Source of the DNA: Candidatus Heimdallarchaeota archaeon
Lineage (GTDB): Archaea; Asgardarchaeota; Heimdallarchaeia; Heimdallarchaeales; Heimdallarchaeaceae
DNA length: 32,000 nucleotides
Direction of reading: 5' to 3'
Assembly (NCBI GenBank): GCA_030668875.1
Contig: DAOVER010000006.1
Location: forward strand, 69,286-101,285
How positions within the stretch are numbered: position 1 is the stretch's first letter; each line of letters begins with the position of its first letter. Under the pieces are notes generated by a model. The model was not told the origin of the DNA. It did no database searches and saw only the letters and a list, made by a program, of their open reading frames with translations. Shown here in pieces: positions 1 to 32,000 of the stretch. The translations under genes were made by a program, and so were the position numbers.

Positions 1-6
1 ATTGGT

Positions 7-756
7 ATGAAATTAGAAATAAGTAATGGGTTTTGTGTCAAAAGTAAAAACAACAAAATTATTGTTACCGATGGAAAATTTGGTAAAACTAGTGTAGGAA
101 TAAGAATTGAAGACTATTATCATACTGAGAAAAATGTAGATAGACTACTTACAGGTAAAGTAAACAAATGTAATCAGTTAGGAGGAAATTTAGAAATAGA
201 ATTAGAGCTTAGTTGTCCTACTCAGGCAGTTAGAAAGTTTTCAATACTTCTGCAAAATGAAGAAAATGACACTATTTTCACACAAAGATTAGAAGACTCA
301 ACTAATAAAATAATAAGAGTAGAAATGGAGAAGAGTCATAGTAACGCTGTTTGTTCTATAGAGATATTATCAAAAGATCACTTCTGGTATAAGTTTGAAG
401 AATTAAAGGATGGAAAATTAGAGAATATTACTTATTTCTCTCAATTAATAATGAAACAGAGGGAAGTAATTGAAGAGTATATTAGGACATTTACCGAACT
501 TCTTTTCAACTTAGGCAAAGATTTGTCAAAAACTACTTTAATATCACTTAGCAACTTGTTAAATTCAAAAATTTACGCTGCTGAAGTTAAATTTCCTTAT
601 ACTTTATTGATATCAGAGATTGATATTGTAAATTATCTAAACTCTATGCTAGAATTCAGTAGAAGTTTTATCTATGGGTCTGATGCTGTAAAACAACCTG
701 ATGACTTGTTGATTCTTATAAATAATTTTTTTCCACAATATGGAGTAAAACGATAA
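7..756 (+). CDS. Hypothetical protein (249 aa)
   Basis: Long ATG-started ORF converging on uS10; no motif recognised. Confidence 0.6.
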   Translation: MKLEISNGFCVKSKNNKIIVTDGKFGKTSVGIRIEDYYHTEKNVDRLLTGKVNKCNQLGGNLEIELELSCPTQAVRKFSILLQNEENDTIFTQRLEDSTNKIIRVEMEKSHSNAVCSIEILSKDHFWYKFEELKDGKLENITYFSQLIMKQREVIEEYIRTFTELLFNLGKDLSKTTLISLSNLLNSKIYAAEVKFPYTLLISEIDIVNYLNSMLEFSRSFIYGSDAVKQPDDLLILINNFFPQYGVKR

Positions 757-824
757 ACAATCAAAGAATAATTTTAAGAGGAATGAAAGAATTTCATTCT
801 ATTTCTGTAATGAATTTGGAAAAA

Positions 825-1139
825 TTATTTTCGTTCAATAGCGATTTCGATGTGTACATCCTCAGGAACATGAATCCTCATAAGAAGTCTCATACTCTTT
901 TCTTCTGCGTCCATATCGATAATTCTCTTATGTAATTTCATTTCTAAATGATCATAAGTTGCAGTTCCATTGCCACAAGGAGATTTTCTAACTGGAAGAA
1001 CAATGCGTTTTGATGGAATTGGTATGGGTCCTCTAATACGTACTCCTGTTCTTTCAGCAATTTTTTGAATTTGATTACAGATTTTTTGCAAAGACTGGGG
1101 ATCATTTCCTATCAATTTTATTCTTGCACGTTGAGCCAT
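825..1139 (-). CDS. rps10: 30S ribosomal protein uS10 (archaeal type)
   Basis: MAQRARIKLIG...GVRIRGPIPIPSKR...RKSPCGNGTATYDHLEMKLHKRIID is the archaeal uS10 signature. ATG at 1139 with GGTGT upstream is preferred over the TTG at 1166. Confidence 0.97.
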   Translation of the reverse strand: MAQRARIKLIGNDPQSLQKICNQIQKIAERTGVRIRGPIPIPSKRIVLPVRKSPCGNGTATYDHLEMKLHKRIIDMDAEEKSMRLLMRIHVPEDVHIEIAIERK

Positions 1140-1240
1140 TGCTACACCTTTTTGTAAAAGCAACAAGTTTGTTTTAAGAAGATTTCGTTTTAAGTTTTGT
1201 AATAATATATAAACAACAAAAAAAATTGTAAAGAGTTATT

Positions 1241-1630
1241 TTATGCAGTTCGATGTTCTAAGTTAGTTTCCAACCGCTTTACTCTTTCCTCAAGTATTTG
1301 TAATCTTTCCATTATACTGACTATTGTTTCTTCAAGTGCTGACACTTCTGTTTGTTTATCCCTTGAAGCAGTAGCTACCACTTCTTTTAGTAGTATGGAA
1401 GCTTGTTCAGTTATATTTTTAGTTATTTGATCGAGCATAAACTCGTTTAAGTATAGATTAACTTCTGAGACTACTGTTTTGATATTGTCAAATATCCCTC
1501 TTTCAGAAACATCCTTTACAAGTGTTTCAGCTTCTATTAATCCATCTAATTTAATCTGTATCATCCATTGACCTTTAATGTTCATTAACGCTATGGAATA
1601 TCTAGTTCCTGGAATCTTTGTTTCATACAT
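1241..1630 (-). CDS. Hypothetical protein with C-terminal coiled coil (129 aa)
   Basis: Clean ORF co-oriented upstream of rps10; heptad-like C-terminus (LEETIVSIMERLQILEERVKRLE). Confidence 0.7.
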   Translation of the reverse strand: MYETKIPGTRYSIALMNIKGQWMIQIKLDGLIEAETLVKDVSERGIFDNIKTVVSEVNLYLNEFMLDQITKNITEQASILLKEVVATASRDKQTEVSALEETIVSIMERLQILEERVKRLETNLEHRTA

Positions 1631-1800
1631 GTCATTACACCATTTTTTGCCACTTAAACTAAATTGTATCCAGCATATTAGTCAAAGTTCTACTGCTTAT
1701 TAATACTATAACTTTTAAATTTAAAACATTAACGGATTTACGTCTTTGGTTAAAATTGTCTCTGAGGGCAAATCTTTAAACCGTTGTATATTATAGCAGT

Positions 1801-3804
1801 ATGCCCATGAGCAAATACGTAGAGACTGTTTCTTCTTCCATGCAGGATAAGGCAAAGATACGTAATGTAAGTATTGTCAGTCATGTTGATCACGGCAAAA
1901 CAACCTTGTCGGATCATCTTTTACAAGCAGGTGGGTTGATTTCACAAACAATGGCGGGGACTGCGAGAGCACTTGATTACCTTGATGAAGAGCAAAAACG
2001 AGGGATAACTATCAAGACGGCTAATATATCTTTAGTATACAAATATAACAATATCTCACATTTAATTAACTTAGTAGATACACCAGGTCATGTTGACTTT
2101 TCAGGAATGGTTTCACAAGCTTTGCGTTTAGTGGATGGTGCAATTATAGTAGTAGATGCCGTTGAGCAAATTATGGCTCAAACTGAATCAGTAATTAGGC
2201 AAGCAATGGGTGAATGTCTACGCCCGATACTATTCATAAATAAGATTGATCGGTTAATAAACGAACTCAAACTACCCAAAAGGGAGATAGAAGCTAGAAT
2301 TAACAACATAATTCAAATGGTTAATGAATTAATAACTCAATACACCCACTCTCAATTTAGAGAGAAGTGGAAGGTAAAATTTGATAATGGAACCGTAATA
2401 ATTGGGTCAGCATTAAATGGTTGGGCAATATCAGCATATTCCAAGAATGCTCCATCGTTTGATGAAATAATTAAACTACACTTGGAAAATAGTTCTAATG
2501 AACTGAAAATAAATTTTCCTATAACGAAATCAATTTTATCCTCCATCATAGATAACGTTCCTAATCCTAAAGAAGCCCAAAAAGACCGCTATAGGCATAT
2601 AACACAGTTCAGTGACCAGAAATCTGAAAAGGCACTAATAGAATGTGATGATAATGGTCCGACAATTTCATGTCTAGGGAAACTATTATACGAAGATAAT
2701 AGAGGTTTAATCTCTGTTGTTAGAATCTTCTCAGGAACAATAAAATCAGGTAGTGTTCTCTTGAATAGAAGGACAGGAGAATCTTCTAGAGTTCAACAAG
2801 TCTGTATCTATAAAGGTCAGTCTCTTGTAAAACTAGATTCGGTTGGAGCAGGTAATATTGCTGTTCTTATTGGGATGAAAAATGTCCAAATAGGAGATAC
2901 TATTATTGATAAGATAGATAAATTCCCAAATATTCTGTTTAATCAGATATCCTACCTTCAAGAATCGGTTATTTCTAGACGAGTGGAACCAGAGAAGGTA
3001 TCTGACATACCTAAATTGCAAAAGTTGCTTGATATATTGTCACTGATTAAACCAAATTTTCGTCATTCAACTGATGAAAATACAGGAGAGATGAAGATAT
3101 TTGGTATTGGAGAACTTCAACTTGAAATTATAATTGGTGAAATCGAAAAAAGTAGTATTAGGGTATATGTTTCAAATCCTGAAGTAACTCTTGTTGAGCA
3201 AATTGAAAAAGCAGTAATATTGACAAAGCAAGATCAACTTGGTCTATTACAAATCACTATTGAATGCAAACCAACAACTGACAGTGAAAAAGAATGCATA
3301 TATTCAGATTATAGGGATAATTGTCTAGTAGTTGAGGATAAAATTTGTGGGGAGGAATTATATGATTTACTAAAACCAGGTTTTCGGAACGCGATTCTTA
3401 AAGGACCTTTAAGAGGTTATTTGGTTAGAAAACTAACTTTGATTGTCAAGGAAATCAAAGAACTCAAACCAAATTCTATCAGATATGAAATAATGATACC
3501 CTTAGTAAGAAATGCTATTCATGAAGCTATTATTGAAGGTAATGTAGGTATTTACGAACCAATTTATTCCTTTTCAATCAATACACCTCTTCAGTATATG
3601 GGTTCTATCTTAGCTGTAGTTCAAAGATTTAACTGTGATATTTCTGATACAGAGCATTACGTTTCACGAACAATAATTAGTGGAGAAATAAGTGTAGAAT
3701 CATCACTTCAAATAGCAACTGAATTAAGAGGAGCTTCTGAAGGTTACGCTTTTTGGCAATTTGAATTTCAAGGATATAAGAAGAAAAAATCAAATAATAA
3801 GTAA
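1801..3804 (+). CDS. fusA: Elongation factor 2 family GTPase, divergent paralogue lacking the diphthamide His motif (aEF-2p-like)
   Basis: G1 SHVDHGKTT, G2 EEQKRGITIKT, G3 DTPGH, G4 NKID and a domain V-like C-terminus. 667 aa is shorter than canonical aEF-2; no HRG motif seen in domain IV. Confidence 0.9.
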   Translation: MPMSKYVETVSSSMQDKAKIRNVSIVSHVDHGKTTLSDHLLQAGGLISQTMAGTARALDYLDEEQKRGITIKTANISLVYKYNNISHLINLVDTPGHVDFSGMVSQALRLVDGAIIVVDAVEQIMAQTESVIRQAMGECLRPILFINKIDRLINELKLPKREIEARINNIIQMVNELITQYTHSQFREKWKVKFDNGTVIIGSALNGWAISAYSKNAPSFDEIIKLHLENSSNELKINFPITKSILSSIIDNVPNPKEAQKDRYRHITQFSDQKSEKALIECDDNGPTISCLGKLLYEDNRGLISVVRIFSGTIKSGSVLLNRRTGESSRVQQVCIYKGQSLVKLDSVGAGNIAVLIGMKNVQIGDTIIDKIDKFPNILFNQISYLQESVISRRVEPEKVSDIPKLQKLLDILSLIKPNFRHSTDENTGEMKIFGIGELQLEIIIGEIEKSSIRVYVSNPEVTLVEQIEKAVILTKQDQLGLLQITIECKPTTDSEKECIYSDYRDNCLVVEDKICGEELYDLLKPGFRNAILKGPLRGYLVRKLTLIVKEIKELKPNSIRYEIMIPLVRNAIHEAIIEGNVGIYEPIYSFSINTPLQYMGSILAVVQRFNCDISDTEHYVSRTIISGEISVESSLQIATELRGASEGYAFWQFEFQGYKKKKSNNK

Positions 3805-4047
3805 TTTTATATTTCTTACTTAAATTTAGTTAGAAAGCTCAACATTTAGAAATATTGAAATAAGCGCAAAATATAAATTACCAATATAATACGTTGAAAA
3901 TACGTAAAAAATCAATTGAAAAGTGTTTTTTTGGGATAGATTAATCACAAGATAATATGGGTGGCTCAGAACTCAAGATCCTCAACATCAAATTCAGTAA
4001 AGGGCTAGACTCGTCATTGCCAAATAAAAATAATATATCTTGCTTTT

Positions 4048-5361
4048 TTATTTTCCCATTTCAGCAATAATTCTTTCAGAAATACTTGAGCATTGTTCAA
4101 TTATTCTTTCTTTGTTCAATGTTTTATGCTTTCTATTCTCATAAACCATCTTACCATTGACGATAAGATCTGTAACATCTGAACTAGATGAGGAATATAT
4201 TATATTGGATAAGACATTATTTTGAGGCCAAGAGTGACTCCTTTCAAGAGAGAGAATGGTGAGATCGGCTACTGATTTATCAGAAATACCATTTGAGTTG
4301 ACACCTAGAGCCTTCATGCCGTTAACTGTACCTAATTGAAGTGCTTGTGAATTTTCTAGTACTTTAGGATCATTAAATTTGTATTTTTGAAGCATTGCCG
4401 CAGTAGATATTTCTTCAAGCATTCCAAGATCATTATTAGAGGCATTGCCATCTGTACCTACAGCTACATTAATCCCTAAATCAAGATAGGTGTGAATTGG
4501 TGCAATCCCACTAGTCATCTTAAGATTAGATTGTGGGTTATGTAAAACAGTAAAATCTGTTTCTTTCATAATCTTCCAATCTTTGTTTGAAGTATCTACA
4601 CAATGAGCAGCCAAGATTTTACTTTCTGTTAAACCAAGTTTATGTACATATTCAATGGGTGACATACCAAAGTTGTCTAGAGCCTCTTCTACTTCTCTTT
4701 TTGTTTCATTAAGATGAATATGGATAGGTAGAGAATTCTTGAGAGCTAAATCCTTTACTCTGTGTATATATTCCTCTGGAACCGTATATGGCGCATGTGG
4801 CCCTATACCAAAATTAACTAGTTTATTTTTATTCGAAAATTTATTGTTGAGTAGATTAGAAACATGTTTCCAAGTATTTTCAATACTGCCTGATTCCGGT
4901 GTATTATCAAAAACTGAGGGGCAAATTAATGCCCTTATTTTGGCTTCTTTCGTTGCTTTTTCGATAGATTCTGCGTAAAAGTACTGATCTATGAAACCTG
5001 AAGCTCCCGATTCAATCAATTCAAGACAACCCAAGAGAGTACCATAGTATGCATCCTCGGGAGTCATTTGATGTTCAAAAGGCCAAATATAATCATTTAA
5101 CCAAGTCAGTAATTTTTCATTATCGCAAATTCCCCTTAACAGTGTTTCAGGAATGTGAGTATGTGAATTTACTAAGGAAGGAATTACAATGTGATTTTTG
5201 CGTTCTAGTTTATCATGACCAGACACTAACTTCTTCACATCCTCTGCTTTTCCAACTGCAACTATCTCATTATTTTCAATAAGAATGCCACCGTGTTTTA
5301 TTACTTTATTACAGGTGGAACCCGATACAATAAACTTAGAATCAATAAATAGCTCACTCAT
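4048..5361 (-). CDS. mtaD: Amidohydrolase, MTA/SAH (5'-deoxyadenosine) deaminase family
   Basis: Metal-binding NSHTH, GPHAPY, HIHLNET, AAHCV, HNPQSNLK, GTDGNASNNDL motifs. Confidence 0.88.
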   Translation of the reverse strand: MSELFIDSKFIVSGSTCNKVIKHGGILIENNEIVAVGKAEDVKKLVSGHDKLERKNHIVIPSLVNSHTHIPETLLRGICDNEKLLTWLNDYIWPFEHQMTPEDAYYGTLLGCLELIESGASGFIDQYFYAESIEKATKEAKIRALICPSVFDNTPESGSIENTWKHVSNLLNNKFSNKNKLVNFGIGPHAPYTVPEEYIHRVKDLALKNSLPIHIHLNETKREVEEALDNFGMSPIEYVHKLGLTESKILAAHCVDTSNKDWKIMKETDFTVLHNPQSNLKMTSGIAPIHTYLDLGINVAVGTDGNASNNDLGMLEEISTAAMLQKYKFNDPKVLENSQALQLGTVNGMKALGVNSNGISDKSVADLTILSLERSHSWPQNNVLSNIIYSSSSSDVTDLIVNGKMVYENRKHKTLNKERIIEQCSSISERIIAEMGK

Positions 5362-5431
5362 TAGAACTCAGTTTGATTCTAAAAACTAAAAAGAAAAGTC
5401 TTTCCCTTCCCTGGAATAATAAATAGATAGT

Positions 5432-6655
5432 TTATAATTCGTCTACCTCAAAGATTTTTGACAATCTAAAGTCACTATCTAGTACATCCCTTACCTGCTT
5501 GGATGAAACAGTTAGATGTATTCTTTTAGAGCGACCATAACGTCCTTTACTAATAACTTGAGCTGTAACAATCCCTAGCATATCTAATTCATTAATTAAA
5601 TCTCCAACTCTTCTTGCTGTTAATTGATCTAATCTGACTAGCTTACAGATTTTATTATAAATCTCATAAACATCTCCTGTGGTAATCTCATCATTTTTTC
5701 CTTCACCAAGATAGATTGCCTGTAAAACTGCTTTTGTTTGAATTGGTAAAGATGTTAAAACCTCAATAACTGTGTTTCTTTCTATCACTTGCTGAGCTTT
5801 GCGTACATAGATTTCAGTAATCTTTTCTTCACCATTACGCTCAACAAGTTCTGCTGCTACACGTAATAAGTCAAGAGATCTTCGTGCATCTCCGTGCTGC
5901 TGGGCGCCTATGGCTGAACATAGATTAATTACGCCAAAGTCAAGAACATCTTTGTGAAATGCGACTTTGGCTCTTTGTGTAAGAATATCTCGTAACTGTT
6001 CTGCGGTATAGGGGGAAAAAACAATTTCTTCTTCGCTCAAACTACTTCTGATTCTTGGATCTAATGTTTCCTTGAAGTTTACATCATTGGTGATGCCTAT
6101 AATACTAATTTTTGAAAAATCTAAATCACTATTCATACGTGTTAAAATGTACAATGATTCAGTACTCTTTTTATAGAGCATATCAACTTCATCAAGAACA
6201 GTAACATGTAGTGTACTAAGTTCGTCTAAAGCAGCCTTAAATTTCTGATAGATAACATCAAAGTGCAGACCTGTAAAAGGAACATCTATTCCAACATCTT
6301 CACATAACTGGGTCAAGACACGATATTTTGTGTCTACATGTTGGCAATTCATATAGCTGTACTTAAAAGATAAATTCCTTGAATCTGCTGTTGTTTTTAA
6401 TTTTGATAAGACTTGTTTAGTTACGGCGGTCTTCCCTGTTCCTGTTGTACCATAAATAAATATGTTAGAAGGTGTTCCACCTCTTAGAGAGGGGGCAAGA
6501 ATCTTTGCTAACTCTTCAAACTTTTCATCTCTATGAGGAAGAATATCAGGAACATAATGAGGACTCAGAACCTCTCTATTGGCAAATACATTTGCATCAG
6601 CATCCAGATATCTATCAAAAATATCATCTATACTATTTGATGGTTTTTCATCCAA
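5432..6655 (-). CDS. cdc6: Orc1/Cdc6 replication initiator
   Basis: VFANREVLSPHYVPDILPHR, Walker A GTTGTGKT, Walker B VLDEVD, GDARRSLDLLR, C-terminal winged helix with SKGRYGR. Confidence 0.97.
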   Translation of the reverse strand: MDEKPSNSIDDIFDRYLDADANVFANREVLSPHYVPDILPHRDEKFEELAKILAPSLRGGTPSNIFIYGTTGTGKTAVTKQVLSKLKTTADSRNLSFKYSYMNCQHVDTKYRVLTQLCEDVGIDVPFTGLHFDVIYQKFKAALDELSTLHVTVLDEVDMLYKKSTESLYILTRMNSDLDFSKISIIGITNDVNFKETLDPRIRSSLSEEEIVFSPYTAEQLRDILTQRAKVAFHKDVLDFGVINLCSAIGAQQHGDARRSLDLLRVAAELVERNGEEKITEIYVRKAQQVIERNTVIEVLTSLPIQTKAVLQAIYLGEGKNDEITTGDVYEIYNKICKLVRLDQLTARRVGDLINELDMLGIVTAQVISKGRYGRSKRIHLTVSSKQVRDVLDSDFRLSKIFEVDEL

Positions 6656-6778
6656 TATTTTTCATCTCTCAGCTCGTTGCTACTATGATTTTCAGAGGGT
6701 TGTTTAACTTTGTCGATAAATGACGTCTATAATGAACGTAAGTACACTGAATTAAAGTATGAGAAATCTAGTGTAAAG

Positions 6779-7093
6779 TCATGTTAGTTTAAACAAAACC
6801 TTAGGTCTACCCCTTGTAGATCTGGGTACAGATTCTTTCTTGACGACACCTTTGTTTATGAGTTTAGCCAGGTTATCATATAGAGTAGATCTAGGTATGT
6901 GTGTCATGGAGACAATTTGTCCTCTGGTAAGAGGGCCATTATCTGCAATAAGACCAATAAGAAGATTTTCTAATTCGATTTCATAATCAGTCTCATCAGA
7001 GTAAACATATACTCTTCTACTACTTACCACAACACCCTGAATCTGTGATTTCTTACTAATTTTCTTTGTTAATAGGTTCTTACTATGGGCCAT
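6779..7093 (-). CDS. Winged-helix DNA-binding protein (TrmB/ArsR-like), directly upstream of cdc6
   Basis: GPLTRGQIVSMTHIPRSTLYDNLAKLINKGVV...RGRPKVLFKL fits wHTH plus wing. Confidence 0.8.
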   Translation of the reverse strand: MAHSKNLLTKKISKKSQIQGVVVSSRRVYVYSDETDYEIELENLLIGLIADNGPLTRGQIVSMTHIPRSTLYDNLAKLINKGVVKKESVPRSTRGRPKVLFKLT

Positions 7094-7224
7094 GTTATCA
7101 CTCTTTGATTTTTTTCTACAATGTTAGAGGATTAATGTCGAATAAATAATTCAATATAATCTGCAGAATATCGGAGTAATATCTAAGACTTTTTGTGAGT
7201 AGGATTATATATATCTGACTGAAG

Positions 7225-7572
7225 ATGGCAGTTAATAAAATAAGTAATCTTAGAATTGATATATTAAATGCTATTAATGAAATTGATAATCGTCTAGAGA
7301 TACTAGGAAGAAATGATACAATATTCGGTTTTGTTAGCTCAAAATACATCAAATGCGGAAAAGAAAATTGTAAGTGTGAACGAGGAGGGCAATATCTGCA
7401 TGGACCTTACTATTATCTGCGAATGGAACCTGAATACAAGTATAGTAAATATTTAGGTAAGAAAATACCATCAGCAATAGCAGAAGGTATTGATGTGGGA
7501 AAAAGAATCAAAAACTTAATTGTAAAAAAGAAGAAGCTATCAAAAGCTCTTGAAAACCTTGAAAAACTTTGA
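7225..7572 (+). CDS. DUF6788-like small Cys/His protein
   Basis: KCGKENCKC...HGPYYYL...KYLGK pattern, recognised from memory as DUF6788. Confidence 0.7.
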   Translation: MAVNKISNLRIDILNAINEIDNRLEILGRNDTIFGFVSSKYIKCGKENCKCERGGQYLHGPYYYLRMEPEYKYSKYLGKKIPSAIAEGIDVGKRIKNLIVKKKKLSKALENLEKL

Positions 7573-7858
7573 TTTTTTTAATTTTAGTTTTTTTCAGCAC
7601 CGATAAATTGTGTAAAATGTAATACGTAATAAATACATCATACACAATGGACACACTACTTCACTTAACATATAAATTCATTTAGAGAGCGTCTAATTTG
7701 TATATTTGCATGGCACAATTCATTTGTGAATGGATGTGGGGATTCCGTTCACCCGTTTTTGAAAAGCTTGTGAACAGAAGATATCATCCGGCAAAAAAAG
7801 TGATATGTTAATCCATATGTTCAGCACAAAAAAAATTATTGTGAACAAAGGATCACTA

Positions 7859-7880
7859 CCCCTTCATTTCCACTGGAAAC
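7859..7880 (-). promoter_or_regulatory. Origin recognition box (ORB) with G-string
   Basis: Minus strand GTTTCCAGTGGAAATGAAGGGG matches the archaeal ORB pattern TTCCAGTGGAAA..GGGG. Confidence 0.85.
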
Positions 7881-7966
7881 TCGGTATGTGAACAAAGAAT
7901 CTTACTGTTCACAATGTGTGAAGCGCCCTAAACGGTAAATCGTTAGACAATCAGCCTCATATATTA

Positions 7967-7981
7967 CATTTCCATTGGAGA
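7967..7981 (-). promoter_or_regulatory. Mini-ORB-like element
   Basis: Minus strand TCTCCAATGGAAATG shares the TCCA-TGGAAATG core with the full ORB; no G-string. Confidence 0.6.
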
Positions 7982-8047
7982 CATTCACAAACGAGGAAAA
8001 AAAATCGGAAAGAAGAAATCAATTTTGAAGAAGAAAAGGAGGTTTGG

Positions 8048-8116
8048 TTAGTTTGGAAACCAACCAGGTGGGAGAATATCTCCATCTCCTTCGTCAGGAT
8101 CGTATAGTTTTAACAT
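8048..8116 (-). CDS. Small peptide A, MLKLYDPDEGDGDILPPGWFPN (22 aa), downstream of TPR-1
   Basis: Manually translated; homologous to five other peptides in the window. GAGATGA SD-like motif; TTTTATAG box 42 nt upstream (8159-8166); TGTCA at 8185-8189. Confidence 0.85.
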   Translation of the reverse strand: MLKLYDPDEGDGDILPPGWFPN

Positions 8117-8216
8117 TTTACGTCATCTCGGAAAGGTTACCATATTAATAGAAGAAAGCTATAAAATATCAAAAGGAAAAAAGATGACAAAAAAAGAGGT
8201 GGCTATTTATCCTGGT

Positions 8217-9800
8217 TTATAGTGTTAGTGAGCGAATATCTTTTTGTTGCATGTCTAAATAGTCTAACAATTTATTCTCCAATCTGCTGAAACCATAATT
8301 CCTGCATTTTTTGATGGCCATGTATTGGAGAGCAGGTCCTAGAGGATCACCATTCTTGAAAGCACCAACCTGGATAAAAGCTTCCATGAAAACACGCAAT
8401 TCGAGAACTTCTATTTTATGGGTTTGATTTTCATATTTCCTTAACAATGGAGAGATTTCTGCAAAACGATTGATTTTGTAATATTCCTGTGCTGCAAGTA
8501 AATCTGCGAAAGCTTTCTCAACATAAGTCATTCTTTCCTCTACAGGTCTTCTTTTGAGTGTGTTTATTCTCTGAAGAACTTGTTCATCATCACTTCCCTG
8601 CCATATTAGGAAGTCTAGAATGTGTTCTACTCTTTTAGTGCTAGGATTATTTAACTTCTTTATATCTTGTAATTTTGATTTAGTCAAATTGGTATTAAGC
8701 AAAAACTCACTTAACATAATGGTATTACTATGATAAGTACCTACATTACTAATAATAGTCTGAATTAGGTCTTGAAATTTTTCTATATTGAAGTCATATA
8801 ATCTTGATTGAATGTAAAATTTAGTTAGAGTGAAATCATGGACTATCTGATTTTTATTGAAAGAGTCAAGATTCTTTACAGCTATTTCCTCTTCTAACAA
8901 CTCCTCGACCTTCTTCATTTGTTCCAGAGCCAATTCTAATCTTCCTTGTAAAGCATAGGTTGTAGTAATATGAGAAAGAGACATTAAATAGTATCCTGAA
9001 TAGATACTATCCTTATATATAGTTTTCAAAATTCTTTCTGCTTCTAACAAGTGTTTCTCAGTTTCACCAAGATTAAAAGATAACTTATGACTTACGCCAA
9101 TAAAATAATGCACAACAGATTGTATCTCTTCGGGCATGTTAAGAAGAAGGTTGTAATTACTTAGAATGTCTTTAACAAGAGCTAATGATTTCTCTTTGTT
9201 TTGTGTTTGTTGATATATGACTATTAAAATGCACAAAGTTTTTGCAAAACTTTGGAAATAACCATTTAAATAAAAGAAGTTTCCACACTCTTCTAATATA
9301 ACTGAACTTTTGAAATCTCTTGTTTCCAGCCATTGTTCAACAGCGCAAGTGTATTTTATAAAGTGAAAGATAAATCTATCAGGTTAATCTACTTCTTCTA
9401 GTAATTCTAAAGCTTTGACAATTTCATATTTTCCCCTTTCTTTTTTTCCTTTTAGTTTAGCTATATACCAAGCAAAAGAATGAGAAAAAGCTAAACCTTC
9501 CTTATAATTAATTTTATTTGCCAAAGTTTGCATTTCATGAAGTAGTTGGATTGATTTTTCCAATTTATCAGCTTGTTGAACAAATTGTAAAATTAAAAGT
9601 CCATCCAAAATTACGCGAGATTTAAAATCTTCAATCTTAGTTGCTATAAGGATACAATCCTCAATCAATTTTATAACAATTTTATCTGATCTCTTGTTAG
9701 ATGCTAGAATCTTCAAGTGAGATATTAATGCTTCTAATTCTGCACTTGATTTTAAATGATTGATATGTTCCTGTAATTCACATATTTCCATATAACTCAT
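8217..9800 (-). pseudogene. TPR-like helical repeat protein 1, interrupted by one in-frame TAA
   Basis: ORFs 9384-9800 and 8217-9236 are in the same frame and the gap reads open (PDRFIFHFIKYTCAVEQWLE...). TAA at 9384-9386 aligns with Gln (CAA) of paralogue 4. Confidence 0.85.
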
Positions 9801-9921
9801 CTTTACTAATTTGTGGAAAGAACATTTCTACACATATATCTCCACTTTCGTATATAAACTAGGTAGATTCACTTTGATAGATATTGTGAAAAAAAATAAA
9901 GAAGGGAATAGATTTCTTGGA

Positions 9922-9990
9922 TTAAGGAAGCCACATAGGGGGTAATATATCTCCGTCTCCTTCGTCAGGATCATATGTTTGTTTTATCAT
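9922..9990 (-). CDS. Small peptide B, MIKQTYDPDEGDGDILPPMWLP (22 aa), upstream of TPR-1
   Basis: Manual translation; GAGTGAT SD-like motif; TTTTAGTA box at 10033-10040 (42 nt upstream); TGTCA at 10057-10061. Confidence 0.88.
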   Translation of the reverse strand: MIKQTYDPDEGDGDILPPMWLP

Positions 9991-10151
9991 TGTGTATCAC
10001 TCATTTAGTTATACTTAGAAATAGGAAGAAGATACTAAAACAATAAGGAAATTAAATGACACAAAAACAGTAGAATCATTTACTACTATTTAGTTCATTT
10101 CAAAATGGAGAGAAATTGTTTGTTTCAAGCGCCGAAACGATTGAATATACA

Positions 10152-10187
10152 ATCTTACCACATAAATATTTTTCTCTGTGGTAAGAT
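10152..10187. repeat. Palindrome ATCTTACCACA-N14-TGTGGTAAGAT (copy 1)
   Basis: Perfect 11-bp arms with 14-nt AT-rich spacer. Confidence 0.85.
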
Positions 10188-10232
10188 ATTTCTTCTATAT
10201 CATTTTTCCACCTGATCCTTAATATCCTTTCA

Positions 10233-10274
10233 ATTATCTTACCACATTCTTTATTATTTGTGTGGTAAGATAAT
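10233..10274. repeat. Palindrome ATTATCTTACCACA-N14-TGTGGTAAGATAAT (copy 2)
   Basis: Perfect 14-bp arms with 14-nt spacer; same core as copy 1. Confidence 0.85.
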
Positions 10275-10300
10275 AATAAAAAAAAGTTTTTCGCTTGAAA

Positions 10301-10756
10301 TTATCTTAGCAGATCAGGGTGGATTTCCAATATCTTTAATTCACCATAGATTTCAAGAAGTTTGGTGGTTACGGAATACAATCGTTGAGAGACGTTACCT
10401 TTTCTATGTAACATGTTCTCGTCTGCTAATCTTGCAAGATAAGTACTGACTGTACTCATCTTTATTCCTTCTTTAAACACTATCTCATACAACTCACAGA
10501 CTTCATTAGAGGTAAACCAATCACTCTCAGGATAATGGTTCCTAATGATACTAGCAACTCTTTCAATAATTGAAGCTCCAAGGAGTTCGGTAATAGAGTT
10601 CATCTTAATTGGTTCGCGTTCTCCTTCAGTAGCAACGGCTTCTTTTCCAGTAACTAAAGCAAGTGTTGTCTTTAAACTCTCGGTGTCTCCTGAAGGTATC
10701 CTTATGATCGTCCCATCAGGCAGTTTAATTGTAATTTCTTTAGGCATTAGACTCAC
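10301..10756 (-). CDS. Winged-helix domain protein (151 aa)
   Basis: C-terminal WFTSNEVCELYE...MSTVSTYLARLADENMLHRKG...RLY fits a wHTH. Confidence 0.75.
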   Translation of the reverse strand: MSLMPKEITIKLPDGTIIRIPSGDTESLKTTLALVTGKEAVATEGEREPIKMNSITELLGASIIERVASIIRNHYPESDWFTSNEVCELYEIVFKEGIKMSTVSTYLARLADENMLHRKGNVSQRLYSVTTKLLEIYGELKILEIHPDLLR

Positions 10757-10879
10757 TTTGTTACTTGTTATGTTTACACAGTAATTTGTATTTAAAGGTA
10801 GATATCACGTTTGTCTAGGTATAGGCCAATAAAAACATACGTATTAACAAAAAATTGTTCCGACTAAAATTTAGACAGA

Positions 10880-10900
10880 CCCCACCAGTTCCATTGGAGA
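10880..10900 (-). promoter_or_regulatory. Third ORB-like element with G-string
   Basis: Minus strand TCTCCAATGGAACTGGTGGGG; 12 bp identical to the mini-ORB at 7967-7981. Confidence 0.6.
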
Positions 10901-11111
10901 GTATTATCTATATAAATAACTGTTTTCTGTATTAAATATAGAAAGACTTATATAATCATCATTTTTCTTTTATTAGGAGGCTATGTACAATTAAAATATA
11001 TTATACTTTTTTCCATAATATGTACAATAAATATCACTTCCACAAGAAACAATGGGGAGTCTGTATACTTGTCAGTTTTTATTTAACTATACAAATGTTT
11101 AAAATCTTTTA

Positions 11112-11411
11112 ATGACCGGAAATCTCGATACTATGGTTACTAGAGTACGTTTTTGTGCTAAGTGTGGACGTCCTGTCCAGGGTAAGGTTAATTATTGCGA
11201 AGACTGCACAGCTGATATTACAGCGGGTACCCAAGATAGATGCTCGATCTGTGGTAAAAGTAAACTTATGTCCCCATTGACATACAATGCTAGAATCAAG
11301 AAAGTCTATTGTAAAGAATGTCTTAATGTCTTTATTGCAGGTCTTAGAGCTAAGGAGATACCTCAAAGAGAAATTAATAAAATGTTAACCAAGGATTTTG
11401 TACCACTTTAA
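11112..11411 (+). CDS. Double zinc-ribbon protein (99 aa)
   Basis: Four CxxC pairs: CAKC, CEDC, CSIC, CKEC. Confidence 0.75.
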   Translation: MTGNLDTMVTRVRFCAKCGRPVQGKVNYCEDCTADITAGTQDRCSICGKSKLMSPLTYNARIKKVYCKECLNVFIAGLRAKEIPQREINKMLTKDFVPL

Positions 11412-11664
11412 TGGTCATTAAAACCTCAGAATCTATCACTATTTAATTTCCTTTTCTATTCTTCTTTTCCCTTTACAATAAGAAACCAATAGATTAGATC
11501 AAATCACTTCAGTTGCTCTATGAAAAAAGATGATTAGATAAGAACGGTAAACCAAAAGAAGAAGAAATCAGGAAACTTGGAATTAATTAATTTAAAAGAA
11601 TATATAAATTAAAATAAACGTGAACACAATTAATTCTTCAGAACAGTAAATAGGAGTAAATAGG

Positions 11665-13382
11665 TTATGTCAGTCTCACATATCCTTCTCTTAATGAATA
11701 AATCTCTCCATTACTTCGAAGTTGTTCTATAACTTTTTCAACAAAGTATTCTTCGATATTATTCTCTTTGGCAATCTCTTTGATTTTCCTTAAAGGCACT
11801 ATGTCGACACATCCTTTTCGAGATTCCTCTTTTATGATTAAATAGATTAACTCAAATTTTGCCTTCCAATTCTCCCCCCCTAATCCTAACAGCTGTGATT
11901 CTATTGTTTTTTTATATCCTATTTTCTTTAACGCATCAATTACAAACCATCTTACCTTCTCATCCTCATCTTTCAGACCTTAAATAAGAATTTTCATTAC
12001 CAGTTTACTTCCTTTGTTCCCTAATATTCTGGCAGCTTTTACTTGTAACCAGCTACTCTCATCTTTCAATATTTCAATTAGTTGTTCATCTGTTTTTCCA
12101 TCCCCTTTGTCCCCAAGCACAATTGCTACTCCTTTCCTTACAATCTTATTTTCTTCTTTTAGTGCATCAATGAGAATGAGTATTACTTGTTTGTCTTTTA
12201 TTAATTCTAATACCTCTACTGCTGCTCTCCTTACTTCCATATTGTCATCTTTTAGAGCTTTAATGAACAGACTAACACCTCTAACTCCGATGAATTTGGC
12301 TATTCTATATGGCGTGTCTCTTGCTCCTCTATTTGCAATCTCGTTTTTATCTTTTAACACTTCAAAAAGCAGATCACAAACTCGTTCATTTCCTTCTCTC
12401 CAACCTATATCACTTAAGGAATACTTAGCTGCATTTCTCACATTCTCAAATGAATCTTTAAGAGCTTCAATCAATGGTTCTGCTCCTAATAAGTCTCCTA
12501 TCTCCCCTAACGCTTTTGCAGCAACATGCCTTATGCTTTCATCGTCATCTTCTAGTACTTTTAAAAGTGGTTCAATAACATTTGTACCGCCAATTTTTCC
12601 TAATGCAATTACAATCTCCTTTTTTACCCGCAGGTACTGCTCATCTTTTAGTACTTCAATGAGTGGTTTTACAGCCTTTTCATGTCTTATATGTCCTAAT
12701 GCTAACACTGCATAACTTCTTATCCTTACATCTTCATCTTTCAGTGCTTCTATTAGTTGAGGGATTGCTCTTTCTCCTAAATCCAAATCTTTTATATAAG
12801 AAATTTCCATATTCTGATAATAATAATTTGCTTGCTTTCCAATCAATTCTAATGTTTTTGCTGCTTTAACCCTTACTTCCTGTGTTACGTCTTTGAGTGA
12901 TTTTCTGATATATGGTAACGCTTGTAAATCGCTAATATTCCCTAGCGCTTCTATTGCAATTAGTCTAATAACCTTATCTTGCGCTTCTAATGCATCAAAT
13001 AATGCATTCATCACACGTTGATCGTTGAATTTTTTTAATACTGTAGAAGCATTTTCCCTTACCATCTCATCTTCGTCTCCTAACATATTAAATAAGGGTT
13101 CTATAATTTGAGAACCACCAATATTACCCAATGATTCTACTACAGCTCTTCTTACATCCGAATCTTTATTTTTTAGCATTTCGATGAGCACAGAAAGCGA
13201 TTTTTTTTCAAGCCTTCTCCTTCACCCTCCCAGTATTTATCTTGAAATTCCTCTTCCAGTTTGATGAATTCAGGATCTTTAGATTCTTGTGACAATTTGG
13301 ATAGATTGAACTTTTGTTCCTTCTCTTTTCTAACTTCACTCTTCTTTTGAGTATCAGGTTCAAGCTGATCTTTCCAATCCAT
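11665..13382 (-). pseudogene. HEAT (PBS-lyase-like) repeat protein with C-terminal winged helix; disrupted by an A8 frameshift and an in-frame TAA
   Basis: ORF 13173-13382 joins 11980-13191 across the A8 run at 13201-13208. After TAA (11980-11982) the frame continues 104 codons (GLKDEDEKVRWFVIDALKKIG...GEIYSLREGYVRLT) to TAA at 11665-11667. Many LKDED..VR..A..ALG.IG repeats. Confidence 0.8.
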
Positions 13383-13430
13383 TACCTAGGAAAGAACAAT
13401 TGAATATAAAAATACAATCTTATGAATACA

Positions 13431-13500
13431 TTATTTTCACTTAAAGACCTAGTGGACTATGTTACCATTTTTTACAAACCTTTTCTACTTACATAAATTG
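13431..13500. repeat. Left direct repeat of cassette 2 (diverged copy of the ABC-permease 3' end)
   Basis: Aligns with 15661-15729; 24-bp identical core AAGACCTAGTGGACTATGTTACCA. Confidence 0.85.
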
Positions 13501-13671
13501 GCTTTAGATCTTTATTTTACGTTTTTTATTACATGAATCATACTTGTTTTTCTTATTCTGAGTTGTTTGTGTAAGAATTCCCTTCAAATACAGTTTTTCT
13601 GTCAACTTCTTTCCTTGTGTCTTTTAGTAGTTTGTTAATACTCTAAGTATGAATTTAACAAGTGATGAATC

Positions 13672-13740
13672 ATGATAAAACAAAAATATGATTCTGAACC
13701 AGGTGATGATGATATAGGACCTCCTTTATGGTGGCCATAA
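13672..13740 (+). CDS. Small peptide C, MIKQKYDSEPGDDDIGPPLWWP (22 aa), convergent with TPR-2
   Basis: Manual translation; AAGTGATG SD-like motif; TTTTAGTA at 13622-13629 (42 nt upstream); TGTCA at 13600-13604. Confidence 0.88.
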   Translation: MIKQKYDSEPGDDDIGPPLWWP

Positions 13741-13776
13741 TTAAATATCATAATTTCTTCTTTTTGTAAGTACTTA

Positions 13777-15351
13777 TTACTTAGATTGAAGCACATCCGT
13801 TCGTTGCACATCTAAATAGTCTAACAATTTATTTTCTAATCTGCTGAAACCATAATTCCTGCATTTTTTGATGGCCATGTATTGGAGAGCAGGTCCTAGA
13901 GGATCACCATTCTTGAAAGCACCAACCTGGATAAAAGCTTCCATGAAAACACGCAATTCGAGAACTTCTATCCGATGAAGTTGATTCTGATATTTTATTA
14001 AGATAGGATAAATCTCTAAATATCTTTTTTCAATAAATAGCTCATTTACAAGGCATAAATCAGAAAAAGCCTTTTCAACAAATGTAAAATCTTTAAGTTT
14101 AGGTTTTTTACTGAGTGCATCTTTGAATAATTCTATCCTTTTTTCTTTATTTGTTTGAGTTTTTGTTAGGACATATTCTATGATGTGTTGAATTCGATAT
14201 ATACTTGAATTGTTTGATTCTTTTAACTTTACAAGCTGTTTATAGTTTAACTCTGCATTCAATATAAATTCGCTTAAAAGGATAGAATCACTGTAATTAT
14301 TTTCAATTCCTTCATATATCAGTTTTATAAGAAGTTGAACTTTTTTTGAACTAAAACCATATAGTCGTGAATAAACATAGAATTTGACTAAATTTAGCGT
14401 ATGAGGAACTTGTTTTCTGCTATAAGGATCCAAATTTTTTCTTATAAAATCATCCTCAATTAATTCTTCAATCTTCTTAATATGTTCAATAGACTGCTCC
14501 AGTTTACCCTGTAATGCTTGAACAATAGTTAAATGAGATAACAGTCTAACATAGTAATAGGAATAATAACCACTCAGTTGTAGTTTTGAATTCATTAACA
14601 GATAGGATTCATTAAACAGATATTCTGATTGTCTCAAATTATGAATCAATAGTTGACCAACCCCAGCAAGATAATAAGCTATAGCTTGAACATCTTCTGG
14701 TAACTGTGTAAAGAGATATTTGTTGCTGAAGATCTGTTGAGAGATCTTTATTGCTTTTTTCTTATTTTGTGTTTGTTGATAGATTATAATTAAAATGCCT
14801 AAAGATTGTATCAAACTTCTATAATATCCTTCTTTAAAGAAATAATTTGAGCACTCTTCTAAAATTGAACCACTTTTGATATTATGATCTTCTAACCAAT
14901 ATTCAATTGCTAATGAGTAGTTACAGATATAATGGGCATATTTTTCGGGATTAGGGTTCTTCTTAATATGATTTATTGATTCCTCAAGCGCTTTCCTGCT
15001 TTTTTCTTTGTTACCTTGTATTTTTTCAATGTACCATTCAATATTATAAGAAAGAGCTAACCCCTCAGAATACTCAATCTCAATAGATAATTCTTTCATT
15101 TCTTGAACTATTTTAAATATTTCAGGAATTTTATCGAATAAGTGTTCAATCTGAGATATTTTGATTTCATAAGTTTTTACTAAAGATTTTTTATCATTAA
15201 GTAATCTGCATTTTTCTATTATTTTTTCTAGTAACCTAATATTATTCATGTCATATTTACTATTGGAGATTATAACCCTTAATTTATCAAGAAAGCTCTC
15301 CATATCTTTTCTTGATATAATTTTATCTAATTTTGTAATCAGGTTTTCCAT
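13777..15351 (-). CDS. TPR-like helical repeat protein 2 (intact, about 524 aa)
   Basis: Paralogue sharing the IEVLELRVFMEAFIQVGAFKNGDPLGPALQYMAIKKC C-terminal block; helical-repeat pattern throughout. ATG 15351 with upstream GGTGAT is preferred over TTG 15366. Confidence 0.85.
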   Translation of the reverse strand: MENLITKLDKIISRKDMESFLDKLRVIISNSKYDMNNIRLLEKIIEKCRLLNDKKSLVKTYEIKISQIEHLFDKIPEIFKIVQEMKELSIEIEYSEGLALSYNIEWYIEKIQGNKEKSRKALEESINHIKKNPNPEKYAHYICNYSLAIEYWLEDHNIKSGSILEECSNYFFKEGYYRSLIQSLGILIIIYQQTQNKKKAIKISQQIFSNKYLFTQLPEDVQAIAYYLAGVGQLLIHNLRQSEYLFNESYLLMNSKLQLSGYYSYYYVRLLSHLTIVQALQGKLEQSIEHIKKIEELIEDDFIRKNLDPYSRKQVPHTLNLVKFYVYSRLYGFSSKKVQLLIKLIYEGIENNYSDSILLSEFILNAELNYKQLVKLKESNNSSIYRIQHIIEYVLTKTQTNKEKRIELFKDALSKKPKLKDFTFVEKAFSDLCLVNELFIEKRYLEIYPILIKYQNQLHRIEVLELRVFMEAFIQVGAFKNGDPLGPALQYMAIKKCRNYGFSRLENKLLDYLDVQRTDVLQSK

Positions 15352-15482
15352 GGAATTAATCACCAAAGGTTAAAGAAACTTATATTTTAAACACTATAAA
15401 CAATTCTAAAAAAATTGCATTTAAATTGCATGTTTTACTCTAATTATATAATATTTTTAAAATAAAATAAAGAAAGAAACCC

Positions 15483-15548
15483 TTAAGGTCTCCATAAGGG
15501 TGGTCCTATGTCATCATCACCTGGTTCAGGATCATATATTTGTTTCAT
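15483..15548 (-). CDS. Small peptide D, MKQIYDPEPGDDDIGPPLWRP (21 aa), upstream of TPR-2
   Basis: Manual translation; AAGTGATG SD-like motif; TTTAAATA TATA box at 15590-15597 (41 nt upstream); TGTCA at 15614-15618. Confidence 0.88.
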   Translation of the reverse strand: MKQIYDPEPGDDDIGPPLWRP

Positions 15549-15660
15549 ATTGCATCACTTAAGTTGTTTACATTATTGTATAAGGAGAATATTTAAACCT
15601 CAAAAGAAAGAAATGACACTAAAAAAATAACGAGTTTAGATTGTTGAAATTTCAATAAAA

Positions 15661-15729
15661 TTATTTTCCTTTAAGACCTAGTGGACTATGTTACCACTTT
15701 TTCTAACCCTTTTCTACTTGCATAGATTG
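15661..15729. repeat. Right direct repeat of cassette 2 (overlaps the permease stop codon)
   Basis: Aligns with 13431-13500. Confidence 0.85.
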
Positions 15730-17497
15730 AGGTTGTTGTTGCTATTAGTATGAATCCTACTATTACTGATATAATTATTACTGGAAAGTTCGATAATACT
15801 GCATAAGGTACAAGAAAATATCTACCTATTATTGCTCCGAAATAGCTTCCTAAAGCTATACCTGGGATGATTTGCAGAAGTATTGCCGTCACTACTGATC
15901 CGTATATGCTTTTCTTTTTTATTCCTAGCCTATACAGTAGTTCGAAATCCTTTCTATACGTTAGGAAATACAGGAACGAATATACTATTATTTGGAATGC
16001 AAATATCGCGAACATTATTCCTCCTAACACCTTAAACATAGTTGTAAAACTGTTATAATTCGCTAGATTTTGCTCGATCATTTTTTCCATGCTTATTATT
16101 TGATATTCATATCTTTCAAGAATCTCGCTTATTTTATCGTAAACTGTAGTACTTATATTTTCTAACATTAGTAAATTAGAACCATTAGCCACACCCTCTG
16201 CTATTAGTTTATTCAGTGGGCAATAAACACTGTATCCTGCTGCGAAACTATCTATCACTACACCACTAATTTGGTAATCATTTGAATCATCGTACAGTTT
16301 TAATTTTTGTAGAGTGCTATTATCAAAAAACTTAGCTTCTAAAGTATCACCTATTAAAACTTCATTTTTTGAAGGATTTGGGTTGTCCCCTGCTATATAT
16401 TCATTTTCGTTGAAATTAATATTTTCATATCCTATTATGGTAGCGTATACTTTACGATCTTGACCTATTGGTATGTACACATTATTCACTATTTCAAGCG
16501 CTGACATCTCTTTTATTTGCAGTTTTGAAATGAAATACTTCTGATACGTTACGTTTATCCCTCCTAATTCAGTTAATAGTTGAGTTGATATTGAAGTATT
16601 ATAGAAATGTTCTAGGTCATTATCTAATCCTGTGTACGAGCTATTACTATATTCCTGTACTGGTAAGCTCTGATTAAAGAAATCAATTGCATCTGGCTCT
16701 CCTATAACGTACGAGTAATCTTGAAATCTACTATTCAAATTTACATAATGTGTTTCAGCAACTGTTAGTGGTCCCAAAACGAATGAAATTGAGGAGAAAA
16801 TAAGAAAGAAGCTAAATAGAAAGCTAGACAGTACTTTTCCTGATCTTAGGAAATTCTTTACACCTAGCTTTACGGATGAAGTAAACTTGTTTATTAATGC
16901 ATCAAATTCAAAGATGCTTTTGTAGTTACTTAAACTGCTGGAAGATACTTCAAAGTCTTTTTCACTGATGAATTTTAATATTGTATAATGGGCTTTAATA
17001 TAAGAAGAAACCAATATTACCAGATTCCCTCCTAGTATTGGGAGAAACCCTACATAGCTAAAGATGCTCCCAAACCCAAAAGAAACACTTGTTATAACTA
17101 AAACAATTAATCCTAGAACCATTCCTAGAATCAACATTATAGTTGCTGTCAAAATTTGATTGAAGATAAAATAGCTGTATATCCACCTACTTTTTCCTCC
17201 TACATTTTTCATAACAGCGATGTCATCTTTTTGACTTTGAAATTTAAGCTCTATTGATCTGATAGTGACAATTACTCCAATTATTATACAAACCACAATG
17301 AAAATTACTGTAATCAACGTGTAGGAACTGAAGAAAACATAATCCAGTGACATTTGGAGATTAGCTCTCATTAGTGAGAATAAACCTATACTGATTGTAA
17401 TAGCTGAGTAGGTTATTATTTGGCTAATAAAGGTAAATAGTGAGCCTAGGAACGATCTTTTAAAATCAATCCATGCAAATTTCAGTTGTCCTATCAT
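15686..17497 (-). CDS. ABC transporter permease, FtsX/MacB/LolE family
   Basis: Multiple TM segments, DIAVMKNVGG and LLYRLGIKK FtsX-type motifs, large extracytoplasmic loop, adjacent ATPase. Confidence 0.85.
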   Translation of the reverse strand: MIGQLKFAWIDFKRSFLGSLFTFISQIITYSAITISIGLFSLMRANLQMSLDYVFFSSYTLITVIFIVVCIIIGVIVTIRSIELKFQSQKDDIAVMKNVGGKSRWIYSYFIFNQILTATIMLILGMVLGLIVLVITSVSFGFGSIFSYVGFLPILGGNLVILVSSYIKAHYTILKFISEKDFEVSSSSLSNYKSIFEFDALINKFTSSVKLGVKNFLRSGKVLSSFLFSFFLIFSSISFVLGPLTVAETHYVNLNSRFQDYSYVIGEPDAIDFFNQSLPVQEYSNSSYTGLDNDLEHFYNTSISTQLLTELGGINVTYQKYFISKLQIKEMSALEIVNNVYIPIGQDRKVYATIIGYENINFNENEYIAGDNPNPSKNEVLIGDTLEAKFFDNSTLQKLKLYDDSNDYQISGVVIDSFAAGYSVYCPLNKLIAEGVANGSNLLMLENISTTVYDKISEILERYEYQIISMEKMIEQNLANYNSFTTMFKVLGGIMFAIFAFQIIVYSFLYFLTYRKDFELLYRLGIKKKSIYGSVVTAILLQIIPGIALGSYFGAIIGRYFLVPYAVLSNFPVIIISVIVGFILIATTTSIYASRKGLEKVVT

Positions 17498-17516
17498 ATC
17501 TATCCCACTAACGTTA

Positions 17517-18365
17517 CTAGTTTTCCTGTTCTTCTTCTATGAAGTCTAGCTCTTCTTCTGTCATGTTCATTAATTCTTCCTCTGTATAATCATCAATAGG
17601 TTCAGTTTCTTCGTTTTGCATCTCCATAGAACTGATAGATCTATACTTAGTATCTTGTTTCTTTTTTCTTTCAGGATGTTCTTCTTCAAGTGTTACAGAT
17701 TGTGCTCCTACACGATATATTGTCGATGCTATTTCCTTCATTTTGGGGTCATGTGATGATACAATAATAGTTATGTCTGTTGTTGTAAATATTTCTTTAA
17801 TTAATTCGCACATCATATCAGCTGATTCACGATCTAAATTACCTGTGGGTTCGTCTAATATTAGGATGTAAGGGTCATTAGACAATGCTCTTGCTATTGC
17901 CACACGTTTCTTTTCTCCCCCACTTAACTGTGCTGGAAAACTATCTTTCCTTTTATCTATCTTCAATCTCTCTAATAATTCGTCTATCTTTTTTTCTCTT
18001 TCTTCCTCCTCTCCATCAAAACCACATAATTCCTGGAAGAGGATTATATTTTCTTTTACAGTAAGTGTAGAGACCAAATTATTTTCTTGAAAAACAATTC
18101 CAAGATAATTTGAGCGAAAATCAGCTTTTTCTCTATCTTCTATTAGATCTATGTACAATCCAGCTACTTCTATTTCCCCCTCATTTGGGTGCAAAAGCCC
18201 AGTTAATATGTTTAATAGAGTTGTTTTTCCACTTCCACTTGGACCATACAATAATACCAATTCATTTCTTTCTACCTCTAAATTTACTTCTTTAAGTATA
18301 ACTAATTCCTCCCAGAATAATTGAAATTTCTTTGATATATTGGCAAAACGCACGATTTGTTCCAT
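17517..18365 (-). CDS. ABC transporter ATP-binding protein (LolD/MacB-like) with acidic C-terminal tail
   Basis: GPSGSGKTT, LSGGEKKRVAIARAL, ILILDEPTGNLD, H-loop SHD. ATG 18365 is preferred over 18380. Confidence 0.93.
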   Translation of the reverse strand: MEQIVRFANISKKFQLFWEELVILKEVNLEVERNELVLLYGPSGSGKTTLLNILTGLLHPNEGEIEVAGLYIDLIEDREKADFRSNYLGIVFQENNLVSTLTVKENIILFQELCGFDGEEEEREKKIDELLERLKIDKRKDSFPAQLSGGEKKRVAIARALSNDPYILILDEPTGNLDRESADMMCELIKEIFTTTDITIIVSSHDPKMKEIASTIYRVGAQSVTLEEEHPERKKKQDTKYRSISSMEMQNEETEPIDDYTEEELMNMTEEELDFIEEEQEN

Positions 18366-18448
18366 CTTAATCCCACACACAATTAAGTGGTAATAAGTAT
18401 TTATCTGTTTTATTATTTCTCTGTTCTGGGTAATAGAGTATAATAGTA

Positions 18449-18494
18449 AAAATATAGGTAGCGAAGTTTCGAAATGAGATTATCATTCAAGGGT
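18449..18494. repeat. Left direct repeat of cassette 3
   Basis: 46 bp matching 20433-20478 with 2 mismatches. Confidence 0.9.
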
Positions 18495-18563
18495 TCTATA
18501 CCGACGAAGAAATTAAGAGACATCTAAAAGACTTACATGAACATGATTACCCTCTTTAGAGCT

Positions 18564-20156
18564 CTATACTGTTCTTCTTATATCCTTATGCTGCAATTGT
18601 AAGTACTTTAGTAATGTATTTTCTAATCTAGAGAATCCGTAGAGTCTGCATTTTTTAATTGCCATGTATTGTAAAGCTGGCCCAAGAGGATCTCCGCTAT
18701 TATAAGCTCCTACTTGAATGAAAGCCTCCATAAAGATGCGGATCTCTAGAACCTCAATTCGTTTGAGTCTACTCTCATATTGCTTGAGGAGAGGAGCGAT
18801 TTCTGCGTAACGCTTAAGAGAAAACAGTTGCTGTGCTATAAGGAGATCTGTATAGGCCTGTTCTATGAATGTAGTCTTATCTGTCTTTACTCGTTTTTCT
18901 AAGATAGAAATAAAGTTCAGATTTTTCTGTTCCTGACTAATTTCCGTTTCTAATTTTTGCTTTTCAAGCATGAATTCGATTAGATGTTTTACTCGATTAA
19001 TGCTGAAATTATCGATTGCTAATAATGATTGAAGTTTAGCAGAATCAAGATTGGAATTAAGGATGAACTCACTAAAGATCATAAAATCGCTATAATGAAC
19101 CTTACAATCTTCATTTATTTCTTCTATTAATTCTTGGTGTTCTTGAGAATTGTAACTGCTTAAACGTGATAAATTATAGAATTTTATTAAACTGTGAGTA
19201 TGAGTAATTTGCTTCTTGGTGTTTTCATCCAAATTTTTCTTGATAAATTCTGTTTGGAGAAGAGTTTCTGCTTCTTTAACCATATTTGAAGCTTGCTCAT
19301 TTTTCCCTTGTAAACCTCTAACGGTAGCAATATAAGAAAGTAAAACAAGATAATATGCAAAATAGATGCTGTTTTTGTATACTGGTTTGAGAATACTGTA
19401 AGCTTCATTAAAATATGATTCAGCTATTGCTAGATTAGCATCTAACATATACCCCAAACCTGTGAAATAGTAAATGATTCCTTTAAAATCGCTAGATAGT
19501 TTTTCGAAAAGAGTTCTGTTAGCAAGGATTCTATTACTTATGTTTAAGGCTTTCTTGCTCTCATGAGTACGACTGTAAATAATGCTCAAGAGACCAAAAG
19601 TTTGAGCCAAACTTCGGTAAAACCCTTCTTGAATGAAATGTTCAACACAGTCCTCTAAAAGCACCGCACTTTCCGCACTATGATTTTGCAACCAGATTTC
19701 TATCGCATATGAATATTTACACGTGAATATTGTATATGTATCTGACACATTTCTTTCGTTAATAAATTCAAGAGCAAGTTGTATTTCTCTACTACTACTT
19801 TTTGTGTTTCCTTGAAGTCTCTCAAGATGCCATTTAATCTGATGTACAAGTGCTAGTCCTTCGGAAAATTCTATTTTTTGGGATAATTCATACATTTTCG
19901 TTAATATTCTCTTAATTTTCACAATATTACTGGCGTGGTTATATAACTGTCTTATTTGTAAATCGTATAAACGAATAAGTGTTTTTGTGTCTTTTATTTT
20001 ACTGCTTTGTTCTATTGCATTTTCAATGTACTGACAGATTAATGGTTCGCTTTTATTAGAAGCAATGACTCTTAGCTTTTTTACTAGATCAAATAACTTC
20101 TCTCCACTAGTGATATTATTAACTTTACGAAAATTATTACCTTTCTCCAATTTCAT
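18564..20156 (-). CDS. TPR-like helical repeat protein 3 (intact, 530 aa)
   Basis: Paralogue with the same C-terminal block (FMEAFIQVGAYNSGDPLGPALQYMAIKKC). TTTATATA box about 24 nt before the ATG. Confidence 0.87.
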   Translation of the reverse strand: MKLEKGNNFRKVNNITSGEKLFDLVKKLRVIASNKSEPLICQYIENAIEQSSKIKDTKTLIRLYDLQIRQLYNHASNIVKIKRILTKMYELSQKIEFSEGLALVHQIKWHLERLQGNTKSSSREIQLALEFINERNVSDTYTIFTCKYSYAIEIWLQNHSAESAVLLEDCVEHFIQEGFYRSLAQTFGLLSIIYSRTHESKKALNISNRILANRTLFEKLSSDFKGIIYYFTGLGYMLDANLAIAESYFNEAYSILKPVYKNSIYFAYYLVLLSYIATVRGLQGKNEQASNMVKEAETLLQTEFIKKNLDENTKKQITHTHSLIKFYNLSRLSSYNSQEHQELIEEINEDCKVHYSDFMIFSEFILNSNLDSAKLQSLLAIDNFSINRVKHLIEFMLEKQKLETEISQEQKNLNFISILEKRVKTDKTTFIEQAYTDLLIAQQLFSLKRYAEIAPLLKQYESRLKRIEVLEIRIFMEAFIQVGAYNSGDPLGPALQYMAIKKCRLYGFSRLENTLLKYLQLQHKDIRRTV

Positions 20157-20218
20157 TCACATAATGATTATACGTAAAATGGTATATAAAGGGAGATATA
20201 ATTCTCCCCAGATAGAAA

Positions 20219-20287
20219 TCAGTGTGGGGACCAAAGTGGGGGAAGTATACTTTCGTCTCCGTCTTCCGGATCATATTTTTGTTTCAT
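20219..20287 (-). CDS. Small peptide E, MKQKYDPEDGDESILPPLWSPH (22 aa), upstream of TPR-3
   Basis: Manual translation; GAGTGATG SD-like motif; TTTTAGTA at 20330-20337 (42 nt upstream); TGTCA at 20355-20359. Confidence 0.88.
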   Translation of the reverse strand: MKQKYDPEDGDESILPPLWSPH

Positions 20288-20432
20288 TGTTCATCACTCT
20301 TTTGTGTTATACTTAGAAGAAGAAAAAACTACTAAAAGACAACAAGAAAGAAACTGACAAAGAGACTGTTTTACTATTAAAAATATCAATAATACAGGTA
20401 TTTTCTAAAAAGGATTAAGAATGCCATAAGAT

Positions 20433-20478
20433 AAAATATGGGTAGCGAAGTTTCGAGATGAGATTATCATTCAAGGGT
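20433..20478. repeat. Right direct repeat of cassette 3
   Basis: Matches 18449-18494; overlaps an 11-bp inverted repeat (20443-20453 / 20509-20519). Confidence 0.9.
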
Positions 20479-20581
20479 CTACACCAATAAGTCCAATCCC
20501 ACACGAGAAAACTTCGCTAGATAGACATGATTGTTGTACATTATATCCTTTTTTGTTAGCGTTACTGATGATCGTTTTCTA

Positions 20582-21394
20582 TCATACAGTGCGAAAATCG
20601 ATGTTTATGTGTATAATGTTAACAGTTAGCGAGAAAACTGGAGGCGCCAATGTATAAGCAATATTTTGTGAAAAGCCTGTTGTTAGAGCTTTTACAGATA
20701 GCTCATTATTTTGCTCACCGAGATTTATACTTTCTATTACTTGACTTAATTTCACAATCTGTATTTTATCTTGTGTATTTACTATTGGAAAATACTCTCC
20801 TTGTCCATCCAAAGTTTTTGAAGTGTTTAAGTGAACTATCATGAAATTAACTTCTACATCTGAATCACTTGTTTGTTCAATACTTACAAAAACACTGTAG
20901 TATAATTGAATAGTTTTGTATCCATCAAATGTTTGGTGGACTATATTCATCATTTGTGCTGTTCTGTTAAGCGAATATACAAGCAATAATGGACTTCCAA
21001 AGTCATATATTGCCCCTCCTAACCCCTCAAAATTCCCTTCTATTTTATACTCAACCTCTCCTGTAAAATAGGATTTATTCAGTAAATTAACTCCTCCTGA
21101 ATTTATCATTAAGGATATTTCTCTATTTTGTTTCAAATCTAGTATCCCACTATCAAGATTATATCTTAGTACGCTTGACGAGTTATCTGGTGTGTTGATG
21201 AGTGTTTTAATTTCTGAATCGAAAGACAAGAATGTGTTTGTAGCAGCTGTTAGATCACTCTGTGTCTGAAACCTTTCTAATGATGGTATTATTTGCGAAA
21301 AAGCTAAACCTAAAGCAGAAACCATTACTGTGAAGATAACTAAAGTTGATATAATACTTGAAACTCCTCGACGAGATTTGAGTATTTTCATCAT
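20582..21394 (-). CDS. Archaeal type IV pilin/archaellin-like protein (class III signal peptide)
   Basis: MMKILKSRRG/VSSIISTLVIFTVMVSALGLAF: basic residues, RG cleavage site, then a hydrophobic helix. Confidence 0.75.
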   Translation of the reverse strand: MMKILKSRRGVSSIISTLVIFTVMVSALGLAFSQIIPSLERFQTQSDLTAATNTFLSFDSEIKTLINTPDNSSSVLRYNLDSGILDLKQNREISLMINSGGVNLLNKSYFTGEVEYKIEGNFEGLGGAIYDFGSPLLLVYSLNRTAQMMNIVHQTFDGYKTIQLYYSVFVSIEQTSDSDVEVNFMIVHLNTSKTLDGQGEYFPIVNTQDKIQIVKLSQVIESINLGEQNNELSVKALTTGFSQNIAYTLAPPVFSLTVNIIHINIDFRTV

Positions 21395-21461
21395 GTATAT
21401 TATGTTAAACAATTTGTCTTATTTAACTTTGCGGAACTTCTTACGCAAACGTCATCTAGTA

Positions 21462-21992
21462 TTACTCACTCTCTTTTATTGTAAGCTTAATATCTTTTCC
21501 ATCTATTCTTATCAGCGAGTTATCTTCTAGGATAGGAAGAATACGATTTTTTAATGTTACTTCAGGAATTGTTGTTTTACTGTGTAATTCTTTCAATGTG
21601 CAAGTGTGATTTGGTGACGATGATAAAGTTACAAGAACATCAATATTCTCTTTTTGACTGGGTATCCAATTTGATATCACTTTAGTTGTAAAAATGTAGC
21701 CCTCTTGTTGCAGTGTCAAATTTTCTACTTGTTCTTTTAATTCTTCAGTCATACTCTCTAAAGGTGAAAGCTTATCAACTGTTTTCTGAAGACTATCTCG
21801 TTCATATGTTGTTTCATCTAATTGTGAAGTAAGGTTCTTAATTTCATCTCTTATTGAACTGATGTTCTCTCCAGATTCTTTTAATTTTTTTAGCTCTTCC
21901 TTTAGTTCATCGATCTGATCAGTCAACCTTCTTGATTCTGAATCAATTATTTGATCAATACGCTTTAGTAAATCTCTTACTTCTTCAATCAT
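21462..21992 (-). CDS. Coiled-coil protein with C-terminal winged helix (176 aa)
   Basis: About 95 aa of heptads followed by TLKELHSKTTIPEVTLKNRILPILEDNSLIRIDG. Confidence 0.7.
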   Translation of the reverse strand: MIEEVRDLLKRIDQIIDSESRRLTDQIDELKEELKKLKESGENISSIRDEIKNLTSQLDETTYERDSLQKTVDKLSPLESMTEELKEQVENLTLQQEGYIFTTKVISNWIPSQKENIDVLVTLSSSPNHTCTLKELHSKTTIPEVTLKNRILPILEDNSLIRIDGKDIKLTIKESE

Positions 21993-22797
21993 GTTTCTAC
22001 AAGGGTTTTGTTGTCAATATAAACATTTTCAACAGAATACCACTGTAGTCAACTAGTATACTAACTGTATTATTTATGTAATATTTTAAACCGGCATTTT
22101 CCTCAAAAGTTTTCTTTAAGACTGTTTAATTGGTTTTCAGGTTTATGTACCTTTTGTTCATAATGTTTCCTTTGTACAAAACTTCTTACTTCTTCATTCT
22201 ACTTTTATAATTATTCATTAACCTGTGATCAATTTTTTAAAATGTGCATTTTATTGGATTCTATATTCCTAATTTTTTATATTTAGGGTTTGAACTTTAT
22301 TCTCTCATTTGTAAACCAACTGTCGGTAATCTTCATGAAGTAAGTTCAATAATATTCACTTGAATTTATTCTATATTCTTGAAACTCTTGTATTCGCCTA
22401 TCTTGATACTTCTGTTAACTATTAACTACATTTTCCTTCTCAAATAAATATGAGCTTTGTTTTGCTTTTTGTTTGTTTAAAGAGTATTCGATATATTGTT
22501 TCAGTACGCTTGATACAACTATTCTAAATTACCTTTATTCAACCATCTAGTTCAAAATTATTATGAATTGTTTATTGAGTAAACATTTACTTGAAAGTCT
22601 ATTTCTTTGTACAACTCCCGACATAAATAGTACGGGAGAAAAAATACCGAGATTATGAACTTTGATTGACAAAACTTGTGTTTTTCATGGTTCTAAGTTC
22701 TTATTCTCGACAAAAATATATTTTCAGCTAAAATTACAGGTTTTAAGGGCGTTTTCTGCAATCTAGAAATAAGTTTAGAGTATTAATTTGACTAGTT

Positions 22798-23028
22798 TTA
22801 TTTCTTCTTTTTATTATACCTAACAATCTTGAAAATAGAGTAACCAACACCAATTGCTAGAACACTAAGAGCTAAAGAAGATGTAACAACATGATTTGCT
22901 AGAAATCCTTTTGCCATTATCCATATTAAGAAAAAGATTGTTGGTATTCCTATAATGCAATTTACAAGAGCAAATTTATTCACTTTCTTGCTCTGCTTGT
23001 CTTTATCTACTTGGTATCCTAATGTCAA
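22798..23028 (-). CDS. Small membrane protein (2 TM, basic C-terminus)
   Basis: Two hydrophobic segments and a KKKK tail; downstream of pckG. Confidence 0.55.
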   Translation of the reverse strand: MTLGYQVDKDKQSKKVNKFALVNCIIGIPTIFFLIWIMAKGFLANHVVTSSLALSVLAIGVGYSIFKIVRYNKKKK

Positions 23029-23078
23029 CTTGATCTAATATTGAGTATGCTTTAGTATATATATGCACCACAAACAAT

Positions 23079-23111
23079 AATAAAAAATAGGGGGAGGAAA
23101 ATATATCCCCT
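23079..23111 (-). terminator. Possible terminator after pckG
   Basis: Minus-strand AGGGG/CCCCT hairpin followed by a T-rich tract just past the stop. Confidence 0.35.
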
Positions 23112-23127
23112 GATTTACTTATTAGTA

Positions 23128-25017
23128 TTAAAAAAGAAAGGGTGATAAGATGTCAGAACCAAATTTTTCTTTAGCAACTAGAAGTCGTTTCTTTTGTTCC
23201 TCTAGCTCAACAAAGAACTTTCCAGGAACATCTTTCTCTGCTCGAAAGATTGTTTCTATTCTTTCAATCTTCTCAAGGAACTTCTGAATTCTTATTGAAA
23301 ATTCTGCTTCATATCTTTCCTTACCATAGTCTACGTCAAATGCTTCCTTGAAGAGTTTAGTTAAGTCTTCATACTTTGGAATGTGACCAATTGGAGTTTC
23401 AATGGCTTCATACTCTCCGTGAACTCTACCTTCAGCCCAAAGTAGCCAAATCTTCTTATCCAAGATCTCATCGAAATAACGACCGCTTTCGTCTTTAAGG
23501 AAATAATTGGTTGAGAATATTCGAGGACGTTTTGCATCATCGATTCTTCTACCGAAATCTAAGTGAGCCTGTAGGTATTTACCCAAGGGTACAACGATGA
23601 AATCAAGGTTTGCCATTGGTTGATGTTTTCTAACACCAGCTTTGCCTAGTGTTGCTGCGGTAGTTTCAGATTCAATAGATGCTCCAATATATACTCCATG
23701 TTCCCATGAGAATGATTCATAAACAGGAACAGATGTATTAGAATCTCTACCTCCATAGATGATTCCTGAAACTTTGACACCATCAGGATCATGAATAGCT
23801 TCGTCAGCATTCTCAAGCCCTTCGATTCTAATGGTATATCTAGCATTTGGATGAGAGAATTTGTATTCATTACCATCATCGTCGAAATGTTTTCCTGCTT
23901 CCCAATCTCCAAGTTTGGAGGAAGTCCAATTGATTCCTTTGTCTGGAACAGTAACTTGTTTGCCCATTCCTAACCAATAAGGAGTACCTTCATTGATTAA
24001 CACATTGGAGAATATTGCTTCTCTAGGTGTGCATAGGTTTTTGTAAATTTCTGGGTCATCACCTGGATTAACATCCTTAATAATCCCAAAAATACCTTGT
24101 TCGATATTGACAGCTTTAACTTCTCCTTCTTCATTTAACCTAAGATATGCTATATCGTCCCCTACAATTGTAAAACCAGGGATCATAGCTGTACTAGTCT
24201 TACCACAAGCACTTGGAAAAGCTCCAAGGAAGTAAGTTTTTCTACTTTTGTCCAGAGGCCAAACGGCGTTAATGAACATGTGTTCAGTTAGCCAATCTTC
24301 ACTTATTGCTTTGTTAATTGCTAACCTTAAGGCAAGTTTCTTTAACCCTAAACTGTTTCCAGCATATTGGTTGTTAACTGTAAGAACACGATTTTCAACT
24401 AGATCGATGTATATTCTTCTTTTATCAACATTTTTTGTAACGTTTTTATCTGTAAGTTCCCCTGCTGAGTGTATCAGATAGAAAAAATCATCACCTTTTC
24501 TACGCTTAAATTCTTCATACCCCATTCTATATAGGATGTCCTCAGAATGAGCAACATATGCAGAATCTGTAAGTTGAAGTGCAAGAAGTGAGAACTTAGA
24601 TTTGGTTGGACCTAAACTGAAAAATCTTATGAGAACAGTTTTTCCTTCCATCGTTCCATCCATAATCTCCAGAACTTCCTTTAATCCTTCATCACGATCA
24701 ATAGTGTTTATGTGTTGACCATAATTCTCTTTTTCGTCTGCTGGAACAAGTAAACGAGTGTTCTTTTTATCCCTAGCTTGGTCATAAAAACCGTCATAAT
24801 GAACAGTATGTCCTTCTATTCCTACTTTCATTTCTTCTCCATTATCAATGGCAAGTTGACGAACATAGGCAATATCTTCTGGTGAATCATCAATTACTCT
24901 TGCATTAGCAGGTTTGCAAAGTGTAAGAAATTTTTCAATTACCTTTTCAGCTTTAGGATTTTCGAGAGCACGAAGTTTCTCTAAATCCTCTTTGTTTATC
25001 CATTTTTCGAGAGCCAT
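23128..25017 (-). CDS. pckG: Phosphoenolpyruvate carboxykinase (GTP)
   Basis: GAFPSACGKTSTAM, VGDDIAY, HPNARY, GIIYGGRDS motifs; 629 aa. Confidence 0.96.
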   Translation of the reverse strand: MALEKWINKEDLEKLRALENPKAEKVIEKFLTLCKPANARVIDDSPEDIAYVRQLAIDNGEEMKVGIEGHTVHYDGFYDQARDKKNTRLLVPADEKENYGQHINTIDRDEGLKEVLEIMDGTMEGKTVLIRFFSLGPTKSKFSLLALQLTDSAYVAHSEDILYRMGYEEFKRRKGDDFFYLIHSAGELTDKNVTKNVDKRRIYIDLVENRVLTVNNQYAGNSLGLKKLALRLAINKAISEDWLTEHMFINAVWPLDKSRKTYFLGAFPSACGKTSTAMIPGFTIVGDDIAYLRLNEEGEVKAVNIEQGIFGIIKDVNPGDDPEIYKNLCTPREAIFSNVLINEGTPYWLGMGKQVTVPDKGINWTSSKLGDWEAGKHFDDDGNEYKFSHPNARYTIRIEGLENADEAIHDPDGVKVSGIIYGGRDSNTSVPVYESFSWEHGVYIGASIESETTAATLGKAGVRKHQPMANLDFIVVPLGKYLQAHLDFGRRIDDAKRPRIFSTNYFLKDESGRYFDEILDKKIWLLWAEGRVHGEYEAIETPIGHIPKYEDLTKLFKEAFDVDYGKERYEAEFSIRIQKFLEKIERIETIFRAEKDVPGKFFVELEEQKKRLLVAKEKFGSDILSPFLF

Positions 25018-25234
25018 AACAAGCGTTCTCCTAGTCTAATGTAAATTCTAATGTACTCTCAAAGAAAATTGAATTATAAATGAACTTTTGCATTTTATCA
25101 AATTTTTTTCGTTATTTTTGTATATATCCTTTCTTTTACAATTATTGGAGTGTAAATACAATCTTATTCATATAACGTTCTTATTTGTACATTTTTTTGA
25201 TGTCTAAATAAGATGATACAGTTGATACCTTGAA

Positions 25235-25397
25235 GGATTGTAGCTATGCACCAGTTACGTGGTGATTCTCGAGGCTACATCCAACAAACATCTAAAAGCG
25301 AACCGTAAGCATCTTTATGAAAAGATGTGGGCGGTGTAGGAGGATAAGTGATTTATCCATCTGAGTAAGTATAGGTTGTAAATCAGTCATCTTACTC
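25235..25397 (+). ncRNA. Candidate structured RNA (four consecutive stems) between ppa and pckG
   Basis: GC-richer than the flanks; four stems found by eye; G-U pairs favour the + strand. No family assignment. Confidence 0.3.
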
Positions 25398-25503
25398 TCT
25401 ATATGATGAACTCTATAAAATACACAAAATGATTGATTGAAACGAAGAAATCATGAATATTCCGTTATGGCAATGAAAATATGGGGACAATAAAAATGTT
25501 CCC

Positions 25504-26061
25504 TTATTTTTTGTCAAATAATTCCTTGTACAATTTCATAGAGTGTGTTATACATTTGAAGGCTTCTGCTTTCTTGTTCCACCCTATTACTTCTACTTTT
25601 TTACCATGTTCTAAACCTTTGTAGGTCTTGAAAAACTCTGCAATTTCACTAAGTGTATGAGGATAAACATCATCTAATCCATAAACCCCATGATAGAAAG
25701 GATCGGTTGAAGCAACTGCTAAAATCTTGTCATCGTGTCCTTTCTCATCTCTCATTCTAAGAATACCAATTGGTCGAGCTGCAACGACACATCCTGTAAA
25801 CGTTGGCTCAGAAATGAGAACAAGAATATCAAGGGCATCACCATCTTCAAAATATGTTTGAGGTATTAATCCATAGTCTCCTGGGAAGTGAACTGAGGAG
25901 TGCAAAACACGATCCAGGTAAATTATACCACCTTTCCCTAATTCGTATTTATTCTTACTATTTTTAGGATTTTCAATAATAGCATAAACCTCCTCAGGAG
26001 GATTTGGACCAACTTTGATTGTATGCCACAAAGAGTTTGTATCTACCATATTGCTTCTCAT
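25504..26061 (-). CDS. ppa: Inorganic pyrophosphatase (family I)
   Basis: KYEL, LDRVL, YGLIPQT, DGDALDIL, DEKGHDDKILAV motifs. Confidence 0.95.
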   Translation of the reverse strand: MRSNMVDTNSLWHTIKVGPNPPEEVYAIIENPKNSKNKYELGKGGIIYLDRVLHSSVHFPGDYGLIPQTYFEDGDALDILVLISEPTFTGCVVAARPIGILRMRDEKGHDDKILAVASTDPFYHGVYGLDDVYPHTLSEIAEFFKTYKGLEHGKKVEVIGWNKKAEAFKCITHSMKLYKELFDKK

Positions 26062-26229
26062 TAACCTTTACACGCAGTGATAAAAACATTGTCAAAAAGA
26101 GAAAAAGAAAATCTGTCATCTTATTTTATAGTAGTTTTTTTAGGATGAACACATTCAACTAGTGGAAGTAGAGGGTGGCGAAGAGAGGGCATAAGGATTA
26201 TGTGGCATCACTCGAAGGAAACAAAACCT

Positions 26230-27384
26230 CTATTTCCTCTTTTTTCTTACGAAATAAATTAAGGGCATAATTGCTGTAGTTATTATACAAATTGATAATA
26301 AGCTGGCTGTCGAATACTCATCTATTTCAGGTAAGTTTGCAAATTGTGCAAGTGGATAAAGATCTACTTCTCCATATCCCCCCCCTATTTCATAGAAACC
26401 ATCTCCGTCCCAATCGTCCCAGTAGTTTCCTTCAAGAGTTGTAGGATCATACCACAGATTACCTTCTGAACCATTAGTTGGTCCTTCAAAGTAGGCTTGT
26501 TCTGTTCCACCTTCGTTTCCAATAAACACATTATGGTGAATGATATTATTTGATGATTGATATGCTAAAACTACACCAAACTCCTCATTGGCTTCAAACC
26601 AGTTGTACTTAACTTCACAGCCATAAGATAAATCTAATCTTGTTCCATTACCGCCATTAAAACTACATGTGTTGTTATAAATCTCTGAGTATGAAGAATC
26701 ACAGACATATATTCCATCTCCATTGAAACTACATGTATTATTATAAATCTTGTATTTGTCTCCAGCATCAGCCATTAATGCTTTTCTTTGAACTGATTCT
26801 ACTGTATTATTGTATACTTCTGTATACCCTCCACTTGTCCATATACCCATATCAAAACCAGTAACATAATTGTGAGCTATGATTGAAAAATTACCTGTGT
26901 GCGCTATACCTTGTCCATAAGTTCCTCCATAGTCAAGCTTGTTGTAAATTATGGTGGTATTAGGACACCTGTAGCATTTGATACCTGTTTGTCCTAGGTA
27001 TTCAATCACATTGCCTTCTATTCTAGCTCCTGCTGTGGCATTCCAGATATACATTCCGTCAATACTAGAACTAACATAGCAGTTTTTAATAAGAAATGCC
27101 TTTACAGTATTAACAATAAATATCCCGTAGGATTCACTTGTTACAATCTCCAAGTTTTCAATTAAGTAAGGATCTGCTAACGATCCAGAACCATTTATAC
27201 CATAAGTTGCCCAATCACCATCATCATTAATAACGATGTTACTGAAGGGTATTCGTTCCATATTCCATGTAATCGATTCCTTTTCTGTGGAAATATGGCT
27301 AAAACCATTTTCAGTAGAACTGAAAACTAAAATTATAATCGAGAAAAATGCTAGTATAAACAAAATTTGTTTTTTAATTTTCAT
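26230..27384 (-). CDS. Secreted right-handed beta-helix (NosD/CASH-like) surface protein with C-terminal TM anchor
   Basis: N-terminal signal peptide; IYNNTCSFNG repeats; GNLWY...GNYWDD..G motif; TM plus RKKRK tail. Confidence 0.8.
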   Translation of the reverse strand: MKIKKQILFILAFFSIIILVFSSTENGFSHISTEKESITWNMERIPFSNIVINDDGDWATYGINGSGSLADPYLIENLEIVTSESYGIFIVNTVKAFLIKNCYVSSSIDGMYIWNATAGARIEGNVIEYLGQTGIKCYRCPNTTIIYNKLDYGGTYGQGIAHTGNFSIIAHNYVTGFDMGIWTSGGYTEVYNNTVESVQRKALMADAGDKYKIYNNTCSFNGDGIYVCDSSYSEIYNNTCSFNGGNGTRLDLSYGCEVKYNWFEANEEFGVVLAYQSSNNIIHHNVFIGNEGGTEQAYFEGPTNGSEGNLWYDPTTLEGNYWDDWDGDGFYEIGGGYGEVDLYPLAQFANLPEIDEYSTASLLSICIITTAIMPLIYFVRKKRK

Positions 27385-27478
27385 TATATCAACAAGGTTT
27401 ATGCTTTTTTATATGCATAAACAGTTATAAAGATTGTTCAGTTCATGGAACAAATAAAAAAAAGCAAGTTGAAAATAA

Positions 27479-27512
27479 TCTTACCACATAAAATGTATAT
27501 TGCGTGGTAAGA
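27479..27512. repeat. Palindrome TCTTACCACA-N14-CGTGGTAAGA (copy 3)
   Basis: Same arms (1 mismatch) and same 14-nt spacing as the copies at 10152 and 10233. Confidence 0.8.
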
Positions 27513-27629
27513 CAAACAAAAACAAGAAATCGACCTGAGGAATTTTGGAGATAAGAGGCGTATCTACAAAATATATTTTCATGACAAAAATAAAAACCTC
27601 CAAAGAACATAGGAACCCTCCCTTGAGTT

Positions 27630-29218
27630 CTATATTGCTTTTGTTATCTCCTTATGCTGCAATTGTAAGTAATCAAGTAATTTGTTTTCCAATCTAGAGA
27701 ACCCATACAATATACATTTCTTTATAGCAATATATTGCAAAGCTGGACCAAGAGGATCTCCGTTCTTATATGCTCCAACTTGGATAAAAGCTTCCATGAA
27801 GATACGCATCTCTAAAACCTCAATTCACTGTAGCCTGTTTTCATATTGCTTGAGAAGAGGAGAGATTTCAGAAAAGCGTTTAATCTTGTAATATTCTTGT
27901 GCAGCTAATAAATCTGCAAAAGCCTTCTCGACTTTAGTCATCCTCTCCTCTACAGGCCTTCTTTTCAAAGCGCTCACGTATTTTAAGACCTGGTAATCTG
28001 AAGTGTATTCTTCATTTAATTTCAATTTCTCTAGTAGGAAGTCTATGATATGATTAACTCTTGTGATGCTTGGATTGTGAAATTTTTTATTCTTATCAAC
28101 TGTTCTATTTCTAAACTTGCATTTACTAGAAATTCACTTAACATCATTGTATTACTGTAATATCTCTTAAGATTCATCATTATGTTAAGAATCAATGCTT
28201 TTACATCCTTCATTTGAAATCTTTGAAATCTTGATTGAATGTAGAATTTTGTAAGGTTTAGTGTATGGATTATCTGTTTTCTGTTGTACACGTCTATATT
28301 TTGTTTTGCTAAATCTTCTTGTAGTAAGTCCTCAATTTCTAACATCTTGTTGCATGCTAATTCTAGTTTTCCTTGTAGAGCATATATTGCTGAAAGATGA
28401 GATAGTGTTGTTATATAATACCCTGAATAAATGCTTGTTTTATAGATTGGCTTTAATATGTCTTGAGCCTTTGAAAGCTGTTCTTCAGCTTCTTTTAGAT
28501 TGAAATTTAGTTTATGACTAACACCAATGAAATAGTGAATGATAGACTTTATTTCTACCGGCATATCATCAAGTAAATCATGGTTAATGATAATTTTCTT
28601 AGTTTGAGATATTGAATTTTCTTTGTTTTGAGTTTGTTGATAAATTATTATTAAAGCACCTAATGACATAGCTAAACTATGATACAAATTATTTTCATAA
28701 AAATAGTCAACGCAACTTTCCAGAATTTCAATTGCATTTGGATTGCGATTCTCTAACCATTCTTCTAGAGCGTATGAGTAATTAATGAAGTGATAAATGA
28801 ATTCATCAGGTTGCTGTATTTCATTTAATAGCTTTACCGCTTTTTTAATTTCTTCTCTACTTCTCTCTCTATTTCCTTGAAATTTCTCAATGTACCAGGA
28901 AAATGAATAAGAAAATGCTATACCTTCTTCATAATTAATTCTATATGCCAAATGTTGCATTTCTTCAAGTAAACTAATTATTCTGTTCAGGTTACTAGCC
29001 TTGTGTTCCAATTGTAGAATTAGTAATCCATACAAAACAACAGTTGATTCATAATCTGAAATTTGATTTGCTTTAGTAATAAATTCCTCAATTCAATTAA
29101 CAACTTCTTTTTTTGAACGCATATTAGAAGCTAATATTTTCATATGCGAAATTAAAACCCTAAAATCTACCTCTGAGTTTATAGAGCTAATTCGTTCTTT
29201 GAGTTCGTTTAGTTTCAT
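27630..29218 (-). pseudogene. TPR-like helical repeat protein 4, pseudogene (two TGA, one frameshift)
   Basis: ATG 29218 (MKLNELKERISSINSEVDFRVLISHMKILASN); TGA at 29093-29095 (aligned Leu); 1-nt loss in the A6 run at 28083-28088; TGA at 27825-27827 (aligned Arg/CGA); frame resumes IEVLEMRIFMEAFIQVGAYKNGDPLGP to TAG at 27630. Confidence 0.85.
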
Positions 29219-29400
29219 ATTTCCCACTTTTACACTTCTACTAAATACACATCCTTCATATAACTACAGAATTCTTCCAAGATTTAGTAAACATAAGTTC
29301 TCAAACTTAAATCCTTCAATTGGTATATATACTCGGGAAATACTAAAACTAGATTTCTCAAAAAAAGTGTGAAATGACTCCATATTTCAAGCTATAGATG

Positions 29401-29463
29401 TCATGCTGGAGGTAAAAAGTCCTCGTCTCCTTCATCAGGATCATATTTTTTGTTGCTCATCAT
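29401..29463 (-). CDS. Small peptide F, MMSNKKYDPDEGDEDFLPPA (20 aa; TGA at the conserved Trp position), upstream of TPR-4
   Basis: Manual translation; GAGTGATG SD-like motif; TTTTTGTA box at 29506-29513 (42 nt upstream); TGTCA at 29531-29535. Restoring TGG gives ...LPPAWHL. Confidence 0.78.
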   Translation of the reverse strand: MMSNKKYDPDEGDEDFLPPA

Positions 29464-29606
29464 TCTTACATCACTCTTCTACGTTATATCTAGAAGAGTA
29501 AAAAATACAAAAAGACAACAAGAAAGAAACTGACAATAAAACTGTTTTACTAGTAAGCATATCAACGGAAAAAGCATAAAAGCCTGCAAATCCTAATTCA
29601 ATTGTC

Positions 29607-30725
29607 ATGACTATTCGAGAATTATCAAAACTAGATGCCTATAATCTAGTTATAGGTGCAAAGATTTTAGCCTGTGGTGGAGGGGGAAGCGAAGCTAAGG
29701 CTCTCGAAACTATCAATAAAATATATGACATAGGCATGAATTTTACGATCGCTGACTTAACAGATTTTCAGCCAGATGATAGTCTTTGTATCATCGGAAT
29801 GGTTGGAGGAGGAATTACAGAAGAAGATAAAAAACTAGTTGAAGAAAAAGAAATAGTAGAAAAAAATCCTATGATTAGAGCTGTTAAAGAACTTGAATTG
29901 TTCCTAGGCGAAGAATTCAGCGCTTTTGTAGCCACTGAGCTTGGACCTTACAACAGCATTATTCCTTTGATGGTAGCTGCTCAAATGGGTAAAGTTGCAA
30001 TCAATGGAGATTGTTGTGGAAGGAGTAAGCCAAAAATATCTATCAGCACAACAAGGGTCAAAGATCTTTCAGTTGCACCTTTCTCAATCGTTAGCCAATA
30101 TGGTGATATTCAAATTGTGAAAAATGTAGCAGATGATATTAGAGGTGAACTCATTGCTAGAACCTTTTCACGTTTGTCGGGAGGATCAGTGAGCGTTGCT
30201 CGATGTCATATGAAAATTAAAGAAGCTCAGAAAGCAGTTATTCCTCAAACTCTGTCTTTAGCAATAGAATTAGGTAAACAGGTAAGGACAGCTAACGAAC
30301 AAAAGAAACAACCGATAAAAACAATTCTTGATACACTCCCTGACACTAGAATAGTTTTTACTGGGAAGGTAAGAGATTTTTCAAGAACAGAAGAAGGAGG
30401 TTTTACCTCAGGGGAAATTATTCTTGATTCTTTAAATATAAAAAACCATGAATTAAAGGTTTGGTACCAGAATGAATATCTTCTCTCTTGGCTAAATAAC
30501 GAACCATTCGTTACCTGTCCAGATGGGATTTACATGGTTGATTCTAAAACAATGTACGGTTTAACTCCGTGGGAGAATGATTTCAAAAGAAATAGAGAAG
30601 TTACAGTTTTTACAAGAGACGCTCCAGAGATTTGGAGATCAGAAAAAGGGTTACAGGTATTCGGACCTAGAGCTTTCAAAAAGAATTGGCCAATGTATAA
30701 AAGAGCAAATTCATTTAAACTATAA
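29607..30725 (+). CDS. DUF917 family protein
   Basis: GAKILACGGGGS, ELGPYNS, DCCGRSKP and the C-terminal PDGI..VD pattern. Confidence 0.85.
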   Translation: MTIRELSKLDAYNLVIGAKILACGGGGSEAKALETINKIYDIGMNFTIADLTDFQPDDSLCIIGMVGGGITEEDKKLVEEKEIVEKNPMIRAVKELELFLGEEFSAFVATELGPYNSIIPLMVAAQMGKVAINGDCCGRSKPKISISTTRVKDLSVAPFSIVSQYGDIQIVKNVADDIRGELIARTFSRLSGGSVSVARCHMKIKEAQKAVIPQTLSLAIELGKQVRTANEQKKQPIKTILDTLPDTRIVFTGKVRDFSRTEEGGFTSGEIILDSLNIKNHELKVWYQNEYLLSWLNNEPFVTCPDGIYMVDSKTMYGLTPWENDFKRNREVTVFTRDAPEIWRSEKGLQVFGPRAFKKNWPMYKRANSFKL

Positions 30726-30927
30726 TCTGCTAAAGAATTATCAAAATTTAGAGTTATCAAAATCTTACAATTATGAAGGGATGAGATATCAATTTTATTA
30801 GTTGTGATGTAATCAAGAACTAAATGAAGAAGATTTAGAACCTAAAGAGACAACAAGCATAGCAACACCAATTTGTAGCAATAGTTTAAAAGTGTTTAAC
30901 CCATCATTTACTTTGGATTGTATTCTA

Positions 30928-31152
30928 ATGTTAATAAGAGGAAAAAGAGTTTTACTAACATGTTTGGTTGTTCTAGTATTGTTATCAACCTCAAACCAAT
31001 ATGAAGGGAAGAGTCTTCAGCCAAACCCCCTTGATTATGCAGGAAAAGGATCTTTTTCAACCTCAGATTGGACATGGAGTTATACTGAACTTGTTTCTAC
31101 AGAAAGTTACGATGAATCTGGTAATCCATCCATTACCGTTAGCAACAGATGA
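30928..31152 (+). pseudogene. Truncated secreted surface-protein N-terminus
   Basis: Signal peptide (MLIRGKRVLLTCLVVLVLLS) then WTWSYTELVSTESYDESGNPSI, resembling the first blade of an archaeal beta-propeller; ends abruptly. Confidence 0.45.
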
Positions 31153-31590
31153 TTAAAATCTTATTCAATCTTGCCAGAAGTCTCTGAGTTGTCCCTCATT
31201 GCATGTTGAGGTGGTGATGGTTAATACCTCTCCAATTTTCTTCCATTTTTCTACGAGTTTATATAGGAAAGTGCGGATAAGGAGGTAGTGCTTGGCGAAA
31301 ACTCGCCATATTTATGGTTCGCAAGTGTTTGAACACTTGTCCCTCAGTTAATAAAGTTTGAACCATACAGCACGATGCGCAATGGCAGGAATGTTGGCGT
31401 AGTAAATGCGCACTCCCTTCCTTCCTTCCCCAATCATGATTCTCATGATTCTTCCCCTCAACGCACGTGAGGGGACCCACTTAAACGACGGTTAGACCGC
31501 CTTTGGCAAGTTTAACCAAGTTTCATAACGTGCGTAGGTAGCTAGATAAATAGTGCAACTGATTTGAACCCCAGTTAATATAACATGTGA
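31151..31590. ncRNA. Large GC-richer structured element (ribozyme-like RNA or relic); family unresolved
   Basis: Many hairpins plus long-range pairings 31170-31176/31504-31510, 31268-31276/31497-31504 and 31461-31468/31528-31535. Confidence 0.45.
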
Positions 31591-31757
31591 ATGGTATTAT
31601 TATAAATCATACGCAGAGGGCAATGAAGGTAATGTTGTTATTCTGTATAACACTTTAACTTAAGAAGTTTAAAAGACAGAACAGCATAGAATCATGTTTA
31701 TGAATGTTATGCGAAAGTATGGTAAAAGAAGAGATAACATAAGTTCAAGTATAATAA

Positions 31758-32000
31758 ACAAAGTACCCATTAGAGTTCATTAGAACAAATTTTGATGCAA
31801 AATCAACTAATTTTGATGATGGTAAAGCACAAGAAATTTCTGACATACTTAGAGCTTTTACTTCAGTAATATTCTGCAAAAACTATAAATATTATTGATT
31901 TACTGATGAGGATAATATCTACTAAATTGAGGAAAGAAATATGTATGGAAATTCAACGAAACAAACAAGTCAAATACCAACTTTAATGAAAATTTCTGGT
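31758..32000 (+). pseudogene. Possible decayed ORF running off the window edge
   Basis: One frame reads protein-like (KYPLEFIRTNFDAKS...TLMKISG) with two internal stops. Confidence 0.25.

Follow-up and report, generated by a model that had tools for sequence, protein, structure and literature searches.

Micropeptide genes paired with TPR protein genes in Heimdallarchaeaceae form a probable two-gene module that looks like RRNPP-type signalling

Six tiny open reading frames lie among four genes for TPR-like proteins in the window, the 32,000-nucleotide stretch of DNA analysed here, and raise the question of whether peptide and protein work as a pair. The first-pass annotation, made from the letters alone, had proposed a peptide-sensing system of an archaeon, probably an Asgard, and the source is indeed a member of the Heimdallarchaeaceae. 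We consider it likely that the locus carries copies of a self-contained two-gene module, in which a cognate TPR protein binds an unprocessed micropeptide in its groove, an event that would switch a C-terminal function. In appearance the pairs recall the peptide signalling of bacteria, here in the archaea most closely related to eukaryotes, and we found no publication on them.

All six ORFs were recovered at the coordinates first assigned to them, reading exactly as claimed. Peptide A (8048–8116, minus strand; 22 aa, intact) follows TPR-1 in tandem at a distance of 100 bp, and peptide B (9922–9990, minus; 22 aa) lies 121 bp upstream of the same gene. Peptide D (15483–15548, minus; 21 aa) precedes TPR-2 by 116 bp; its inverted duplicate, peptide C (13672–13740, plus; 22 aa; 83% complementary over 75 nt), is convergent with TPR-2, 36 bp downstream. 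Peptide E (20219–20287, minus; 22 aa) is found 62 bp upstream of TPR-3, and peptide F (29401–29463, minus) is truncated to 20 aa because its conserved Trp codon is TGA. Every TPR gene of the window has a peptide gene 62–185 bp upstream, and the second peptides of TPR-1 and TPR-2 are tandem and convergent, respectively; the spacing described in the annotation holds.

The count of four paralogues and six peptides stands only in part: TPR-2 and TPR-3 are intact, and TPR-1, TPR-4 and peptide F are pseudogenes. TPR-2 (13777–15366, minus) reads 529 aa from a TTG, its true start probably being the ATG at 15351 behind GGTGAT (~524 aa), and TPR-3 (18564–20156, minus) encodes 530 aa, with its own TTTATATA box ~30 nt upstream. 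TPR-1 (8217–9800, minus) keeps a full-length frame interrupted by a single in-frame TAA at 9384–9386, and TPR-4 (27633–29216, minus) has decayed, with two in-frame stops and one frameshift near 28060–28076.

The peptides, products of unannotated genes, share the motif YDPxxGDxxIxPPxWxP, in its fuller form (M)xKxYDP[DE][DE]GD[DE]x[IL]xPPxWxP(N/G), over 19–24 residues; those of genus g2 begin directly at MM(F/Y)DP. The whole 3.23-Mb genome, scanned in six frames for the motif, returned exactly 12 such peptides, six in the window and six on contig C9. All 12 adjoin TPR paralogues, and the only three remaining matches each lie within a long ORF, which places the association far beyond chance. This genome and 48 loci of other genomes yield 96 peptide ORFs (92 unique), and the family comprises at least 96 genes in ~25 Heimdallarchaeaceae genomes. 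Of 27 Heimdallarchaeaceae genomes, 23 carry modules, against 0 of the 272 other Asgard genomes searched, and the copy number is ~10 per genome. The family is a rare one: 1.84 billion proteins include 63 representatives of it.

The coding constraint that had been read from synonymous changes is borne out: across 84 gap-free cores, the entropies of the three codon positions are 0.52, 0.50 and 1.40, the third being by far the most variable, pN/pS is 0.32 and the Jukes-Cantor dN/dS is ~0.14. The peptide ORFs are likewise conserved as ORFs next to TPR homologues in other genomes, a point on which the first-pass annotation had staked its proposal. The micropeptide is acidic and hydrophilic and, in agreement with the supposed lack of a Sec signal, carries no signal sequence. 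It is conserved over its whole length without a leader/core split, its acidic half, distant from the stop codon, being conserved equally with the Pro-rich end, and orthologous peptides are nearly identical between species.

Every peptide gene is preceded by a conserved region of its own, ~100 nt long, and by a Shine-Dalgarno-like box, GAGTGAT, and its stop codon is followed by a T-tract. The upstream element shared by the peptide genes was located at 13599–13629 (plus) for peptide C, where it is related to TTGTCAG..TTGTTGTCTTTTAGTA, at 20330–20360 (minus) for peptide E, with identical 31-mers preceding two peptide genes of contig C9, and at 29506–29536 (minus) for peptide F. The TPR genes have a TTTATATA box of their own. 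Judged from these signals, peptide gene and TPR gene appear to be separate transcription units, the latter with its own TATA box.

The pairing recurs across the family: of 59 TPR ORFs, 52 are preceded within 700 bp by one to three peptide genes on the same strand. Other peptide genes sit downstream, are convergent, or form tandem arrays with two to four members, every one having a conserved upstream region of its own, and the arrays include peptides whose class differs from that of the neighbouring TPR gene. Peptide class tracks TPR clade, with 9 label changes on the tree versus a shuffled mean of 19.2, a value that 0 of 200 shuffles reached.

The idea that the peptide occupies the TPR groove gained support from complex prediction with clean controls and from position-specific covariation that agrees with it. 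The entire peptide was placed in the groove with an ipSAE of 0.76 (runs 0.39, 0.76 and 0.76), and the best of three controls gave 0.01; among solved complexes 58 of 80 attain that mark, and among mismatched pairs 2 of 110. This score is the model's own confidence, peptide pLDDT is low (42–64) and one run in three gave only 0.39; the runs share at least 40% of their contacts, with a partner pLDDT of at least 41. Predicted contacts join peptide residues 13–31 to TPR residues 27–425, and conservation at the interface exceeds that of the remaining repeat region (0.594 vs 0.515; permutation p ~0.011).

Covariation was computed on 54 pairs, non-redundant at 95%, whose sequences are related and several of whose top pairs reuse the same columns. 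Among the APC-corrected top 30 of 4,675 column pairs, 14 involve predicted-interface residues versus 3.75 expected (P = 4e-6); in raw-MI top lists the enrichment is not robust (1–4 of 30), being clear only after APC or at specific predicted contacts. Peptide positions 29 and 31 covary with TPR residues 63–108, 27 with 183, 24 with 266, 21 with 318, and 17 and 18 with 382–438, an antiparallel order (Spearman -0.86). Of 411 columns, the predicted contacts 67, 104 and 183 rank 1, 10 and 7 (4, 8 and 3 in a larger set), versus 188–397 for swapped controls. Size-compensating changes were also seen: Ala goes with Met183, Leu with Gln183 and Phe with Gly108. Covariation among the sequences thus recovers, independently, the predicted interface and its antiparallel register, and on the modelled complex the TPR protein probably clasps the neighbouring peptide.

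The AF2 model of the receptor (pLDDT 85.9) is all helical, a TPR superhelix without HTH, as first supposed; its C-terminal 106 aa form further TPR-like helices, not an HTH, and the C-terminal stretch is the most conserved (0.77 vs 0.53). VIA Z-scores were 19.8 for APC5, 18.0 for APPBP2, 17.3 for RapI (337 of 359 residues aligned), 17.2 for NprR, 16.9 for LGN, 15.9 for PlcR, 15.3 for RapH and 14.1 for both AimR and the pLS20 Rap, and Rap, NprR, PlcR and AimR are within the best 16 of 48,161 chains. Membership of the receptor in RRNPP by sequence was rejected, since no RRNPP family matched. Because the fold is like that of Rap, NprR and PlcR but equally like APC5, APPBP2 and LGN, the pair looks, by analogy, RRNPP-like in its working without being an RRNPP member.

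The likeness to Rap-Phr is closest in architecture: a tiny peptide gene beside a cytoplasmic all-helical TPR receptor without a DNA-binding domain, many diverged cognate pairs per genome and, as predicted for the Heimdallarchaeaceae pair, a peptide in the concave groove. Sequence relationship to Rap is, however, not detectable; the host is archaeal, with no known response-regulator target, and the receptor is ~150 residues longer and ends in an additional module of high conservation. Its peptide gene is upstream and has a separate promoter, whereas that of Rap-Phr is downstream and overlapping, and the peptide lacks a signal peptide and pentapeptide processing, its 19-residue core being the part predicted to bind. 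The HTH-bearing RRNPP systems (NprR-NprX, PlcR-PapR, Rgg-SHP, ComR-XIP, PrgX and AimR-AimP) have the TPR-type fold in common with the receptor, whose last 106 aa are similar to the C-terminal repeats found in Rgg2, PrgX, PlcR and NprR (Z 8–10), and the SHP, ComS and PrgQ precursors likewise have ~17–24 residues. In contrast to them, the receptor has no HTH and no Pfam RRNPP family match, its peptides are acidic and hydrophilic where theirs are hydrophobic, and the Z-scores to them are within the range of generic TPR solenoids.

Eukaryotic TPR scaffolds fit the fold equally well or better (fold was compared, with no claim of homology). LGN/Pins binds peptides of ~20–40 residues, as in its complexes with Inscuteable or Frmpd4, over the full length of the inner groove, and APPBP2 recognizes a degron that is C-terminal and contains Pro; both modes resemble the predicted pose. 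Ligands of LGN, APPBP2 and the TPR subunits of APC/C, APC5 among them, are, however, segments of large proteins, whereas dedicated micro-genes adjoin the receptor here, and sequence relationship to LGN, APPBP2 or APC5 is not evident. The sole recurrent sequence-level hint is MalT domain III (TPR_MalT, PF17874), matched sub-threshold by 12 of 30 members, all below the curated cut-off (best E 6.3e-5, 22.9 bits vs 45). It is also the best fold match for the C-terminal part of the receptor (Z 10.2), which lacks the STAND ATPase and LuxR HTH of MalT.

In the mechanism that we propose, gene 1 would supply a 19–24-residue acidic micropeptide and gene 2, downstream with a separate TATA box, a ~530-residue TPR superhelix. 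The unprocessed peptide would lie extended and antiparallel in the concave groove of the neighbouring protein, its C-terminal PPxWxP(N) anchor on repeats 2–5 (residues ~63–190) and its acidic YDPxxGD half on later repeats (residues ~260–430). Variable peptide positions (the x of PPxW, the x of WxP and the tail residue) would be read by variable groove residues, which would make each paralogous pair cognate, like Rap-Phr. If Rap and NprR are a guide, the superhelix most likely closes or changes shape on binding, and this would switch the role of the C-terminal 70 residues, which are the most conserved, are predicted to lie outside the interface and presumably contact a partner common to all paralogues. 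As no output domain and no partner was found, we infer the switch and its regulatory output from Rap and NprR.

Each module is a cassette that stands by itself, inserted in a backbone that is conserved. A 76-nt direct repeat pair (13425–13500 and 15654–15729; 83% identical), whose right copy overlaps the 3' end of the FtsX gene, brackets the cassette of peptide C, TPR-2 and peptide D, and a 46-nt pair (18449–18494 and 20433–20478; 96% identical) brackets TPR-3 and peptide E; both bracketing repeats are target sequence. The backbone genes between them encode an FtsX-type (MacB-like) ABC permease (15686–17497, minus) and an ABC ATPase of LolD/FtsE/MacB type (17517–18380, minus). In genera g1 and g2 this single-copy operon has TPR cassettes a few kb away, the FtsX proteins being only 43–53% identical; it occurs in the same backbone of g3, a genus without modules, and at 8 of 48 module loci, being absent from most. 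The permease is a possible exporter. Neighbours at other module loci are unrelated housekeeping genes, which leaves the peptide/TPR pair as the sole constant.

Cell-to-cell signalling of RRNPP type is a special case of the favoured reading, with peptides exported (e.g. by the MacB-type ABC/FtsX pump within the main cluster), building up outside, re-imported and sensed by cytoplasmic Rap-like TPR receptors, and with paralogous pairs serving as separate channels or pherotypes. The architecture of a tiny gene beside a TPR receptor, with many diverged pairs and orphan peptides, matches it; so do the fold ranking, the ABC/FtsX operon near cassettes in g1 and g2, and, as no more than a lead, language-model features of the C-terminus, to which the Rgg_C and ComR_TPR clusters are nearest (score 0.95). 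Streptococci use an ABC pump to export the SHP and ComS precursors, which have a similar length. We nonetheless regard it as rather unlikely: the peptide is strongly acidic and hydrophilic, without signal or leader; the prediction has the entire 19-residue core bound, and covariation extends over its full length, which speaks against trimming to a short pheromone; the pump is found in module-less g3 and at few module loci; and near-identity of orthologous peptides across species is unlike typical pherotype diversification. The same nearby exporter, arrays of many near-identical short precursor-like genes and the invariant Trp and Pro residues would suit a RiPP precursor (e.g. Trp-modified), the TPR protein being its recognition scaffold or chaperone. 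This we hold to be highly improbable, given that no modifying enzyme occurs in or near modules at any examined locus, that the whole peptide is conserved, and that the pump lacks a peptidase domain and is older than the modules.

Rarity, confinement to one family, copy number, frequent pseudogenes, the bracketing repeats, the cassette-free backbone of g3 and cassette-free forms in co-occurring relatives would all fit conflict or addiction cassettes that spread and decay as selfish or defence elements, with the TPR protein as an effector or sensor whose free form does harm or defends, and the abundant micropeptide as its neutralising antidote or decoy. We consider this improbable: toxic and enzymatic domains are absent from the TPR protein, each gene has a promoter of its own and the pair is not a single autoregulated operon, no relative was found on viral contigs, and no recombinase lies within the cassettes. 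The near-constant upstream, same-strand position of the peptide ORF would suit a cis-acting leader, in which stalling at PPxWxP-stop controls the TPR gene, at the level of transcription or translation, and the peptide has no trans function. Pro-Pro and Pro-stop are known to stall ribosomes, and the arrest peptide TnaC, 24 residues long, has a conserved Trp and ends in Pro. Such a leader has very little chance of being right, in view of the T-tract after each peptide gene and the TATA box of the TPR gene, the downstream, convergent and arrayed peptide genes, the equal conservation of the acidic half, and the covariation of variable peptide residues with groove residues, the last of which a purely cis-acting leader does not predict. 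The two-gene binding module accordingly remains the reading that we prefer.

Pseudogenes are frequent, here and among relatives. In the window, the nonsense-mutated peptide F adjoins the broken TPR-4, the two having decayed together; TPR-1 is broken and both of its peptides are intact, which suggests that the peptides may have an independent life.

The six tiny ORFs reported in the first-pass annotation (peptides A–F, about 22 aa, sharing the motif YDPxxGDxxIxPPxWxP) were found at exactly the positions it had assigned to them. Their four large helical-repeat neighbours of about 530 aa (TPR-1 to TPR-4) are paralogues of one another, as it had claimed, but only two of them are intact: TPR-2 (13777–15366, minus strand) and TPR-3 (18564–20156). 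TPR-1 (8217–9800) is a full-length frame containing one TAA codon at 9384–9386; contigs from four DNA runs recovered the window sequence, including the stretch around this TAA, in the probable source sample. TPR-4 (27633–29216) carries two stops and one frameshift, and its partner, peptide F, is cut short by a TGA in place of the conserved Trp codon, indicating that this fourth pair decayed jointly. On the minus strand, peptide E and TPR-3 are followed by a MacB-type pair, consisting of an ABC ATPase (17517–18380, minus strand) 5' of an FtsX permease (15686–17497, minus strand), and the permease in turn lies 5' of peptide D and TPR-2. The remaining window genes are housekeeping genes, including S10, EF-2, Orc1/Cdc6, PEP carboxykinase and pyrophosphatase. 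Searches of the window with Rfam and ARAGORN returned no RNA family and no tRNA, respectively.

A six-frame motif scan of the whole source genome (3.23 Mb in 99 contigs, 31–35% G+C) identified 12 peptides, six in the window (contig C95, 69286–101285) and six on contig C9, and every one of them adjoins a TPR paralogue. In total, 96 peptide genes (92 unique) were collected, mostly of 21–24 codons, with ORFs that end directly after WxP or one residue further. The peptides are 19–24 aa long and net acidic, have no hydrophobic stretch, start with MM(F/Y)DP in one Heimdallarchaeaceae genus (g2), and are conserved over their whole length. Codon-position entropy was 0.52, 0.50 and 1.40 bits at first, second and third positions, so that third positions were by far the most variable (almost threefold), and dN/dS was approximately 0.14; the first-pass annotation had named a dN/dS near 1 as grounds for refutation, and the peptide ORFs pass this check. 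None of six peptide sequences searched (five of them window peptides, the sixth from C9) was present among 15 billion predicted proteins; in these genomes, genes of about 22 codons systematically escape annotation despite clear purifying selection. On one metagenome contig (L063, 9827–9949, plus strand) the stop after WRP is gone and the ORF extends to 40 codons, which explains its annotation by the gene caller.

Peptide and TPR genes are tightly linked. A same-strand peptide gene lies less than 700 bp upstream in 52 of 59 TPR ORFs, and across 48 loci from other genomes one to four same-strand peptide ORFs precede nearly every TPR gene. Peptide class tracks TPR clade; as in the RRNPP peptide-receptor systems of Bacillota, the peptide gene thus adjoins the receptor gene and the pair diversifies jointly. 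A word-indexed search returned 144 TPR-family matches from Heimdallarchaeota MAGs, each either without a name or labelled "TPR repeat protein", and an exhaustive phmmer search of 1.84 billion proteins yielded 63 representatives, of which none bears a known name. The family was present in 23 of the 27 other genomes of the window's family, distributed by genus as g1 20/21, g2 2/2, g5 1/1, g3 0/2 and g4 0/1. A search of 272 other Asgard genomes returned no member, viral contigs yielded no relative, and a metagenome scan added just 17 further loci.

Two distant TPR paralogues of 552–573 aa (22–29% identity) are also encoded in the source genome, at C19:49572–51230 (plus strand) and C20:9155–10876 (minus strand). 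Both are without the conserved C-terminal module, and no YDP-type peptide gene was found near either. A conserved 29–30-aa ORF 5' of the C19 paralogue was considered as a second micropeptide family and rejected, as it is the C-terminus of the 439-aa upstream gene, a metallo-beta-lactamase-fold gene.

AlphaFold2 produced a confident all-helical model of the TPR protein (pLDDT 85.9, 30 helices), with the tandem helix-turn-helix repeats and right-handed superhelix of the TPR-like solenoid superfamily. Every one of the top 50 fold matches was TPR or TPR-like, with weak Foldseek E-values (1e-5 to 2e-3). In an exhaustive structural comparison, Z scores were 19.8 for APC5, 18.0 for APPBP2, 17.3 for RapI, 17.2 for NprR, 16.9 for LGN, 15.9 for PlcR, 15.3 for RapH and 14.1 for AimR: the RRNPP receptors RapI, NprR, PlcR, RapH and AimR ranked within the top 16 of 48,161 chains, and the unrelated APC5, APPBP2 and LGN scored equally or higher. 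From this ranking, the modelled fold appears to be of the peptide-binding TPR solenoid type, compatible with RRNPP receptors without being specific for them. Sequence comparison did not place the protein in an RRNPP family (Rgg_C, ComR_TPR, Rap, NprR or PlcR): Pfam gave sub-threshold matches only across 30 members (TPR_12 in 17, TPR_MalT in 12), and NCBIfam gave none. No helix-turn-helix (HTH) domain was matched in Pfam, and both models consist of continuous TPR-like helices throughout. The RapI alignment begins at model residue 19 and RapI residue 14, leaving a Rap-like N-terminal bundle indistinguishable.

Within the protein, conservation is highest over the last ~70 residues (mean column identity 0.77 versus 0.53). 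An HTH was considered for this C-terminal module and rejected, because the models show TPR-like helices instead; folded alone, the last 106 residues form five of them (pLDDT 88). Their best structural matches are MalT domain III and RRNPP receptor C-terminal repeats, at Z scores of 8–10, which is the range of common helical arrangements. The module had no Pfam match, no PDB sequence match (best E 1.3) and no Foldseek match at E ≤ 0.001, and a language-model look-up pointed to Rgg_C and ComR_TPR clusters as a lead only.

For complex prediction, a 528-aa C9 paralogue was paired with the natural ATG ORF of 31 codons that includes the peptide upstream of it, and both chains were given alignments. 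The peptide was predicted to lie in the concave TPR groove, as the first-pass annotation had anticipated, with an ipSAE of 0.76 (runs 0.39, 0.76 and 0.76), and the highest value among three controls was 0.01; of 80 solved complexes 58 attained this level, as did 2 of 110 mismatched pairs. Contact agreement between runs was at least 40%, and partner pLDDT at least 41. Predicted contacts join peptide residues 13–31, comprising the whole conserved core, to TPR residues 27–425, and are tightest for W28, x29 and P30 against TPR residues 67, 104–111, 142–150 and 168–184. Conservation is somewhat higher at predicted-interface residues than elsewhere (p about 0.011), and the interface mixes invariant with variable positions.

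Covariation between variable peptide positions and groove residues, calculated on 39 and then 54 non-redundant pairs as an independent test, agreed with this placement. The predicted contacts of x29 (TPR 67 and 104) and x27 (TPR 183) ranked 1–10 of 411 columns, versus 188–397 for swapped controls. Once average-product correction (APC) had been applied to all 4,675 column pairs, predicted-interface residues were involved in 14 of the 30 highest-ranking pairs, against 3.75 expected (P = 4e-6), a statistic inflated by relatedness, though one tree is common to all columns. In the raw mutual-information top lists the interface as a whole was not enriched; enrichment showed only in the APC-corrected scores and at the specific predicted contacts. 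Peptide positions 29 and 31 covary with TPR 63–108, position 27 with 183, 24 with 266, 21 with 318, and 17 and 18 with 382–438 (Spearman -0.86 between the two orders), which is the order of the predicted antiparallel, full-groove pose. The covarying pairings look steric (Ala/Met183, Leu/Gln183 and Phe/Gly108).

Each peptide gene is preceded by a conserved region of about 100 nt with four blocks: ACTAGTAAAAC, a T/C-rich element of 31 nt with identical copies ahead of three peptide genes, TTCTAAGTATAAC, and GAGTGAT 6–12 nt before the ATG. The peptide stop codon is followed by a T-tract, and a separate TTTATATA box stands about 30 nt ahead of the start of the TPR gene. From this arrangement we infer that the peptide gene and the TPR gene are probably two separate transcription units, the former under special control. 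Genome-wide, allowing up to 7 mismatches, the 31-nt element occurred only before peptide genes, before a decayed orphan on contig C68 and in a probable chance match on C56; no wider regulon was seen. The C68 orphan (about 59999–60110, plus strand) has no TPR gene nearby and consists of the 31-nt element (5 mismatches), a GTGATG box and an 11-codon remnant, MQKNDPKEEDQ.

The best-supported explanation is that the modules, each comprising a TPR gene and its peptide gene or genes, are a set of cognate micropeptide-ligand/TPR-receptor pairs. By analogy, these pairs would be like Rap–Phr in the manner of peptide recognition, yet outside RRNPP. In RRNPP systems a secreted pro-peptide is processed to a mature peptide of 5–10 residues, whereas the present peptides lack the hydrophobic stretch of such a precursor, and the prediction places their entire core in the groove, with covariation from one end of the core to the other. 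True extracellular signalling would be a special form of ligand–receptor pairing and is only a tentative proposal, which we consider rather unlikely. Similarly doubtful is the fuller picture of a first peptide-based cell-to-cell communication of Archaea, in which about ten cognate micropeptide/Rap-like channels per genome would use unprocessed acidic peptides, exported perhaps by the MacB-type pump in the middle of the main cluster, and cytoplasmic TPR receptors would read the peptides back and control a shared target via the conserved C-terminal module. A conflict or addiction cassette is quite improbable: no toxin domain was found with Pfam or NCBIfam, and the two genes have separate promoter-like regions, in disagreement with a type II toxin–antitoxin system. 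A leader (arrest) peptide, that is, a uORF acting in cis, has very little probability, as the T-tract after each peptide stop, the separate box of the TPR gene and the convergent and arrayed copies would all argue against it. An RiPP precursor is equally hard to credit, given that all loci examined contain only housekeeping or backbone neighbours and no modifying enzyme, and that conservation over the entire peptide leaves no leader/core organisation.

Side-by-side genes for a peptide ligand and a TPR receptor have so far been described from Bacillota and their phages; the literature searched contained no archaeal example and no published description of the present family. Heimdallarchaeaceae are among the closest archaeal relatives of eukaryotes, and in them the family, unannotated on the peptide side, has grown to some ten pairs in each genome. 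It provides a ready-made, testable set of cognate peptide–protein pairs for which specificity residues have been predicted, and could shed light on regulation within Asgard archaea or on communication between them. Even if the action of the peptides is confined to the cell, dedicated micro-genes for a 19-residue groove ligand of a solenoid protein would be unusual.

In genus g3, which is without the TPR family, the backbone around the ABC pump is uninterrupted (wHTH, DUF6788, ABC, FtsX, Zn-ribbon, wHTH); in the window, g1 and g2, peptide–TPR cassettes occupy differing intergenic positions of that backbone. Elsewhere, modules stand alone with housekeeping genes around them. These arrangements indicate that the pair is the unit and that the pump is older than the pair, although the cassettes cluster round it. 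A role of the ABC/FtsX pair as a dedicated exporter belonging to the module is not supported, because the same operon is found in the same backbone in the genus without modules. Joints in the DNA-run contigs at 13413->15696 (run X4, depth 9) and 11409->15696 (run X5), matched at 85% likeness with other organisms possible, suggest relatives without cassette 2 (peptide C, TPR-2 and peptide D); many joints in these contigs come from paralogous repeats.

Direct repeats of the local target bracket two 2-kb cassettes, at 13425–13500/15654–15729 (76 nt, 83% identity) and 18449–18494/20433–20478 (46 nt, 96% identity), with one 76-nt copy overlapping the FtsX 3' end. Neither cassette contains a recombinase. 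A sister genus has the backbone in cassette-free form (L078). The interval that separates the Zn-ribbon gene from cassette 2 encodes a 403-aa HEAT/PBS-lyase-repeat protein (11980–13191, minus strand), and GC skew there reaches its strongest value within the window (-0.26). This gene is missing at the equivalent position of other genomes, with no match in 48 loci, and in a related strain the Zn-ribbon gene appears to be joined straight to FtsX.

Orc1/Cdc6, small wHTH and DUF6788 genes (5432–7572) adjoin cassette 1, the TPR-1 unit, and the same Cdc6–wHTH pair flanks a TPR module in L064 and L065, both from genus g2; a replication origin may be nearby. In two other genomes, large proteins (about 650 aa) showing a faint Cas12f/TnpB-like match are encoded a few kb or less from TPR modules, in L063 (12327–14306, minus strand) and L065 (15671–17611, plus strand). 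A palindromic element of about 52 nt (ATCTTACCACA ... TGTGGTAAGAT) occurs in three copies, two in tandem beside cassette 1 (10148–10199 and 10232–10283) and one just past the end of TPR-4 (27474–27525), and could be a terminator, a protein-binding site or a small repeat element.

Follow-up and report, generated by a model that had tools for sequence, protein, structure and literature searches.

What could place a second copy of a gene's 3′ end on the far side of a small cassette and leave the gene itself whole? The question arises in a 32,000-nucleotide stretch of a Candidatus Heimdallarchaeota archaeon contig (DAOVER010000006.1; hereafter the window), where the minus strand encodes a 603-aa FtsX-type ABC permease (15686..17497; TAG stop at 15686-15688) in an operon with an ABC ATPase of the MacB/LolD/FtsE type (17517..18380, minus strand). 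This permease gene is present in a single genomic copy, and its end occurs twice. The right copy (R; 15654..15729, minus strand) comprises the last 13 permease codons, the TAG stop and 32 nt downstream; its translation, ...TTTSIYASRKGLEKVVT*, forms the genuine end of the 603-aa ORF. The left copy (L; 13425..13500, minus strand) is a displaced and decayed permease end, IYVSRKGL*KMVT*. An earlier note, made from the letters of the window, had already given both translations and described a ~70-bp direct repeat with a 24-bp core; all of this is borne out by our reading of the frames, by alignment and by a genome-wide blastn search.

The ungapped alignment of the two copies (13425-13500 and 15654-15729) has 63 of 76 positions identical (83%), and with one gap allowed the match is 88.7% across 71 nt. 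The 24-nt identical core spans 13444-13467 on the left and 15673-15696 on the right. When either copy was searched by blastn against the whole 3.23-Mb assembly, the sole match was the other copy (E 1.9e-13), the next-best matches reaching just 14-17 nt. The layout is no obvious misassembly, because each copy is crossed, at 100% identity, by independent Logan contigs of the source samples. No Rfam family was matched by the repeat or by the hairpin element discussed below, and the window contains no tRNA.

Between the copies lie only three genes, as the earlier note had stated, and no recombinase domain. The gene pepD (15483..15548, minus strand) encodes a 21-aa acidic Pro/Trp peptide and sits upstream of TPR2 (13777..15366, minus strand), which encodes a 529-aa all-helical TPR solenoid that carries no other domain. 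The pepC unit (13587..13740, plus strand) is inverted with respect to pepD and consists of its own upstream region (13587-13671) and a 22-aa peptide gene (13672-13740); this inverted unit wholly accounts for 13501-13776. The AlphaFold2 model of TPR2 has a mean pLDDT of 88.7, its structural matches are generic TPR proteins only (NprR is among them, at rank 44), and no family was matched in Pfam, NCBIfam or PADLOC. The TPR2 family was detected only in Heimdallarchaeota MAGs; a 134-nt block is identical in TPR1 and TPR2. Among the TPR and micropeptide cargo of cassette 2, no toxin or defence family was matched, and a scan for promoter and terminator consensus sequences gave a chance-level result. 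The cassette does not have the marks of a DNA transposon: there is no transposase, the duplications are long and of variable length, and the 75-nt inverted repeat is simply the pepC and pepD genes themselves, which stand in direct orientation in other cassettes.

Congeners display the site in empty, same-cassette and different-cassette states. In the window, L is separated by a HEAT-repeat gene region (11412..13413, minus strand) from a convergent, Cys-rich 99-aa ORF (ORF99; 11112..11411, plus strand). The HEAT gene, which ends with a copy of the MCM C-terminal winged helix (about 11665-11835), is degraded here by a frameshift and an in-frame TAA, and the JGI contig L123 carries an intact 640-aa HEAT-WH allele. 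In the empty site of genome G021, the sequence corresponding to window 10000-11418 runs straight into that corresponding to 15696-18414, and the stops of the permease and ORF99 adjoin; about 11 further, more distant congeners are likewise empty, with ORF99 and marR coming directly after the permease. Across the empty-site genomes, the stops of ORF99 and the permease are 0-54 nt apart. Empty alleles of the kind expected by the earlier note thus exist, but their permease end adjoins ORF99 and not the HEAT gene, a region that is absent in G002, G016 and G021. Genome G002 is occupied by cassette 2, in the order ORF99, 14 nt, L (with an intact ...EKEII* end), cassette 2 and R (...EKVIT*); its L and R match at 94% across 33 nt, and its TPR protein is 74% identical to that of the window. 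The TPR segment is inverted in G002, lying between inverted peptide genes, a layout known from a single low-coverage MAG contig. A different cassette occupies the site in G016, where there is no left copy. We considered a possible third, older permease-end remnant beside ORF99 (11412-11480) and set it aside, as 41 of 500 shuffles reached its score against the G002 left copy. The tree of locus genes gave no resolved order among the window, G016, G021 and G002; identities of EF-2 and an amidohydrolase suggest that G002 is the outgroup, and the empty site of G021 may be either ancestral or a secondary loss.

The junctions of the occupied sites were compared. On the right, the permease tail after EK (VVT*, VIT*, VIV* or VII*) and about 16 post-stop nucleotides are common to the window, G002, G016 and L123, as is the adjoining pepD region, and this cassette-bearing tail with its ~16 post-stop nucleotides is absent from the empty site of G021. 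On the left, the inner cassette junction is the same one in the window, G002 and L123, and the tails of L vary (R-type, KEII*, and VISDH* or VISDN*). A shared R side, a shared inner L junction and varying L tails are exactly what a single crossover with a circle predicts. In the window, the inner part of L is orthologous to the left copy of G002 and its outer 43 nt belong to the R type; the 24-nt core sits in the portion of L that is replaced by a different tail in other strains. The core and these outer 43 nt are strain-specific, and are probably the product of later gene conversion or crossover rather than the original repeat.

The reading that we favour, with a probability of roughly 0.55, is a homology-anchored insertion (Campbell-type, or "C-terminal displacement") followed by ongoing swapping of cassettes. 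Host homologous recombination would have placed cassette 2 (pepD, TPR2 and inverted pepC) at the permease 3′ end, the incoming DNA bringing its own diverged copy of that end. The donor may have been a circularised cassette that entered through one Campbell-type crossover; alternatively, permease-end homology may have anchored a linear fragment. The crossover would join the permease body to the working end R and then to the cassette, and the second end copy, L, would be pushed to the far side, where it would go untranslated and decay. The joining is presumably the work of host recombination and not of a dedicated enzyme, and the R-type outer part of L would stem from later gene conversion or from a distal crossover point. 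In the arrangement that we find, a second end copy does lie beyond the inserted module and the anchor gene keeps its working end. The earlier note's proposal of insertion at a gene 3′ end thus stands as regards the intact permease, the displaced older end and the empty alleles; its att route is disfavoured, and its Campbell-type circle is a candidate donor form that we infer.

Independent instances of this pattern are found, at this gene end and at one other. In genome G020, a 67-nt repeat (86.6%) of its own, different permease end brackets a peptide and TPR pair of another type, and in G023 a 148-nt repeat (80%) of the end of a MarR-like gene brackets a peptide gene, a TPR gene and a HEAT-like ORF. 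Cassette 3 of the window is flanked by copies of a hairpin element of about 77 nt, complete in the right copy (20433..20530, minus strand) and represented by half in the left copy (18449..18502); the element has a fold energy of -28.9 kcal/mol (z-score -2.98) and is present in a single copy in G002, which does not have cassette 3. A joint from 18492 to 20491 in X4 (depth 5.1, side 27) is compatible with an empty site of cassette 3; we did not accept it as an excision of that cassette, as other species may be its source. The repeats measure 76 nt in the window, 33 nt in G002, 67 nt in G020, 148 nt in G023 and 46-54 nt for the cassette 3 hairpin. Those of independent events share no core, and the duplicated permease or marR segment is always the local gene end. 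The displaced tips comprise 13-49 codons and carry no alternative domain, the swapped tip being 3-5 residues. Array spacers aside, no direct repeats flank the HEAT region, cassette 1, cassette 4 or the C9 cassettes.

Could the gene end instead have been duplicated in place, by slippage, template switching or segmental tandem duplication of a 33-150 bp end whose left copy then decayed? Local tandem duplication clearly also acts at these loci: peptide/TPR genes form tandem arrays in C9, G004, G003 and G008, peptide units stand in tandem in G016, and L123 has a 95-nt (82%) tandem duplication of its L junction, which gives it two L-type pieces. The repeated block in G023 also runs past the marR end to the next peptide gene, and the L/R pair of the window differs by three synonymous and three non-synonymous changes, one of them a stop. 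However, when the L/R differences of G023, G020 and G002 are pooled, 30 of 50 are synonymous (pS 0.57, pN 0.11). Random change would give 22% (p 5e-9), and an in-situ duplicate of which one copy is neutral would give about 33% (p 1e-4). This bias is carried mainly by the G023 marR pair; the permease-end pairs alone have 26 differences, with an estimated p of about 0.04 against the in-situ model. The tails of L are whole alternative endings rather than scattered mutations, and most retain a stop at or near the same position (it is lost in G023). The gene-attached copy of G023 is 93-94% identical to the marR of close relatives, whereas its displaced copy reaches no more than about 80% identity with any marR and is as far from the gene-attached copy as from the marR of distant congeners. 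After L there is no second cassette or ABC-gene remnant, in G002 or in the window. Because the differences are mostly synonymous, the paired copies look like diverged functional alleles from different lineages and not like an in-situ duplicate, in keeping with the earlier suggestion of a donor from a related strain. We consider duplication in place a credible if unlikely origin of the repeat. The larger version of this idea, which the earlier note had named as the scenario that would overturn its proposal, is a tandem duplication of the whole permease locus with later decay. It finds no support: TPR2 and TPR3 share 44% protein identity against 83-94% for the repeat copies, the stretch from TPR2 to L holds no remnant of the ATPase or the permease, and G002 carries cassette 2 but not cassette 3.

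The layout also resembles that of integrative elements that restore a gene 3′ end, with a flanking direct repeat that is single in the empty site, and an att-type integration could have used the permease end as attB and an element-borne copy as attP, with a tyrosine or serine recombinase acting in trans. The genome, whose assembly is only 92% complete, holds five serine-recombinase genes; at least three of these adjoin TnpB-like genes, as in IS607 elements. In this 92%-complete genome, searches with PF00589 found no tyrosine integrase (control genomes all gave matches) and searches for Cas1 found no match, and no recombinase domain lies in cassette 2 or its flanks. The independent events (at two different genes and one hairpin) moreover differ in repeat length and sequence and lack a common core. 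The option of an att site and integrase, which had been raised in the earlier note, is thus decidedly improbable. A third alternative, in which the repeat is a selected functional element (a terminator or regulator site upstream of peptide genes, each copy lying 100-250 nt upstream of one) or a chance match, is all but refuted by the homology in the coding frame and by the alleles with an empty site: the copies match at E 2e-13, are the only two in the genome, run in frame through 13 permease codons and take opposite orientations relative to the two peptide genes, and other peptide genes of the window and C9 have no such element.

Among the assembled Logan contigs we saw no circle junction, excision product or episomal copy, and neither the L junction nor the 24-nt core was matched when JGI metagenome contigs were scanned for the exact patterns. 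Several joints were considered as such products and set aside. A joint that goes back from 15734 to 13515, a candidate circle, and one that skips from 13413 to 15696, a candidate empty site, are both explained by strains in which L is more R-like than that of the window, as the sequence of L123 confirms. A joint in X4 from 11410 to 13369, which might have marked a strain without the HEAT gene, is accounted for by L123-type strains, which carry the different, intact HEAT-WH allele. Stretches of X5 and X6 that lack coverage are left out of the evidence.

The homology-anchored reading includes continued exchange after insertion, and here L123 is informative. The TPR2 body (13979..15478, minus strand) is about 99% identical to L123, whereas the flanks are far more diverged (84-87% identity in the permease, 79% in the ATPase), which shows that this body was exchanged recently between diverged backgrounds. 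Recombination is extensive at the locus: the ABC operon is itself a mosaic among four species, and the 134-nt block common to TPR1 and TPR2 and the inverted TPR segment of G002 add to the evidence.

The proposed mechanism is not new in kind. At bacterial rhs loci, C-terminal displacement has been proposed to proceed through homologous recombination involving circular intermediates, without a dedicated integrase: the gene body is kept, the acquired DNA has short 3′ homology and brings new genes, and the former end is shifted downstream (Jackson et al. 2009, BMC Genomics 10:584, PMC2935791). As with orphan rhs and cdiA-CT modules, the anchor body at our locus is retained and an older end lies displaced beyond the acquired cassette. 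Unlike rhs loci, ours is anchored in an ABC permease (that of G023 in a MarR-like gene) instead of a polymorphic toxin, it carries a peptide and TPR pair in place of a toxin tip with its immunity gene, one displaced tip was detected and no long array, and the host is an Asgard archaeon. In Vibrio cholerae, the displacement of T6SS effector-immunity modules has been put down to illegitimate recombination facilitated by homology (Kirchberger et al. 2017, Sci Rep 7:45133, PMC5361080). That system shares with ours entry beside a conserved upstream anchor, the downstream shift of older material, the lack of an integrase, and a mosaic locus in which whole modules are also swapped by double crossover; it retains orphan immunity genes, where our locus retains a short gene-end remnant. 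Since the same inner junction occurs in three lineages, a circle suits our locus better than a series of illegitimate joins.

Archaeal and bacterial integrative elements and proviruses target and restore gene 3′ ends, classically those of tRNA genes. Like the elements that carry an integrase, cassette 2 is bracketed by a direct repeat of its target's 3′ end, leaves the target functional and has empty sites with one copy; unlike them, it has no integrase in cis, its insert is 2.2 kb and its repeat is not constant. In its cargo only, the cassette recalls the RRNPP peptide and TPR receptor pairs of Firmicutes (Rap-Phr, NprR-NprX and PlcR-PapR), in that a short peptide gene adjoins an all-helical TPR gene and each genome has many diverged paralogous pairs. 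Unlike in RRNPP systems, an HTH or enzymatic domain is missing from TPR2, the peptides have no signal sequence and the structural matches are generic.

These results indicate that the micropeptide and TPR modules, rather than static paralogues, are cassettes that diverged lineages gain, lose, invert and exchange with one another. The ~99% identical TPR gene within ABC genes that are 15-20% diverged attests to recent gene flow between Asgard lineages. Displaced gene-end scars of this kind also occur at bacterial rhs, CDI and T6SS loci, whose evolution takes place under conflict or recognition between strains; this pattern is indirect evidence for diversifying selection on the modules described here, and it narrows the range of their possible functions. 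We offer one broader idea, which is quite doubtful: the peptide-TPR modules of Heimdallarchaeaceae may constitute a pherotype-like, frequency-dependent recognition system, in which small circles are mobilised by host recombination alone and conserved gene ends, above all that of a candidate peptide-exporter permease, serve as landing pads, the exporter tail being swapped together with the cassette. If this pherotype-like reading is true, these modules would be an undescribed archaeal counterpart of polymorphic toxin and pherotype loci.

The source of the window is an archaeal metagenome-assembled genome of 3.23 Mb (33.8% G+C, 99 contigs, 92% complete), and the window forms the final 32 kb of its contig C95, with genes for Cdc6/Orc1, aEF-2 and ribosomal protein S10. 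The relatives returned by searches with the TPR protein are all titled Heimdallarchaeota genomes, AB_125 among them. Four paralogous cassettes, each comprising a TPR protein of ~530 amino acids and one or two genes for acidic Pro/Trp peptides of 21-22 amino acids, are distributed along a genus-wide conserved backbone: pyrophosphatase, PEPCK, orf176, orf276, ABC ATPase, FtsX-type permease, the convergent ORF99, a MarR-like gene, orf115, orf104, Cdc6 and amidohydrolase. Between the EF-2 and amidohydrolase genes, 3963-4021 (minus strand) matches the Pyrococcus-type C/D box sRNA family RF00095 at 41.3 bits (E 1.7e-5), just under the gathering threshold of 45.

The earlier note had described cassette 2 as bracketed by a direct repeat of ~70 bp with a 24-bp core, the right copy being the permease end and the left a decayed version of it, with two peptide genes and a TPR gene but no integrase between them; each of these statements holds. 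The left copy (L, 13425-13500) and right copy (R, 15654-15729) match at 63 of 76 positions ungapped, or at 88.7% over 71 nt with one gap, and share an identical 24-nt core (13444-13467 and 15673-15696). Searched against the whole assembly, either copy finds only the other (E 1.9e-13), and contigs from the source runs span both at 100% identity. On the minus strand, R consists of the genuine end of the 603-aa permease gene (...SIYASRKGLEKVVT*; stop codon 15686-15688) and the 32 nt that follow it, and L reads IYVSRKGL*KMVT*. The two differ by three synonymous and three non-synonymous changes, a stop included, which indicates decay of L; its outer 43 nt, which contain the core, belong to the R type. 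The two copies enclose pepC (13672-13740, plus strand) together with an upstream region of its own, then TPR2 (13777-15366) and pepD (15483-15548) on the minus strand, and no recombinase was found there. The predicted structure of TPR2 is a confident all-helical solenoid (mean pLDDT 88.7) that resembles generic TPR proteins only.

Elsewhere in the genome, the closest TPR2 paralogue (C9:47826-49414, 61% amino acid identity) is split into three reading frames, and the accompanying peptide gene (C9:47596-47658) has 90% identity to pepD. In several congeners, peptide genes in tandem peptide/TPR arrays are preceded by a conserved ~45-nt element with CTCGGGGTTC and TTGGAGG that ends in a TTGTCA box (L054 124-190; L052 8100-8155; L058 2667-2732; L060 1-60; L061 858-960); upstream of pepD in the window there is only a degenerate version. 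A 40-50-nt hairpin with arms ATCTTACCACA / TGTGGTAAGAT is present three times, as two tandem copies between the MarR-like gene and cassette 1 (10148-10283) and one just downstream of TPR4 (27474-27525), and contig variants from cold-seep runs carry inversions and deletions at these hairpins.

Among the window and its relatives, the permease 3′ site exists in four states. It is empty in the congener G021, whose permease is 88% identical to the window's at the amino acid level: the sequences corresponding to 10000-11418 and 15696-18414 adjoin each other, with the permease stop directly against that of ORF99 (11112-11411, plus strand). Some 11 more distant congeners also have an empty site, the permease running straight to ORF99 and marR with 10-54 nt between stops. 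Empty alleles of the kind the earlier note proposed to look for are thus present, with ORF99 at the permease end in place of the HEAT-repeat gene it had expected. In G002 the order is ORF99, 14 nt, an intact-looking L (...SRKGLEKEII*), a cassette 2 orthologue (its TPR protein 74% identical to TPR2, 80% in nucleotides) and R (...EKVIT*); L and R match at 94%, over 33 nt only, and the TPR segment between the inverted peptide genes is flipped compared with the window and has its breakpoints within the peptide genes (one low-coverage contig). R, its tail and the pepD region are also present in G016, but a second peptide gene and a TPR only 48% identical come next; L is missing, and the ORF99 stop is joined, at an ATGATC microhomology, to a fragment of a peptide gene. 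The window itself has a degraded HEAT-repeat gene between ORF99 and L. This gene (11665-13382, minus strand; considered with C13:12122-15979 and with 5122-7044 of the JGI metagenome contig L123) is frameshifted at an A8 run, is interrupted by an in-frame TAA and runs on into a copy, 55 codons long, of the MCM C-terminal winged helix, with ~83% nucleotide identity to the intein-bearing MCM gene of the same genome and 86% to that of G010 (pS 0.51, pN 0.11). The diverged allele in L123 is an intact 640-aa HEAT and winged-helix ORF; more HEAT ORFs come after it, beginning with the same 45-nt segment.

The same repeat-flanked pattern recurs (INDEPENDENTLY) in G020, G023 and cassette 3 of the window. 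In G020, whose permease has just 53% identity to the window's and a different end (...GGRRGLKSII*), the last 22 codons of that gene recur as a 67-nt copy (...GGRRRLKSVL*, 86.6%) on the far side of a peptide and TPR pair of another type. In G023 (L046), a 148-nt copy of the 3′ end of the MarR-like gene (80%; 5120-5267 and 8685-8831) brackets a peptide gene, a TPR gene and a 321-aa HEAT-like ORF; this collinear repeat runs on to the next peptide gene. Cassette 3 is flanked by a 46-54-nt repeat corresponding to one half of a ~77-nt hairpin, complete between orf276 and the ABC operon (20443-20519, minus strand; -28.9 kcal/mol, z -2.98), with a half-copy beyond the cassette (18449-18502); no Rfam family matches the hairpin. 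A single copy is present in G002, where cassette 3 is missing; in G021 and G016 the cassette occurs without the left hairpin copy. Across 48 further TPR loci, gene-end repeats were confined to the G002, G020 and G023 cases, the others being repeated array spacers only.

The best explanation of the cassette 2 repeat, to which we give a probability of roughly 55%, is homology-anchored insertion, in which incoming DNA carrying a permease-end homologue and the cassette would recombine with the permease end already in place. With a circular donor, a single crossover would leave R proximal, as the resident gene with a tail from the donor and the cassette behind it; L would start at the circle closure point, the same in all recipients, and finish with the tail and downstream DNA of the resident, differing by background; and the two copies would differ as alleles do. 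All four predictions agree with what is seen. In an alignment of all copies, the tail after EK and ~16 nt past the stop are common to every R, the window, G002 and L123 have the same inner junction between L and cassette, and the outer tails of L vary (R-type in the window, KEII* in G002, VISDH*/VISDN* in L123 and minor or cold-seep strains). The R-type outer part of the window's L may reflect a crossover at the far end of the homology or later R-to-L conversion.

Codon-by-codon comparison of paired copies gave 19 synonymous and 11 non-synonymous differences for the G023 marR end (pS 0.74, pN 0.11), 5.5 and 6.5 for the G020 permease end, and 5 and 3 for the G002 permease end (pooled pS 0.57, pN 0.11). 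Synonymous differences make up 30 of 50, against 22% expected at random (p 5e-9), a signal dominated by one pair, the permease pairs alone being short. Duplication of the gene end in situ is an unlikely alternative, because one copy evolving neutrally since the duplication should give ~33% synonymous differences, which the observed share exceeds (p 1e-4). The L copies of G002 and G020 keep the stop at the position of their partners; in the first L copy of L123 it lies two codons later, and that of G023 has lost it and reads through ~10 further codons. The gene-attached marR end of G023 is 93-94% identical to marR of close relatives, and the displaced copy ~80% to any sampled marR. Together, the synonymous excess, the kept stops and the relatedness pattern in G023 argue that most of the divergence arose while both sequences were functional gene ends, and, on this sequence evidence, one of the two paired copies appears to have arrived with foreign DNA.

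Insertion by an unseen site-specific enzyme is very doubtful, since the duplicated segments differ in gene, length and sequence, which is evidence against a fixed att site. The earlier note had left att-type integration and a Campbell-type crossover of a circular donor side by side, and had ascribed the divergence of the copies to age or to a donor from a related strain. Its interpretation is borne out in part: the Campbell form with a diverged donor fits the observations, and the integrase form is disfavoured by the variable repeats. The genome-wide search it suggested for recombinases came out differently for the two families. No match to PF00589, Xer-type included, or to Cas1 was detected in this 92%-complete assembly, and control genomes respond; on the serine side there are five resolvase-type genes, at least three of them beside TnpB-like genes, as in IS607. 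The genome has 32 TnpB-like matches.

Sequence comparison shows that recombination is active at the locus. The ABC operon has a mosaic structure: in the first 1.5 kb the window resembles G002 (85-90%) more than G016 or G021, and between 1.5 and 2.1 kb G016 is the nearer (90-92%, versus 73-80% for G002). Yet in EF-2 and the amidohydrolase, G002 stands well outside the other three species (77-81% versus 92-93%). The ATPase/permease operon (15686-18380, compared with L013, L014 and L015) is a fast-evolving mosaic among four close species, the permease (15686-17497, minus strand) being 86-90% identical within this clade and only ~46-53% to other congeners; neighbouring genes are at 60-85%. TPR2 of L123 is 98.3% identical to the window's in nucleotides (~13 mismatches over 13979-15478; 99.7% over 14079-14678), whereas identity falls to 84-87% in the permease and 79% in the ATPase. 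This near-identical tract runs from within the conserved 3′ module of the TPR gene to pepD, so the TPR2 core was recently exchanged through crossovers in conserved parts of the cassette. TPR1 and TPR2 have a 134-nt identical block in common, and L123 (reverse complement, 2835-2928 and 2938-3032) carries a 95-nt tandem duplicate (82%) of the L junction, comprising permease-end core and cassette junction.

The same mechanism has been proposed for the 'C-terminal displacement' of rhs genes (PMC2935791), and the homology-facilitated illegitimate recombination of Vibrio T6SS modules (PMC5361080) is close to that put forward for cassette 2. Homology-anchored insertion here would be an Asgard archaeal case of a known kind of mechanism, with an unusual cargo.

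Follow-up and report, generated by a model that had tools for sequence, protein, structure and literature searches.

A half-copy of a conserved small RNA gene beside a peptide-TPR cassette in Heimdallarchaeota: a probable scar of recombination between occupied and empty alleles

Illegitimate recombination facilitated by homology, or else homologous recombination through circular intermediates, has been suggested for the "displacement" arrays of Rhs and T6SS loci (PMC5361080, PMC2935791). In these arrays, and in those of CDI loci, a variable module follows a conserved upstream anchor, and a fragment of the anchor's 3' end recurs as a direct repeat before the displaced native downstream DNA. Elements that target tRNA or tmRNA genes, including tyrosine-integrase genomic islands and SSV-type archaeal proviruses, insert at a structured RNA gene's 3' end and, by duplicating its 3' part, keep the gene intact. 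The locus described here shares traits with both, and its RNA gene also bears comparison with the archaeal K-turn sRNAs, the L7Ae-binding box C/D and H/ACA guides.

We analysed a 32-kb stretch of DNA (hereafter the window) from a Candidatus Heimdallarchaeota genome assembled as a 99-contig MAG. Cassette 3 of this window, a peptide gene paired with a TPR gene, is bracketed by a direct repeat whose left copy looks like a dead half-copy at the point where a peptide+TPR cassette met a cassette-free version of the locus: a recombination scar, not the footprint of a mobile element. The features of the site are as follows.

17517-18380, minus strand: ABC ATPase gene
18449-18502, minus strand: left repeat copy, an orphan sRNA 3' half contiguous with the native sRNA-to-ABC spacer
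18503-20432, minus strand: cassette 3, absent from this site in 18 of 20 relatives
18503-18563, minus strand: TPR-3 3' UTR
18564-20156, minus strand: TPR-3
20219-20287, minus strand: gene for the 22-aa peptide E
about 20288-20389, minus strand: promoter region of cassette 3
20433-20485, minus strand: right repeat copy, which covers the intact sRNA gene from its apical loop through the 3' half to the T-tract
20437-20520, minus strand: conserved structured sRNA gene of ~73 nt, recognized by its fold, covariance model, presence in the family and covariation
20540-20548, minus strand: TATA-like octamer GATATAAT, putative own promoter of the sRNA, found by comparing upstream sequences
20582-21412, minus strand: gene for a DUF7289-like protein with an N-terminal pilin-type signal sequence, assigned by a weak Pfam match and synteny

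The direct repeat and the RNA gene at its right copy

The two copies are identical at 44 of 46 positions (18449-18494 vs. 20433-20478), and BLAST extends them to about 54 nt with 93% identity and one indel (18449-18502 vs. 20433-20485). No further copies occur in the 3.23-Mb genome, where the next best BLAST matches have E > 1; the two copies in this genome, together with one covariance-model match per genome, rule out a dispersed element. The initial annotation had reported a 46-bp direct repeat with two mismatches enclosing only TPR-3 and peptide E, with the minus-strand 3' half of a hairpin as the duplicated part, and this description holds, the enclosed segment also including the promoter region of the peptide gene. 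The left junction is not an assembly artefact, because sequences from other samples cross it: a 292-nt unitig covers 18344-18635 with zero differences, and cold-seep contigs from a different study, ~3% diverged, extend over 18458-18638 and 18458-18796.

On the minus strand, positions 20443-20519 form a 77-nt hairpin closed by two exact 11-bp arms, TAGCGAAGTTT (20443-20453) and AAACTTCGCTA (20509-20519). Its predicted folding energy is -28.9 kcal/mol (z = -3.7), a stability reached by none of 200 shuffled sequences; the plus strand folds less stably (-19.6 kcal/mol, z = -1.6) because part of the inner stem consists of G-U pairs. Both the perfect inverted repeat and the G-U-containing inner stem had been read correctly from the letters at the outset, as had the suggestion that the target may be a small structured RNA, with which fold, covariation and family-wide presence agree. 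The left copy cannot form the hairpin, and the covariance model does not detect it in a search of the genome.

The covariance model matches the sRNA in the window with 97 bits, its single match in the genome, and finds one match per genome in 25 of 29 other genomes of the Heimdallarchaeota family. The shared architecture consists of an invariant lower stem of 9-10 bp, a 3-bp stem and an inner stem of 6-8 bp with G-U pairs; the GA / AUGA internal loop is conserved, and the apical mini-stem varies. Across the alignment 95% of cells are paired, vs. 37-48% when the partners are slid, and six pairs have changed on both sides. The covariation score is 0.197 vs. 0.110 for shuffled alignments, none of 500 of which reaches 0.197. 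Compensatory changes run across genera in the inner stem (GGGAYU/ARUCUC to GGGUCU/AGACUC to GAAUCU/AGAUUC), and the apical stem occurs as GGU/ACC, GGC/GCC, GCA/UGC, GGUA/UACC and other variants.

In its sequence the gene ends in a T-tract, and a TATA-like box stands at a fixed spacing. The end of the octamer lies 22 nt upstream of GCGAAG, and TTTATATT has this spacing in most relatives; archaeal promoter geometry suggests that it is a putative promoter of the sRNA's own. Across genera the sole common neighbor is the upstream pilin-like (DUF7289-like) gene, conserved by synteny. A role as leader of the ABC operon was rejected, as PEPCK comes next in one genus (g13) and a convergent TPR gene in another (g10). 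Judged by these comparisons, the right copy probably belongs to a functional, vertically inherited sRNA gene just downstream of the pilin-like gene in this family.

Assignment to a known RNA class was sought in several ways. Searches of Rfam with the whole window at gathering thresholds, and with 20380-20580 at E <= 10, gave no meaningful family, so that the Infernal check proposed at the start returned no name for an RNA whose structured nature fold and covariance model both support; ARAGORN found no tRNA or tmRNA. A box C/D guide was rejected, the alignments having no RUGAUGA/CUGA pair at the termini, and so was an H/ACA guide, there being no ACA box 3' of the lower stem (the tail reads ACC, AUC, ACU, AUU or CUU) and the would-be pseudouridylation pocket being base-paired, its UCG/CGA segment covarying to UUG/CAA. 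For a K-turn, the GA of the 5' strand and the AUGA of the 3' strand are invariant and correctly placed beside the inner stem, and on the C-stem side a single C=G pair is followed by U-U mismatches. From its sequence and predicted structure, we conclude that this is a previously undescribed conserved structured RNA gene.

The empty site and the sister genomes

Eighteen of 20 congeners have no cassette here: their pilin-like gene, sRNA and ABC ATPase gene follow one another directly, and the two coding genes are about 230 nt apart. This comparison, suggested in the initial annotation, identifies cassette 3 as an insertion relative to an empty site. Empty-site relatives occur in the same samples as the window organism, and a metagenome scan for alleles of the sRNA 3' half added a single contig, which has the empty site and belongs to another species. 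The window aligns without a break, from position 18502 as far as the ABC start, to the empty site of one empty-site relative (G002), beginning at the apical loop of its sRNA.

Cassette 3 also sits at this site in two sister genomes (G016 and G021), and its right junction there is homologous to that of the window. Both genomes contain only the intact sRNA gene, with no second sRNA fragment, and their native spacer resumes 5-30 nt past the T-tract. The local tree places the window as sister to G016, with G021 outside, and the repeat-free arrangement common to G016 and G021 would therefore be ancestral. In another genus (g10) a TPR cassette adjoins the 3' end of the sRNA in the opposite, convergent orientation, and that locus has no sRNA half-copy. 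For TPR-3 itself, NCBIfam and the ESM Atlas gave nothing more specific than TPR-like.

Flank ancestry and the origin of the left copy

The DNA beyond the left copy has a different history from that beyond the right copy. For about 1.4 kb it groups with the empty-site relative G002 and not with the sister genomes, and the switch in ancestry falls exactly at the left copy.

17000-18448, minus strand: recombinant tract with the ABC upstream spacer, the ABC ATPase gene and ~the first 500 nt of the FtsX-like permease gene, delimited by sliding identity, informative sites, trees and four-fold sites

Partition trees give ((window,G016)74,G021)88 with G002 outside for the DUF7289-like gene, ((window,G002)93,G016)78 for the ABC gene plus the 5' part of FtsX (93 being a UFBoot value) and ((window,G016)82,G021)79 for the middle of FtsX, the support of these polarizing nodes being moderate only (74-93). 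At four-fold degenerate sites the window-G002 divergence is 0.27 in the tract, down from 0.46-0.47, and the window-G016 divergence is 0.33, up from 0.22-0.23. Informative sites reveal a fine-scale mosaic; the few diagnostic sites inside the left copy include no G002-specific match, so the donor lineage is taken to be unsampled. The differing phylogenetic histories of the two flanks point to a one-off illegitimate joint between two alleles. As in displacement, one novel non-homologous joint lies beside a tract whose ancestry differs from that of the other flank. Microhomology at the joint is suggestive only: the TPR-3 3' UTR of G016 has CTTATGGT where the sRNA has CTTATTGGT, and the joint in the window has since diverged (CTTCGTCGGT).

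The comparisons show the RNA gene, the empty site, the lack of a left copy in the sister genomes and the mosaic ancestry; from these we infer the order of events, the mechanism of the joint and the recipient allele. The peptide+TPR cassette would have entered the spacer right after the sRNA T-tract in the common ancestor of the window lineage, G016 and G021, with no duplication of target sequence. Later, in the window lineage, DNA of a cassette-free allele would have been attached through an illegitimate, non-homologous joint connecting the TPR-3 3' UTR with the sRNA gene of the empty allele at its apical loop, the center of the palindrome; the other end of the exchange, about 1.4 kb away within the permease gene, would have been settled by ordinary homologous recombination. 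The product would read full sRNA, cassette, orphan sRNA 3' half, native spacer, ABC operon, and the 46-54-bp repeat would thus be a by-product of homology-facilitated illegitimate recombination. That a single illegitimate event of the homology-facilitated or "displacement" type joined an occupied to an empty allele is, in our estimate, roughly 60% probable. The same product would arise by Campbell-type integration of a circular DNA that contained part of the anchor. In an alternative order, the cassette would have reached an empty resident through the same kind of joint, and the half-copy would later have been lost in the sister genomes.

A different origin would be a primary long target-site duplication at each cassette insertion, through staggered cuts 45-75 bp apart or copying of the upstream target. 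Two cassettes of the window are flanked by the 3' end of the upstream feature in the same orientation, and the palindrome center at which the sRNA is broken is a plausible cut site. The second case is cassette 2.

13425-13500, minus strand: left repeat copy of cassette 2, a decayed permease 3'-end copy with an in-frame stop
15654-15729, minus strand: right repeat copy of cassette 2, the 3' end of the FtsX-like permease gene proper, with 32 nt of downstream DNA

In G002, too, a copy of the permease 3' end flanks cassette 2, and the equivalent of the left copy directly abuts native downstream DNA there, but G016 has no such duplication at cassette 2, nor do G016 and G021 at cassette 3. We surveyed 42 cassettes, seven in this genome and 35 in others, and found target-derived flanking repeats at cassettes 2 and 3 only. 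They are absent from five of the seven cassettes of this genome; at the 35 loci elsewhere the flanking repeats are parts of cassettes or a dispersed dyad, cassette 2 of G002 being the sole exception. About 10 apparent extra duplications among these 35 proved on inspection to be peptide genes, promoter regions, the TPR 3' UTR element or the dispersed dyad. The conserved TPR 3' UTR element marks the boundaries of tandem arrays.

The cassettes have neither the conserved ends nor the fixed duplication length of a transposon: their ends share no sequence, the two repeats measure 54 and 76 nt, and the cassettes encode no recombinase. The two repeats are also unrelated, in agreement with the initial annotation, which had excluded a common att core; their local alignment score is 9, at the level of chance (shuffled mean 9.2). 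The initial annotation had gone further and proposed a mechanism that regularly duplicates 45-70 bp of target, naming, as the observation that would contradict it, repeat-free homologous cassettes elsewhere together with vertical inheritance of the cassette at this position. Such cassettes are largely what we found, in G016 and G021 at the very same site and at most cassettes of this genome, and the flank survey that it recommended uncovered no general duplication. With the ancestry switch at the left copy also speaking against it, we consider target-site duplication unlikely, and the data give no support to a mechanism dedicated to duplicating targets.

Scars of this kind do occur twice within 7 kb, which counts against our preferred reading; two are more than a rare accident would lead one to expect, and they might point to a directed process. 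The 3' ends of the sRNA gene and of other conserved genes, the permease among them, might be preferred landing sites of peptide+TPR cassettes in Heimdallarchaeota, at which a trans-acting or RNA/hairpin-directed system copies part of the anchor, the repeat-free sister alleles then being secondary. Being complementary to the sRNA's 5' half, the orphan half-copy within the TPR-3 3' UTR might in addition couple the TPR-3 mRNA to the sRNA. We hold this combined scenario to be quite doubtful.

If an integrase, acting in trans or since lost, had directed site-specific integration to the sRNA gene's 3' end, the repeat would be an attL/attR pair. What is duplicated is the 3' half of a gene for a structured RNA, this gene stays intact after insertion, and the cassette beside the sRNA in g10 fits as well, so the likeness to tRNA-targeting elements seen in the initial annotation extends to the target. 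It does not extend to an integrase or to att copies at every occurrence: Pfam searches of all larger ORFs found no integrase or transposase in cassette 3 or the 32-kb window, none lies beside the cassette in those relatives that were examined, no attL-like copy is present in the sister genomes and no half-copy in g10, and cassette 2 sits on a completely different sequence. Integration of this kind is very unlikely.

More improbable again is a shared functional cis-element (promoter, operator or terminator) upstream of both the peptide E-TPR-3 unit and the ABC operon. Both minus-strand copies do lie directly upstream of a transcription unit and end in a T-tract, but the right copy is simply part of an sRNA gene present in relatives, the ABC operon is preceded by the full sRNA in 18 relatives and by no copy in G016 and G021, and at cassette 2 the corresponding repeat is a coding fragment that has decayed and contains an in-frame stop. 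An assembly chimera of occupied and empty strains, conceivable for a many-contig MAG from samples that also hold empty-site relatives, deserves hardly any weight, given the independent sequences across the left junction and the fact that a k-mer switch within the shared RNA half would give an empty site, not a joint of TPR-3 3' UTR to loop.

Significance and comparison with described systems

Asgard archaea are of special interest for the origins of eukaryotes. To our knowledge, almost no non-coding RNAs have been described for them, and the sRNA would add a conserved structured RNA that occurs across the family in single copy, with covariation support and no Rfam entry. By direct comparison, the locus also provides evidence that populations of Heimdallarchaeota exchange chromosomal loci and rebuild them by homologous recombination plus occasional illegitimate joints, a type of recombination thought to build polymorphic toxin/immunity arrays in bacteria. 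The peptide+TPR cassettes would accordingly not be autonomous mobile elements but modules that host recombination shuffles between occupied and empty alleles and that are inverted between inverted peptide genes; possibly they can also be removed again through flanking repeats. They may represent a peptide-receptor system beside a MacB-like exporter.

The sRNA resembles archaeal K-turn sRNAs in its length of ~70 nt, stable hairpin, TATA-like box and oligo-T end, and its GA opposite AUGA could, on the modelled structure, form tandem sheared G-A pairs. Unlike the K-turn guide RNAs, it lacks C (RUGAUGA) and D (CUGA) end boxes and an ACA box, its pocket is paired and covarying, and it has no Rfam family. 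With tRNA- and tmRNA-targeting elements the locus has in common that the insertion lies at a structured RNA gene's 3' end and that this gene, through duplication of its 3' part, stays intact, but here the insert is a 1.9-kb two-gene cassette, there is no integrase or conserved att core, and the repeat is missing in sister genomes.

The displacement arrays of Rhs, CDI and T6SS effector-immunity loci (PMC5361080, PMC2935791) differ in that their anchor is a toxin core, whereas here it is a small RNA gene (a permease 3' end for cassette 2), and the modules are peptide+TPR pairs in an Asgard archaeon, with a mechanism inferred from comparative data only and no orphan-tip array at the cassette-3 site. 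The likeness lies in the arrangement itself: a variable module after a conserved upstream anchor, a 3'-end fragment of that anchor as a direct repeat before displaced native DNA, no dedicated recombinase, variable repeat length and mosaic ancestry of the flanks.

The half-duplicated hairpin and its small RNA gene

The initial annotation described cassette 3 as bracketed by a direct repeat that forms half of a hairpin, and this description held. Pairwise comparison gives 44 of 46 identical positions between 18449-18494 and 20433-20478, and with one indel allowed the repeat extends to about 54 nt. The features discussed here are the following.

18449-18502: left copy of the cassette-3 repeat
18503-20432, minus strand: cassette 3, TPR-3 and the gene for peptide E
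20433-20485: right copy of the cassette-3 repeat
20443-20453 and 20509-20519: perfect 11-bp arms closing the hairpin that contains the right copy
13425-13500 and 15654-15729: left and right repeats of cassette 2, which carries TPR-2

The source genome, a Candidatus Heimdallarchaeota, is metagenome-assembled (3.23 Mb, 99 contigs, 33.8% G+C), and a search across it found no repeat copies besides these two. The interval between them holds just TPR-3, one gene for a 22-aa peptide, and the promoter region common to all peptide genes. The hairpin folds at -28.9 kcal/mol (z = -3.7) on the minus strand and at only -19.6 kcal/mol (z = -1.6) on the plus strand, because several of its pairs are G-U. An assembly artefact is ruled out for the left junction, since it was recovered with zero differences in unitigs of another sample and also in contigs of a different study.

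A structured RNA had been suspected as the target; this is confirmed, and the RNA turns out to be encoded by a new, family-wide small RNA (sRNA) gene. A hairpin of about 73 nt lies directly 3' of the DUF7289-like gene in all 20 congeners where that gene was found, and is far more conserved than the spacer around it. A covariance model of 16 sequences detects the gene, always as a single copy, in 20 of the genus's 23 genomes; for the family as a whole the figure is 25 of 29, with three further genera among the hits. The model had no match in 16 genomes from the order's other families. Across genera the inner stem changes in a compensatory manner (GGGAYU/ARUCUC, GGGUCU/AGACUC, GAAUCU/AGAUUC), a 3-bp stem shifts from UCG/CGA to UUG/CAA, and the apical mini-stem has at least six sequence versions. 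By pair counting, 95% of cells are paired vs. 37-48% in slid controls, six pairs show double-sided changes, and the covariation score exceeds that of all 500 shuffles.

In nearly all genomes, 22 nt separate the end of a TATA-like octamer from a conserved GCGAAG, and a T-tract follows the stem on its 3' side, which fits a putative independent archaeal transcription unit. Neither an Rfam family nor a tRNA matched the sRNA. An invariant GA facing AUGA beside the inner stem could be a K-turn-like motif. The sRNA has no C/D boxes, ACA box, or open pocket, and so belongs to neither guide class, C/D or H/ACA. A role as leader of the ABC operon was also rejected, as the gene 3' of it is PEPCK in one other genus (g13) and a convergent TPR gene in another, a sister genus (g10). 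The g10 locus (L112:7002-15640) is rearranged around the sRNA: the ABC-FtsX operon stands on the opposite side of coiled-coil and pilin-like genes, divergently oriented, and the TPR gene converges toward the sRNA 3' end.

Empty sites, sister genomes, and a switch of ancestry

That cassette 3 is an insertion was confirmed by comparison with empty sites: in 18 of 20 congeners and one metagenome contig, the DUF7289-like gene, sRNA, ABC ATPase, and FtsX-like permease follow one another with nothing interposed. The nearest empty site is in the related genome G002 (about 90% protein identity to the window). Its alignment with the window is unbroken: it runs from the apical loop of the sRNA, crosses the T-tract and spacer, and reaches the ABC start codon. 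The matching stretch of the window is the left copy and all that lies to the left of it, so the window corresponds to an empty site to which the cassette and a further copy of the sRNA 3' half have been added.

Two other relatives, G016 and G021, hold cassette 3 at the same place with right junctions homologous to the window's, and neither has a second sRNA fragment. Downstream of TPR-3 they carry a second peptide gene, and native spacer resumes 5-30 nt after the T-tract position, a plain insertion with no duplication of the target. The local tree places the window as sister to G016 with G021 outside, which indicates that the repeat-free arrangement common to G016 and G021 is the older state.

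Over the stretch that runs from the coiled-coil gene via the DUF7289-like gene to the sRNA, G016 and G021 match the window at 91-93% identity and G002 at 81%. Immediately past the left copy the pattern reverses, and informative sites mostly join the window with G002 through the ABC spacer, the ABC gene, and about 500 nt at the 5' end of the permease gene. From about 17000 downwards the G016/G021 pattern returns.

Maximum-likelihood trees (UFBoot support) and four-fold-site divergence by partition (win, window)
Partition; tree; window-G002; window-G016
DUF7289; ((win,G016)74,G021)88, G002 outside; 0.46; 0.23
ABC + 5' FtsX; ((win,G002)93,G016)78; 0.27; 0.33
Middle FtsX; ((win,G016)82,G021)79; 0.47; 0.22

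The shift is also present at four-fold degenerate sites and is therefore not caused by selective constraint. The tract joined to the orphan half-copy thus derives from a lineage akin to that of the empty-site relative. Empty-site relatives are found in the same sediments as the window's organism.

Cassette 2 and the cassette neighborhood

Cassette 2, behind the permease gene, shows a history of a related kind. The permease gene's true 3' end forms the right repeat, while the left repeat repeats that end in decayed form, with an in-frame stop. G002 has cassette 2, with the left copy directly abutting native downstream DNA; G016 has a cassette at this site with no repeat; and G021 has no cassette at this site, its permease stop leading directly into DNA that the window has from 11418 downwards. 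The ~2 kb that follow the left copy in the window (11419-13424; a HEAT/PBS-lyase repeat gene, a 69-aa ORF, and a 44-aa ORF) are absent from all three genomes, where the flanking DNA is contiguous, and look like a further insertion beside this repeat. Inverted peptide-gene copies (13666-13740 and 15483-15557; 75 nt, 83%) bound cassette 2. TPR-2 is inverted between the two inverted peptide genes in G002 (L027:6197-8127), opposite in orientation to the window; the segment between them has apparently flipped, so that the peptide gene preceding TPR-2 differs between the two genomes.

TPR cassettes are common behind the permease gene in the genus and also occur there in g10, which suggests a possible functional link between the cassettes and the ABC operon. 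A peptide and TPR cassette follows the operon of MacB-like ABC ATPase and FtsX-like permease (window 15686-18380; L028, L036, L037, L112, L116) in many species and a second genus, which hints that transporter and peptide/TPR pairs cooperate, e.g., in peptide export.

Five genome copies of a dyad, CTTACCAC-N14-16-GTGGTAAG, were found: three in the window, next to cassettes 1 and 4 (10154-10185, 10238-10269, 27480-27511) and two on other contigs (C9:61618, C66:20358). At two further loci in Heimdallarchaeota (L101, L102) TPR cassettes are bracketed by this dyad, which could be an operator, terminator, or recombination site. A conserved element with a terminator-like hairpin and T-run (GGGGTTCTTGTATTCCTTGGAGTTTTT and variants) stands right behind the stop of many TPR genes (window 18503-18563; L074, L079, L085, L086, L092), and where it stands alone, upstream of other cassettes, the element marks the edge of a former tandem array. 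TPR-3 of G016 (L025:4341-5919) and of the window (18564-20156) share 80% identity over residues 198-528 and only 37% over residues 11-197, a pattern that indicates module exchange among TPR paralogues within the gene. Contig C9 (1621-5652 and 47593-49411) encodes three more TPR paralogues with peptide genes, two in tandem; a 264-nt direct repeat among them consists of peptide promoter regions.

Origin of the cassette-3 repeat

We favor, with a probability of roughly 60%, reading the repeat as the scar left when an occupied and an empty allele recombined, for which one illegitimate joint is the simplest account. The joint would have linked the end of the occupied allele's TPR-3 3' UTR to the apical loop of the empty allele's sRNA gene, and a homologous crossover within the permease gene would have completed the exchange, a process of the type known as homology-facilitated illegitimate recombination. 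The same product would arise if a circle bearing part of the anchor had integrated in the Campbell manner. The break lies at the center of the 77-bp palindrome, plausibly a fragile point, and a possible microhomology between CTTATGGT in the ancestral-type 3' UTR and CTTATTGGT in the sRNA is only suggestive.

Either allele, occupied or empty, may have been the recipient. The reverse order is also possible, with the cassette entering an empty resident by the same type of joint and the sister genomes later losing the half-copy. The main argument for a process more directed than chance is the second scar of the same kind, at cassette 2, only 5 kb away, and because of it our confidence in the scar of an exchange between alleles is no higher. 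A dedicated mechanism that duplicates the target at each insertion, as the initial annotation had proposed, is not supported: G016 and G021 lack the repeat, of the seven cassettes in the window's genome just two (2 and 3) have flanking repeats other than peptide genes or promoters, the 32-kb window contains no integrase or transposase gene, and the two repeat pairs are unrelated in sequence, as had been noted from the start. In a flank survey of 35 cassettes of other Heimdallarchaeota, a target-derived repeat was seen at cassette 2 of G002 alone; all other repeats were peptide genes, promoter regions, or the TPR 3' UTR element, these three being tandem-array boundaries, or the dispersed dyad.

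What is new is the sRNA, plus the recombination picture in an Asgard lineage; the process behind the repeat is of an already known kind. Earlier work has put forward both homology-facilitated illegitimate recombination and Campbell-type circle integration to explain the displacement arrays that T6SS effector-immunity modules and Rhs tips form (PMC5361080, PMC2935791).
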